Part shown: one piece after another, positions 1 through 64,000 of the stretch
Layout: each line of letters starts with the position of its first letter
How positions within the stretch are numbered: the first letter of the stretch is position 1
From: Flectonema sp. DT1601
Lineage: Eukaryota
NCBI GenBank assembly: GCA_964019425.1
Contig: OZ025805.1
Coordinates: 310,001 to 374,000, forward strand
DNA: 64,000 nt
Direction of reading: 5' to 3'
The notes under the pieces: model-generated
Databases searched by the model: none
What the model was told of the DNA's origin: nothing
Seen by the model: only the letters and a program-made list of their open reading frames with translations
Translations under genes and position numbers: made by a program

Positions 1-17
1 AAATAAGAAATAGACTT

Positions 18-929
18 TTGGCAGATGAAGTTGTCAGTCGTCAGAAACGACTTCAGCTTGAGAAAGATGCGGAATTACAATTGGGTGAATATGGTAGAAA
101 ATTTGAAGAAATGAAAAAATTACAGAACGTAGACGTATATGAAAATCGATTGAAGGAGCTGATGGATGAGGGATACGAGAAAGAAGTTGCCATGATTCTA
201 ATTCATTGCAATTCTGCCTATGAAAAAACACTTAGAACTTCGATAAAAGACTTATCAAAAGAGGTTGACGAACGCGAAGACGATTTTAATAAAAAGAAAG
301 AAGAAATGGTCAACGAAACCCTCCGAAGAGAGTCTGAAGAACATCGAAACAAAACGATAACACTAAAGGCCCCGGCAAACTTATTTGAAATACCCGGTAA
401 GGATAATGTACCTGATCAAGAGGGTGAGTACTTACCACCATCTAGAACTGTGAGAAGAGATGTTGATTTAAGCGTTATAAAACACGAGATGGAGCTAGCT
501 GATGCCCGCAGAGTAAGTACCCCTCTGTTACCAGAGTTGTCTATGTCGTCCACGTCGTCTGATGATAAATCATTTGTATTTGGATCAACAGCAGCTCCAA
601 CACGTTTCATTCCAAAACATCTTCCTGCGGTTGCGACTGATAAAGATCCAACTTACAACACTGTTCAGAATGTCGGAAAATATCGAACAGGTCGTTGGGA
701 TGGAGTTAAACTACCTGAGCATCCCCAAGTTAAGGCTTACGTGTCTGGTTCTAAGGGCAAATCATCACCAAATTCAAAAACCAATGAAAAAAATTCAATT
801 TCAAAACAACAATCTGGTACTAATAAAAAGAAAGACGATACTGCAGTTTTAACGTTAACCGCTCCAATCCCTCCTTCAAAGCCTAAAAAAGCTGCTGATG
901 GAAGGATTTTAAAAAGTGTTATTATATAA
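18..929 (+). CDS. Hypothetical protein (charged coiled-coil N-half, low-complexity C-half); start uncertain, possibly a 3' exon
   Basis: 303-codon open frame with protein-like composition in otherwise stop-rich DNA. It begins at TTG next to a ttttggcag acceptor-like site; the first ATG is at 111. Confidence 0.55.
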   Translation: MADEVVSRQKRLQLEKDAELQLGEYGRKFEEMKKLQNVDVYENRLKELMDEGYEKEVAMILIHCNSAYEKTLRTSIKDLSKEVDEREDDFNKKKEEMVNETLRRESEEHRNKTITLKAPANLFEIPGKDNVPDQEGEYLPPSRTVRRDVDLSVIKHEMELADARRVSTPLLPELSMSSTSSDDKSFVFGSTAAPTRFIPKHLPAVATDKDPTYNTVQNVGKYRTGRWDGVKLPEHPQVKAYVSGSKGKSSPNSKTNEKNSISKQQSGTNKKKDDTAVLTLTAPIPPSKPKKAADGRILKSVII

Positions 930-2093
930 AAGAGTTATATGCTATCGGCAAGGTTTGACAGGAGCAATCCTAAAAAAATAAATTATTGTTGTTCACCCCC
1001 TCCTCCTCTCGATTGTAACGAGTCTCGTTTATGATACAATACATTTGTATTTTACGTACAAAATCGAACAGTTAATCCCCCTCCCTCGATAGTAACGAGC
1101 CAGTAAATAGTATTTTATTTTACTTTTACATTTTGGTTTTTTTTTGAATTTATTTTTTGGTTGTTAAGATATAATAAAAGAATTACAGACTGTTTTTTTG
1201 TGTGGCTTCTCGAATCCCCATGTTCGACAGCAATTTATCAGTTTGTTTTTATTTTTTTTTAATAATTATCTATTGACCCTTTATTTTATTCTTATTCTTG
1301 TTTATTAATGCACTGACCCACTGCTGTGTCAGCATTCTGTAGTTGGTCAAGTTTTGATCTCTTCCCCTCGTATGTTCTGTTTGTCTTTGATTATAATTTG
1401 ATGTTTTTTTTTTTTTTTTTTTTTTTGCACCGACGAAGTCGGGAGAAGAAAACTATTCAGATCAAAGAGCTGTTTTTGTTTTATTGTGCTCATGAGAGGG
1501 TATTATGCTGTCTGTCGATCATTAAAATATAAAGCTACCATCTGAATGGTTTTTTTTTTTTTTTTTTGCATTTAAGAAGTATTGTAAGAACGAAAAATAA
1601 TGTTGGGGGGCAGCACACGTAAACCTCCTTTAGCTTTATCAGTTTAAGTCGGTTCACGGTTTCGTGACGCAAACAAAAACATCTCCCCTGTCTTTTCCAT
1701 ACACATCCACCAGACACTCTACTGCACAAAAGAGTGCAGCTTTCCAGGGTAATTGTCCCTGTCCCCGCTTGATGCATTTCAAGGGACAATCAATCCTTCA
1801 AAAAGAGACGACTACGTCATCCAGGGCCGGTGGACATGGTCGGCATCTCAATATTTCGTTTTCATGCGACTACGTTTCTCTTCTCAAAAAGATAGATGAC
1901 ATCACTTTTTAGGAGGGGTTTTCTTTCCCCTCTTTTTTTTTTTTTTTTTTTTTTTGTGAATTCTAATTTCAGATTTTCTGTATATGGCGATCCAACTTGA
2001 TTTGTTGATAAGAAGTATTTTGTATTCCTCTGCTCGCTACTCAAGTAAGGGGAAGGAAAAAAAGTCACTGGACGGTATAGTGGGGAGCCTCTT

Positions 2094-2124
<31 letters not shown>

Positions 2125-2671
2125 GTAATTTTCACTTTCAGATATTTCTTAAAACGTAGTATGCCTGATGCTGTATAAGAGATCATGCTTATTACTTTTT
2201 AGAGTTGCCTTGCGTGTTATATAAGTAAGGAAAAAACTTGAAAATGTCACTGGTAGGGCACGCAGACCTTTCTAATAACTGGGCGTATAAACGTGAGCTT
2301 CTTCAGAGGTTTTGACATAGATAAAATAAATAAAAAAAGAATCGGCAAACTTCATTTTTTTGCTTACTCACTCACACTTTTATTTTGTTTGTGTGCAACC
2401 GGTAGAAAATCCTAATAAAGGAAATAGGTTAGTTACGCTGCCACAATTCTCTTTCTACCGAACAATGGGTTTGTAGGTACAATAAATAAAGATATCGTCC
2501 TTTCTATTGTTTAATAACTAAAACTTAAACATGAGCATCTGATTTATTTGTTATTGTTGCCGTGCTTCTATTTTTTTTTTTTTTTTTTTTTTGTTGGTTA
2601 CTATTTATTATTCTGTTATTGTCATTTTGTTTATTTAATCCACTTTTTTTTTCTTTTTTTTTTCCATTCAG

Positions 2672-2707
<36 letters not shown>

Positions 2708-2861
2708 AAAAGCCATCCCTTGAGAGGCTTAACATGTTTCTGTTTTTCAACGATGTTGGAAATTTGTAATTCAGAGAAGGGATCTATTTTTTAGTTATTT
2801 GTGTTATGTTTATTAATTGCTAACTCTTCCCCCCCTTTCAATCAGTAGAAGGGTGTTTGTG

Positions 2862-4028
2862 ATGGAGGTTGATACTTCACAAATTCACCTTCCTCCCCAC
2901 CACTCGTTATTGTTGTCTCAAAAACTACAGCAATACCAACAACATTTATCACAGCAATACCCAGTCTTGCAGAGACGTGTTCCAGAACAGGGATCACCAA
3001 CACCTTCGAGAAGCGAAACAGTTTTAAGCTTTGGAAGCGGTGATGAAAAACGACGAAAACCAAGCTGTATGAGAAGAGATTTAAAACAAGGAATCTCAAC
3101 CAGATTAGCTGTCTTTTTAGGAGTGGCTGTTTTGATTGAAGCTTTGGGTGCGGTGTTTGGCAGTTTCAGTGTGAGCGGATCACATCTGAGAGGTGTTGGC
3201 TGTTGTGTTGTGGTAGCAGCAAGCTGTTCAATAATATACTTAATGACTCAGATAAGGAATGAACATCCGTCGAGAGTGACTTTAGATACATCTGTTTTAT
3301 TCTTAGCTATTGGATCTTTACTACGGTTTGGAGGAGAATCGAAACTTTTGAGTGATGTTTGGGCTCTTCCAGTTCTTCCAAAACTATCATTAGTCTATTG
3401 TAGACAACAGTGTTTGTGGCAACGAGAAGATCTGTTTTCATTCAGAATAAAAGAGTTTACTGCGATCATTTCTAATTTCATGTTCGTTATCATATTCGTT
3501 GGAGCAGTTGGGTCAGCTTATGGTCGAACTCTGTCTCACAGAATTCGAATTTTTACTAGTATAAAAATAGTTCTTTCACTTCTCTGTATTGTCATAGCCC
3601 AAAACGCATTCGGTGAAGGTCTGTTGCTACCGATGCATACTGTTGGAGGCATAGTCTATGCTCAACAACAGCTTCATATATCCTCTGATGGATTAGATAA
3701 TAAACTCCGTCTTATGGCAGCTGGAGCAGCTCTCGAAGTTTTGTCATGTGTTTGGGTTTTAATTGCAGTTAATTATTCTTTAAAACCAATGAAAAACCTG
3801 TCAGTCGCATCACTCATACTATTAATAGGAAGCCTACTCCGACTATACGGTGAGTGCTCTCAGTTACATCCCTACAGTGTTTGGTCAGCTTTGGGAATGT
3901 CGTCATCTCTCATTTTAGAGATGGTTTCTAGAATGGTCGCAACACTTTTATTCGCAACTTGCACGATTGGATTTTGTGCAGTTAGCCTTCGGTATTCGAG
4001 CACATCTGAGGATTTTGGTGTGACGTGA
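2862..4028 (+). CDS. Multi-pass membrane protein of unknown function
   Basis: Long ORF (2817-4028, first ATG 2862). A hydrophilic Q/P/S-rich N-terminus is followed by many hydrophobic segments, with an internal repeat (LFLAIGSLLRFGGE / LLLIGSLLRLYGE). Confidence 0.75.
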   Translation: MEVDTSQIHLPPHHSLLLSQKLQQYQQHLSQQYPVLQRRVPEQGSPTPSRSETVLSFGSGDEKRRKPSCMRRDLKQGISTRLAVFLGVAVLIEALGAVFGSFSVSGSHLRGVGCCVVVAASCSIIYLMTQIRNEHPSRVTLDTSVLFLAIGSLLRFGGESKLLSDVWALPVLPKLSLVYCRQQCLWQREDLFSFRIKEFTAIISNFMFVIIFVGAVGSAYGRTLSHRIRIFTSIKIVLSLLCIVIAQNAFGEGLLLPMHTVGGIVYAQQQLHISSDGLDNKLRLMAAGAALEVLSCVWVLIAVNYSLKPMKNLSVASLILLIGSLLRLYGECSQLHPYSVWSALGMSSSLILEMVSRMVATLLFATCTIGFCAVSLRYSSTSEDFGVT

Positions 4029-6655
4029 AAAGGAGACTTTTTTTTTTATCATTTTTAAGTTTGATTTCCAAAAAAAAGTAGCAAAAAAAAAAAAAAAAAA
4101 AAAAAAGAAAAAAAAATATGAATATGGAACAAAACATCTGATGCAGCGGTAGGATACCAATCCGGCCAGCAATCGCACAGTTTTTTTTTTTTTTTTTTTG
4201 CATTTAACACAGTATTGTAAGAACAAAAAAAAAGTAACACGTAAACCTTCTTTAACTTTATTAGATTAAAGTCAGTTTACAGTTTCGTGAAAAGCAAAAC
4301 ATCAATAAGTGTAAAATTACTATTTTCTATATGCCAATTTTTTCTTTCTTTCTTTTCTTTCTTTCTTTTTTTTTTTTTTTTTTTGCACCGACGAAGTTGG
4401 ATAAAAAAGCTATTCAGATAAAGAGCTGTTTACTTTATTATTGTGGATCAATCAAAAGGGCTCCTTATTTCCCCTGCGCCTTCTACTTAGTCGTCAGGCT
4501 TTTCATGTTTATGAAGAGTGCTCTGTAGTTCGGTAAGGGTGATAAAAAGTCACAGTTGCTAGTAGCGATATAACTGTTACCCTGTTGAGCTTTTCCTGGC
4601 TTTTGGCTTCCTAGGCTTCGTAAATAAATAAATAAAGGTAACTACACTCCGATTGATTTGGTCTAAATAGTTGAATGGTGATTAGAGGTGAAGAGGTGTA
4701 TATGGATTACTCTCGAAACCTAAATAGTAAAGCTTCAGATTGTTAAATTATCGTTTTTTATACTATAGGTTCGATGTTCCCTGTGACTTTGCTAACTTGG
4801 GGGGGTGAGGGAATAGAGGAAAGTGGTTCTTGGTTAGTGTTAACTGACTGCAATCAAGGGCTCATCAATGATGCTGTAACGCTGATTCTTTGCGATTGTT
4901 GAATTTTGTGTTTTTGATCTGAAAAGAAAAAAAAAAAAAAAAAGCCAAATCAAAATACGATTTCACTTTCACTTTCACCCCTTTTTTTTTTTTTTTTTTG
5001 TTGTATTCAAATACCTATAGCAAACTAAGTTTTTCAAGTAAAAAAAAAAAAATAAATAAATAAATAAAGTGTTTGTTGGTATTTTTTACAAAAAAAAAAT
5101 GGGAAAAGATATGAAAAGAGGAACTGAAAAAAGAAATCATAGAAAACTTTACCTGTCGAGTTATTGCAAAAGACAGAACCAAAAAAAATTTTTTTCGCTT
5201 CGGCGAAAAAAAAAAAAAAAAAAAAAGTAAGGCGATTCTTTGCTATCCAGCACTCGTGTAGAGAAGGGTTGACCTGCATTTTATATTTTTCCTCGGCTCT
5301 CTTGTACAAAATGATATAATCTTAGACTTTAGGGAAATTTCCCCTTTTTTTTTCCGATCCTTTTTTATTTTTTTATTTTGTGTATTCCGAGGAATGTGCA
5401 GTTTCCACCAGTCAACGATCTTATTTTTGTTATCTTTTTTTTTTCCATTATTTTTTTTTTTTTTTTTGACGCGTCATCAATACCAATCACAACAAAAGTA
5501 TTGCTGTTGAAAGTCTCTTTGGACTCTTTTTACTACTGAGAGAGTGAGAGTTCCTCGGAGGGGGGAAGGGAGGGTACAAACAATTGCGACTGCGAAAAAG
5601 CAAAAAACGTTTTGTATTTGTTTCGTAAAGGGTTTTCTGGTTGGCAGCGCCAAGCCCCCATTGCAAGTGATTCTTTAACTCCCTATTATACTTCACCCTC
5701 TTCAGTAATTATCGAAACAAGATCAAAGACTCAATTATATTCTTTGACGCGTCATCAATACCAATCACAACAAAAGTATTGCTGTTGAAAGTCTCTTTGG
5801 ACTCTTTTTACTACTGAGAGAGTGAGAGTTCCTCGGAGGGGGGGAGGAGAAGGTACAAACAATTTAAAATTCTTTTTTCAACAGCCACACGATTCCTATT
5901 CATCCTGCTTCTCAACACGAGGTGGTTAGCCTCTCTGGAAATTTCTCAGGGTATTCACTTACTGTAGTAGTGAACTTTTTTCCTTTTTCTTTTGCTAATC
6001 CTTGAATTGGCAAAAACCTCTTTTTTTTTTAGCAAACAAAAAAAAAAAACGAGAATGGGGGGCCGTTAATTAACTTTTTCTCTTGTTCTTGTTGGATTTT
6101 GAGAGATATTTTATTTTATTTTTTTTTTTTTTCTTCTCTTCCCCAAAAAAAAAAACAATATTTAGTATTTGGAATTCCAGGATGTTTTTGTGTTAAGTTA
6201 TTTATTTTACGTTTGTTTATTTATTTATTTATTTATTTATTTATTTGTTTTTTTTTTTTTTTTTTTTAATTAACCCTAAAAAAGACCACGTCAAAATCCT
6301 TTTTTTTTTTGTCTATTTTTTTTTGAAAAATAGACAAAGGAGAAAAGGGCTGTGTGACTTGATGAAAGACGGGGAGCAATGCCCTTTTTGCGGGGTGTGT
6401 TTTAGGATCTTAAAAAAAAAAAAAAAAAAAAAAAAGAAATGAAAAATGAAAATGAAAAGAAACAACAAAAAAAAAAAAAAAAAAAAAAAATGGAAAAAAC
6501 CTCTAATTTTACCAAAATAGTTAACCATCAGCATTCGGATTCGGGTCAACCACCGAAGTTACTTTGAACAAATCAGCGTGTCCAAAGTAGGAGTTTTCGT
6601 CTTGTATGATATAAGCATAGAATAACAAAAGATCGATTCTCGGTCATTTTTTTTT

Positions 6656-6789
6656 TTGCACCGACGAAGTCGGAGAAGAAACTATTCAGATTAAGAGCCG
6701 TTATTTATTATTGTCATGTTATCTATTTCCCTGTGCGCCAGTAAAACTAGCTGCGATCAACAAAATATAAGGCTTATCTGAATGGTTTT
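6656..6789 (+). mobile_element. About 135-bp dispersed element with subterminal inverted repeats and a terminal hairpin
   Basis: Near-identical inverted copies at about 20522-20658 and 21011-21152; degenerate copies at about 1425-1552 and 4383-4480. Contains a CCGAC-GAA-GTCGG hairpin and the AAACTATTCAGAT/ATCTGAATGGTTT inverted repeat. Confidence 0.7.
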
Positions 6790-6895
6790 GTTGCTTTTTT
6801 GACCCGAGAAAGGAATAATTTTAAGGTTGGCAATTTTTTTTTTTTTTTTGTGGAATTACGAGTTTTTTTTTCCACCCAAAAAAACAAAAAAAAAA

Positions 6896-6927
<32 letters not shown>

Positions 6928-7341
6928 AAAAAAAATATCTGTTTAGTTGCATTCCGGTCTGAAGGAAAGCAGGAAAAAAAAAAAAAAAAAAAACTTATTT
7001 CTCTTTTTGTGATTTATTATTTAATTACTTAGAAACAGGTTTTAATAAATATCGAGCATGGAGGAGGGGTTAGCTGTGTTGTTGAATTGGAAATTATTTT
7101 AATAAATAATTATGAAAATTTCTTATGTTTTTTTTTTATATAAAACAGGTTCTTATCTTCCCTTCAGATTCTGTCGTGAACAAGTCGGGTGACCAAATCA
7201 CATGAAGCACAAATCTCTCATATAATCAACCAACGGAGATGAAGAATAACATGAAAAAATACTAACAAAACATGTTTGTTTTAAATATATCATTCTTTTA
7301 TACAAACAGATTTTAATCTAAAAAAAAAAATTCCATCTAAA

Positions 7342-7782
7342 ATGTGTCGTTCAGAATCTGTCAGTAAGACCAATCAGATTTGTTGTCATAATAATTATGA
7401 TAATATCAGGGTTAATAAAGTCACAAAACATTTAGTTTTGAGATGTCGTGACTGTGGTGATCAGATCAAAGGAAGCTCTTCTCTGATATGGAATACTCTG
7501 AGATGCCAAGAATTTACAAAAAATGGAAATTGTCAACTTGGAACTGACTGCGGCAAACTCCACATTCATTATAAGAAACAGAGAAAGGAAGATCGGGTAA
7601 ATACTAACAAACATGTGATTTCACTTGTTATTGATGAGCTGACTTGGAGTCAAAGTTTAGCATCGCAGAGCACCAGTACTTCAAGTGTTGGTTCCCTCAG
7701 TGGTGATGAGTGTCCTCCAGCAATTATTAACCAGTACCGCCACGATCCTTATGGTGAGGTTTCTTCAAAATTTTATTGTTGA
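7342..7782 (+). CDS. Small Cys/His zinc-finger protein (CxH..CxxC ribbon plus CCCH finger), possibly RNA-binding
   Basis: ATG-started 146-aa ORF with CCHNNYDNIR..LRCRDC, a C-x7-C-x5-C-x3-H finger (CQEFTKNGNCQLGTDCGKLH) and a C-terminal YRHDPY motif. Confidence 0.75.
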   Translation: MCRSESVSKTNQICCHNNYDNIRVNKVTKHLVLRCRDCGDQIKGSSSLIWNTLRCQEFTKNGNCQLGTDCGKLHIHYKKQRKEDRVNTNKHVISLVIDELTWSQSLASQSTSTSSVGSLSGDECPPAIINQYRHDPYGEVSSKFYC

Positions 7783-9195
7783 AAAAAAAAAAAAAAAAAT
7801 ATTTCCCCATATGTTCATTTTTTGCCGAAAAAAAAAAAAAAAAAAAAAAGCAGCCATATATTAACATGGTCGTTGTTTTTTTTTTATAAGATTTAGAAAA
7901 TTTGAATAGAAAAAAAAAAAAAAGAAAGCCGATGATTTCCTCAATTCCGATTCTTTATTTTATTTTATTTTTTTTTTCACTCTGATTTTATGACATCGCT
8001 GAACGTAAATTCGGTCTGGAGAAAATCGAGAGCAAATAACGATTATTTATTATTTTTCTCCCTCTCTCCCCAATCTTTTTTTTCATTTCCTGTAGTACAT
8101 TTATGTTAGAATTCACAACCGGAAGTGTTGTAGATAATAACCTTTTTTTGGACATTTATATAACTCGACACACACACACTATATTTTACGTTTTTTTTTT
8201 TTCCTTCATTCCGTTCTTATGTTTTTTTTTAGGGGAAAAAAAAAAAAAAAAAAAAAAAAAATTCATTGCTAAAAAAGGTCTGAAGACGATCTCTTAGAGC
8301 AATTTACTTGTTTATTTCTTTTTTGGGGCAAAGCAAAACACTTTCATCTACTCTGAGGTTCGTTGGTTTATTTACTCGCGGGGTTGCGGATTTTTTGAAG
8401 TGTGTGGTAGCCTTTTTTACCTTGACTTTTTTTTATATACCATCATATATCTTTTTGTCCCAGTTTAGTTTGTAGTGCTTTATGGAACTCTTGTGGATTT
8501 TTTTTCATTTTTTTTCAAAAAAAAAAAAAATGAAAAAAAAAGAACTCATTTGTTAATTCTGCACTCTTCTGAACTGCTATTTATTTTGTCTCTTCTCTAT
8601 TCTTTTGAGCCATATTTTGTACTGTCTCGCTTGCTATTTTTAAAAAAAAAAAAAAGGGGAAAAAAAAAAGAGCGTGATGCACAGCTATACTACGTTATTG
8701 TCACGTTCTTTTTTTTTTTTTCTGAGGCATGTTTCACACTTTTTAAAAAAATTGTGTGTGTTGTTATTTTTTATTATTATTATTTTGTTAGTTTTTATTT
8801 TGTTAGTAGTCATAAGGCTGCTAATCGTTCGATTTTTTTTAAGTTTCCTGTTCCTTTGCGAAATACATTACATATTATAACTGAAGAAAAGAGAGAGAGG
8901 AAATCATCGGCTATTTTTTTCTTTTTCTTATTTCTGTTTTTTTTTTTTTTTTTTTTTTTTTTCCCCCCTCCACTCCCACTTAAGTTTGTTAACGGTATCC
9001 TGACTTGTAATCTTTTGAAAATTTCTTGGGTGCAACAAAATTATTAAATTTTTTTTTTCTCCGACTAACTAAACCCCACCCATAAATTGGCATCACTTCT
9101 TAGTAAATAATCCTTCTTGCAATCAGTCTCTTATTTCAGGGATAACGCTTTCCTCTTTTTTGTGGAAGGATCTTATGCTATGATGGGTCTTTTTC

Positions 9196-9230
<35 letters not shown>

Positions 9231-10968
9231 CCACTCCTTTTTTTCTTTTTTATAATTCCATAAAACGGTAATAAAAAGATAGTGCTCAGCATGGTAATCT
9301 GTCGGTTTGTGGAAAAAAAATAAGGAAGGGGAGGGAGAAAAGAAAAAAAAAAAAAAAAAAAGGGGGGGGGGGAAAATGCTCTGATCCAAGGAAGGGTAGA
9401 TGGTTGGAAAAAAAAAAATAAATTAAAAATTACCGATCTCCGATTTTCATTGTGAGGAGGAGTACATAATAAAAGTAGGCACCCTTCTTCTTTATTTTAT
9501 AAAAAAAAAAAAAAAATCTTTTTTAAAATCTTAACATATTTTGTTTTTTGTTGACACAGAGGGCTCCTACTTTATTCATACGACTCCCCATTGGGGTATT
9601 TGGGATATAAACTAACGTTTGATGCATTAATAAATATTTTTTTGTATTTTTTTTCTTTCTTTCCCCCGACCAGCGCAATGCCGTTGCGGGTTTTCATTTG
9701 TTATGTCATATGGTTCAGTTCAATAAAATCCTTTTGTAAAATCTTCATCAAAAAAAAAAAAATAATATTTTCTTTTTTAAAGCATCAAACGTGTGTTTTT
9801 TTTTTTTTCCCCCAGATAAAATCGAAAAAATTCTTAGGCAAAAAAAAAAAAATTAAAAAAAAATGAACAAAAAACACCCCATCAAAACACATCCCCAACA
9901 TCTATATTTGAAAAAAAAGAAAAAGAGAAATGTAATAGTGCTACATCTTGAACGAAACGATCATAAAAAAAAAATTAAAAAAAGAAAATATTTTTAAAAC
10001 CCTGAGATAAACTAGTATCTCATATATTAAATTTTTTTTTTCATTTTTTTTTCATTTTTTTTTTCTCTATGTACCAAACATGGGCAGTGCCAAGGCCAAT
10101 AAAATAAAAATAAAAAAAGATTTTTGGGGCTTTTGATAGCCGGTAAATTTTTAGTCACGTGGCAGCTGTGTTGGTGCCGATAGAAGAAAAAAAAAAAAAA
10201 AAAAAAATTCCATTCTTTTTTGACAAACCTTTTCACGACTTCTTCCTCTCGTTGTATATTTATTTTTTTCTGTTCACTCATTCACGTCTATTTACGTGAT
10301 TATAGCATAACATAATAATACTATGTTTACTGTTTTTTTATATACTCTGGATACTTCGTTGTTTTTTTAATCCAGCAAAAAAAAAAACCTCTCAGCAGAA
10401 AAAAAAAAAAAAAAAAAAAAAACGCCATTATATTGGCGTTATGATTTTATGTCTTACAAAAAAAAAAAAAAAGACATGCTGTTTTTGTTCTGTCTTTTTA
10501 ATAAAAGAAAGTTTAGGGGGGGGAAAAAAAAAAAAAAGAAAGAAATTGTTTTCTGAAAATCTTACTGAGGAAAATGAATATGTTTTTTTTCTTCTTTTTT
10601 TTCCCCCTTTCACTTTTTTTTTTTAATTTTCTCCCATACGCATGTGAAATGAGAAACGTTTTTGTTTTCTTTTGAAAAAAATTGTTAAGAAGAAACGTAG
10701 TGAAACCTAAATTGTGGTGTTCCATCTTTTTTTTTAAAACAAAAATAATATCAAACATGCGTGAAAATAGAATTATTTCTGACAAAAAATTAATTTTGAC
10801 CTAAAATAATTTCTGTTGTACACTTCTGACCACTTGCTGAAGAAGTAGTATTCCGTTTTTTGTCTTTTTTTATAAAAGAAAAAAAATTTTCACGACAGAC
10901 TTGTTCGTTCAGTAACTTAAATAACAGATTTAAATATCGAATATGATAAAAATCTAAAGATTGTTGTT

Positions 10969-11025
<57 letters not shown>

Positions 11026-12650
11026 GTCACTTCTGATAACTCACTGAAGAGGTGACATTCTTTTTTATTTTTTATTTTTTTCTCCCATACACTGAGATGA
11101 GTCTACAAACTTTTTTTTATTGGCAAAGACAAGATGACAAAACAAAAAAAAAAAAAAACTTTTTTTTTCGTCTGGTTGATGTTTTTTGCCTGAGCATAAA
11201 AAATGACTTTATGTAGGCTTTTATCTGAGTGCGGTTTGAAATTATAAACCACCAAAAAAAAAAAAAAAAAAAAATGAAGTTGATACGATTTTTTTTTTCT
11301 TTGTGTCTTCAAATTTAATGAAAAAAATTTTTAGGTATCGACAAAAAAATCTCTTTTATAGACCCCTTTTTGAAATCCACTCCGTGAATCTCACGAAAGT
11401 GACTCCGGAGGTTGATCTGCCCTCAGCTTGTTTAGATTATTATCTGAATTTTTTCTTCTTTTTTTTTTTTTTTTGAAAAAAAAAAAAACAAAAAAAAACA
11501 TCTTGAAAAAAAAGGAGCTACCGTGTTAGTTTCTTACGAGATGCTGATCTGTGTGCAGCAAAAAAAACAAAAACAAAAAAAAAATTCTCCCAGCTCGTTG
11601 TTCGTTCAGGATGTAGCTCACATTACAAAAAATAAAAAACTAAAAAAAAAAAAAAAAAAAACTAAACTCGTATTTTTTTAAACATTTCAGTTCAGTATTC
11701 AAAGCTTGTTTCTTTTTGCTTTGCGGCTATAATATTATTTATGAATTAAAAATCGTTTTTTTGAGAGAGTTCGTCCGACTTGTTGTTGAGGCAAGTTAAG
11801 GATAACTGGGAATATTTAATTTCACGACTCGAAGAAGCAAGAATATCAATACGTATCGTCAAATACACTGACGCCATCCGAATTATTTTCCTTCTTTATC
11901 TGCGGGTTTTTTTTTTAAATAAGGTTTGAAAAAAAAAAAAAAACACACACGAATCTTTTTTTTTTTTTAAAAATTTCCCTCTCGTCTTCCCTCTTCGTTT
12001 CTCCCATTCACACTTCCTGGGTGAGTTAGTTTTATGTTTTTAAGTTGCCAAAAGTCCAATGTCCGTAAACTCAACGACTTCCTTCCTTTCTATGATGAAC
12101 AAAAAAAAAAAAAAAAAAAAAAAGCGGGTTGGAAGATTTGTGAGTTTTTTTAGTTAGGATGGTCTGTTCTGGCAGTTATTTTTTCTTTTCTCGAACGGTT
12201 CTGAAGCAAATCAGGCTGCATATAACTAATTTTACGTACCTGGTGTGTGTGTTGCTCTCTTTCTCACCCCCAATTTTTTTCTTTTTTTTTTTTTGAAGAG
12301 GCAAGAATCTCTCTGTCTCTTTATTTTACTTTTCGAGGTTTTTTTAAAAAAAAAAAAACATTGGAAAACAAAAAAAAAAAAATATAACATCTTTAATACC
12401 CTTCATCTCTGTATGTAAAATCTATGATTGCAATGTGTTTTTATCAATATTTCTTTAACTTTTTTTTTGCATGAAGATTAAAAAATTATCTAAAATCTGC
12501 GATTTGATATAGCAAACCTTCTTTTACTGCCTGCTTCGTGCATGCGGTGAGTCTGGGTCATCACCCCCACTTCCTCGGAGGTTTTGACTTTTTCTTGAAA
12601 AAAAAAAAATTAATTTGAGTTAGGTTTTTCTTAACATAAGATAATATATG

Positions 12651-12685
<35 letters not shown>

Positions 12686-12913
12686 CAAAATTCAAAAAAA
12701 AAAAAAAAAATAGTAATATTACATTTTTTTCCTAGCTCCTCCATTCGATGCTTCGTTTTAAGAAGAAGAAAAAAAAAAAAAAGAGGGAGAGTTTTTTTTT
12801 CGCTCTCTCAGCCTGCACTTCATTCTAACTCCAAAAAATGTTGCTATATTTCAAAAAAAACTTTTTTTTTTGTTTTCTTTTTTCAAACCAAGGTAAATTA
12901 ATTTATATATAAG

Positions 12914-13819
12914 ATGCCCAAACGGACAAGTCTACCCCGCGCAACACCTCCGGTATTCATTCCTTCAAAAGAGAGATGTTGGAAAGTCCGAGGAACTATA
13001 ACGCTACTCGCATCTGAAGGAATAACTGCTACGGTGGTGGTGGAGCCATCGGAGTTTGATGACTATAAGAAATGGTTGGAGGGGAGTTCAATGAAATTAC
13101 TGCAGCTTCCGAAGTCTGGTATGGGTGTGAATTACTGCAGAAATCATATTCTGGACATAGCTGGAGATGGTTGGTTTTGGATTATCGACGACGATATTCA
13201 GTCGTTTCACACAAACGGAACAAACAGATCTGATCCAACGACAGCAATATCAGCAAAAGAAGTCTTAGAAACGGTTTATACTTTAGAACCGATAGTCAAA
13301 GATGAAAACGTTGCGTTAGTTGGAATAGAATATAAAGTCTTCTCTAACTCAAGAGGGAAACGAGCCCATGTCATCGGGGAATACCAACGCGACAGCTACG
13401 TAAATGTCTGTGCAGCTATAAATAGAGATCGGTTGCCAGAGGGAATTCGTTATCATTTTAACGTGAGAGAAGACTACGATTTGGCTTTACAAATTATCTA
13501 CAATGGGCTAAGCACGCTTCGAATTAAATGGTTGTCGTTTTCTGCTCCTGCTATGGGAACACTTGCAGGTGGAATGCAAAATTACTACTCAAATGAAAGG
13601 GCTTGCATCGCCCAAGCAACTGTCTTTGCTAGAAAATGGAGTGAAGTATCAGAGAGGGTGATGAAAGGACCAGAGGGGAATAAACGACCAGACGTTAGAG
13701 TGAAATGGGCTTCTCTTGACAAACTAATGCCAAAGCAGCGTCTTCACAATGAAATGTTGGAAAATGAGAAAGACAAGAGTAACAACGGGAATAAAAAACG
13801 ACAAAAAACAACGCCATAG
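12914..13819 (+). CDS. TET/JBP-associated (TAGT/GREB1-like, GT-A fold) glycosyltransferase, base J glucosyltransferase-like
   Basis: Motif order VFIPSKER ... RNHIL ... WIIDDDI (DxD) ... EDYDLALQ ... GG matches the TAGT/JGT-like family as I recall it; recognised by eye. Confidence 0.7.
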   Translation: MPKRTSLPRATPPVFIPSKERCWKVRGTITLLASEGITATVVVEPSEFDDYKKWLEGSSMKLLQLPKSGMGVNYCRNHILDIAGDGWFWIIDDDIQSFHTNGTNRSDPTTAISAKEVLETVYTLEPIVKDENVALVGIEYKVFSNSRGKRAHVIGEYQRDSYVNVCAAINRDRLPEGIRYHFNVREDYDLALQIIYNGLSTLRIKWLSFSAPAMGTLAGGMQNYYSNERACIAQATVFARKWSEVSERVMKGPEGNKRPDVRVKWASLDKLMPKQRLHNEMLENEKDKSNNGNKKRQKTTP

Positions 13820-14162
13820 ACCACGACGAACAATATTAAACACATGCTTTTTTTCAAAGCAAAACAACCAGTTTTTACAAAAAACTAATGCTGCAATGTA
13901 TCTTCTCTTTAAGTGTTTGTTGTTTCGTTAACTTAAACTGTTCTTTTTAGTAACAATTAGAGTAGAATTTTTTTTTTTTTTTTTTTTTTTTTTCCCCTTT
14001 TATGTATCACACTGTTAGTAACTCTTAATTTCTCAAACAACAGGAAGGGAAAAAAAAAAAAAACCCACAACGTTGACAAATTGTTTTCTTCGGTTTTTTT
14101 TATTATTTATTTTTTTTAATCTAATTCTCTCAGATCCCACCCACCAAACAAACGCAAAACTG

Positions 14163-17100
14163 ATGTCGGGATCACAAAAAAACAGATCCCACACAGGTCT
14201 GTTGTTAAAGAACCATTTCCTTTTAAAATCAAGGAAACCCTGCGTCTCTCTTTTCGAATGTTTATTTAGTGGAATATTCTGTTGTTTGTTAGTATTTGGT
14301 TGGAGTAGAAGTGATGACACGTCACACGGAGAAATGATTTATGCAGAGAACGATTTTTATAACATAACTGGATCGATGTGCTTATCGAATTGTAGCGTTC
14401 TGAGTCCAGATCAATGGTGTTATAGACCCGCTGATAGGATGCCTAAATTACCAGCAGGAACACTGGAGTATTGCTCTGATGAGTTGTCGTTGTTGTGCGG
14501 ATGTAATAGCCCTGAAATGTACTATCCCTGGGGAGGACACGCTATACCGATTTGCCCGGTTGTAAAAGGAATACCAAAACCAGAAGCACCGGTAGATCCC
14601 ACACCCATGGATCCGTCATTGTCACCTCAAGAAAAAGACATCTATGAAAAACTGATTGACTACGCTGAGGTAATTACAATGATGTTGAGGCCGACGTCAA
14701 TTCCATCGATTGATTCTCTGCTGTCACTGAAGGGATTGGGATATTCACCTCCGTATAACTCTTTAGAGTATAGAGGTGTTTTAGGTTTTGTGCCATCATC
14801 AAACACCAAACTAAACTGTACAGACATGCAACACTTATCGGGAGGTTATTTTGAAAACTATGTTCGTCAAAACATACTTCAAAGAGAGGGGATTACGCCT
14901 CCTTGGCCTCGTCCTGATCAAGAATACCCAGGGTGTCCACGTGTTTGGAAAGATGAGGAAACATTTGTGAAAAGTATGGAATCTGAATGGAGAGAAATTT
15001 GGGCATTAGTTTTAATACATGAAATTGATTGGGATAAAAAACATTTTGATCTTACAATAAGAATGCAATCAGGTGCCTTACCGTGGACTTTCAGTAGCTA
15101 TGATCTTTTTCATACTCAAGGACCATGGCCTTGGGAGCAGTACGTGACTTCCGGATTCGTAAGTTTGCAACATTTTCTATTTACGTATTTTAAGGAAAGG
15201 CCGCCTAATGAGACCTGGATTCATCATGAAAACCATAGCCACCATTGGTTTAATTTAGAAAGGGATTTATCGTCCGATACGGTGATCATGCCATTGGCAT
15301 CACCTGCTTATAAAAGTAACGATTTCTTAGATCAATCAGCCTCTATGTTTCCTCTAATCATGTGTATTTCATTCATCTTTTTCATAGCAGCATTGTGTGC
15401 AGCTGTCGTTGATGAGAAAGAATCAAAAGTAAAACAATCTCAGCTAATAATGGGTCTCTCATTGAATTCTTATTACTTATCACTACTAATATTAGTCTTA
15501 GTTATGTCATTCATAGGATCAGCGGTGTCAACTGCCATCCTCGGAGCAACAATTTTCGTCAACACTCCGATCCCGTTGTTGTTTTTAGTAATATTCTTGT
15601 ATGCAGTCTCCATCGGGGGATTAGCTCTATTATGCAGTTCGTTCCTGTCGAAAACTAGATTGGCTGCTGTCGTTGCTCCAGTTGCTTTGCTTATTTTCGT
15701 GGTACCTAAATATACTCTACCATCAAACTTATCAATGAGTACGAGACATCTTCTGAGTCTGTTATCTGGATGTGCGTTTTCTGAGACTCTGACAACAATA
15801 CTGACATACGAACAGGGGTTTATTACCCTTCGTTGGAGTGATTTATTTGTTGATGAGTTTTCGATCGCTTTGGGATTGATGTTTCTCGTAGTTGATTCGG
15901 TTTTGTATCTACTCCTAGCGTGGTATCTTGATCAGGTTATACCTTCTCAATGGGGAAGGTCGAAACCGATGTTGTTTTTTTTACCTAAAATATTATCATC
16001 ACATAATAAGAAGAGATGTACAAATCCAGAAATATCTGAGACGGCGTTAGAACCTGGAGCGTATATTGGAGATGATGGCAGCGGTTCAGAAACTTCAATT
16101 GAACCTCCGTCAACATCGCAATGTGTTAAGATTAACAACATTGTTAAACAATATCCTGGATTACCAGTTCCAGCTGTAAATGGAATAGATCTAACCCTCA
16201 AAGAGGGTGAAATAACTGTTCTTCTTGGGCACAATGGTGCAGGTAAGACTACTTTGATTGACTGTTTGATTGGAATGCAAATTCCGACATCAGGAGACGC
16301 TCTCATTTACGGCAAAAGCATCTCCCGAGACAACAGTTCAGTGAGAAAGTTGATCGGATACTGTCCTCAGCATAATATTTTATGGCCGAAACTGACTTGC
16401 ATGGAGCACATTCTTCACTTTTCTCTGTTGAAACATCCTTGCAAAGCCACTGCTATCAAACAAGCTGAGAGCATGCTTGGAATGGTCGGGTTAACTGAAA
16501 AGAGAGATACCCAAACTGGAAAACTTTCTGGAGGTCAAAAACGAAAATTATCGATCATCCTGGCTTTTTGTGGAGATGCTAAATTCGTTGTTTTGGACGA
16601 ACCTACTGCAGGTGTTGACGTCAAGTCAAGACGAGCGATATGGGATCTTCTTAAAAACAAAGAATTGACTCAAAACAGGGTCGTCCTTCTAACGACTCAC
16701 TACATGGATGAAGCTGATCATTTGGGGATGAAAGTTGCAATTATGAGTCATGGCAAACTATACTGTCATGGTACTCCGTTGTATTTGAGAAACAATTTCG
16801 GTGGTTATATATTAACTGTGACTACTACTGAGGAAAACAATTCTCAAGAACTCCTTGAAACTGTTCAAGGATGCGCAGATTTATCATCTCGGATATTGTC
16901 AGAAGCTGCGAGTGAATTGAGAATACATCTTCCAACTCAATCGGTTTCGAAAGACGTTTGTTTTCCACCTCTATTTTCTAAACTCGATTCATTAATAACA
17001 TCAAATGTCATAAGAGGCTATGGGATCTCACTAACAACACTCGAGGATGTATTTATTAAGATTGCTGAGGAGGGTGACGTTGATCTGAATTCCAGAATGG

Positions 17101-19913
17101 ATTTGATCCCGACGTTGTCTTTCGTCGATAAAGTAAAAAACAAATTTTCGTTTTTTTTTAAAAAAAAAACGATAGTCGTGAAACAACAACAGTCTGAAAG
17201 TGTAAATCTTATAAACGATGATTACGTCGAGTCTCCTTCCGATGATGATAACGAAAACAACGAAAACAACGACAGCGGAGTATCAGAACCTGCCATTCAA
17301 GTCATCGAAAGCGACAGAGAAAGTGTAATAGAATCCATTGAAGACTCAATGCAAACAATTGTAAACACAGAAAACCAACAATGCGACATAAACAATAATT
17401 CTCTTTCTGAAGCCCTCATTGATCAAACATCTGTAGTAGACGGTCACAATGATATTACTGTTGATGTTGTTGATGATGATGTTGTCGTTGAAGAAGAAAA
17501 AAAAGTTAGATCGAAATTCATCAGGTATCCGAGACAGTTTTATGCGACGTTCATGAAGAGATGTCACTTTGCGAGAAGAGATCACAAAACTCTGATATTT
17601 CAATTATTGTTACCGATGGTGTTCCTCGGAGTCACGCTTCTGATTGAATCCATCGGTGCACCTGCTGCTCCTGACATCATCATGGACAGCGATCTATACA
17701 AAGGTACTAAGATGTATGTGAATGACGAAGAGTGGAAAATTCTAATGGAAGAAACCCAACCTGGATTCGAAATAATAAACTGCAACACATCGTGTAAAAC
17801 ATCGATTGAAATGAGTAATTATATCTTAACACATGACAGTAAGGATACTTCTGTTGGTTTTGTTTTCGACGATCACTTGGAATCAGTAGAACATCAGAAC
17901 GGGGTCACACCATCTAAACCATACGTCAGCATCCTTCATAACGGTAAGAAGCTTCATTCTCTTCCAGTTGGAGTCGCGGCATATCAAAATTCACTGTTGA
18001 GGAATATAACAGGCACAGATTCTTATATTAAATTACATAATCATCCATTTTCAAGCCATCACATTCAAAAAACCTACAACAAAGTAAAGAATGTCTTGAC
18101 TGCTGTATTTGTTACGACTCCGTTTTTGTTAACTCCGGCTCATTTTTGTGCTTTTATCGTGAGGGAGAGAGAGATTAAAGCTCTACACATCCAGAGAGTG
18201 TCAGGGTTATCAATGCCGGTGTACTGGCTTGCAAACTTCGCTTTCGATGTACTACTGCAGATAGTAACGTGTGGAGTGGCAGTTGGAATATTTTACGCTG
18301 CCGGGTCGTTTTATGTTCATGGTAACGTCATCGCTGTTTTGGTAACTCTCTTGAGTACGTATTCAGCGGCTATAGTACCATTCAGTTATGTTACTACTCT
18401 GAGAGTGAAGACTGGAAGTTTTGCTCAGAGTCTGGTAATGAGTTTAAATTTTGGTTTTGGATTCGTTTTGTTGATTTTATCATCGGTGCTTGACGCTCTT
18501 CCTAACACGAAATCGCTGAATAGAAGTCTGAGACACGTTTATCAAATTCATCCTGCTTTTTGTTTGGGTCATGGACTATTGAAAATCGCTACTCGATATG
18601 AAAGATTTCATCCAACATCAAGAGCCTTCAAATCGTACTACGTCGGAAACGACATAATGATGTTGTCGATATCAGGTCCTACAGCGTTGTTGTTGCTGCT
18701 TGTCTTCAGTGCGATTGGTTGGGATCGAACTGTTTCGTTTTTTAAACGTCCGTTTAAGTTCATTTCAAAGTGTTGTGTTAAAATATCACGCAACAGGTCG
18801 TCCAGTTGTATTTCACAAACATCTGTTTATACTCAACTTGATAACGACGGTGGTGATACAACATCTGAAGAACCTGTGAGAAGTAATTTTCATTCAGCAG
18901 TTGAGGCCGAGCACCAAGACATCCTCAACAACCCAAACAGACTTTCAGACCGAGTCAGAGTCGTCGACTTGTCGAAGAGGTATTCCGGAACAAAAAAACA
19001 CGCGGTCAAAGATGTTACTTTTGGTGTTAAAAAAGGTGAAGTTTTCGCTATTTTGGGTGGAAATGGCGCTGGAAAAACCAGCACCCTATCAATGATTACG
19101 GGTGACTTTGCTCCGACAAGTGGATCTGTTCATGTGAATGGAACTTTTGGTTTGTGTCCTCAACATGATTGCTGCATCGAAAACTTATCAGTGGAAGAAC
19201 ACTTACAGTTGTATGCAAGAATTCGTGATGAGAAGTTAGTGTCCATCGAAGAGAAGATTAAGGTAATGGGACTGCAGAAGTTCAGAAAAAAACTTTTCAA
19301 GAATCTCTCAGGTGGAAATAAACGAAAACTTGGAGTCTCAGTTGCAATGATGGGAGACTCTGATATTCTTGTTCTTGATGAGCCGTCAGCCGGAATCGAT
19401 CCCGTGGCTCGGAAAAGTCTTTGGTCGGCACTCACGAGTGAGGTGGGTAACATTCAAAGAAGTATTATTCTAACGACGCATCATTTGGAAGAAATAGAAG
19501 GCTTGTCGGGGAAGAATCACCGAATTACGGTGCTTCACGGTGGTCAAATGCTATGTCTTGGTACCCTACAACAGCTAAAGAGTGATTTGGGACTGAACTA
19601 TGAGTTGTCGGCAACGGTTAACGACGCAGACCGACTTCCTGATGTGGAAGAGTTTTTAAAAGAATCGTTTCCCGGAACGGTCTTGCATGAGGTCATAAGG
19701 GGATCGGTTAAGTTTTTAATACCAAAGGAAGCTACGGCATCTGTTGGAGATGTTTTCTTAAAACTGGAGAACTCTGATTTACGTAAGAAATCAATCATTA
19801 CGGACTACTCTGTGTCTGACACCAGTTTAGATACCATTATACTCCAACTAACTGAAAACGCCACTGATGGTTTAGGCGATGGCGACGACTTAGAGGCTCG
19901 TCTTGCTGAATAG
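14163..19913 (+). CDS. ABCA: ABC transporter subfamily A, full-size (TMD-NBD-TMD-NBD)
   Basis: Two NBDs: Walker A GHNGAGKT and GGNGAGKT, signatures LSGGQKRKL and LSGGNKRKL, Walker B LDEP, and H-loops TTHY/TTHH. It also has large exocytoplasmic loops and the TLEDVF motif typical of ABCA. The first ATG is at 14163. Confidence 0.95.
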   Translation: MSGSQKNRSHTGLLLKNHFLLKSRKPCVSLFECLFSGIFCCLLVFGWSRSDDTSHGEMIYAENDFYNITGSMCLSNCSVLSPDQWCYRPADRMPKLPAGTLEYCSDELSLLCGCNSPEMYYPWGGHAIPICPVVKGIPKPEAPVDPTPMDPSLSPQEKDIYEKLIDYAEVITMMLRPTSIPSIDSLLSLKGLGYSPPYNSLEYRGVLGFVPSSNTKLNCTDMQHLSGGYFENYVRQNILQREGITPPWPRPDQEYPGCPRVWKDEETFVKSMESEWREIWALVLIHEIDWDKKHFDLTIRMQSGALPWTFSSYDLFHTQGPWPWEQYVTSGFVSLQHFLFTYFKERPPNETWIHHENHSHHWFNLERDLSSDTVIMPLASPAYKSNDFLDQSASMFPLIMCISFIFFIAALCAAVVDEKESKVKQSQLIMGLSLNSYYLSLLILVLVMSFIGSAVSTAILGATIFVNTPIPLLFLVIFLYAVSIGGLALLCSSFLSKTRLAAVVAPVALLIFVVPKYTLPSNLSMSTRHLLSLLSGCAFSETLTTILTYEQGFITLRWSDLFVDEFSIALGLMFLVVDSVLYLLLAWYLDQVIPSQWGRSKPMLFFLPKILSSHNKKRCTNPEISETALEPGAYIGDDGSGSETSIEPPSTSQCVKINNIVKQYPGLPVPAVNGIDLTLKEGEITVLLGHNGAGKTTLIDCLIGMQIPTSGDALIYGKSISRDNSSVRKLIGYCPQHNILWPKLTCMEHILHFSLLKHPCKATAIKQAESMLGMVGLTEKRDTQTGKLSGGQKRKLSIILAFCGDAKFVVLDEPTAGVDVKSRRAIWDLLKNKELTQNRVVLLTTHYMDEADHLGMKVAIMSHGKLYCHGTPLYLRNNFGGYILTVTTTEENNSQELLETVQGCADLSSRILSEAASELRIHLPTQSVSKDVCFPPLFSKLDSLITSNVIRGYGISLTTLEDVFIKIAEEGDVDLNSRMDLIPTLSFVDKVKNKFSFFFKKKTIVVKQQQSESVNLINDDYVESPSDDDNENNENNDSGVSEPAIQVIESDRESVIESIEDSMQTIVNTENQQCDINNNSLSEALIDQTSVVDGHNDITVDVVDDDVVVEEEKKVRSKFIRYPRQFYATFMKRCHFARRDHKTLIFQLLLPMVFLGVTLLIESIGAPAAPDIIMDSDLYKGTKMYVNDEEWKILMEETQPGFEIINCNTSCKTSIEMSNYILTHDSKDTSVGFVFDDHLESVEHQNGVTPSKPYVSILHNGKKLHSLPVGVAAYQNSLLRNITGTDSYIKLHNHPFSSHHIQKTYNKVKNVLTAVFVTTPFLLTPAHFCAFIVREREIKALHIQRVSGLSMPVYWLANFAFDVLLQIVTCGVAVGIFYAAGSFYVHGNVIAVLVTLLSTYSAAIVPFSYVTTLRVKTGSFAQSLVMSLNFGFGFVLLILSSVLDALPNTKSLNRSLRHVYQIHPAFCLGHGLLKIATRYERFHPTSRAFKSYYVGNDIMMLSISGPTALLLLLVFSAIGWDRTVSFFKRPFKFISKCCVKISRNRSSSCISQTSVYTQLDNDGGDTTSEEPVRSNFHSAVEAEHQDILNNPNRLSDRVRVVDLSKRYSGTKKHAVKDVTFGVKKGEVFAILGGNGAGKTSTLSMITGDFAPTSGSVHVNGTFGLCPQHDCCIENLSVEEHLQLYARIRDEKLVSIEEKIKVMGLQKFRKKLFKNLSGGNKRKLGVSVAMMGDSDILVLDEPSAGIDPVARKSLWSALTSEVGNIQRSIILTTHHLEEIEGLSGKNHRITVLHGGQMLCLGTLQQLKSDLGLNYELSATVNDADRLPDVEEFLKESFPGTVLHEVIRGSVKFLIPKEATASVGDVFLKLENSDLRKKSIITDYSVSDTSLDTIILQLTENATDGLGDGDDLEARLAE

Positions 19914-21702
19914 CTCGTTTGATTTTGCCTTTGTTGGCAAAATTTTTCCTTTTTTTTTTTTTTCTTTCTTTCTTTCTTCCACATAATATTTTTTTTTTTT
20001 TTTGTCACTTAAAATTACTTTTCGTATTGATCAATTCAGAGAGGGTTGGTTGTTACTTTAGTATTGCTGTGCTTCGATAATATATTTTTTTTATTTTTAT
20101 TTTTTTTTTTTTTCAAGTGTGGAGATGTATTTTATTCTTTTTTTTTGTTTTAACAATACAAAAAAAAAAAAAAAAAAAAGATTATTCTCCACACAGTTAA
20201 AAAAAATATCTTTTGAGTGAAGTTTTTTTTTTTTTTTTTTGTTTTTTGTTTTTTGTTTCCCCGTCTTCGCATTCATCCTTTTGGCAGGGGAAGAAAAAAA
20301 GGAAAAAAAAAAAAAAACAGGGGGGAAAACTATTATTGTTTTTTCTCGCTGAGGATTCACTATGTTGGGTAGGGTTTGTTTCTTTTATTTTATTTAAGAT
20401 CTCGTTTCAATTCTTTCCTCCAGGTCAGTGTTTTACATACAATCATTGATTAACATTATTATTTTATTTTTTTATATTCCTTGAAGACAAATTGTTTACC
20501 ATTAGAATCTGCCTATGAGGTAAAACCATTCAGATAAGCAGCCTCATATATTTTGTTGATCGCAGATAGTTTTACTGGCGCACAGGGAAATAGATAACAT
20601 GACATAATAAATAACGGCTCTTAATCTGAATAGTTTCTTCTCCGACTTCGTCGGTGCAAAAAAAAAGCAGTAAAAAAAAGGAGAGACACGATCTCTTTTT
20701 TTTTTTTTTTAATTTTTCATTCAGCAAAAGAGAATTGTGGCAGCGTAATGTCAGCATGTAGGCTTGTTTCTGGTTGCGCGCGCAAACAATAAATGTTCTG
20801 TCCGTCTTCTCTCTTTTTTTTTTCTTCTTTTCCCCTTGAGCTTAAGAATGCAGTATCAAGTTACTCCCCTTAAATTATTACTATTGTGGGTTTCCGTTTT
20901 ACTACAGAAAAATGGATCCTCCTCAAGTCACAAATCTGATTAATTTTTTTTTTTTTTTTGAATGCCTAAGAGCCTTAAATATATTGCAAAAGAAGAAAAA
21001 AAAAAAAAAAAAACCATTCAGATATATAGCCTTACAGCCTTATATTTTGTTGATCGCAGCTAGTTTTACTGGCGCACAGGGAAATAGATAACATGACATA
21101 ATAAATAACGGCTCTTAATCTGAATAGTTTCTTCTCCGACTTCGTCGGTGCAAAAAGAAAACTCTGTTGGAGGGGGGCAGAATTTTTTTTTTTTTTTTTT
21201 TTTATGGTTTAGCCAAAGTTCTGTTGCTTGAGAACTCTCTCTTCCTCGATGGTGGTTTTTCATTCTTTCTTCATTTTGAGTGAAATACACCTCTTTGGTT
21301 GTGGGGAGGACTTTTTGTTTATTGGAATTTGCGATCCCTTTTGTTCCTTATTGTTGGTTGTAGGCATGTGCCTGCTAAAGTGAAAAAAAAAAAAAAAAAT
21401 AGAACATTTTTCAGAAATATTTTGTGTAACTGAAAAATTTCTGTTTTGAAATTTCTAAAAAAATTTAAAAAAAAAAACATCTCAACTTTTCAGCTGTTTT
21501 TCTTTTTTTGACAGCCCCATTTCGATTCAACAATTCAGGCTCGCTAACTAATTTATCTTATTTTATGTTATTATTCGCTCAAGTGTTATTACCATATGTT
21601 TCTCACTTCCGGTTTCTTATTAGTAGTGTAAGCTGAAACGGTTGCTGAAATATTATGGTTTTTAGTGTTTCTATTAATAGAACGAACTCTCTTCGATGGA
21701 AG

Positions 21703-21734
<32 letters not shown>

Positions 21735-22261
21735 ATAAGCTTCCGTTTTCTGCTTCCTGCATCATTTTTTTTAAAAATAAAAATAATAATAATAATATTA
21801 AATGTGTGAGAATCTCTTGTTTTTGATACCCCGATTGTTTCTTTCTTTCTATTTTCTAATTTTCTAATTTTCTAATTTTTTTTTTTTTTTTTTTCTTCTT
21901 CCCCCACTCTTTTTTTTCTCTTATTCTGTCTGAAACTACAATCTTCGCGATTGGGTCCTTACTGATGCGGGCTACCCAGACCCCTCGTAGTCATCAGTTT
22001 GTATTTTGATAACTAACTGACTCTCCGAAAAAGTTACGGATAGAGAAACGAGTCGTGCTAATTACCTTTTTTTTTTTTTTATTTTTTTTAAAATATAAAT
22101 GAAACCGCGGAGAAGGCAGCAGCGTAATATCGACGTAGTAGTCAATGTCACTTCCTTATTTTGTTGGGTTCTTTATTTCTTTTTTTTTTCTTGTTTGTTT
22201 TTGTTTGTTTATTTTAAAAAGAACATATCGTCACGCTGTCCTCCTCTCTTTGTAAAAAAGA

Positions 22262-22293
<32 letters not shown>

Positions 22294-24621
22294 CCATTTT
22301 CGGATTACCTTTCGCAACACAGACAGAATCCTGTCGCCCCGAGGATGGGAGGGGGGGGGGAGAAAATAAATCATGATCACAATGAATAACGGCTTTTCAA
22401 TCTACAGTAGTTTCTTCTCCTTAAGGGGGACAAAAAAAAAAAAAAAAAAATCATTCTGCAATGTTTTTTTTCTTTTCTTTTTTTTTTTTTCCTATCTTCC
22501 GACGATCTCGTTATTATTTATTTTCTTTAGTTGTTTACAACCTGTTAGCCTCTGGGCAAGGTGGAGGCTGGAAGTCGATCACTTCCAGCCAATACTATGA
22601 AACTACAATCTTCGCGATTGGGTCCTTACTGATGCGGGCTACCCAGACCCCTCGTAGTCATCAGTTTGTATTTTGCTAACTAAACTAAACTTATTATCAT
22701 CTGGCTCCCTTTTCTCTATTTTTCGAACTCGATATATTCATCTGTTTTGATTCCACACAAATCATAGAACAGCTTTCTTCTTATGCCCATACTGAAAGAC
22801 TTATCATCGGCAAATGTTGTGATATTCTCTCCGCCTATTCGGTCTTCTGTCTCAATAGCCTGACTGATTGACTTCCTTCTCTTGTTACTTTTTAAAGAAA
22901 AGAAATAAAGAAATACCTGAGTCGAGCCCATCCAGTAGTTTTTGTCAAAAGCATTTTTTTTTTATAATAAAAATAATCAAAACTAATTTATCCCAACTTT
23001 CTTTATTTTTTGTAAATGAAATGCTTTTTAGTTTATAGTACATGCTACATGTTTTTTTTTTTTTTTTTTTTTCTCCCCTAAAGAGATGTTATGTTAATGA
23101 AACAATACGTGGATGTGTATTTTATGTACAAAATAAAACAACTAACCCCCCTAAAGACCTACACTCTGCCGTACTACATTATACCCTGGTTTTGATTTCC
23201 CAAGGCTCACGATTAATTCAAAATTGAATAACTCGATTCCGTACTGCACTGAATGACAACACGGAAAAAGAGACATGTATGCAAATAAGTTAGAAACATT
23301 GATTATAATGTAGAGCAAGTACGTCAATTACAGAGTGTTAGCCTGTATTAACATTTTAAGTCACTTGTGTCATGAGTTTTTTAATTTTATTATTGAGTTC
23401 TGATACAATACAAGAGAGATTTATATTCGTATGAACCTAATCAAAAACAGTCTTCCCCCCCTAAAGAGATGTTATGTTTATGATACAATATGTACGAAAA
23501 CAACTAACCCCCCTAAAGAGCTCTCTATGGAATACGTAGTCCCTGAATTACCAGATTCGACAACGTTTTCTGGTTCAATGAGATAATTCTTTTCCCCTCC
23601 TCCTTTTTTTAGTAGAAGGTTTTTAATTACCCTTAATAGTTGGTACTGTTTCTTTTTTTTACATTGTCAAAAGTTTCACCCTAAAGAGAGTTCTATGGAT
23701 GGCTTTTTGATGGGTCGGTCCAAGTGGTATCATTCTCGCTGCGTGACACCTGCTTCTTACTTCCATGAGGCTGCTGTTTTTTTTTCTTTTTTCTTTTTTT
23801 TTTTTTAAACGCAGTTGTCCTCCTGACCTATGACTTTGCTAATTTTTTTTTTTTTTTTAAAAAAAATATTCTCTTTAATTTTTTTTCTTCTTTCTTTTTC
23901 TCGTCTTTTTTTGAATAAGGCAACCTTGGCTTCTCCTCCTCACTAATTTATTTATTTATTTATTTATTATTTCATTGTTCTTCTTTCCCCCTTTTTTTTT
24001 AAAAAAAAAGTTAAGTGTCCCTGACTATGTTATAGCAAATCTTTTCTTTCACACAAAAAATATTATTTTATAACAAATTTTTGTATGAATTTTTTTTTTT
24101 TTTTTTTTTTTTGCACACAGAACCTGAGGAACAAAAAGAGACAAAACCGACGTCTCATTTTTTGTTTTTTAAAAAATTCTTTTTTTTAAAAAACCTTAAA
24201 ATTAATGGCTGTTATGACTTGACTAAAAGTAAGAAAAAGGGGGAATAGGGGAGAGGCTATGATTATTAACATACTTCACTTTATGCAGATTAATTACGAA
24301 TTTTTAGCTTCTTCTCTCTGATGAAAATACTTAGTGTCGCCTGATTCACTTTTTTTTTTTTTTTTTTTTCTTTTCCCCCAGGCAGTACTCAAAACAATGC
24401 GGGTTGTCATGTGCAAGTGAAGGTCAAGGAAGGGACCTTTCAATCACTTTCCTACTATGGGATGTCTTGCTCTGTCCTTGACAGATGTTTGTATTCGGTG
24501 AGCTAATGCTTTTGGTTTGATTGTGATCCATAGGATGTAAATTCATCACATTTTTTTTTTCAGAGAGAGAGGGGAAGAAAAAAAAAGAAAAAAAAAAAAA
24601 AAAAAAACAACACCATAAAAG

Positions 24622-25521
24622 ATGTTATCAAGTATCGCAGACCACGCCGACCCGATGGAATTGAACATCACTAACGAGTTCGATGCAATTGATCCACCAG
24701 ATGACTTGGTGTGTTCTGTTTGTGCGAATCTAATGACTGACGCTGTACAGACACCATGTGAACATTACTTTTGCAGAAGATGTATTATGCAAGCTTTTAA
24801 AGTCACACCATCATGTCCCATATGCAGGAAGAAAGGAACCAGAGTAGTAGAAGCATCTCGTATAGTCAATAGTTTAATTAGTAAACAGAAAATAAGATGT
24901 TCGCAGCCAGACTGTCAAGCTGTAATGTTCAAAGATCAGTGGGCGAGTCACTTGAATGAGTGTAAACACATGCCTGATTTATGTCCTAATTATAAATATG
25001 GATGTTTGCAGAGATTGTCAAAAATTCAAATGAAATTGCACATAGAGAATTGTTCAAAGAAACCTGTTTTATTGCCCTTTGGTGTTCTTAACACTTGTGT
25101 CGATAACAAAAGGGCGAATCAACACGTTGACGTTATAGATTTACCCCTTCCAACTACTCAATTACTGTCTCATAGAAATTGCTTAACATTTGATATTAAA
25201 GGTGACAGTATATGCATTCTCCGACCAGGAATCGTTTCAATAGCGTTGGCTGTGGCTGCTCGTGTTGGAGAGGGTTGGCAAACTTGTCATGAGCGTGAAC
25301 ATGGAGTTGGAATTCAAATAAATAATCATTTAGTGTCGTATGCGCTTTTTCCTCGAAGGTCTCAAAAAGGTGATTGCGTAAGTGCGACTCTTACCCATCA
25401 TGCTGAGGTAAAAGAATCAGATGTTATTACATTTAGAGTTGGGATGGCTTCAAAAAAGATTCTCGATGATTTACAGGCTAACGATATCTCAATAAGATGG
25501 GACTCTCTAGATGTAAATTAG
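24622..25521 (+). CDS. RING-HC plus TRAF-type zinc-finger protein (putative E3 ubiquitin ligase)
   Basis: C3HC4 RING (CSVC..CEHYFC..C..CPIC) followed by TRAF-like fingers (CSQPDC..HLNEC; CPNYKYGC..HIENC) and a beta-rich C-terminal domain. Confidence 0.88.
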   Translation: MLSSIADHADPMELNITNEFDAIDPPDDLVCSVCANLMTDAVQTPCEHYFCRRCIMQAFKVTPSCPICRKKGTRVVEASRIVNSLISKQKIRCSQPDCQAVMFKDQWASHLNECKHMPDLCPNYKYGCLQRLSKIQMKLHIENCSKKPVLLPFGVLNTCVDNKRANQHVDVIDLPLPTTQLLSHRNCLTFDIKGDSICILRPGIVSIALAVAARVGEGWQTCHEREHGVGIQINNHLVSYALFPRRSQKGDCVSATLTHHAEVKESDVITFRVGMASKKILDDLQANDISIRWDSLDVN

Positions 25522-27100
25522 AAGTAATTTTTTTTTTTTTTTTTTTACTGAATGGTTTGTTACTTTTTTTATGGTTTTGTTTATTTATTTATATTTATAT
25601 TTTTTTTTTTTTTTTTTTGGGGGGGGAAATAAATAAGGAGAAGTACATGTATCCTCGTCAGTCGCCCCTCCACAATTTTTTTTTTTTTTATAACTCCGTG
25701 AACTGCAATCGGAAAAGGTGGAAAGCTGACCGTGTTTAAGATGCCTCGTCGGCCCTAAGCTATTCTAACTTACGTTGTTGCTGCCTCGTAACTCTATGGC
25801 GTCAATCTGATGCTCTGTAGTTTTGCTGTACACATGGACATCTTGTGAACCTTTTTTTAGTCACATTTGAACTTATCACTTTTTTTTTTTTTGTTGTCGG
25901 TCTTCGTTTTTTTTCTTTCTTTTTTTTTTCCTGGCCCATATAGTTTTTTTTTTTAGATGTTTTTTTTTTTTTTTTGGGAAGAATAACACACACCTCTGTG
26001 GAGGGAGGTGGGGTGTTGTATATGAGCCCTCTATAGAGAACAGTGCTACTCCTCTTATCTCATATTTGCTGAGGATATTGTCTAATTTTGAGTTATGAAA
26101 AAAATATATTTTTTTAAAATATTTGATTTATTTTGTAGGCGAGTTCACTCTGCTTACCAGTGGTCAAAGAGAATAGACGACACAGCCGAGTATGAGATTT
26201 TTAAAAAAAAAAAAAAAAAAAAAAAGAATTGGCTTTTATCTTAAAAACTATACAGAAAATATAATAATATAACAACTGTGTGATGTTTTCTGTTTGTGTC
26301 ACGAAGCTAGAGGAGGTTTACGTGTGTGCTGCCAACCATTCTTTATCGTTCTTACAAAAAAAAAAAAAAAAAAAAAAAATCCTTTTCTAGCGCTCCACTT
26401 GGAAATTGATTTTGAGTTCAGCCTTTCGAAAAAACCTCTTTTAAGACAGCAGAGAAGGTTATTTAATAGTTGGTACTCTTTTTTTAGTTATGAACACATT
26501 ATTTCTTAAAGCACCTCGTAGACGTGTCTATTCTCGTAGCTCTAGGGAGTTAACCCGATGCTCCCTAGTTTGCTGTATCAGCGATGCACAGTACGCAATG
26601 TATTGGACTTCCTTATCTATCTATCTATTCATATTCTATTACCCTTTGATGTTAGGAAACTGCAGAAATGAATACTTTTCTTTTATTGATCTCTACTTTT
26701 CTTATTCTCACTTTTCTGTTCTAAAATTAATGATATTAACTTGACTGACAACCGTACTGATCTATTTTGTTCTACAATAAAAAAAAACAACATTTGCTGT
26801 GCTAACAGTTTTTTTTTTTTTTTTAAAGTTTAGAAAAACACCCTTCTTGTATTTGGGATTCTCTTTTTGAAAAAACCTTCGATAATATTGCCATTCTTTA
26901 TAACTTTTTTTTTTTTGTAGGGATGGCGATTTTTTTCGCAAACTATTTTGAATTAGAGGTTTTTTTCCCCAAAAATAAAATAGCATTTGTAAAAGTATTG
27001 GGGACCCTCAGAAGAGCCACCCGGTACTCTTTGAGTGTCTACCTAACCGATACTCGGTGGTCTGATGGACTTGATAACTAACTAAAAGTTGGTAAGTTGG

Positions 27101-27245
27101 TTATTAATTAACTGGAATGAAGTCCCTTAGAACTTACTGATGAAGGCCTAAGAGGGACAAGTAGTATAAGATTAAGGCTCCTGAAAACTACGTATTCCAC
27201 AAGTGTATTATGGAACAGCGGAACAATTGTGTTTTTATAATTTTT
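27101..27245 (+). repeat. About 145-bp dispersed structured repeat containing CTGATGA
   Basis: Near-identical copies at about 53654-53800 and 57412-57560. Confidence 0.8.
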
Positions 27246-28269
27246 CTTTTTTATATTTTATTTTAGTGCACTTTTTTATAATAAACTCATATTCTAACTA
27301 ACTAAAAGTTAGTAATATGATAATATTGCATTCTTTTTTTTTAATTTTTTTTTTAAAAAAAATCTCTTTTTTAAAAAAAATACACAAACAATAAATAAAT
27401 AAATATTTCAAATCTTCCTGTGGTGGATACACTTTCTCATTTTGTAATACCAAAAAAAAAAAAAATTAAAATAAAAATAAAAATAAAAATGAGATTATGT
27501 AAGGCACAAATAAGACGAAAACAAAACAAAAAAACAAAAAATTATAGGGAAGAAATAATTCTTTATGTATGTGAGGGATGGTTTATAAGGTGGATTTGAT
27601 AAATTTAGGGCATTTCATTGTCGTCGTCGTCGTCGTTGTTGTTGTTACTCAACCTTCGTGATTTTTATTATTCATTATTATTATTATTTTTTTATTTTAT
27701 TTTATTTTTATTTTTATTTCAAAACCATCGTCGCTATTATCTTTACCTGTACAATACAATTTTTTTTTTTAAAATAACTCCTTCACTTTTTTTTTTTTTG
27801 TAGTTTTGGTTTTTTGTTATTATTATTATTATTATTTTTTTGTTATCAATCGATTGCTTTTTAGTACATAAAAATCTTAATTTATTTAAACAGGGTTATC
27901 TTCATACTTTGCAATTAGAATGTGAATTGTTCTCAGGAATAAGAGTGAGATTTCGAAGCGCGCCTGCGTAAAAAAAGCAAAAAAAAAACGTATTTTGGTG
28001 TGTGTTTCGTAAAGAGTTTTTTTGATTTCCGACTAACAGCGCCAAGCCCTATTGCAAGTGGTTCTTTAACCCTCCCATTATACTTCACCCCCCTCAGGGA
28101 TTGCGCATCACCCTTAGTCACTGTATTTAAAACTAATGTAAATTATCTTTATGTTGTTTATGATACAACACAGTTGTAATTTTTACAAAATCGAACATAC
28201 ATCCCCTCTCAGGAATTACCAATAAACAATTTCTAAACAAACCTTTTCTTTTGATTAACAACTACAATA

Positions 28270-28304
<35 letters not shown>

Positions 28305-28354
28305 CCAGTCAAAGTACTTTTTTTTTCCCAGAAAAAAAAAAAAAAAAAAAAAAA

Positions 28355-30232
28355 ATGGAAGAAGAAGACAAGCCCCTTTCCCTTCATGGAAATAGTACGT
28401 ACAGTCCTGAAGTACAAAAGATGTTAAGAGGTTGGAAGGACACAGTTTTTGGTCCTGGTCACAATGAAGTGTTGAAAGATTTCACTCCACCTGAAGACGA
28501 TCGAAAAGAAGTAACATGGAAATACCTTCATGAGAATTACAAGTATGAAAAACCAGCTCACGGATATAAATTGGTAGGTGACATAACTCAGAGAGATAAG
28601 AATAATTGGGAATACCACAAACACGTTAAACTGAGAGATAGAGACGGAACCGAACATGCGGTTTTTTTCTACGTCGACAATCCAAACAAATGGAACTACG
28701 AAGACATGGAGGTCGGAGGACTAATGGTAATTAACAGCCCTAGACTACATAGGTTTATGGATGGACAAGATGGAATGCGTCTCGATGAAGAACGAATGGT
28801 TCAAAGAGTAATAAAACAACCACTCACGGATACAAAGCGATTGGACTATTCAAACCTCATGCGTGAAAATGGAAATCGAAAATTTAAAGAAGAAAAATTC
28901 GAAGATGCTATCGAATACTACGAATCAAGCGTTTCGTACGTCCAAGGGTCATCTTTCGTAGATGGTGAACCAGATTTAAAAAACCAAGCTCTCGAACGTG
29001 AGTTAAAATGCAACATAAACATCGCATCCGCCACTTACAAATTAAAGAATTACAGCTCTTCAATTACTCACTGTCACAAGGCATTGGCTCTTAATCCGAA
29101 TTCCGCTATGGCATACTACCGTATGGGTCTTGCACATGCTGGTCGTGGAGAAGATAAAAGCGCTGTTACGAATTACAAAAAAGCGATTGAATTGTCTCCC
29201 CAAGACCCAAGCGTTTCAGTTCAAACAATTAAAAAAGAATTGGGCAAGAGTTCCACCGAAACCACGTCTCAACAAAAATCAATGAAAAATTTATTTTCAG
29301 GATTCCTAAACACGAGTAAATTCGGAGTCAAGAAAGCATCAGCGGCTCTAAGTGGAGGAAAGCTTCCTTCATTCCAGACCATAATTAACCACAGAGATTT
29401 AATAGGTGGGATTTCATACAGTATGGGTAAGCCTGTCAAGGGATCTAAATGGACAATATTCAGGTCTGGGACTGCAGCTGGTTGCTCTACAGCAGATCGA
29501 AAACTTCTTATCAAAGATTACGGAATAAAAACAATCATCGATTTGAGAACTACAGCTGAACGTGAAACAGCAGTACATGATCAAAAGGATTTTCCTTTGG
29601 TTATAAAAGCAGAGGAAATCGAGGGTAAGATAGTCGAATCGATTCCACTAAGCAACTGCACTGAACAAATCGTCCTACTCAACGTTGACTTGGTTGATAA
29701 ACTGAATGAGGAATCTCTGAGTATGACTGAAAATATTTGGGTAGCATTTTACAGCATGATCTATCAAAAAGAAACTGCTTTATCACTTCAATATGCCAGG
29801 TATGAAAACAAAACACCTGGGGCAATGCTTAGGGATATACTTGATGAACGTGGTGTTGAATTGACATACGTGTTGAGGATACTTTCTGATCCATCTAATC
29901 ACCCAGTTCTTATTAGTGACAGTCATGGTAAGGATGCTGTAGCGGTATTATCTGTTTTGATTCTTGGATGTCTTGGGGTGACTGATGATGATATTTTGGA
30001 AGATTTCATGAAATCACAATCATCCATTCCTGATAACCATCGAAAGAAGTTAGCAACTCATTGGGCTTCTCTCAACCTCTCTCCAACATTCGCTTATATC
30101 GACGTCGATGACGGCACGGATCTCATTGACTTCATCAACGGTCGATACGATGGGATTCCTGCCTACCTCTCATACATGGGTTTTGGTGAAGAAGAACAAG
30201 TTAAATTGAGGAGAGCTTGCATTAAAGATTGA
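28355..30232 (+). CDS. TPR-repeat protein fused to a tyrosine-phosphatase-like domain (Y_phosphatase3 type) with a degenerate P-loop
   Basis: TPR helices (GNRKFKEEKFEDAIEYY; ALALNPNSAMAYYRMGLAH). The C-domain has NHRDL.GG, IFRSG, GIKTIIDLRT and PVLISDSHGKDAV in place of PVLxHCxxGKDRT. Confidence 0.85.
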   Translation: MEEEDKPLSLHGNSTYSPEVQKMLRGWKDTVFGPGHNEVLKDFTPPEDDRKEVTWKYLHENYKYEKPAHGYKLVGDITQRDKNNWEYHKHVKLRDRDGTEHAVFFYVDNPNKWNYEDMEVGGLMVINSPRLHRFMDGQDGMRLDEERMVQRVIKQPLTDTKRLDYSNLMRENGNRKFKEEKFEDAIEYYESSVSYVQGSSFVDGEPDLKNQALERELKCNINIASATYKLKNYSSSITHCHKALALNPNSAMAYYRMGLAHAGRGEDKSAVTNYKKAIELSPQDPSVSVQTIKKELGKSSTETTSQQKSMKNLFSGFLNTSKFGVKKASAALSGGKLPSFQTIINHRDLIGGISYSMGKPVKGSKWTIFRSGTAAGCSTADRKLLIKDYGIKTIIDLRTTAERETAVHDQKDFPLVIKAEEIEGKIVESIPLSNCTEQIVLLNVDLVDKLNEESLSMTENIWVAFYSMIYQKETALSLQYARYENKTPGAMLRDILDERGVELTYVLRILSDPSNHPVLISDSHGKDAVAVLSVLILGCLGVTDDDILEDFMKSQSSIPDNHRKKLATHWASLNLSPTFAYIDVDDGTDLIDFINGRYDGIPAYLSYMGFGEEEQVKLRRACIKD

Positions 30233-30237
30233 TTATA

Positions 30238-30277
<40 letters not shown>

Positions 30278-30432
30278 CCCTTTCCTCTCTCACTGACACA
30301 CCTTCCTCAGATGTGTTCTTATCACAACTACACAAGGTTGCTATAATTGAAGGAAGCCCATTTGTGAATGTAGTACAGTTTAAAGGCTTTTTGAAGAGAC
30401 CTTGTTAAATTACAATATTACCATACATTGAG

Positions 30433-30473
<41 letters not shown>

Positions 30474-31364
30474 TTGTAAGATACGCGCAGGTTTAAAAGT
30501 TATATTACGTTTACGTAAACAAATTAGGTATAAAAGAAAGTTAAAATAATTAACTATTGATTTTTAATGAAAAAATCAGATAGCCTGATTTTGCATCTAA
30601 AACACCGTCATTTTATTTTTTACGATGGGAGGCTTCGAAGGGAAAATTTCCACCCCGGCGGTCTACGGGCTCTTCTGCCACAGGCAAGGGTCGCTCTAAT
30701 TTCTTGCCCCGATAATGAGTCCCTGGTAAAGAATTGTTTGCACATTCAACTGATATTGGTTATGGTAGTCCTGTGGACCAGGGGAGGTAAGATCTTGACG
30801 GTATTACAAGACGGTGTACAAACATTCGCGTTGCTGTATGAGCAACTCAAGTAGGTTAATAAGTACTCCACCTTCGGGGGCCGCCTTCCTGGTCTCCTTC
30901 AGACGTGTGGTAGTTGCAAAAACGTCTTCGCTCTTGTGAAAAAAGCGCTCCGAACATCTACCCGGGGATTTGATTTCTGGCGGATGCAATTTTTGGGATT
31001 CAAGTGGAAAACTTTGGGAGGAAAAAAAAAGCATCTCCAAAAAAGAAAAAAGCCTGAGCGTGCTGCCAGGCATGATAATGTTACATTATTTCACACTCGC
31101 AACGTAACCAAAATGCGTGCAATAAAATTCGTTAAAAAAAACTTCACGCTCAGCCCGGGAGTGAAATACTGTAATTTCTGATTTTCACTGCAAGTGTAAA
31201 TTTTCCCTAAGAAGCTAGATAGAGCAAAATAAAAAAAATAATAAAGAATGGGGGGAAAAGAAAAAAAAAAAAAAAAAAAAAGAATTAAATAGTCAGTCAC
31301 TCACCATCTTTTCTTTTCAACACACGCGAGAGTTAATGTTAAAAAAAAAAAAAGTAAAAAAGTC

Positions 31365-31984
31365 AAAAAAATGCTCCACAAGGCCGTGACCGTGGTATAC
31401 GTTTCTCCAAACTTTTGGTTGGAAATGTAAGTTTTCCCTTAATAAAAAGTTCATTGTGACGATAACAACCCCATTTTTATTTTCCTTTTTAAAACTTTCT
31501 TAATATTTTATTGCATGCATTTACTCCAGATCGAAGTTATTATTATTTTTAAAACAGCGACGCGGATGTAAATTATTTGAGACAGAGGCTATCTGGAGTT
31601 CTACATTTTATATTTTACTCTAACTTCTGACTTCTTAAGGAAAATAAATACATGAAGTAGAAATGTAAGGAAGTACAGTATTGATGTATGTGTTTGAACT
31701 GTTCAATAATCAGAAAGACTCACAAGCAGCGATTCGTACTCCTGTTTTTCGTTTGAAATCAATGAATAATGTAAACCTTGTGCTGAATGAGTCACATCCT
31801 TGTAGTGTTCACTTTTATTCATTCAGGTCACTGAAACAGATGAATCCTTTAGTAAAACAGTATTCATACCCCTTTGAGGGAATGTAATTACATGTCGCAT
31901 CCTCGTAGTATTCGATACCCAGATGTCACTTGTACGAGTTCTTTCTAACAGAACCTTTCCCACCTCACAGCAAATTATTTAAAA
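31365..31984 (+). promoter_or_regulatory. Conserved about 600-bp upstream block of the UBL-LRR genes, ending in a pyrimidine-rich ..cacctcacAG acceptor-like site (31970)
   Basis: Near-identical before copies 1, 2, 3, 4 and 6, partial before copies 7 and 8, absent before copy 5. A role as trans-splice acceptor is inference. Confidence 0.45.
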
Positions 31985-33451
31985 ATGACAATGCAAGTTT
32001 TCGTGACGTGTCCTGATTGGGGACTCCCCGCAGTGACAGTGACGGCTGGTGCTGATTCGGTTGTGAGCGACGTGTTGACGGCGGCGGCTGAGGAATGGGA
32101 TGTGGATCCGGATGAAGTTGAACTCTCGTTTGCTGGTGATACCCTTTGCGAAACTGATCGGCTGGCAGATCATGGAGTGGTTGCAAACAGCGAGTTGGAA
32201 ATGTGGAAGAAGCAGTTTAGGATATTCGGTAAAAGCTGGTTTGTTGATGATGCAAAACGGGAGAAGCTGCTTCTTTGGATGAGTGACCACATTACGGAGT
32301 ATTTATGTCTGGACACTCCGACATTCACAGAAGATGGTTGCCTCACTGTTGACAGTAGGCTGCTTCCTTCAAATGCCAAACAGATTGCTTTCCGCAATTC
32401 AAATTCCAACAACACAAACATCTCACTAGTTACTACTATCGGAGATAAGTTCTTGTTTCGTTGTTCACAAATTACTTCTCTTGACCTTTCAGGTCTTACT
32501 AGTGTCACCACTATTGGCGATCATTTCTTGCCTTTCTGCGACCAAATCACTTCTCTTGACCTTTCAAGTATCAGTAGTGTCACCACTATTGGGAATTTTT
32601 TTTTAAATTCCTGTAAACAAATCACTTCTCTTGACCTTTCAGGTCTTGGTAGTGTCACCACTATTGGTGATAGTTTCTTGTCTAACTGTTCACAAATTAC
32701 TATTCTTGACCTTTCAAGTCTTGGTAGTGTCACCACTATTGGTGATTATTTCTTGTCTAACTGTTCACAAATTACTTCTCTTGACCTTTCAGATCTAAGT
32801 AGTGTCACTTTTATTGGGAATGATTTCTTATATTCCTGTGACCAAATCACGTCTCTTGACCTTTCAGGTCTTAGTGGTGTCACCACTATTGGTGATCGTT
32901 TCTTATATTTCTGTGAACAAATCACTTCTCTTGATCTTGCAGGTCTTAGTCGTGTCACTACTATTGGTGATAATTTCTTGTCTTGCTGTAAACAAATCAC
33001 TTCTCTTGACCTTTCTGGTCTTGGTAGTGTCACCACTATTGGGAATTTTTTTTTACATTCCTGTAAACAAATCACTTCTCTTGACCTTTCAGGTTTTGGT
33101 AGTGTCATCACTATTGGGAATTATTTCTTGTCCAACTGTTCACAAATTACTATTCTTGACCTTTCAAGTCTCAGTAGTGTCACCACTATTGGTGATTATT
33201 TCTTGTTAAACTGTTCACAAATTACTACTCTTGACCTTTCATGTCTTAGTAGTATCACCAATATTGGTGATAGTTTCTTATATTTCTGTAAACAAATCAC
33301 TTCTCTTGACCTTTCAGGTCTTAGTAGTGTCACCACTATTGGTGATCACTTTCTCAGTGAATGCGACTCTCTTGAATCTGTCCAGCTTCCTGAAAGTAAT
33401 AGCGCTCTCTTTGAGGAGTCTGTGAAAGCAGCGATTGATCATTCAGGATAA
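31985..33451 (+). CDS. Ubiquitin-like + BspA-type LRR protein, copy 1 (13 repeats)
   Basis: N-terminal MQVFV..LSFAG..L...LADHGV ubiquitin-like pattern, followed by 25-aa repeats ITSLDLSGLSSVTTIGxxFLxxCxQ. Confidence 0.88.
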   Translation: MTMQVFVTCPDWGLPAVTVTAGADSVVSDVLTAAAEEWDVDPDEVELSFAGDTLCETDRLADHGVVANSELEMWKKQFRIFGKSWFVDDAKREKLLLWMSDHITEYLCLDTPTFTEDGCLTVDSRLLPSNAKQIAFRNSNSNNTNISLVTTIGDKFLFRCSQITSLDLSGLTSVTTIGDHFLPFCDQITSLDLSSISSVTTIGNFFLNSCKQITSLDLSGLGSVTTIGDSFLSNCSQITILDLSSLGSVTTIGDYFLSNCSQITSLDLSDLSSVTFIGNDFLYSCDQITSLDLSGLSGVTTIGDRFLYFCEQITSLDLAGLSRVTTIGDNFLSCCKQITSLDLSGLGSVTTIGNFFLHSCKQITSLDLSGFGSVITIGNYFLSNCSQITILDLSSLSSVTTIGDYFLLNCSQITTLDLSCLSSITNIGDSFLYFCKQITSLDLSGLSSVTTIGDHFLSECDSLESVQLPESNSALFEESVKAAIDHSG

Positions 33452-33739
33452 AGTGGTGAATTAAATTTTAAAGTTTTGTTTTTTGTTATATTTATTTCTG
33501 CGGAAAGAAACAATTGAAAAGTTAAACGAAAAAAATTATACTTTTGTGAACTTGTGAAACTGAAATCGTGGAAAGGACAACAATAACAGATAGTCATTTT
33601 ATAAAGTAGTTTGGAGAGTTTTATATTAAACACAACAAGCACACGAATGTGACACTTCTTTGTGTCCCCATATCTCATTCGATTAAATTACTATTCGAGA
33701 CATGGTATCTACTTTTATCTTCCTTCTCTTTCTTTTTTT

Positions 33740-33848
33740 TGCATTTAACAAGTATTGTAAGAACAAAAAAGAATGTTGGCAGCACATGTAAACCTTCTTT
33801 AGCTTTATCAGTTTAAGTCGGTTCACGGTTTCGTGCACAAACAAAAAA
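33740..33848 (+). repeat. About 110-bp dispersed repeat (GCATTTAACAAGTATTGTAAGAAC...CACGGTTTCGTG)
   Basis: Related copies at about 1567-1680, 4200-4295 and 61770-61872. Confidence 0.75.
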
Positions 33849-34272
33849 TCACAGTGTTATATCATTATTTTCTGTATAGTTGAAGATACAGCCAATTCTT
33901 TTTTTTTTTTTAATTATTTTTTCCTGACATAAAAGATTTCCTTGCTCGGGAAGTCAAAAATGAAGGTTGTGCGAGTTTTCCTTTCTTCGGAGTGTTTTTG
34001 TGAGGAAGAAACTAGTCGCGCAGATCGAAAGGAAGACAAGTTTCTCACTTCTGCGCTCTGATGTGAAGAACCATGTTATGGAAGTTATTGATATTTCATA
34101 TAAAACTACCGACTTAAATATTGTTAGAGACGACCTTTCTATAGTAGATGCACTGATCAATCCTGACTGGTCAGAATCAAAGCTTTCTAAATTTCTTTCT
34201 CGGTTAAGTCTCCTCCTGCGGTGAAATCCCCTTGGGGTAGATGAAGAACATTTCTTGCCTTTAGTGTAATTG

Positions 34273-34428
34273 TTTTATTTTATTTTATTTTATTTTATTT
34301 TATTTTATTTTATTTTATTTTATTTTATTTTATTTTATTTTATTTTATTTTATTTTATTTTATTTTATTTTATTTTATTTTATTTTATTTTATTTTATTT
34401 TATTTTATTTTATTTTATTTTATTTTAT
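34273..34428. repeat. (TTTTA)n microsatellite
   Basis: About 30 perfect pentamers; only about 5 units at the paralogous site near 41410. Confidence 0.97.
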
Positions 34429-35646
34429 TAGTATCATTTCTCTTTCTTATCATTATTTTATTTTTTATTTTCTGATCTAATGTGGCGTGTTCTCCCTCTA
34501 TCGATTTTTCCCTTTTTTAGACTCTGCTCCCACTCCTCTTCCTCCAACTACTACTTTAAAACATAACCCCTTACGGAAGTAATCTGCACCCCTTCATAGT
34601 GTAGATATTTCTTTTGTTGGATACAATTCTGGTGTTTGTCTTTGCCTTCAATCTTAACATATACTTCTTTCTCAGGTGCATATAAGTGATGGAAAGTGAA
34701 TTACTCATTTCCTCCTCATTTCAGGACACAGACAACATGCAGACTTGCTAAGTTAGAATCTGCAAATTAACTTCCCGACCCCCGTAATCCCAATGGTCTT
34801 GTTCTGTGATTGTATGTTTTAATTTGTTTTCTTTCTTTTAGTTTTAATTTTTTCAGATATGCACAACTCACAATTAAATTATGCATCACTATCAAAAGTA
34901 TCACTATCAGAAAAAAGAATGGGAAAAAAGAAAAAAAAAAAGAGAGAACTAAATAGTCAGTCACTCACCATCTTTTCTTTTCAACACACGCGAGAGTTAA
35001 TATTTGAAAAAGTAAAAGTCAAAAAAATGCTCCACAAGGCCGTGACCGTGGTATACGTTTCTCCAAACTTTTGGTTGGAATTGTAAGTTTTCCCTTAATA
35101 AAAAGTTCATTGTGACGATAACAACCCCATTTTTATTTTCCTTTTTAATACTTTCTTAATATTTTATTGCATGCATTTACTCCAGATCGAAGTTATTATT
35201 ATTTTTAAAACAGCGACGCGGATGTAAATTATTTGAGACAGAGGCTATCTGGAGTTCTACATTTTATATTTTACTCTAACTTCTGACTTCTTAAGGAAAA
35301 TAAATACATGAAGTAGAAATGTAAGGAAGTACAGTATTGATGTATGTGTTTGAACTGTTCAATAATCAGAAAGACTCACAAGCAGCGATTCGTACTCCTG
35401 TTTTTCGTTTGAAATCAATGAATAATGTAAACCTTGTGCTGAATGAGTCACATCCTTGTAGTGTTCACTTTTATTCATTCAGGTCACTGAAATAGATGAA
35501 TCCTTTAGTAAAACAGTATTCATACCCCTTTGAGGGAATGTAATTACATGTCGCATCCTCGTAGTATTCGATACCCAGATGTCACTTGTACAAGTTCTTT
35601 CTAACAGAACCTTTCCCACCTCACAGCAAATTATTTAAAAAAGACA

Positions 35647-36801
35647 ATGCAAGTTTTCGTGACGTGTCCTGATTGGGGACTCCCCGCAGTGACAGTGACG
35701 GCTGGTGCTGATTCGGTTGTGAGCGACGTGTTGACGGCGGCGGCTGAGGAATGGGATGTGGATCCGGATGAAGTTGAACTCTCGTTTGCTGGTGATACCC
35801 TTTGCGAAACTGATCGGCTGGCAGATCATGGAGTGGTTGCAGACAGCGAGTTGGAAATGTGGAAGAAGCAGTTTAGGATATTCGGTAAAAGCTGGTTTGT
35901 TGATGCAAAACGGGAGAAGCTGCTTCTTTGGATGAGAGACCACATTACGGAGTATTTATGTCTGGACACTGCCACATTCACAGAAGATGGTTGCCTCACT
36001 GTTGACGGTAAGCTGCTTCCTTCAGATGCCGGACAGATTGTTTTCCGCAATTCAAATTCCAACAGCACAGCCATGTCATCAGTTACCACTATCGGAGATA
36101 AGTTCTTGTCTTCCTGTTCAGAAATCAATTCTCTTGACCTTTCAGGTCTAAGTAGTGTCACCGCTATTGGAGATAAATTCTTATATTTCTGTTCAGAAAT
36201 CACTTCTGTAAACCTTCCAGATCTCAGTAGTGTCACCACTATTGGAGATAAATTCTTATTTTATTGTTCAGCGATCACTTCTGCTGACCTTTCGGGTCTA
36301 AGTAGTGTTACTGTTGTTGGAGATTTGTTCTTGTGTTCCTGTTCACAAATCACTATTCTAGACCTTTCTAGTCTTCATAGTGTCACCACTATTGGTCGTG
36401 GTTTCTTGTTTTCCTGTAAATTTACTTCTCTTGACCTTTCGGGTCTTACAAGTGTTACCACAATTGGAAATTCTTTTTTGTGGGACTGTCAACAAATTAC
36501 TTCTCTTGACCTTTCAGGTCTTTCTAATGTCACCGATATTGGAGGTCAATTCTTATATCATTGTTCAAGGATCACTTCTGTTGACCTTTCGAGTTTAAGT
36601 AGTGTTACTGTTATTGGAGATTATTTCTTGTTTTCCTGTAAACAAATTGCTGCTCTTGACCTTTCAGGTCTTAGTAGTGTCACCACTATTGGTTATGACT
36701 TTCTCAGTGAATGCGACTCTCTTGAATCTGTGCAGCTTCCTGAAAGTAATAGCGCTCTCTTTGAGGAGTCTGTGAAAGCAGCGATTGATCATTCAGGATA
36801 A
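35647..36801 (+). CDS. Ubiquitin-like + BspA-type LRR protein, copy 2 (9 repeats)
   Basis: Paralog of copy 1 with an intact 384-aa ORF. Confidence 0.88.
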   Translation: MQVFVTCPDWGLPAVTVTAGADSVVSDVLTAAAEEWDVDPDEVELSFAGDTLCETDRLADHGVVADSELEMWKKQFRIFGKSWFVDAKREKLLLWMRDHITEYLCLDTATFTEDGCLTVDGKLLPSDAGQIVFRNSNSNSTAMSSVTTIGDKFLSSCSEINSLDLSGLSSVTAIGDKFLYFCSEITSVNLPDLSSVTTIGDKFLFYCSAITSADLSGLSSVTVVGDLFLCSCSQITILDLSSLHSVTTIGRGFLFSCKFTSLDLSGLTSVTTIGNSFLWDCQQITSLDLSGLSNVTDIGGQFLYHCSRITSVDLSSLSSVTVIGDYFLFSCKQIAALDLSGLSSVTTIGYDFLSECDSLESVQLPESNSALFEESVKAAIDHSG

Positions 36802-37676
36802 AGTGGTGAGTTGATTCTTAAAGTTTTGTTTTTTGTTATTTTTGTTTTATTAATTACTTGACCTTCGTGTACATTCTGACTAAAATATGAAAACTTCTTA
36901 TCAAAGATTACGGAATAAGAACAATCATCGATTTGAGAACTACTTTAAAAGGTATTACGGTCACATAAAAGAAGGGAAAGAAAGGTAAGAATAGAAAATA
37001 ATAATTAAAATATGAATCTGTCAGAATATTTGAAAAAGTAAATAAGTCAAAAAAAATGCTCCACAAGGCCGTGACCGTGGTATACGTTTCTCCAAACTTT
37101 TGGTTGGAAATGTAAGTTTTCCCTTAATAAAAAGTTCATTGTGACGATAACAACCCCATTTTTATTTTCCTTTTTAATACTTTCTTAATATTTTATTGCA
37201 TGGCATTTACTCCAGATCGAAGTTATTATTATTTTTAAAACAGCGACGCGGATGTAAATTATTTGAGACAGAGGCTATCTGGAGTTCTACATTTTATATT
37301 TTACTCTAACTTCTGACTTCTTAAGGAAAATAAATACATGAAGTAGAAATGTAAGGAAGTACAGTATTGATGTATGTGTTTGAACTGTTCAATAATCAGA
37401 AAGACTCACAAGCAGCGATTCGTACTCCTGTTTTTCGTTTGAAATCAATGAATAATGTAAACCTTGTGCTGAATGAGTCACATCCTTGTAGTGTTCACTT
37501 TTATTCATTCAGGTCACTGAAATAGATGAATCCTTTAGTAAAACAGTATTCATACCCCTTTGAGGGAATGTAATTACATGTCGCATCCTCGTAGTATTCG
37601 ATACCCAGATGTCACTTGTACAAGTTCTTTCTAACAGAACCTTTCCCACCTCACAGCAAATTATTTAAAAAAGACA

Positions 37677-38831
37677 ATGCAAGTTTTCGTGACGTGTCCT
37701 GATTGGGGACTCCCCGCAGTGACAGTGACGGCTGGTGCTGATTCGGTTGTGAGCGACGTGTTGACGGCGGCGGCTGAGGAATGGGATGTGGATCCGGATG
37801 AAGTTGAACTCTCGTTTGCTGGTGATACCCTTTGCGAAACTGATCGGCTGGCAGATCATGGAGTGGTTGCAGACAGCGAGTTGGAAATGTGGAAGAAGCA
37901 GTTTAGGATATTCGGTAAAAGCTGGTTTGTTGATGCAAAACGGGAGAAGCTGCTTCTTTGGATGAGAGACCACATTACGGAGTATTTATGTCTGGACACT
38001 GCCACATTCACAGAAGATGGTTGCCTCACTGTTGACGGTAAGCTGCTTCCTTCAGATGCCGGACAGATTGTTTTCCGCAATTCAAATTCCAACAGCACAG
38101 CCATGTCATCAGTTACCACTATCGGAGATAAGTTCTTGTCTTCCTGTTCAGAAATCAATTCTCTTGACCTTTCAGGTCTAAGTAGTGTCACCGCTATTGG
38201 AGATAAATTCTTATATTTCTGTTCAGAAATCACTTCTGTAAACCTTCCAGATCTCAGTAGTGTCACCACTATTGGAGATAAATTCTTATTTTATTGTTCA
38301 GCGATCACTTCTGCTGACCTTTCGGGTCTAAGTAGTGTTACTGTTGTTGGAGATTTGTTCTTGTGTTCCTGTTCACAAATCACTATTCTAGACCTTTCTA
38401 GTCTTCATAGTGTCACCACTATTGGTCGTGGTTTCTTGTTTTCCTGTAAATTTACTTCTCTTGACCTTTCGGGTCTTACAAGTGTTACCACAATTGGAAA
38501 TTCTTTTTTGTGGGACTGTCAACAAATTACTTCTCTTGACCTTTCAGGTCTTTCTAATGTCACCGATATTGGAGGTCAATTCTTATATCATTGTTCAAGG
38601 ATCACTTCTGTTGACCTTTCGAGTTTAAGTAGTGTTACTGTTATTGGAGATTATTTCTTGTTTTCCTGTAAACAAATTGCTGCTCTTGACCTTTCAGGTC
38701 TTAGTAGTGTCACCACTATTGGTTATGACTTTCTCAGTGAATGCGACTCTCTTGAATCTGTGCAGCTTCCTGAAAGTAATAGCGCTCTCTTTGAGGAGTC
38801 TGTGAAAGCAGCGATTGATCATTCAGGATAA
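37677..38831 (+). CDS. Ubiquitin-like + BspA-type LRR protein, copy 3 (9 repeats, protein identical to copy 2)
   Basis: Same translation as 35647-36801, offset by 2030 bp. Confidence 0.85.
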   Translation: MQVFVTCPDWGLPAVTVTAGADSVVSDVLTAAAEEWDVDPDEVELSFAGDTLCETDRLADHGVVADSELEMWKKQFRIFGKSWFVDAKREKLLLWMRDHITEYLCLDTATFTEDGCLTVDGKLLPSDAGQIVFRNSNSNSTAMSSVTTIGDKFLSSCSEINSLDLSGLSSVTAIGDKFLYFCSEITSVNLPDLSSVTTIGDKFLFYCSAITSADLSGLSSVTVVGDLFLCSCSQITILDLSSLHSVTTIGRGFLFSCKFTSLDLSGLTSVTTIGNSFLWDCQQITSLDLSGLSNVTDIGGQFLYHCSRITSVDLSSLSSVTVIGDYFLFSCKQIAALDLSGLSSVTTIGYDFLSECDSLESVQLPESNSALFEESVKAAIDHSG

Positions 38832-39706
38832 AGTGGTGAGTTGATTCTTAAAGTTTTGTTTTTTGTTATTTTTGTTTTATTAATTACTTGACCTTCGTGT
38901 ACATTCTGACTAAAATATGAAAACTTCTTATCAAAGATTACGGAATAAGAACAATCATCGATTTGAGAACTACTTTAAAAGGTATTACGGTCACATAAAA
39001 GAAGGGAAAGAAAGGTAAGAATAGAAAATAATAATTAAAATATGAATCTGTCAGAATATTTGAAAAAGTAAATAAGTCAAAAAAAATGCTCCACAAGGCC
39101 GTGACCGTGGTATACGTTTCTCCAAACTTTTGGTTGGAAATGTAAGTTTTCCCTTAATAAAAAGTTCATTGTGACGATAACAACCCCATTTTTATTTTCC
39201 TTTTTAATACTTTCTTAATATTTTATTGCATGGCATTTACTCCAGATCGAAGTTATTATTATTTTTAAAACAGCGACGCGGATGTAAATTATTTGAGACA
39301 GAGGCTATCTGGAGTTCTACATTTTATATTTTACTCTAACTTCTGACTTCTTAAGGAAAATAAATACATGAAGTAGAAATGTAAGGAAGTACAGTATTGA
39401 TGTATGTGTTTGAACTGTTCAATAATCAGAAAGACTCACAAGCAGCGATTCGTACTCCTGTTTTTCGTTTGAAATCAATGAATAATGTAAACCTTGTGCT
39501 GAATGAGTCACATCCTTGTAGTGTTCACTTTTATTCATTCAGGTCACTGAAACAGATGAATCCTTTAGTAAAACAGTATTCATACCCCTTTGAGGGAATG
39601 TAATTACATGTCGCATCCTCGTAGTATTCGATACCCAGATGTCACTTGTACGAGTTCTTTCTAACAGAACCTTTCCCACCTCACAGCAAATTATTTAAAA
39701 AAGACA

Positions 39707-40864
39707 ATGCAAGTTTTTGTGACGTGTCCTGATTGGGGACTCCCCGCAGTGACAGTGACGGCTGGTGCTGATTCGGTTGTGAGCGACGTGTTGACAGAGG
39801 CTGCTGAGGAGTGGGATGTGGATCCGGATGAAGTTGAACTCTCGTTTGCTGGTGATACCCTTTGCGAAACTGATCGGCTGGCAGATCATGGAGTGGTTGC
39901 AGACAGCGAGTTTGAAATGTGGACGAAGCAGTTTAGGATATTCGGTAAAAGCTGGTTTGTTGATGATGCAAAACGGGAAAAGCTGCTTCTTTGGATGAGT
40001 GACCACATTACGGAGTATTTATGTCTGGACACTCCGACATTCACAGAAGATGGTTGCCTCACTTTTGACGGTTACCTGCTTCCTTTAGATGCCAAACAGG
40101 TTGCTTTCCGCAATTCAAATTCCAACAACACAGACATCTCACTGGTTACTACTATCGGAGATAATTTCTTCTTTCATTGTTCACAAATCACTTCTCTTGA
40201 CCTTTCAGGTCTTCATAGTGTCACCACAATAGGAATTCAATTCTTGTCCTGTTTACTAATCACTTCTCTTGACCTTTCAGGCCTTAGTAGTGTCACTACT
40301 ATTGGTGATTATTTCTTGTCTAACTGTTCACAAATCACTTCTGTAAACTTTTCAGGTCTTAGTAGTGTCACCACTATTGGTGATCATTTCTTGTCTAGCT
40401 GTTTACAAATTACTATTCTTGACCTTTCAAGTATCAGTAGTGTCACTACTATTGGTGATTATTTCTTGTCTAACTGTGAACAAATTACTTCTCTTGACCT
40501 TCCAGATCTAAGTAGTGTCACTTTTATTGGGAATGATTTCTTATATTCTTGTGAGCAAATCACGTCTCTTGACCTTGCAGGTCTTAGTGGTGTCACCACT
40601 ATTGGTGATCGTTTCTTATATTTCTGTGAACAAATAACTTCTCTTGACCTTTCAGGTCTTAGTCGTGTCACTACTATTGGTGATAATTTCTTGTCTTGCT
40701 GTGAACAAATCACTTCTCTTGACCTTTCAGGTCTTAGTAGTGTCACCACTATTGGTGATCACTTTCTCGATGAATGTGACTCTCTTGAATCTGTCCAGCT
40801 GCCTGAAAGTAATAGCGCTCTCTTTGAGAAGTCTGTGAAAGCAGCGATTGATCATTCAGGATAA
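39707..40864 (+). CDS. Ubiquitin-like + BspA-type LRR protein, copy 4 (9 repeats)
   Basis: Intact 385-aa paralog. Confidence 0.88.
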   Translation: MQVFVTCPDWGLPAVTVTAGADSVVSDVLTEAAEEWDVDPDEVELSFAGDTLCETDRLADHGVVADSEFEMWTKQFRIFGKSWFVDDAKREKLLLWMSDHITEYLCLDTPTFTEDGCLTFDGYLLPLDAKQVAFRNSNSNNTDISLVTTIGDNFFFHCSQITSLDLSGLHSVTTIGIQFLSCLLITSLDLSGLSSVTTIGDYFLSNCSQITSVNFSGLSSVTTIGDHFLSSCLQITILDLSSISSVTTIGDYFLSNCEQITSLDLPDLSSVTFIGNDFLYSCEQITSLDLAGLSGVTTIGDRFLYFCEQITSLDLSGLSRVTTIGDNFLSCCEQITSLDLSGLSSVTTIGDHFLDECDSLESVQLPESNSALFEKSVKAAIDHSG

Positions 40865-42027
40865 AGTGGTGAATTGATTCTTAAATTTTTGCTTTTTATT
40901 ATTTTTGTTTTATTAATTATTTGACCCTAAAAATCTTTCTGTGGCAAGGATTTTATTACTTGTGGAAGAACTCGCGAGTTTGAAAGAAAATCTCCAAATC
41001 CGCGAGAATATTATAAAAAAGAAAAATATATTTCAGATAACACCTCAAGAAGGCTATTAACAATCTTAATAGTCATCTTATTGAGTTATCTGACAATCTG
41101 TTATTGTTCAAGTTTCCGCTTCGGGGTGTTTTTGTGAGGAAGAAATTAGTCGCGCAGATCGAAAGGAAGACAAGTTTCTCACTTCTGCGCTCTGATGTGA
41201 AGAACCATGTTATGGAAGTTATTGATATTTCATATAAAACTACCGACTTAAATATTGTTATAGACGACCTTTCTATAGTAGATGCACTGATCAATCCTGA
41301 CTGGTCAGAATCAAAGCTTTCTAAATTTCTATCTCGGTTAAGTCTCCTCCTGCGGTGAAATCCCCTTTTGGTAGATGAAGAACGTTTCTTTCCTTTAGTA
41401 TAATTGTCTTATTTTATTTTATTTTATTTTATTAGTATCATTTCTCTTTCTTATCATTACTTTATTTTTTATTTTCTGATCTAATGTGGCGTGTTCTCCC
41501 TCTATCGATTTTTCCCTTTTTCAGACTCTGCTCCCACTCCTCTTCCTCGAACTACTACTTTAAAACATAACCCCTCACGCAGAAGTAATCTGCACCCCTT
41601 CATAGTGTAAATACTTGTTTAGTTGGATACAATTCTGGTGTTTGTCTTTGCCTTCAATCTTAACATATACTTCTTTCTCAGGTGCATATAAGTGATGGAA
41701 AGCGCAAATTACTCATTTCCTCCTCATTTCAGCGACACAGACAACATGCAGACTTGCTAAGTTAGAATCTTCAAATTAACTTCCCGACCTCCGTAATCCC
41801 AATGGTCTTGTTCTGTGATTGTATGTTTACCAAAGATATGCCAGGACAATATACCGACCCTGTACATATCGCCGATGGTGAAGATACCGCCATTACCAGT
41901 ACTTCTATCACCAGTGTTACCAAGACCATCAATAATTCCAATGACAATACCAATAACGATACCGAAGATAATAAAAATGGAACCTTCGGTAATGCAAAAA
42001 ATTATATCGCTACCATCAAATAGTTTT

Positions 42028-42310
42028 CAGAAGACGCAAGTCATTGCAAATGATGCACTTACGGTAGCCCCACCGGCAATCCCGACATTGATGCCAGCAA
42101 CGATTTCAAAGGAAGCACAATCGACACCATCAACAGTACTTCAAAAGAAGACGCAAGTCATTGCAAATGATGCACTTACAATGGCCCCACCGGCAATCCC
42201 GACATTGATGCCAGCAACGATTTCAAATGTTTCACAATTGGCACCGCCGACTGTACTTCAAAAGAAGACACAAGTCATTGCTAATGATGCACTTACAAAG
42301 GCCCCGCCAA
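42028..42310 (+). repeat. 117-bp tandem repeat (about 2.4 units) within a short Pro/Thr/Ala-rich ORF, probably a gene relic
   Basis: AAGAC(G/A)CAAGTCATTGC recurs at 42031, 42148 and 42265, giving a 39-aa period in ORF 41815-42318. Confidence 0.8.
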
Positions 42311-43391
42311 TGAAATAGTTGTCAAAACATTGGTTCGACGTGCTGAGAATGTTCTTCTGAGTCACGTGTCACCATCACCAACTACACCCTCGTGTAAATC
42401 AGGAAACCGGAGCCTCACTCAGAATATCACCGAATGGTGGATGTCTGAGGCATCAGAACCAGACGAGTCATGCAAAGAACGCTGGATAATAAGAGACGGG
42501 GAAATAATTAAAGTCTTTAGGAGGTATCCGGAATTCGGAAAAAACTTTGTGCGGAATTAGGGGTTTTCCCTTTTATTTCTTGTTGTTTTTACAAAACTTT
42601 TTTGGGTGGTGTACAACAGAGAAAATTAAAGTTCCGGGGACCCAACGGAGAATTATAAATTATCGCGAAGGACAGTATTTGGGTTGACTTTCTTTCGAAG
42701 CTCACACTCTTGAATGTACCGCGTCATTTATGATATGCAGTACGAGAGAGGACACTTTAGTTATATTGGTAAGCCCCAGGCATGATTCAATGTAAGGATC
42801 GTATTTATATAATTGTTGCCGCCTGGCGTTTGGAACACAACATCCACACATTCTTTACACAGCAGCCATATATTAACAGCCCCTTACTCAAAAAAGAAGG
42901 CAACAATGCAAGTTTTTGTGACGTGTCCTGGTTGGAGACTCCCTGCAGTGACAGTGACGGCTGGTGCTGATTCAGTTGTGAACGACGTGTTGACGGCGGC
43001 GGCTGGGGAGTGGGATGTGGATCCGGATGAAGTTGAACTCTCGTTTGCTTGTGATACCCTTTGCGAAACTGATCGGCTGGCAGATCATAGAGTGGTTGCA
43101 GACAGCGAGTTGGAAATGTGGAAGAAGCAGTTTAGGATATTCGATAAAAGCTGGTTTGTTGATGATGCAAAACGGGAGAAGCTGCTTCTTTGGATGAGAG
43201 ACCACATTACGGAGTACTTATATCTGGACACCCCGACATTCACAGAAGATGGTTGCCTCACTGTTGACGGTGAGCTGCTTCCTTCAGATGCCGAACAGAT
43301 TGCTTTCCGCAATTTAAATTCCAACAACACAAACATCTCACTGGTTACTACTATCGGAGATAAATTCTTGTTTCGTTGTTCACAAATTACT

Positions 43392-46325
43392 AGGGATCAC
43401 GACACCTGCCTCCTCGCGGCGGTCCCGGACGACTTCGATAGGGGTCGACAAGACGGTGTCAAACACAAGAGATGCCAACACCATCAACACCAACCACCAC
43501 ATCCAGAGCATCCACACACTGGATGTTTCCTATCAAAGAAAGAAAGAAACAAACTGGCCCATGCCTTGAATGGCAATGGTGGAACAAGGAAGGACAGCAG
43601 AGACCGACGCCCGCGGGACGACACTCGCGACAGGGACGAGGACCGCACGGACAAGGAAGAACGCCGGCTGGCGAAACTCGAGAAGGAAAAACTCGAGTCG
43701 CTAGACGAAATCGAGGAAGAGAAGCAGCGGCTGGGGCAACAGAGAATGGCCATGGAACAGCACCACCACCAGAAGGAAACCAACCTTCAAGGACAAGAAA
43801 AACAGTTGGAACAGCAACGCCAACACCAACAACAAGAACTGCAAAGTCAGTACCACCAACAACAGCAGCAACTGCAAAGCCACCATCAGCTGAAGGAAAC
43901 GGAAAGTCTCCAGAAGGAGCAAAACCTACAGGCTCAACTCAAAGAGCAACATCAGCACCAACAGAAGGAATTGGAGAAGCAATACCGCCAACGACAACAG
44001 CAACTGGAAAGCCAGCAGCAGAAGAAGGACGCCGAGTCTGAACAGCAAACGCATCTGACTCGGTCACAACTACAGAAGGAAAAGGAATCCTTCCAGACGG
44101 AGAAGGAACGGCTCCACCTCCAGCTGGATCAGCAGCTAAAGAACGAGAAGGAGCACCTCCACCGAAAGCTCAAGGAGCAGATTGGACAGGAAAAAGTCCA
44201 ACAACAACAAAAGCTCCAACAGAAGGAAGAAGAAATTCAACGGCGTGAGGAAGAGGTGAACCGAGGACAGCACCAACTACACCAACAGCAGCAACAACTA
44301 GAGCAGCAGCAACAGCAATCGCAACATCAGCAACTGGAACTACAACAACAACGGCAACAACAACAACAACAGCATCAACAACTGGAACTGGAACAACAAC
44401 AACTACAACAGCAACTGCAACTGCAACAACATCGACAACCGCAACAACAACCGCAACAGCAACCCGTACACTACATGCAACATCAACCGTATGCAACGTA
44501 CGACACCTACGCCCAGCAGCAGCAGTCTTCCCACTACGAAGGACTACAACAGGAACTGAAGCGCGAGAGAGAGGAGAAAAGCGAACTACGCGAGATGCTC
44601 CGAACTCTCCAACAACAACTGGACGGATTGAGAGAAGAACTCAAGGCCCAACATGCTGAGGCGAAGAGGCAGCAGGAAACGGCGGGACGGGAAGCGAGAG
44701 AGATGCAAGAACGTTTCTTGCTAGAACTCGAAGCGGAACGGGTCCAGATCAGAGGACTCAACTCGCTGAGAGAAGAGGAAGAGGAACCTCAGATGGACAC
44801 CACCCCTGATCAGGAAGTAAACACGGAAGTGAAGCAAACGCCACCGGTGAAGCTGCCCCAAGACGGTATGAGGGAGCTGGACGCCTCACGCAAGAAGCTG
44901 ATGAAAGAAATCAATGAAGGGCAGGTAGCCGGACGATCGGCCATCCAAGAGCAGATGGTCCGAGAGGCCGGGAGACTGGCGCAGACTCAGAAGAGCTGGG
45001 AGAACGCAGCACGCAAGGAGCGATCCAGGGTGGATAACCTCTCGCTGGCACCGGAATACTGGCCAGAGGGAATGGCGATCACGAAGGAGCAGTACGACGC
45101 CGGTGCAAAGGGAGTACACCTCACCACCAGAGAGGAGGCAAGGAAGAGGATGTCGGGAACACCTCCGGGAGCCTGGGAAACGTTATCCCTAGTAACCCTG
45201 GAACCACCATCAGACACGGCGCAGAAAGTACAGGTAGTACTTAAGGAGACGACGAGCGACGGCGAGAAGAGAATTCTCAAGCAGCTCTGGATGACAACAC
45301 TGGGAAGGGTGGTTGTACCATCCGGAACAGACGTCGTGCGGACGGAAAGCACGAGGGAGATGGTTGTCCGGGTGGACAAAAAATGGTCCGGAGAGAAGAG
45401 ATGGTCGGAAGTGAAGCGCTCCCCGTTCAGAGCAACGGAGGAATTGAAGAAGATGCCGGGGTATGTCGATACGTACAACCCGCGGATCGGAGACCAGAGC
45501 GTCACGGTGATGCTCAGGGTGAAGGTAGCCGAAGTGAAGAACTTCCTCCGAGAATCGGGGAAGGACGGCGTCTTCACCAAGGAAAAGGATCCGAGAGAGG
45601 AACGAGCAGTGAAGGCAGCGGTCATTTGGCTACCGAAGGACGAGACGCTCGGAATCGCTCGGGACAAGGCTGTAGAAGTCGATGGAGGGCTGGGACTCGT
45701 GGTAAACGAACACGGACTTGGGCTTCGAGTGACCAGCTGGCAGGAAACGGCGGCGAGGGAGAAACTGCACCTGCCGGCTAAGCTACCGGAAACAAAGATC
45801 ACGGGGATCCCGATCGGCACAACCACCGACGAAGCGATCAAGTGGCTGATCACGAAGGAAGGCTGGGAAGTGAGGAAGACGAAGGAAGGCGTACGGAACG
45901 GCATGCGATGGATGGTCGTCCGCGGTCCGGTGAGAACGCAGGAAACCATCACGGTGGATGGCGTCCTGTGCATGGTGGAGGCTGGGAAACAGAAGGTGGA
46001 AGTCGACCCGAAACGGAAGGAGACCAAACGCCCGAATGCGACACCGACAAAACCGGAGAAAAGGCGTGACCCGACGGAGGGAACGGGAGGAAAGTGGTAC
46101 ACTCGATTGGAGTTCATCGAGTTTCATGGGAAGAAGAAGGGACAACGCCTATGGTTAGAAGCCAGCAACCCAACACCAACTACGACGGCACCTACGAAGG
46201 CAGCGACCGCAACGACAACAGCGAGAAAGGAGCCCAAGTCGACAAAAAAGAAGGAGAACAGCTCAGTGGACGAGAGATTGGACCGACTGGAACGTCTACT
46301 GATGGCGTTCATGGAACGGAATTGA
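43392..46325 (+). CDS. Retrotransposon ORF1 (Q/E-rich coiled coil plus C-terminal globular region); true start unknown
   Basis: Element-derived part of ORF 42813-46325, in frame with the upstream UBL-LRR fragment. The first in-frame Met inside the element is near 43746. Confidence 0.8.
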   Translation, partial: RDHDTCLLAAVPDDFDRGRQDGVKHKRCQHHQHQPPHPEHPHTGCFLSKKERNKLAHALNGNGGTRKDSRDRRPRDDTRDRDEDRTDKEERRLAKLEKEKLESLDEIEEEKQRLGQQRMAMEQHHHQKETNLQGQEKQLEQQRQHQQQELQSQYHQQQQQLQSHHQLKETESLQKEQNLQAQLKEQHQHQQKELEKQYRQRQQQLESQQQKKDAESEQQTHLTRSQLQKEKESFQTEKERLHLQLDQQLKNEKEHLHRKLKEQIGQEKVQQQQKLQQKEEEIQRREEEVNRGQHQLHQQQQQLEQQQQQSQHQQLELQQQRQQQQQQHQQLELEQQQLQQQLQLQQHRQPQQQPQQQPVHYMQHQPYATYDTYAQQQQSSHYEGLQQELKREREEKSELREMLRTLQQQLDGLREELKAQHAEAKRQQETAGREAREMQERFLLELEAERVQIRGLNSLREEEEEPQMDTTPDQEVNTEVKQTPPVKLPQDGMRELDASRKKLMKEINEGQVAGRSAIQEQMVREAGRLAQTQKSWENAARKERSRVDNLSLAPEYWPEGMAITKEQYDAGAKGVHLTTREEARKRMSGTPPGAWETLSLVTLEPPSDTAQKVQVVLKETTSDGEKRILKQLWMTTLGRVVVPSGTDVVRTESTREMVVRVDKKWSGEKRWSEVKRSPFRATEELKKMPGYVDTYNPRIGDQSVTVMLRVKVAEVKNFLRESGKDGVFTKEKDPREERAVKAAVIWLPKDETLGIARDKAVEVDGGLGLVVNEHGLGLRVTSWQETAAREKLHLPAKLPETKITGIPIGTTTDEAIKWLITKEGWEVRKTKEGVRNGMRWMVVRGPVRTQETITVDGVLCMVEAGKQKVEVDPKRKETKRPNATPTKPEKRRDPTEGTGGKWYTRLEFIEFHGKKKGQRLWLEASNPTPTTTAPTKAATATTTARKEPKSTKKKENSSVDERLDRLERLLMAFMERN
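43393..43460 (+). ncRNA. HDV-like self-cleaving ribozyme at the LINE 5' end
   Basis: P1 GGGAUC/GGUCCC, P2 GACACC/GGUGUC, P3 GCC/GGC, L3 UCCUCGC, P1.1 GG, P4 CGACUUC-GAUA-GGGGUCG, J4/2 ACAAGA with candidate catalytic C43449. Confidence 0.8.
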
Positions 46326-49300
46326 CCGGCGGAGGACGGAAGGAACTGGGCGGAGACACGGAGACGTCTCCTGCTACAAGCTGGCGACGTTGAGAGGAAC
46401 CCCGGACCGAGACCACGAATCGATGGGCTCACCGTGGGAACAATCAATGTCACCACACTGGAAGGAAAAATAGATGCCATCACAGATCTGAACCTAGATC
46501 TGATAGCTCTACAGGAAACTTCTCTGACGGGCCCACAGCAACGCCAGATGAAAAAACAGCTCGGTGAGAGAGGATGGGAAGCGACGTTCGGATTAGAGTG
46601 CAAATTACTAACCGATGGGCAAAAGACGTGGACGGCGGCGGGAGGCGTGGCCATCTTGACGCGCACTGGTACACCGGTGAGAAGGATAAAACATGAACGG
46701 CTCGACAACACGGGACGATTCGTACACGCGGGAGTGTCGTACGGAAATGGCAAGGTACTGCACGTATTCTCGTTCTACGGAGACGTACGTTCGGCGGTCC
46801 ACACGGAAGAGTTGATTGCGGAGATGCTCGTGGAAGCAGCAGCTCTGGGTGATGTTCCCGTATTGATAGCGGGGGACTTCAACGTCGAAACAACGGAATC
46901 GCCGGCGCTTCTGTCGGCTTTCGCACACGGACTCTGGATAGATGCCGCCGTCTCGATGGGAAACATGACACCGACAAGCGAAGCGGGAAAAGGACTTCGT
47001 AGAATCGATGCTATTCTGATGAACCGCGGGGCGGCGACAGCAATCTCGAATGACACAACGATCCATGTGCATAAGAGTGAGCTGATCCCGACACACAAGC
47101 CGGTCATCATTAGAAAGCTCAACATCTCACGCTACAACGAGAAGGCTCCTAGGCTGATAGTACCGAAACAGTTGGATACCTCCGAGACAACGGACCCGCG
47201 TGAGGGGAAGGCCGAAAGGCAACTCCACTGGACGCGAGCAGTAGCGACGGAGGATCCTGACAAGATGCTGGAGGCGCTTGGAGAGATCATCGAAAGATAC
47301 CTTCTGACGGGAAAGCTGGAGGTAAGTAACCCAGCCAAGTACACGGGACGCGGGAAGAAGCGTGAGCCTGTGATGTGGACGAATGCGGCGAAACAAGACG
47401 GGAGGGGAGCGACGTGCAGGGAAACGCGGAGAAGACTGCAGAAGATCCGCGTCCTGGAGGAAGTGACGAAAATCACAAAGCAATACGATGGTCCGACGGT
47501 GCCGTCCCACGAAGTGATGAATCTCTGGAAAAAATTACGGAAACTCGATCCGACGACGGGATCCGAAATACCACAGACGGAGGAGCTTCGGATACTACTT
47601 CAACAAGCGAGACAGGAGCAAGCGATAGAAAGCAAGAAGCTCCGAACCGAACGCATCCGCATGTGGAAACGGAATGTTGTCGATAATTGGAACGACGACC
47701 GCACGAAGGTTTTCCAGTGGATCAGGAACGTCGAGCAATCGAAGACTGTTCTGATGGAGAAGGCAGATGGAAGCTGGACGGCCAACTGCTCCGAGATGGA
47801 TGAGGCCATGCACGCGGCATGGGACCCCATACTCAAAAAGTACTTGTCAGACCCAGAACCAGACTGGATGAAGTTCGAAGAACGATACAGCAACTACATC
47901 GAGGAACACCCGATGCGATGCGAAGATATCACCGGGGGGGACGTTGCAAAAGCCCTCAGAAGGACTAGCTCGCGCAAAGCAGCTGGGGTAGACGGCTTCA
48001 GGATATCGGAGCTCAAGTTGCTACCGGAGGACATGATTCAGATGATAGCGGAATTCTACAACATGGTGGAGAGAACACACTGGCCGGAAGCACTTCTCAC
48101 AGCACTGGTGTCGGCCATACCCAAAGGGGCAGGGACGAAACCACTGGAGCAGAGACCCATTACGGTGACATCCGCACTTTACAGGCTTTGGGGCTGTATA
48201 CGTATGGAAAAGGATGTAATGGAGTGGCAAGAGAAGTGGGCTCACGACGGGCAATACGGCTACCGGAAGGGGAGATCTACGCTCGACCTCAGCTGGAAGA
48301 TAGCACTAGACGTGGAACACGCAACTCTCTACGGAGAAGAGGTTGCAGGAGTGACCACGGACTTCAGGAAGTGTTTCGACCTGATCCCGCACGACATCCT
48401 CCTGAAATTAGTGAAGGAATTGGGCCTAAGTGATAAGATCCTGAGAACTGTGACGGATGTCTACCGGCGACTCAGAAGGAGATTCAAGTTCCCGAGCGGC
48501 GTCGGAGAAGAATTTGCCACCACCAACGGAATACTGCAAGGATGCCCGCTCAGCGTGGTGCTCTTCAATGCGCTGAGCTCGATACTCAGCAAAGCAATCG
48601 AGAGGGAAGCCGATGTGACGCCCGGATCATATGCGGACGACCTGACATTGTTTGGATCACGAACGAAGCTACAAGAAGGCGTAGAAGTCGTTGCGGAGTT
48701 CTGCACCCTGACCGGACAAGAACTCGCACCTCAGAAGTGCAAGTGGTTCTCGAACAGAGACCAGGGCCAGACCAACATCACAATGGGGGACACAACACTA
48801 GACTTCGATGACAGTGTCGATATCGTGGGATGCCACCTCAGTATGAAAGGAACCACCAAGCAGATGGGGAGGATCACAGAAGAAGTGCTCGATAGAGCGA
48901 GGCGAATCCGGTTACTTCCGCTCAGATATCAAGCGAAGGAACAGATAGCTGCAGCTAGTGTCATGCCCAAGGCGCTCTTCGGAACGGCACTGTACGATCC
49001 CGATACGACGCGACTCGGACTGCTGAGAAGAGCAATGGCAACGGGGATTTTCCGCAAACTTGGAGGGAAAAGAACTAAGATGTCGCACACCATGGGCCTA
49101 ACGCTACTCTGCAAGGGACATTGTGTGGATCCCGCGACGTACATTAGGTACAATAGACTCCTTGCACTCACCAGAATGCTACCGAAGCTAACTGAGAGGA
49201 TACGCAGGGTATGGGAACACCTGCAGGAGCACACTGAAGCGACGAGGGGACCAGTCGGCCTCGCCCTGAGTACTCTGAAGGAACTTGGATGGGAATGGTC

Positions 49301-51062
49301 AACTTTCTCGGTCTTCGAAGGTCCGGGAGGGACGACCGAACACGGACGGCTGGATGCGGGGCGCTGGCGGCACGATGTCAGAGAGGCGTGCAGGCGTTTC
49401 ACCTGGAACAAAACAATTGCGGAAACGAGACGGGTAAACCTGAGAGGTATTGAAGCGGGCATCGACCGGAAAGAGACCCTGAAGGTCCTGAAGGAAGGAA
49501 AGGGCGACCCCTACCTGCGCGGAGTAGTGAAGCACTGCCTCCTGGACAACGTGTACACTGGCTCGATGAAGGCGGGAAACAAGAACTGCGCGCACTGCGA
49601 GGAGGTTGACGACGTAGAGAGGACGGAGACCCTCGAGCACGTGAACTGGGATTGCAGAGCTTATGACACAATCCGACAGGAATATCCGCAAGTGATGCTA
49701 CAAGTTCGATGCGATTGGCCCAATTGCCTGAGGCTACTCGGCATCAAGCCCGACAATGTGGAACTGCCGGCGGGGCTCACTGGAGACCTACAACGAATGT
49801 TCGCACGGATCAGGCTCCGCAGGGACGACTATCAACAACTGGAGGAGAGACGGCTGATGGTTGTGGAATACGCTGGGAACAAGGAACCGGAAGTAGTTAT
49901 GCGATACAACAACAAACTGGAAAAGTACATGCCAGTATACACCCAATGGCCCGAAGCCCTTGGATTGACCTTGTACTTGGCGCTTGCGAGCTACCTGAGG
50001 GAACTGAAGTGGCCTCGACAGCCAGACGGAGTCGGAGTCACCTTCCTGGAATTAGCGATCGACTTCGAAGCGTATGCGGGGGTTGACATACCGACCACAG
50101 TCCACGAAGGCCACGTAGCGAAGTGCACCAAAGACAGAGCCGCCGGGAAGAAAGCTGACGTCATGTGTGGACTGATGCTAAGATTGAACTTGGTTCACAA
50201 GCATTTAGAAGGCGAGGAACAAAGAACCTTTCCCGACTACTGCGTAGGAAGCAACAAAGCCTTACGTCCACTAGGAGCCCCAGTACTGAAAGGTTTGAAG
50301 AAACGACCAGCTTTTCTGATGGGAGACGAAACAGTAGACACAATTCGGAGGACGGTCCAGGAGGCGAACGACGGAAAAGCTGACAAAATCAGATTCGGCT
50401 TCGAGACTGAGTGCAGGCACTCGAACGAGAGGGAAGGGAGAGCGGAGGAATGGATAACCGCGGCACGACTTTTCCCATCAAAGGAAAAAGACGTACAGCT
50501 GAGGAGGGAGCTCTGCGAGCGAGGACCGACACGCCCGCCACCCGAGGTCGTCAAGAGACCGGGCATCGCGGAGGGACAAGGAACGATGAACTCGACGTGC
50601 TACGGACACTTCAAGAAGAAATGCAATAGTTGTCGACGGGCCGGAAACACCATCTACCAGTGCTGCCACAACCATCACACTCTGGGGGATGAAGATGGAC
50701 AAATACCGATATGGGACTTTTGCAGCAAGCACAAGCTTACTCCATGTGCAGTCTGCATAGTGATCGGCAGAGGGTCTGAGCAATGTTGCAGAAACAGCCA
50801 CCACCGATGCTGTCACCACGAGATGGCTCCCTGCAACGACTGCAAGCGGAATCCGGATCCGGAACAACGGACTGCCACGAAATGCTGCAACAAAAAGCAT
50901 CACGGGCCAATTATAAGGACGTTGACGAGGAGGGCGAAGCAGCCGACGAAGCATGATATGCAAACCAGCACATCGCTTCTAAAAGTAGGTTTCACCAAAC
51001 AAATGAAACCGAAAGCAGAGGAAACCCCGGAAAGGGAACCACAGGACAGGGGGTTAACTTAG
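46326..51062 (+). CDS. Retrotransposon ORF2: 2A-like peptide, APE endonuclease, reverse transcriptase, CCHC finger and C-terminal Cys/His repeats
   Basis: Open from the codon after the ORF1 stop. APE motifs: GTINV, ALQET, GGVAIL, GDFN, RIDAIL, PTH. RT motifs: RPITV, QYGYR, DFRKCFD, QGCPLS, YADD. Zinc finger: CAHC..ETLEHVNWDC. Confidence 0.95.
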   Translation, partial: PAEDGRNWAETRRRLLLQAGDVERNPGPRPRIDGLTVGTINVTTLEGKIDAITDLNLDLIALQETSLTGPQQRQMKKQLGERGWEATFGLECKLLTDGQKTWTAAGGVAILTRTGTPVRRIKHERLDNTGRFVHAGVSYGNGKVLHVFSFYGDVRSAVHTEELIAEMLVEAAALGDVPVLIAGDFNVETTESPALLSAFAHGLWIDAAVSMGNMTPTSEAGKGLRRIDAILMNRGAATAISNDTTIHVHKSELIPTHKPVIIRKLNISRYNEKAPRLIVPKQLDTSETTDPREGKAERQLHWTRAVATEDPDKMLEALGEIIERYLLTGKLEVSNPAKYTGRGKKREPVMWTNAAKQDGRGATCRETRRRLQKIRVLEEVTKITKQYDGPTVPSHEVMNLWKKLRKLDPTTGSEIPQTEELRILLQQARQEQAIESKKLRTERIRMWKRNVVDNWNDDRTKVFQWIRNVEQSKTVLMEKADGSWTANCSEMDEAMHAAWDPILKKYLSDPEPDWMKFEERYSNYIEEHPMRCEDITGGDVAKALRRTSSRKAAGVDGFRISELKLLPEDMIQMIAEFYNMVERTHWPEALLTALVSAIPKGAGTKPLEQRPITVTSALYRLWGCIRMEKDVMEWQEKWAHDGQYGYRKGRSTLDLSWKIALDVEHATLYGEEVAGVTTDFRKCFDLIPHDILLKLVKELGLSDKILRTVTDVYRRLRRRFKFPSGVGEEFATTNGILQGCPLSVVLFNALSSILSKAIEREADVTPGSYADDLTLFGSRTKLQEGVEVVAEFCTLTGQELAPQKCKWFSNRDQGQTNITMGDTTLDFDDSVDIVGCHLSMKGTTKQMGRITEEVLDRARRIRLLPLRYQAKEQIAAASVMPKALFGTALYDPDTTRLGLLRRAMATGIFRKLGGKRTKMSHTMGLTLLCKGHCVDPATYIRYNRLLALTRMLPKLTERIRRVWEHLQEHTEATRGPVGLALSTLKELGWEWSTFSVFEGPGGTTEHGRLDAGRWRHDVREACRRFTWNKTIAETRRVNLRGIEAGIDRKETLKVLKEGKGDPYLRGVVKHCLLDNVYTGSMKAGNKNCAHCEEVDDVERTETLEHVNWDCRAYDTIRQEYPQVMLQVRCDWPNCLRLLGIKPDNVELPAGLTGDLQRMFARIRLRRDDYQQLEERRLMVVEYAGNKEPEVVMRYNNKLEKYMPVYTQWPEALGLTLYLALASYLRELKWPRQPDGVGVTFLELAIDFEAYAGVDIPTTVHEGHVAKCTKDRAAGKKADVMCGLMLRLNLVHKHLEGEEQRTFPDYCVGSNKALRPLGAPVLKGLKKRPAFLMGDETVDTIRRTVQEANDGKADKIRFGFETECRHSNEREGRAEEWITAARLFPSKEKDVQLRRELCERGPTRPPPEVVKRPGIAEGQGTMNSTCYGHFKKKCNSCRRAGNTIYQCCHNHHTLGDEDGQIPIWDFCSKHKLTPCAVCIVIGRGSEQCCRNSHHRCCHHEMAPCNDCKRNPDPEQRTATKCCNKKHHGPIIRTLTRRAKQPTKHDMQTSTSLLKVGFTKQMKPKAEETPEREPQDRGLT
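46368..46409 (+). other. 2A/StopGo ribosome-skipping motif LLLQAGDVERNPG|P
   Basis: Manual translation of 46326-46433 in the ORF1/ORF2 frame gives PAEDGRNWAETRRRLLLQAGDVERNPGPRPRIDGLT, which matches D(V/I)ExNPGP. Confidence 0.9.
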
Positions 51063-51453
51063 GTTGGCCGAACCAGTGCCTCGTCATCTCACCGTGCTAG
51101 CAAGCCTGAATGACAGCACTCAAAATGGTACATATATTCCTGTTCACAAATCACTTCTCTTGACCTTTCAGGTCTTCATAGTGTCACCACAATAGGAATT
51201 CAATTCTTGTCCTGTTTACTAATAACTTCTCTTGACCTTTCAGGCCTTAGTAGTGTCACTACTATTGGAAGTGCATTCTTGTCTTACTGTTCACAAATCA
51301 CTTCTGTAAACTTTTCAGGTCTTAGTAGTGTCACCACTATTGGTGATTATTTCTTGTCTTTCTGTTCACAAATCACTTCTCTTGACTTATCATATCTTTG
51401 TAGTGTCACTACAATTAGTTATTGTTTCTTGAATTCCTGTTCACAAATTACTT

Positions 51454-51526
51454 GGGGAACGAAACTCGGACAGCGCGCCTCCTCGTGGTGTTGCCTGGAT
51501 GCACCTTGTGTGTAACTAGAGTGCTG
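51454..51526 (+). ncRNA. HDV-like ribozyme at the 5' end of SINE-like copy 1 (one P1 mismatch)
   Basis: P1 GGGGAAC/GUUGCCU, P2 CAGCGC/GUGCUG, P3 GCC/GGU, L3 UCCUCGU, P1.1 GG, P4 UGCAC/GUGUA, J4/2 ACUAGA (C51516). Confidence 0.78.
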
Positions 51527-52151
51527 ACGTATTGTTGTTGTTGCTGTGTATTCTTTTACCCCCGTTTTATTTTCCGGTAGCCTAACCTTTAAAAAAAAAA
51601 AAGGACAACATAGCAGAAGGTCAGGTGATCCGGCCCGGGATACTCAGGCACCCAGAGCTCACAGGGGCCACCGGGTTTTTATTTTTTCCTTAGTGGCATG
51701 ATTTCCCTTTACCCCCATTTCCTTCAAACTTCCCCCGTTTAGTCTTTTCACGCATGGGGGGATTATAAGTTCAGGTCGCCTGAAATGTATTAACAGTATC
51801 AGCCCCGCGAGTTACTCGGGGAGCTCCCATGCAATGTGTGGAGAAAGAGGCCATCCCTCCCCCTACCTCTCTGCTTTACTACGTCGTTTTTTGTGTGTGG
51901 CATTTCTTTTCTTATATTCTTTTCTTTTCAATCTTGTTCCTTCACACGCGGTTGTTCGAGCGGTTGTGAACCACCTTGGGTCTCTTACGGTCTCCAAGCT
52001 ACTGTTGTGCGAAGAAACAAATCTGTTGGTGCGGTGGCCTTCCGACGCCACCTGGACCGCAACTCGTTCACAGTGCCCTACCCGGTTCTCCACCGGACCG
52101 CCTGAGCGACGGGATCCATGGGATTCAAACCCCTAAACACTGGTTAATTTT
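51454..52151 (+). mobile_element. Non-autonomous SINE-like retroelement, copy 1 (698 bp), with 20-bp TSD
   Basis: Interrupts an LRR repeat. TTCCTGTTCACAAATTACTT is duplicated at 51434-51453 and 52152-52171. Nearly identical to 59977-60671. Confidence 0.93.
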
Positions 52152-52630
52152 TTCCTGTTCACAAATTACTTCTCTTGACCTTTCAGGTCCTAGTAGTATC
52201 ACCACTATTGGTGATTGCTTTCTCGATGAATGTGACTCTCTTGAATCTGTCCAGCTTCCTGAAAGTAATAGCGCTCTCTTTGAGGAGTCTGTGAAAGCAG
52301 CGATTGATCATTCTGGATAAAGTGGTGAATTGATTCTTAATTTTTTTTTGTTATTTTTATTTTTATCCACTGGGAAGTGAAACGAAGAAAATATTAAACT
52401 TTTGTGAACTTGCGAAACTGAAATCAATTTCTGTAGCTGATTAGAAATATTTTTTCGAAAAAGGAAAACTCGCACATCCTTCCCGAGTGAAAATCCTGTC
52501 AAAATGATCAAAAGGTAATCGGTGATCTGTTTTTCCCTTTTGAGTGTAATATATCGTTTCTTTCCTTTAGTGTAATTGTCTCATTTTATTTTATTGGTAT
52601 CATTTCTCTTTCTTATCATTACTTTATTTA

Positions 52631-53054
52631 TTTAATGCCATAAACGAATTATTTCTGTGCACATTTCATCACTCGCGGAGTAGAAAGTTTCCGATAATTA
52701 CATTCCGCACACAAGGCCGATGGCTGGCAAATCGAAATTATCACAAAAGTGTGAAGTTAAGACCAAATCTAATACAGCAGTAAAATTATAATTTTCTGTT
52801 TTTAGTTTGAAATGGCTGTGGCGATGTAGTTATTGACCTGTAATAATCCGGGTGATTTTGACATAATGGCAATCATGTTGGGGGTGATTTTAAGTGTTCC
52901 GGGAGGATAATTTAATGGATGTGGATAATGGGCATCAGTAAGAGTGTGATTATGACCTCAGTGCCATTATGAGGGCAATAGTGAAATGGAAGAAATCAGC
53001 AGCGGTTCTCGTGATGAAATGTGCACAGTCCTAATTCTAATTTATGGCATTAAA
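52631..53054. mobile_element. MITE-like element with about 45-bp imperfect terminal inverted repeats, flanked by TA
   Basis: Left end TTTAATGCCATAAA..CTGTGCACATTTCATCAC is the reverse complement of the right end GTGATGAAATGTGCACAG..TTTATGGCATTAAA. It is absent from the paralogous flank near 57321-57345. Confidence 0.75.
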
Positions 53055-53059
53055 TATAA

Positions 53060-53220
53060 AATTGGGCGGTAAGTTGACATAATGTCTAACTCTCAACACA
53101 TAATTATCTTCTCGTGGTGATGCTGACCCCTCGCGCTTTTCGCGCTCGGCGCCGGAATCCCCACTCGACGATAATTAAACTGTTTCGAGTTGAATTATGT
53201 CAACTTCAGCATCCCCAATT
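53060..53220. mobile_element. Short fold-back (MITE-like) element
   Basis: Arms AATTGGG..AAGTTGACATAAT..TAATTATC..GTGG and CCAC..GATAATTA..ATTATGTCAACTT..CCCAATT are complementary. Confidence 0.65.
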
Positions 53221-55485
53221 AATAGAAGAGTGCTCCACTAGTAGTGCGCTACGAACTAGTAACAACAAGAAGAATGTTTTTTTTTATATATAAACATTAT
53301 AACAAAGTAACTACATCCTAGTCTTGCTAACTAAGATGCTTCAGTCACAACAGATGATTGACTTACTTCTACACCATACTGATGATGAGAGAATAGAGGT
53401 AAGAGGTATATGGATTACTCTCGAAACCTAATAGTTACTTTAAAAGGCTAAGTTAAGCATCACACCTAGTCACTGTATCTCAGAACTAATGTTGAATTAT
53501 CGTTATGTTGTTTATGATACAATACATTTGTATTTTATGTACAAAATCAAACAGTTAACCCCCCCAATTAATACACATATTTTCTGATCGAATGTGGCTC
53601 CGATGGACATTAAGAAATCAGTTCTTTTGAAATAGACCAATTGATGGATCCGATTTATTAATTAACTGGAATGAAGTCCCTTAGAACTTACTGATGAAGG
53701 CCTAAGAGGGACAAGTAGTATGAGATTAAGGCTCCTGAAAACTACGTATTCCACAAGTGTATTATGGAACAGCAGAACAATTGTGTTTTTATAATTTTTC
53801 TCTTTTTTTTTCATCGAAGACATGTTTTACGAGCGAAAGAGAGTTGTGGCAGCGTAACGTTAACACCCTTACTTTATAGGCTTGTTTCCGGTTGCGCACA
53901 AACAAAAACAAAGTGTGAGAATTACTTAGTGAGGTGCCGATTCTTTTTTATACTTTAATTTTTATGCACTTTTTTATAAGAAACTCATATTTTAACTATT
54001 GATTTTAATGAAAAATCAGAGCCTGATTTTGCATCTAAAACACCGTCATTTTATTTTACGATGGGAGGCTTCGAAGGGAAAATTTACACCCCGGCGGTCT
54101 ACGGGCTCTTCTGCTCCACAGGCAAGGGTCGCTCTAATTTCTTGCCCCGATAATGAGTCCCTGGTAAAGAATTGTTTGCCCACATTCAACTGATATTGGT
54201 TATGGTAGTCCTGTGGACCAGGGGAGGTAAGATCTTGACGGTATTACAAGACGGTGTACAAACATTTGCGTTGCTGTATGAGCAACTCAAGTAGGTTAAT
54301 AAGTACTCCACCTTCGGGGGCCGCCTTCCTGGTCTCCTTCAGACGTGTGGTAGTTGCAAAAACGTCTTCGCTCTTGTGAGAAATCTGTGTCCTTTCAAAA
54401 AAATGAAAGAAAAACCCTGTCGGAAATCTCTCAAAAAAAAAAAAAAAAAGTGCTCTGAACATCAACCCGGGGATTTGATTTCTGGCGGATGCAATTTTTG
54501 GGATTCAAGTGGAAAACTTTGGGGGGAAAAAAAAAGCATCTCCAAAAAAGAAAAATGCCTGAGCGTGAAGTCAAAAATGAGTCTCCTGCCAGGCATGATA
54601 ATGTTACATTATTTCACACTCGCAACGTAACCAAAATAAGTGTAAAATTCGTTAAAAAAAACTTCACACTCAGCCCGGAGTGAAATACTGTACTTTCCGA
54701 TTTTCACTGCAAGTGTAAATTTTCCCTAAGAAGCTAGATAGAGCAAAATAAAAAAAATAATAAAGAATGCGGAAAAAAAAAAAAGAGAGAACTAAATAGT
54801 CAGTCACTCACCATCTTTTCTTTTCAACACACGCGAGAGTTAATATTTGAAAAAGTAAAAGTCAAAAAAATGCTCCACAAGGCCGTGACCGTGGTATACG
54901 TTTCTCCAAACTTTTGGTTGGAATTGTAAGTTTTCCCTTAATAAAAAGTTCATTGTGACGATAACAACCCCATTTTTATTCTCCTTTTTTAATACTTTCT
55001 TAATATTTTATTGCATGGCATTCACTCCAGATCGAAGTTATTATTATTTTTAAAACAGCGACGCGGATGTAAATTATTTGAGACAGAGGCTATCTGGAGT
55101 TCTACATTTTATATTTTACTCTAACTTCTGACTTCTTAAGGAAAATAAATACATGAAGTAGAAATGTAAGGAAGTACAGTATTGATGTATGTGTTTGAAC
55201 TGTTCAATAATCAGAAAGACTCACAAGCAGCGATTCGTACTTCTGTTTTTCCTTTGAAATCAATGAATAATGTAAACCTTGTGCTGAATGAGTCACATCC
55301 TTGTAGTGTTCACTTTCATTCATTCAGGTCACTGAAACAGATGAATCCTTTAGTAAAACAGTATTCATACCCCTTTGAGGGAATGTAATTACATGTCGCA
55401 TCCTCGTAGTATTCGATACCCAGATGTCACTTGTACGAGTTCTTTCTAACAGAACCTTTCCCACCTCACAGCAAATTATTTAAAA

Positions 55486-57024
55486 ATGACAATGCAAGTT
55501 TTCGTGACGTGTCCTGATTGGGGACTCCCCGCAGTGACAGTGACGGCTGGTGCTGATTCGGTTGTGAGCGACGTGTTGACGGCGGCGGCTGAGGAGTGGG
55601 ATGTGGATCCGGATGAAGTTGAACTCTCGTTTGCTGGTGATACCCTTTGCGAAACTGATCGGCTGGCAGATCATGGAGTGGTTGCAGACAGCGAGTTTGA
55701 AATGTGGACGAAGCAGTTTAGGATATTCGGTAAAAGCTGGTTTGTTGATGATGCAAAACGGGAGAAGCTGCTTCTTTGGATGAGAGACCACATTACGGAG
55801 TATTTATATCTGGACACTGCGACATTCACAGAAGATGGTTGCCTCACTGTTGACGGTGACCTGCTTCCTTCAGATGCCAAACAGGTTGCTTTCCGCAATT
55901 CAAATTCCAACAGCACAGCCATGTCATCAGTTACCACTATCGGAGATGAGTTCTTGTATGAGTGTTCAATCACTTCTCTTGACCTTTCAGGTCTTAGTAG
56001 TGTCACTACTATTGGAGATAAGTTCTTGTATTTCTGTTCAGAAATCACTTCTGTTAACCTTTCAACTCTTAGTTGTGTTACCATTATTGGTAATAATTTC
56101 TTTTATTACTGCAATCATATAACTTCTCTTGACCTTTCAGGTCTTAGTAGTGTCACCGCTATTGGTTATAATTTCTTGTCTTCCTGTTCCCAAATCACTT
56201 CTCTTGACCTTTCAGGTCTTGGTAGTGTCACCACCATTGGTGAAGGTTTCTTTTCTTTCTGTGAACAAATCACTTCTCTTGACTTTTCATGTCTTAGTAG
56301 TGTCACCACTATTGGTGATGAATTCTTGTCTTCCTGTGAACAAATCACTTCTCTTGACCTTTCAGGTCTTAGTAGTGTCACCACTATTGAGAATGATTTC
56401 TTGTCTTGCTGTAAACAAATCACTTCTCTTGACCTTTCAGGTCTTGGTAGTGTCACCGCTATTGGGAATTATTTCCTGTATTACTGTGATGAAATCACTT
56501 CTCTTGACCTTTCAGGTCTTAGTAGTGTCACCACTATTGGGAATTATTTCCTGTATAACTGTGAACAAATCACTTCTCTTGACTTTTCATGTCTTAGTAG
56601 TGTAACCACTATTGGTGATGAATTCTTGTCTTCCTGTGAACAAATCACTTCTCTTGACCTTTCAGGTCTTAGTAGTGTCACCACTATTGGAGATAGATTC
56701 TTGTCTTTCTGTAAAGAAATCACTTCTGTAAACTTTTCAGGTCTTAGTAGTGTCACCACTATTGGTGATTATTTCTTGTCTTTCTGTGAACAAATCACTT
56801 CTCTTGACCTTTCAGGTCTTAGTAGTGTCACCACTATTGGTGATTATTTCTTGTCTTCCCGTTCACAAATTACTTCTCTTGACCTTTCAGGTATTAGTAG
56901 TGTCACAACTATTGGTTATCGCTTTCTCGATGAATGTGACTCTCTTGAATCTGTGCAGCTTCCTGAAAGTAATAGCGCTCTATTTGAGGAGTCTGTGAAA
57001 GCAGCGATTGATCATTCAGGATAA
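55486..57024 (+). CDS. Ubiquitin-like + BspA-type LRR protein, copy 6 (14 repeats)
   Basis: Intact 512-aa paralog. Confidence 0.88.
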   Translation: MTMQVFVTCPDWGLPAVTVTAGADSVVSDVLTAAAEEWDVDPDEVELSFAGDTLCETDRLADHGVVADSEFEMWTKQFRIFGKSWFVDDAKREKLLLWMRDHITEYLYLDTATFTEDGCLTVDGDLLPSDAKQVAFRNSNSNSTAMSSVTTIGDEFLYECSITSLDLSGLSSVTTIGDKFLYFCSEITSVNLSTLSCVTIIGNNFFYYCNHITSLDLSGLSSVTAIGYNFLSSCSQITSLDLSGLGSVTTIGEGFFSFCEQITSLDFSCLSSVTTIGDEFLSSCEQITSLDLSGLSSVTTIENDFLSCCKQITSLDLSGLGSVTAIGNYFLYYCDEITSLDLSGLSSVTTIGNYFLYNCEQITSLDFSCLSSVTTIGDEFLSSCEQITSLDLSGLSSVTTIGDRFLSFCKEITSVNFSGLSSVTTIGDYFLSFCEQITSLDLSGLSSVTTIGDYFLSSRSQITSLDLSGISSVTTIGYRFLDECDSLESVQLPESNSALFEESVKAAIDHSG

Positions 57025-57744
57025 AGTGGTGAATTGATTCTTAAAATTTTATTGTTATTTTTATTTCTATCCACTGGGAAGTGAAACGAAGAAAATATTA
57101 AACTTTTGTGAACTTGCGAAACTGAATTCAATTTCTGTAGCTGATTAGAAATATTTTTTCGAAAAAGGAAAACTCGCACATCCTTCCCGAGTGAAAATCC
57201 TGTCAAAATGATCAAAAGATAATTGTTGATCTGTTTTTCCCTTTGACTGTAATATATCGTTTCATTCCTTTAGTGTAATTGTCTTGTTTTATTTTATTAG
57301 AATCATTTCTCTTTTCTTACCATTACTTTATTTCTTATTTTCTGATCGAATGTGGCTCCGATGGACTTTATGAAATCAGTTCTTTTGAAATAGACCAATT
57401 GATGGATCCGATTTATTAATTAACTGGAATGAAGTCCCTTAGAACTTACTGATGAAGGCCTAAGAGGGACAAGCAGTATGAGATTAAGGCTCCTGAAAAC
57501 TACGTATTCCACAAGTGTATTATGGAACAGCGGAACAATCGTGTTCTTATAATTTTTCTTTTTTTTTTTTTTTATATGAGGTCAAAAGTCTGGTACCGTT
57601 TTGGTCAACGGTAAACTGCGGGCATGTACAACTCAATCGAGACCCAACACCGTCTGAAACATGCCCCAAAGAATTCAATTCCGGGTGTGAGATCTCACTT
57701 TATTCGTAATACTTGTAAAAAAAAAAAGAAATCCTGCATTTTTT

Positions 57745-58394
57745 GCTTGTGGCTTACAGAGAACTGGCTTGTGGCTACAGAGAACTGGCTTGTGGCTTAC
57801 AGAGAACTGGCTTGTGGCTTACAGAGAACTGGCTTGTGGCTTACAGAGAACTGGCTTGTGGCTTACAGAGAACTGGCTTGTGGCTTACAGAGAACTGGCT
57901 TGTGGCTACAGAGAACTGGCTTGTGGCTTACAGAGAACTGGCTTGTGGCTACAGAGAACTGGCTTGTGGCTTACAGAGAACTGGCTTGTGGCTTACAGAG
58001 AACTGGCTTGTGGCTTACAGAGAACTGGCTTGTGGCTACAGAGAACTGGCTTGTGGCTACAGAGAACTGGCTTGTGGCTTACAGAGAACTGGCTTGTGGC
58101 TACAGAGAACTGGCTTGTGGCTTACAGAGAACTGGCTTGTGGCTTACAGAGAACTGGCTTGTGGCTTACAGAGAACTGGCTTGTGGCTTACAGAGAACTG
58201 GCTTGTGGCTTACAGAGAACTGGCTTGTGGCTTACAGAGAACTGGCTTGTGGCTTACAGAGAACTGGCTTGTGGCTTACAGAGAACTGGCTTGTGGCTTA
58301 CAGAGAACTGGCTTGTGGCTACAGAGAACTGGCTTGTGGCTTACAGAGAACTGGCTTGTGGCTTACAGAGAACTGGCTTGTGGCTTACAGAGAA
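57745..58394. repeat. Minisatellite, about 30 units of GGCTTGTGGCT(T)ACAGAGAACT (22/21 bp)
   Basis: Direct tandem repeat with no spacers; the only variation seen is a one-T deletion. Confidence 0.97.
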
Positions 58395-58733
58395 ACCCAA
58401 ATATTACATATGCAGCAAGTATCATCCCCCAAATCTATATTCTAATATTTCATTATAAAAATAAATGGAATTATCGGTAAAAATAATACTTTTAACGTGA
58501 TAATTATTATTAGTATCACGTTCTACACTTTTTGCGCTTCCAAAGGACGTAGTCACATTCTGATCGCAAGAGCCCTGAGTAGAACTCGGGAGAGTTACCA
58601 TCAGTTTTGAGTTGATTTGTATGCGTCAAAAAAAAGTCAATTGCTGTCAAGTCCCATTGTGCAACTTGAAATGCATAGTTATACCCAAACTGTACTTCTT
58701 CTGCTGATAATAATGTGATGATGACTCTTGTGG

Positions 58734-58789
58734 TAAGGAGTCTTCTCCTTAGGTACCTGTGGCAAGGTACTGAAGGAGAAGACTCCTTA
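58734..58789. repeat. Near-perfect inverted repeat (17-bp perfect arm plus 6-bp inner stem)
   Basis: TAAGGAGTCTTCTCCTT / AAGGAGAAGACTCCTTA enclosing GTACCT-GTGGCA-AGGTAC. Confidence 0.9.
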
Positions 58790-59976
58790 TAATCAAGTTT
58801 TATAATTAAATCATCTCCGTATCAGAAGTGTTTTCTGAATAGACTGAAATGAATAAAAAATACCCTGTGATGATAACAACTCCATTTTTTATTCTCCTTT
58901 TTTTATTTTCACTAAAATCTTTCTAATATTTTATTGCATGGCATTCACTCCAGATCGAAGTTATTATTATTTTTAAAACAGCGACGCGGATGTAAATTAT
59001 TTGAGACAGAGGCTATCTGGAGTTCTACATTTTATATTTTACTCTAACTTCTGACTTCTTAAGGAAAATAAATACATGAAGTAGAAATGTAAGGAAGTAC
59101 AGTATTGATGTATGTGTTTGAACTGTTCAATAATCAGAAAGACTCACAAGCAGCGATTCGTACTTCTGTTTTTCCTTTGAAATCAATGAATAATGTAAAC
59201 CTTGTGCTGAATGAGTCACATCCTTGTAGTGTTCACTTTCATTCATTCAGGTCACTGAAACAGATGAATCCTTTAGTAAAACAGTATTCATACCCCTTTG
59301 AGGGAATGTAATTACATGTCGCATCCTCGTAGTATTCGATACCCAGATGTCATTTGTACGAGTTCTTTCTAACAGAACCTTTCCCACCTCACAGCAAATT
59401 ATTTAAAAATGACAATGCAAGTTTTTGTGACGTGTCCTGATTGGGGACTCCCCGCAGTGACAGTGACGGCTGGTGCTGATTCAGTTGTGAACGACGTGTT
59501 GACGGCGGCTGCTGAGGAATGGGATGTGGATCCGGAGGAAGTTGAACTCTCGTTTGCTGGTGATACCCTTTGCGAGACTGATCGGCTGGCAGATCATGGA
59601 GTGGTTGCAGACAGCGAGTTGGAAATGTGGAAGAAGCAGTTTAGGATATTCGGTAAATGCTGGTTTGTTGATGATGCAAAACGGGAGAAGCTGCTTCTTT
59701 GGATGAGAGACCACATTACGGAGTATTTATATCTGGACACTGCCACATTCACAGAAGATGGTTGCCTCACTGTTGACGAGGGGTTGCTTCCTTCAGATGC
59801 CAAACGGATTTCCTTCCGCTATTTAAATTGCAATAGCACGGTAATCTCACAGGTTACTGCTATTGGAGATAACTTCTTGTGTAACTGTTCAGAAATCACT
59901 TCTCTTGACCTTTCAGGTCTTAGTAGTGTCACCAGTATTGGAGATGATTTTTTGTTTAATTGTTCACAAATCACTT

Positions 59977-60049
59977 GGGTAACGAAACTCGGATAGCGCG
60001 CCTCCTCGTGGTGTTACCTGGATGCACCTTGTGTGTAACTAGAGTGCTG
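59977..60049 (+). ncRNA. HDV-like ribozyme at the 5' end of SINE-like copy 2
   Basis: Canonical 7-bp P1 GGGUAAC/GUUACCU with G1-U wobble, P2 UAGCGC/GUGCUG, P3 GCC/GGU, L3 UCCUCGU, P1.1 GG, P4, J4/2 ACUAGA (C60039). Confidence 0.85.
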
Positions 60050-60671
60050 ACGTATTGTTGTTGTTGCTGTGTATTCTTTTACCCCCGTTTTATTTTCCGG
60101 TAGCCTAACCTTTAAAAAAAAAGGACAACATAGCAGAAGGTCAGGTGATCCGGCCCGGGATACTCAGGCACCCAGAGCTCACAGGGGCCACCGGGTTTTT
60201 ATTTTTTCCTTAGTGGCATGATTTCCCTTTACCCCCATTTCCTTCAAACTTCCCCCGTTTAGTCTTTTCACGCATGGGGGGATTATAAGTTCAGGTCGCC
60301 TGAAATGTATTAACAGTATCAGCCCCGCGAGTTACTCGGGGAGCTCCCATGCAATGTGTGGAGAAAGAGGCCATCCCTCCCCCTACCTCTCTGCTTTACT
60401 ACGTCGTTTTTTGTGTGTGGCATTTCTTTTCTTATATTCTTTTCTTTTCAATCTTGTTCCTTCACACGCGGTTGTTCGAGCGGTTGTGAACCACCTTGGG
60501 TCTCTTACGGTCTCCAAGCTACTGTTGTGCGAAGAAACAAATCTGTTGGTGCGGTGGCCTTCCGACGCCACCTGGACCGCAACTCGTTCACAGTGCCCTA
60601 CCCGGTTCTCCACCGGACCGCCTGAGCGACGGGATCCATGGGATTCAAACCCCTAAACACTGGTTAATTTT
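59977..60671 (+). mobile_element. Non-autonomous SINE-like retroelement, copy 2 (695 bp), with 20-bp TSD
   Basis: TAATTGTTCACAAATCACTT is duplicated at 59957-59976 and 60672-60691. Confidence 0.93.
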
Positions 60672-63235
60672 TAATTGTTCACAAATCACTTCTCTTGACC
60701 TTTCGGGTCTTACTAGTGTCACCAGTATTGGAGATTGTTTTTTGTATTATTATTGTTCAGAAATCACTTCTCTTGACTTTTCCGGTCTTAGTAGTGTCAC
60801 CAGTATTGGAAATTATTTCTTGTATGAGTGTTCAAAAATTACTTCTCTTGACCTTTCAGGTCTTAGTAGTGCCACCACTATTGGTGATTATTTCTTGTAT
60901 GAGTGTTCAGAAATCACTTCTCTTGATCTTTCTGTTCTTAGTGATGTGAATAAAATTGGTGAGTGCTTCCTCGATAATTGCAGCGCCCTGAAAAGTGTTC
61001 AGCTGCCTCAAAATAATAGAGCTCTCTTTGAACTGTCTGTTAAATGTAAAGTGTTAAGTTGATTCTTGGTTGTCATTTATTTTTTGTATTTTTGTCGGGT
61101 TGAGTCTCCTCCTGCGGTGAAATCCCCTTGGGGTAGATAAAGAACGTTTCTTTCCTTTAGTGTAATGGTCTTATTTTATTTTAGTATCATTTCTCTCTCT
61201 TATCATTACTTTATTTATTATTTTCTGATCTAATGTGGCGTTATCAGCTCAAACAATTTTGCTAACTAAACTAAACTAAACTAAACTAAACACTGTCTGC
61301 TCACGTGGGCGGTAGGTTTAGGTTGTCATTTGTTTCAGGTTATTCTACGTCTGTGAGAGTCTCACGGTTGCTGGATCCTACTTGCTAATCGCCCGTTCTT
61401 TTGCTGATTATTTTCATATAAAATCTTGTAATCCGGGTGTGATTTTTTTTTGCGAAATCAATTATTCCCTTTATCAGACTCTACTCCCACTTCTCTTCCC
61501 CTAAGTACTACTACATCTGCACCCTTTCATAGTGTAGATATTTCTTTTGTTGGATACAATTCTGGTGTTTGTCTTGACCTTCAATCTTAACATATACTTC
61601 TTTCTCAGGTGGCAATATAAGTGATGGAAGGCGCAAATTACTCATTTCCTCTTCATTTCAGCAAACCCAACATATACAGTTCTGGTGTTTGTCTTACCTT
61701 TTTAGCTGCTGATTTAATTCATATGCTGGTATGGTTGTTGTTAATAAGACAAAAAAGAAAATTATATTTTGCATTTAACAAGTATCGTAAGAACAAAAAA
61801 GAATGTTGGGGGCAGCACACGTACCCTTTATCAGTTTAAGTGGGTTCACGGTTTCGTGCACAAACAAAAAACTCACAAAATGTCGAAAGTAGATATCCCA
61901 CAAGATTTCGACTGGTCAACTGTCGAGGTGCCTGAGATAGTCACCAGGATGGATTAGATGTATCTTCTCAATACACCTGACATGTAACTCCAATGTGAGA
62001 ATCTATTTCAATAATTCCTCTCATTGTTGTTCGCTTCTCAGCTTCGGACTTTATGAGCGCCAAGGAAGGAAGTTACGATGATGTTGAAGGTCCCAGAGAT
62101 CCACCCATTACGTCTGTTAACATCACAGATACATGTGGCGAATACTAAAGATGCCGGGCAGGCAAGCTTCTTTCAGAGATTGTTGCCTATGAGATGGTAG
62201 TTGCACACATTCATACAGCGCAGAAACTGCTGAAACTCAACCCCAGGTAGAGAACAGTACTGTGTGTATGAGATAGTGTCTTTTAGAGGGGAGTTATTAT
62301 TAACTAGGTCATCATGTTTTCAACAGTAACAGTAATCGCCTCTCTCCTTTTTCTTGATACATGGAGGAGTTTTATACTATGGTACCACTCGAGGTTACTA
62401 GTTCATCTTGAACCTGATTTTTCATGTCAGGTGTTACAACTGACAGGCAACCACTGACTTCCACCTTCTTGTCCCTGTTCTTCCACAATTCCTTTCCTAC
62501 TTCTATCCCAGTCTTATTCACTTCTGCTATCCCCAGCCACTGGAACATAGAGTTTGTAGCAGTGTCCTCAAGCAGCTATAGATTCCAGATAAATTCCAGT
62601 AATCCTGAGGGTGTACTTATTGTGAGTAGCATGCTCACATTGCTCAACCCATCACTGCCAGCAAGGGTGACTCAGAATCACCACCCGATATCGTACTCTG
62701 CAGTTCTCACGGGATCTATGATTCTCCTGTCTCATCACTTCTCCTGTTCCTATCATTCCGGTCTTCATAGGAATCCAGGGTGTAAACAAATTTCTGCAAT
62801 GTAGCTGCTAAGCTGGTTTTTGAGTATTTTGAGGGCAACCAACAGAGATACAAGGCAAAAGTACCAGAAACAGTCAAAAAATATGGAATTTTGAAACTGG
62901 TGAGCAGTTAGAGGATGCCCCAGTACCGGATTTGAGTTTTTTGGATAGTATTTTCGTGGGGTGGTGAGCTCGGATTGGGTGTTAGGTGCCCACAGAATAG
63001 CCTGGTAAAAATTGGGGGGGGGGGGGTTTCTGCACCGCCTCATATTTTATTGCATGGCATTTGCTCCAGATCGAAGTTATTATTATTTTTAAAACAGCTA
63101 CCCGGATGTACATTATTTTAGACAGAGGCTATCCGAAATTTTCAACTTTTTCATTATAGTTTTTTATAAACAATGTTTTTTTTTAATCTAAACTTCCATC
63201 ACAGGATACTTTTTCTCACCACAAGAACTCTTGCG

Positions 63236-63420
63236 ATGCAGGTTTCTGTAGTGTTTCCCGACTCAGGATTTGGAGATGCAGTTTTGACATCAACATCAGA
63301 GTCTGTCGTACGTGATGTTATAGAAACAGTTAACTGAGGAATGGGATGTTGACTCAGAATTTATTGAGATGATGGTATTGCGGTGATGTTTTTTAGAAAG
63401 GAATGGTTTTACTGATTTGA
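63236..63420 (+). pseudogene. Decayed, divergent fragment of the UBL domain of the LRR family
   Basis: Translates as MQVSVVFPDSGFGDAVLTSTSESVVRDVIETV, then after a frameshift EEWDVDSEFIEM; this aligns to MQVFVTCPDWGLPAVTVTAGADSVVSDVLTAAAEEWDVDPDEVEL. Confidence 0.7.
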
Positions 63421-63807
63421 ATAAGATAAATAAATTGCTAACACCGAGTAATGACATTTATTTTGAACAATAAAATTAGATTAGACTTGTGAGACATTTA
63501 GCCCTGATCAGTAGCATAGGATCAGAGTTTATATTCGGTTGGGAATATTTGAAAAAAATAAGCAGGGAAGTTCTCCATTGATATCGGAAATGAGTACCTA
63601 GGCATGGGTCACATCCTTGTAGTGTTCACTTTTATTCATTCAGGTCACTGAAACAGATGAATCCTTTAGTAAAACAGTATTCATACCCCTTTGAGGGAAT
63701 GTAATTACATGTCGCATCCTCGTAGTATTCGATACCCAGATGTCACTTGTACGAGTTCTTTCTAACAGAACCTTTCCCACCTCACAGCAAATTATTTAAA
63801 AAAGACA

Positions 63808-64000
63808 ATGCAAGTTTTTGTGACGTGTCCTGATTGGGGACTCCCCGCAGTGACAGTGACGGCTGGTGCTGATTCAGTTGTGAACGACGTGTTGACAGAG
63901 GCTGCTGAGGAATGGGATGTGGATCCGGAGGAAGTTGAACTCTCGTTTGCTGGTGATACCCTTTGCGAAATTGATCGGCTGGCAGATCATGGAGTGGTTG
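63808..64000 (+). CDS. UBL-LRR copy 8, 5' part (runs off the window end)
   Basis: ATGCAAGTTTTTGTGACGTGTCCTGATTGG start, preceded by the conserved upstream block. Confidence 0.85.
   Translation, partial: MQVFVTCPDWGLPAVTVTAGADSVVNDVLTEAAEEWDVDPEEVELSFAGDTLCEIDRLADHGVV

What the first reader, a model, noticed from the sequence alone, without database searches (positions are those of the whole stretch)
43373..60691. Site-specific LINE plus partner SINE-like element that target one register of a protein-coding LRR repeat
Seen: three insertions (LINE 43393-51136; short elements 51454-52151 and 59977-60671) sit in sense orientation at the same position of the 75-bp LRR unit, immediately after TGTTCACAAATYACT(T/A). 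In each case the downstream flank restarts 20 bp earlier in the unit. The two short copies have different, perfect 20-bp TSDs (TTCCTGTTCACAAATTACTT and TAATTGTTCACAAATCACTT), so they are independent insertions rather than a duplication. Known: site-specific APE elements (R1, Tx1 group, TRAS/SART) target rDNA, snRNA/tRNA loci, telomeric repeats or other transposons, and euglenozoan CRE/SLACS elements target SL-RNA genes using a restriction-like endonuclease. Inference: this is an APE LINE, with a non-autonomous passenger, specialised for a multicopy coding repeat. I know of no described example.
Basis: partly seen in the sequence, partly recalled or inferred. Interest (0 to 1): 0.92.

Follow-up and report, generated by a model that had tools for sequence, protein, structure and literature searches.

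The report
LINE targeting a coding LRR repeat
A LINE retrotransposon and a short non-coding element of a protist (likely a diplonemid) sit repeatedly at the same base of the 75-bp coding repeat of a leucine-rich-repeat gene family, likely because the LINE's endonuclease targets that repeat, and both start with a predicted self-cleaving ribozyme that would free them from the host gene's transcript.

Summary
Real, and it holds beyond the window. The 7.7-kb APE-RT LINE and two ~695-bp elements sit in sense at one register of BspA-type LRR units. The short copies have different perfect 20-bp TSDs. The LINE's flanks differ at 5 of 20 bases. No genome is held, so predicted proteins served as a proxy. 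Of 13 ORF1 proteins of this family, 5 reach the element's 5' end, on 5 contigs, and all 5 follow an LRR unit: 4 at the exact base, 1 two bases short. Host Ubl regions are 69-74% alike, the LINE parts beside them 92-97%. One more short-element junction in the protein collection and two in run X1 also lie in LRR units. New here: all three elements begin with a predicted HDV-like ribozyme. ORF2 follows ORF1's stop in frame through a 2A-like motif. ORF1 lacks an early in-frame AUG and is fused to the host frame. Base-exact targeting of a repeated coding unit was not found in my searches. New variant of a known kind; interest 0.62.

The parts
42906..43392 (+). 5' part of host Ubl-LRR gene (SUMO/ubiquitin-like domain plus first LRR unit), in frame with LINE ORF1
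   Evidence: paralogue domains LRR_5 and weak Rad60-SLD; the fusion protein is in the protein collection as P0107
43373..43392 (+). 5' target copy of the LINE (imperfect, 15/20 identical to 51137-51156)
   Evidence: 19/20 identical to unit 1 of the paralogue at 31991
43393..51136 (+). Full-length APE-RT LINE, 7744 bp, 54% GC, no poly(A) tail
43393..43460 (+). Predicted HDV-like ribozyme (6-bp P1, P2, P3/L3, P1.1, P4, J4/2 C-N-A-G-A) starting at the first base of the LINE
   Evidence: descriptor scan; activity not tested
43393..46325 (+). ORF1 frame: Gln/Glu-rich region plus a C-terminal domain without a Pfam match; first in-frame Met 117 codons after the junction; ends in TGA
46326..51062 (+). 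ORF2, 1578 codons, in the same frame directly after the ORF1 stop; no AUG before the endonuclease start
46386..46409 (+). 2A-like core D-V-E-x-N-P-G-P upstream of the endonuclease
   Evidence: motif definition in PMC3708506 passages; same motif in Flectonema homologue P0005
46416..47135 (+). AP-endonuclease (APE) domain
   Evidence: Pfam PF03372 E=1.5e-6; model pLDDT 94.8; best Foldseek hits are LINE-1 EN, E=3.8e-14
48141..48767 (+). Reverse transcriptase domain (YADD)
   Evidence: Pfam PF00078 E=1.2e-23
49587..49655 (+). CCHC-type zinc knuckle (C-x2-C-x13-H-x4-C); no RNase H after it
51063..51136 (+). LINE 3' UTR, 74 nt, ends ...TACATATA
51137..51453 (+). Host LRR units between the LINE and short element 1; 51137-51156 is the LINE's 3' target copy
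   Evidence: 127/128 identical to the paralogue at 39707 from 40178 on
51434..51453 (+). 5' TSD of short element 1
51454..52151 (+). Short non-autonomous element, copy 1 (698 bp, ends TTTT); predicted ribozyme 51454-51526 with one P1 mismatch
52152..52320 (+). 3' TSD of copy 1 (52152-52171) and the host gene's last LRR unit and C-terminal cap
59415..59976 (+). 5' part of a second host Ubl-LRR gene, ending in the 5' TSD of copy 2 (59957-59976); frame stops 7 codons into the element
   Evidence: P0109
59977..60671 (+). Short non-autonomous element, copy 2 (695 bp); predicted ribozyme 59977-60049 with perfect 7-bp P1 and G1-U wobble
60672..61062 (+). 3' TSD of copy 2 (60672-60691) and the rest of the second host gene
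31991..40864 (+). Four intact Ubl-LRR paralogues (31991, 35647, 37677, 39707): empty targets
55492..57024 (+). Intact Ubl-LRR paralogue with about 13 empty units

Best explanation
A two-ORF APE-RT LINE and a ~695-bp non-coding element sit at one base of the 75-bp coding unit of a BspA-type LRR gene family, likely placed there by sequence-guided target-primed reverse transcription by the LINE's own endonuclease. Shown: the same register and orientation at every classifiable junction, distinct perfect 20-bp TSDs for the short element, young elements in old and diverged host genes. Inferred steps: (1) the host gene's (likely polycistronic) transcript runs through the element, and the predicted HDV-like ribozyme cuts off the host part exactly at the element's first G; (2) ORF1 is made without its own early AUG (ribozyme-assisted initiation as proposed for R2/L1Tc, or from the host AUG), and ORF2 by read-through or reinitiation at the in-frame UGA, with the 2A-like motif releasing the APE-RT protein; (3) the APE nicks the bottom strand one base before the codon preceding Cys and the top strand after ...ATYACTT, giving a 20-bp TSD; recognition is degenerate (C-x-x-I-T units, CSQI possibly favoured); (4) the short element brings its own ribozyme and likely borrows these proteins in trans. 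Each gene offers about 5-13 targets and there are many paralogues, so the coding repeat would serve as a redundant landing pad, much as rDNA does for R1/R2.
For: Window: (junctions, TSDs, P=4.4e-5). Off-window LINE 5' junctions: 13 ORF1 proteins of this family were recovered. 5 of 13 include the leader, and 5 of 5 follow an LRR unit, on five contig lengths: P0107 (window), P0064, P0074 and P0246 at the exact register; P0249 two bases short, its N-terminus matching LRR units read in the +1 frame. Unit positions differ (about 1, 4, 9, 1). In the three pairs with both parts, host Ubl regions are 69-74% identical while the LINE parts are 92-97% identical, so the insertions post-date paralogue divergence. 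Short element: P0253, another gene on the window's contig, ends CSQIT|WVTKLG. In run X1 one contig crosses the 5' junction and one the 3' junction, both in LRR units unlike the window's two; a 91%-identical LINE 5' variant in X1 keeps 17 nt of LRR flank. Ribozyme: the descriptor gives 3 hits on both strands of 64 kb, starting exactly at 43393, 51454 and 59977; shuffles gave 2 hits in 12 strands. APE fold. ORF1 ends at the same residue in 6 of 6 proteins that reach its end. Sister families (ORF1 34-58% identical) have their own Met, and none of the 37 listed sister proteins shows an LRR N-terminus; several truncated ones follow poly-Lys (A-run) flanks.
Against: No genome was available. Pieces of the LINE lie on at least 17 contig lengths, but junctions are known for only 5. 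8 of 13 ORF1 proteins lack the 5' end, and only one LINE 3' junction was seen. Both ORF1 searches scored only about 7,950-7,990 candidates and said so, so copies may be missed. P0248 is an inverted, truncated copy whose flank could not be classed. The LINE's own flanks are 5/20 different. LINE and short-element 3' ends are not significantly alike (p=0.17) and neither folds better than shuffles. The SINE evidence from proteins can only show LRR hits. Only 6 of 10 loose ends were shown. Rfam found no ribozyme family here. Nothing was tested biochemically.
Confidence: 0.8

Rival explanations
1. Relaxed consensus, not gene targeting: the endonuclease reads a short degenerate motif (as ingi/L1Tc do) that happens to recur in every LRR unit, so LRR genes are a hot spot while many copies sit at look-alike sites elsewhere.
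For: The junction units vary (CSQIT, CERIT, CSRIT, CSEI). Ingi-clade elements show only 'relative site-specificity' yet pile up in RHS genes (PMC3820030 passages; PMC7563717 passages). At least 12 contig lengths with LINE pieces have no known junction.
Against: 5 of 5 classifiable full-length 5' ends are in LRR units, and no ORF1 protein starting at the first internal starts (as a full-length copy in unrelated DNA would give) was among the 13 recovered. This rival differs from the best reading in degree, not in mechanism.
Confidence: 0.12
2. Passive spread: one chance insertion each of LINE and short element was copied among LRR paralogues by gene conversion or unequal crossing-over, which keeps the register without any targeting.
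For: The paralogues are tandem and mosaic, two are identical (35647/37677), and the LINE's own flanks come from different paralogue types (133/141 to 31991 upstream, 127/128 to 39707 downstream), so recombination does occur here.
Against: The two short copies each carry their own variant on both sides, which needs a TSD made anew at each site. Residues a few codons from the LINE junction differ between copies and host Ubl regions are about 70% alike. Two unrelated elements would still have to start at the same base and orientation (1 in 150).
Confidence: 0.04
3. Specificity is real but the short element is moved by another, unseen LINE with the same target, or specificity is partly RNA-guided: a tail-less co-transcript runs on into donor LRR sequence that anneals to the nicked target.
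For: No shared 3' tail, different 3' termini, no poly(A) on either. Annealing of flanking target sequence carried in the RNA is proposed for R2 5' junctions (PMC3774820 passages), and donor-derived bases could explain the LINE's imperfect flanks.
Against: TSIDER1 shares only the 5' signature with its ingi partner, so a missing 3' homology does not exclude pairing. The short elements' TSDs are purely local. The sister families seen do not show LRR flanks.
Confidence: 0.2

Closest known systems
Ingi/RIME (T. brucei) and L1Tc/NARTc (T. cruzi) inserting in RHS genes
   Same: Euglenozoan APE-RT LINE plus non-autonomous partner sharing one insertion site in the coding region of a multigene family (PMC7563717 passages); 5' HDV-like ribozyme and 2A-like motif before the APE (PMC4035085, PMC5814959, PMC3708506 passages); fixed TSD length.
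   Different: Here: 20-bp TSD (12 bp there), two ORFs (one there), no RNase H, no poly(dA), and the short element is not a deletion derivative. The target is a unit repeated 5-13 times per gene rather than one site per gene. Ingi/L1Tc are dispersed with only relative specificity.
Tetrahymena REP LINE in LRR genes
   Same: Two-ORF LINE with RT and endonuclease; 76% (T. thermophila) and 86% (T. malaccensis, functional copies) lie beside LRR repeat units (PMC6564038 passages).
   Different: REP favours introns of 90-bp-exon genes and is excised as an IES from the somatic nucleus. This element cuts the coding unit itself at one base, in an intronless gene. The passages read report no base-exact register, partner element or ribozyme for REP.
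Tx1-Mar LINEs with SINEU; R1 and Tx1 clades generally
   Same: APE-type target-specific LINEs; a LINE-SINE pair inferred from shared target (PMC4494074 passages).
   Different: Targets listed are rRNA, SL, tRNA and snRNA genes, transposons, microsatellites and telomeres (PMC4640811 passages), not host coding repeats. Clade kinship not tested.
R2 and its SIDEs
   Same: Sense insertion, co-transcription with the host gene, release by a 5' HDV-like ribozyme, and non-autonomous elements with their own ribozyme (PMC3774820, PMC6765202 passages).
   Different: R2 uses a restriction-like endonuclease, targets 28S rDNA, and SIDEs share the R2 3' UTR.

Membership tests
APE-type non-LTR retrotransposon (LINE) | N-terminal AP-endonuclease domain in the RT ORF | tested here: met
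   PF03372 above cut-off; top Foldseek hits LINE-1 EN
APE-type non-LTR retrotransposon (LINE) | Non-LTR reverse transcriptase | tested here: met
   PF00078; best PDB sequence hits L1 ORF2p, then R2
APE-type non-LTR retrotransposon (LINE) | Target-site duplication, no LTRs | tested here: inconclusive
   Register of a 20-bp duplication but 5/20 mismatches; no terminal repeat seen in the self-BLAST as far as displayed
Ingi/L1Tc clade | 12-bp TSD | tested here: not met
   20 bp against 12 bp
Ingi/L1Tc clade | Single ORF with RNase H after RT | tested here: not met
   Two ORFs; no RNase H hit, and the segment where relative P0118 has RNase H is absent
Ingi/L1Tc clade | Poly(dA) tail | tested here: not met
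   3' ends ...TACATATA and ...TTTT
Ingi/L1Tc clade | 5' HDV-like ribozyme (76-79-bp signature) | tested here: inconclusive
   HDV-like fold met by descriptor; sequence kinship to the Pr77 signature not tested
Ingi/L1Tc clade | 2A-like motif before the APE | tested here: met
   2A also occurs in Rex1, L2, Crack and CR1 clades, so it is not diagnostic
Ingi, Tx1, R1 or other named clade | RT phylogeny with Repbase reference elements | not testable with these tools
   No named reference RTs were available. The quick tree of 106 database hits groups the element with two Flectonema neradi LINEs and sister P0006 (SH-aLRT 100)
CRE/SLACS or R2 group | Restriction-like endonuclease after RT, no APE | tested here: not met
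   APE present; no Pfam hit in the C-terminal 720 aa
HDV-like ribozyme | Nested double pseudoknot P1, P1.1, P2, P3/L3, P4 with C in J4/2 | tested here: met
   3 of 3 elements by my descriptor (consensus recalled), 0 other hits, 2 hits in 12 shuffled strands; no Rfam hit
HDV-like ribozyme | Self-cleavage 5' of G1 | not testable with these tools
   needs a co-transcriptional cleavage assay
Classical SINE (Pol III, small-RNA head) | tRNA, 7SL or 5S-derived head | tested here: not met
   ARAGORN 0 genes, no Rfam match; the head is a predicted ribozyme
LINE-SINE pair | Shared 3' tail | tested here: not met
   local alignment p=0.17
LINE-SINE pair | Shared target site, orientation and TSD length | tested here: met
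Target-specific family (more than 20% of flanks in one repeat, criterion in PMC4494074) | Genome-wide flank census | tested here: inconclusive
   5 of 5 classifiable 5' ends are in LRR units, but only 5 of at least 17 contig lengths with pieces could be classed

The most novel reading that the evidence does not exclude
The LINE has given up its own ORF1 start codon and depends on landing in frame in an LRR gene: uncleaved host-element transcripts are translated from the host AUG into a Ubl-LRR-ORF1 fusion, while ribozyme-cleaved RNA serves as template. Codon-register targeting would then be required for the element's own expression. In support: in 5 of 5 leaders there is no in-frame Met before the LS-x-KE-x-N motif shared with sister families, whose ORF1 begins with its own Met 23-28 residues before that motif (3 of 4 sisters checked), and the frame is open from the host AUG. 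Against: a shuffled leader stays open 23% of the time, one junction (P0249) is out of frame, and ribozyme-assisted AUG-free initiation is an established alternative.
Probability: 0.2. Interest if true: 0.85.

Novelty: new variant of a known kind. Interest (0 to 1): 0.62.

Why it matters
Target-specific LINEs are catalogued almost wholly on RNA genes, transposons and simple repeats. This one appears to use the repeated coding unit of a fast-evolving protein family at base precision. It extends the safe-haven idea to coding repeats and gives a recent switch to study: sister families in the same collection have own-Met ORF1s and A-run flanks. The elements would truncate LRR genes (and cut their mRNA) and offer 8-kb homology blocks for recombination between paralogues, so they may shape LRR repertoires in a little-studied, abundant marine lineage. 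An APE with a 20-bp staggered, sequence-guided cut and a short trans-mobilised passenger is also a compact system for studying how APE domains gain specificity.

Tried and rejected
Whole-genome test: no G000. JGI metagenome scan with ORF2: 78 pattern matches, 0 confirmed. Sequencing runs: 3 listed, 1 holder (X1, 0.46 of words, depth about 2), no RNA holder listed; X2 and X3 gave only LRR or simple-repeat matches; the LINE 3' end was not covered by a listed contig. Rfam: 15 matches at E<=1, none at the elements and all below gathering score. ARAGORN: none. Short-element body against the LINE: no convincing homology (p=0.025 for a gappy sense alignment without correction, p=0.44 antisense) and no BLAST hit, so an internal-deletion origin was rejected. 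3' hairpins: z about 0; MFE folding cannot score pseudoknots, so it is uninformative for the ribozymes. My first descriptor missed the short elements through a backtracking fault, corrected. APE alone against PDB sequences: 0 hits. ESM Atlas for the ORF1 C-terminal domain: unanswered four times, so ORF1 function stays unassigned. Segmental duplication of the short element: rejected (different TSDs, different unit positions). A restriction-like endonuclease: no sign. 'Ambal' clade: 3 papers listed, not read, no test. Look-ups for proteins crossing the short element's 3' junction: not in the collection (6 of 10 queries absent). The careful tree did not finish; the quick tree is cited, with 13 ids of near-identical copies left out by design (119 hits, 106 kept). 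Earlier-findings look-ups: nothing for this genome or sequence.
Full report
OBSERVATION. The window holds eight starts of a tandem gene family, seven complete and one cut by the window end. They encode a SUMO/ubiquitin-like domain (weak Pfam hit) and BspA-type LRRs of 25 aa, 75 bp (PF13306). Five complete genes are intact. The gene at 42906 is split by a 7744-bp LINE and by short element 1; the gene at 59415 by short element 2. All three elements are on +, in the genes' sense, and start with GGG at the same base of the unit. The short copies are 99.1% alike and have different perfect 20-bp TSDs. Each TSD occurs only at its own two flanks in the window, and only 7 of 1128 pairs of empty units share a 20-mer (one duplicated gene left out). 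They sit in the last unit of one gene and the second unit of another. Same register and orientation for three insertions has P=4.4e-5 under a uniform null within arrays. The LINE's flanks have the same 20-bp register but differ at 5 positions. Its upstream flank is closest to the paralogue at 31991 (133/141) and its downstream flank to the one at 39707 (127/128), so recombination, conversion or donor-derived bases have altered that site.

THE LINE. ORF2 has an APE domain (PF03372; AlphaFold model pLDDT 94.8 from 34 sequences; top Foldseek hits are LINE-1 endonuclease structures), an RT, a CCHC knuckle and a Cys/His-rich tail. It has no RNase H: relative P0118 carries one between two segments that lie close together here. 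ORF2 follows ORF1's TGA in the same frame with no AUG before the endonuclease, and passes through a D-V-E-x-N-P-G-P motif also present in Flectonema protein P0005. ORF1 ends at the same residue in 6 of 6 proteins that reach its end, so the stop is no private mutation. Read-through or AUG-free reinitiation followed by 2A release is my inference. Named relatives are Flectonema neradi transcripts (58-61%) and Diplonema papillatum proteins (30-40%). A quick tree groups the element with the Flectonema proteins and a sister family, SH-aLRT 100. A diplonemid host is therefore inferred. D. papillatum genes are described as likely co-transcribed in groups, and its transposons as not yet rigorously identified (PMC10161547 passages).

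A descriptor for the HDV-like fold (consensus recalled, not from a call) gave 3 hits on both strands of the window. They start exactly at 43393, 51454 and 59977; twelve locally shuffled strands gave 2 hits in all. LINE and short element share the P3/L3 core and a C-N-A-G-A J4/2. Copy 2 has a perfect 7-bp P1, copy 1 one mismatch. The X1 copy has the copy-2 letters at all three variable sites plus an 11-nt deletion in the ribozyme's 3' part. Rfam did not detect them. Release from a host co-transcript is the known role in R2 and L1Tc (PMC6765202, PMC4035085, PMC3774820 passages).

BEYOND THE WINDOW. No genome is held. Because the LINE's leader is open in the host frame, gene callers fuse host and ORF1, so predicted proteins report 5' junctions. 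Two searches and cluster look-ups returned 13 ORF1 proteins of this family. Five include the leader. P0107 (window), P0064, P0074 and P0246 join at C-x-x-I-T|(W/R)-D-H-D. P0249's N-terminus matches LRR units in the +1 frame and is 2 nt short of that register; its 12 best ungapped matches in the window are all LRR units. They lie on five contig lengths, at about units 1, 4, 9 and 1. In the three pairs with both parts, Ubl regions are 69-74% identical against 92-97% for the LINE parts. That these contigs belong to the window's assembly or strain is inferred. Eight proteins start far inside ORF1 and cannot be classed, among them the inverted copy P0248. ORF2 has 22 cluster members, 15 listed. Pieces lie on at least 17 contig lengths, so most junctions remain unseen, and both searches scored a truncated candidate list. 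For the short element, P0253 is a further gene on the window's contig cut at CSQIT|WVTKLG. In run X1, one contig crosses its 5' junction and one its 3' junction, both in LRR units differing from the window's two. No loose end at an element terminus was among those shown (6 of 10, 13 of 18). X1 also holds a LINE 5' variant with 69 differences over about 790 nt that keeps 17 nt of LRR flank. A loose end in X1 resembles a library amplification adapter (recalled), so I do not use X1 as evidence of expression. Sister families begin with their own Met; none of the 37 listed proteins has an LRR N-terminus by inspection, and four truncated ones follow poly-Lys. This is a weak control, since own-Met copies hide their flanks.

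TARGET. The target is thus the conserved C-x-x-I-T part of the unit, with a possible preference for CSQI.

MECHANISM. Shown: shared register, local TSDs, domain content, frame relations. Inferred: co-transcription, ribozyme release, APE nicks 20 nt apart, TPRT, and use of the LINE's proteins by the short element. The pairing is the weakest link: there is no 3' homology (p=0.17), though TSIDER1 shares only a 5' signature with its proposed ingi partner (PMC3820030 passages). Passive spread by conversion is disfavoured by the locus-specific TSDs. A relaxed consensus with off-target copies cannot be excluded without the assembly.

COMPARISON. It works like ingi/RIME in RHS genes (PMC7563717 passages; the original 2002 paper was not held) and like R2/SIDE in its use of a ribozyme. 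It fails ingi-clade membership on TSD length, ORF number, RNase H and tail. Tetrahymena REP is a LINE associated with LRR genes, but with their introns (PMC6564038 passages). Reviews of target-specific families list RNA genes, transposons, microsatellites and telomeres (PMC4640811 and PMC4494074 passages). Ten searches showed no report of base-exact targeting of a coding LRR unit or of this family. I saw listings for those searches and passages for 13 papers (the above plus PMC5814959, PMC3708506, PMC12278014, PMC3447711). No full texts or supplements were read. The library lacks most subscription journals, and Repbase was not searched.

VERDICT. New variant of a known kind, interest 0.62. The boldest open reading, that ORF1 borrows the host start codon, has probability about 0.2.

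Noticed in passing
P0066, P0079, P0088, P0098 (sister LINE families, other contigs): 5'-truncated sister copies of two families follow similar flanks ending in His-(Ser)-poly-Lys, suggesting a shared A-run target different from the LRR site.
   Followed up: partly
P0004, P0005 (Flectonema neradi homologues); P0010, P0118: Relatives carry an N-terminal protease-like domain before the APE: a weak Josephin hit in P0005 (E=0.012, below cut-off) and OTU domains in P0010 and P0118. This element has an ORF1 there instead.
   Followed up: partly
window 51454-51493 against 59977-60016: All 3 substitutions between the two short copies fall in the first 40 of 695 nt, two of them in the same P1 pair; possibly a swapped 5' module or a sequencing error.
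   Followed up: partly
window 35647-36801 and 37677-38831: Two LRR paralogues encode identical proteins: a very recent tandem duplication or an assembly duplicate.
   Followed up: no
window 57745-58394: 22-bp tandem repeat, about 30 copies, 98% matches, between two LRR genes.
   Followed up: no
window 51596-51629: A 34-nt piece of the short element also lies in an X1 contig with unrelated flanks on both sides.
   Followed up: no
window 42029-42305: 117-bp repeat, 2.4 copies, in a Pro/Ala/Thr-rich ORF (41797-42318) upstream of the LINE's host gene.
   Followed up: no
window 12902-13819, 14022-19913, 24619-25521, 28259-30232: Long ORFs on + with TAGT-type glycosyltransferase, ABCA-type transporter, RING/TRAF and TPR-tyrosine-phosphatase domains, all co-directional with the LRR cluster.
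   Followed up: no
P0248 (other contig): Truncated LINE copy with an inverted segment (window equivalent 45391-45023) joined to a sense segment from about 45410, like a twin-priming product.
   Followed up: partly
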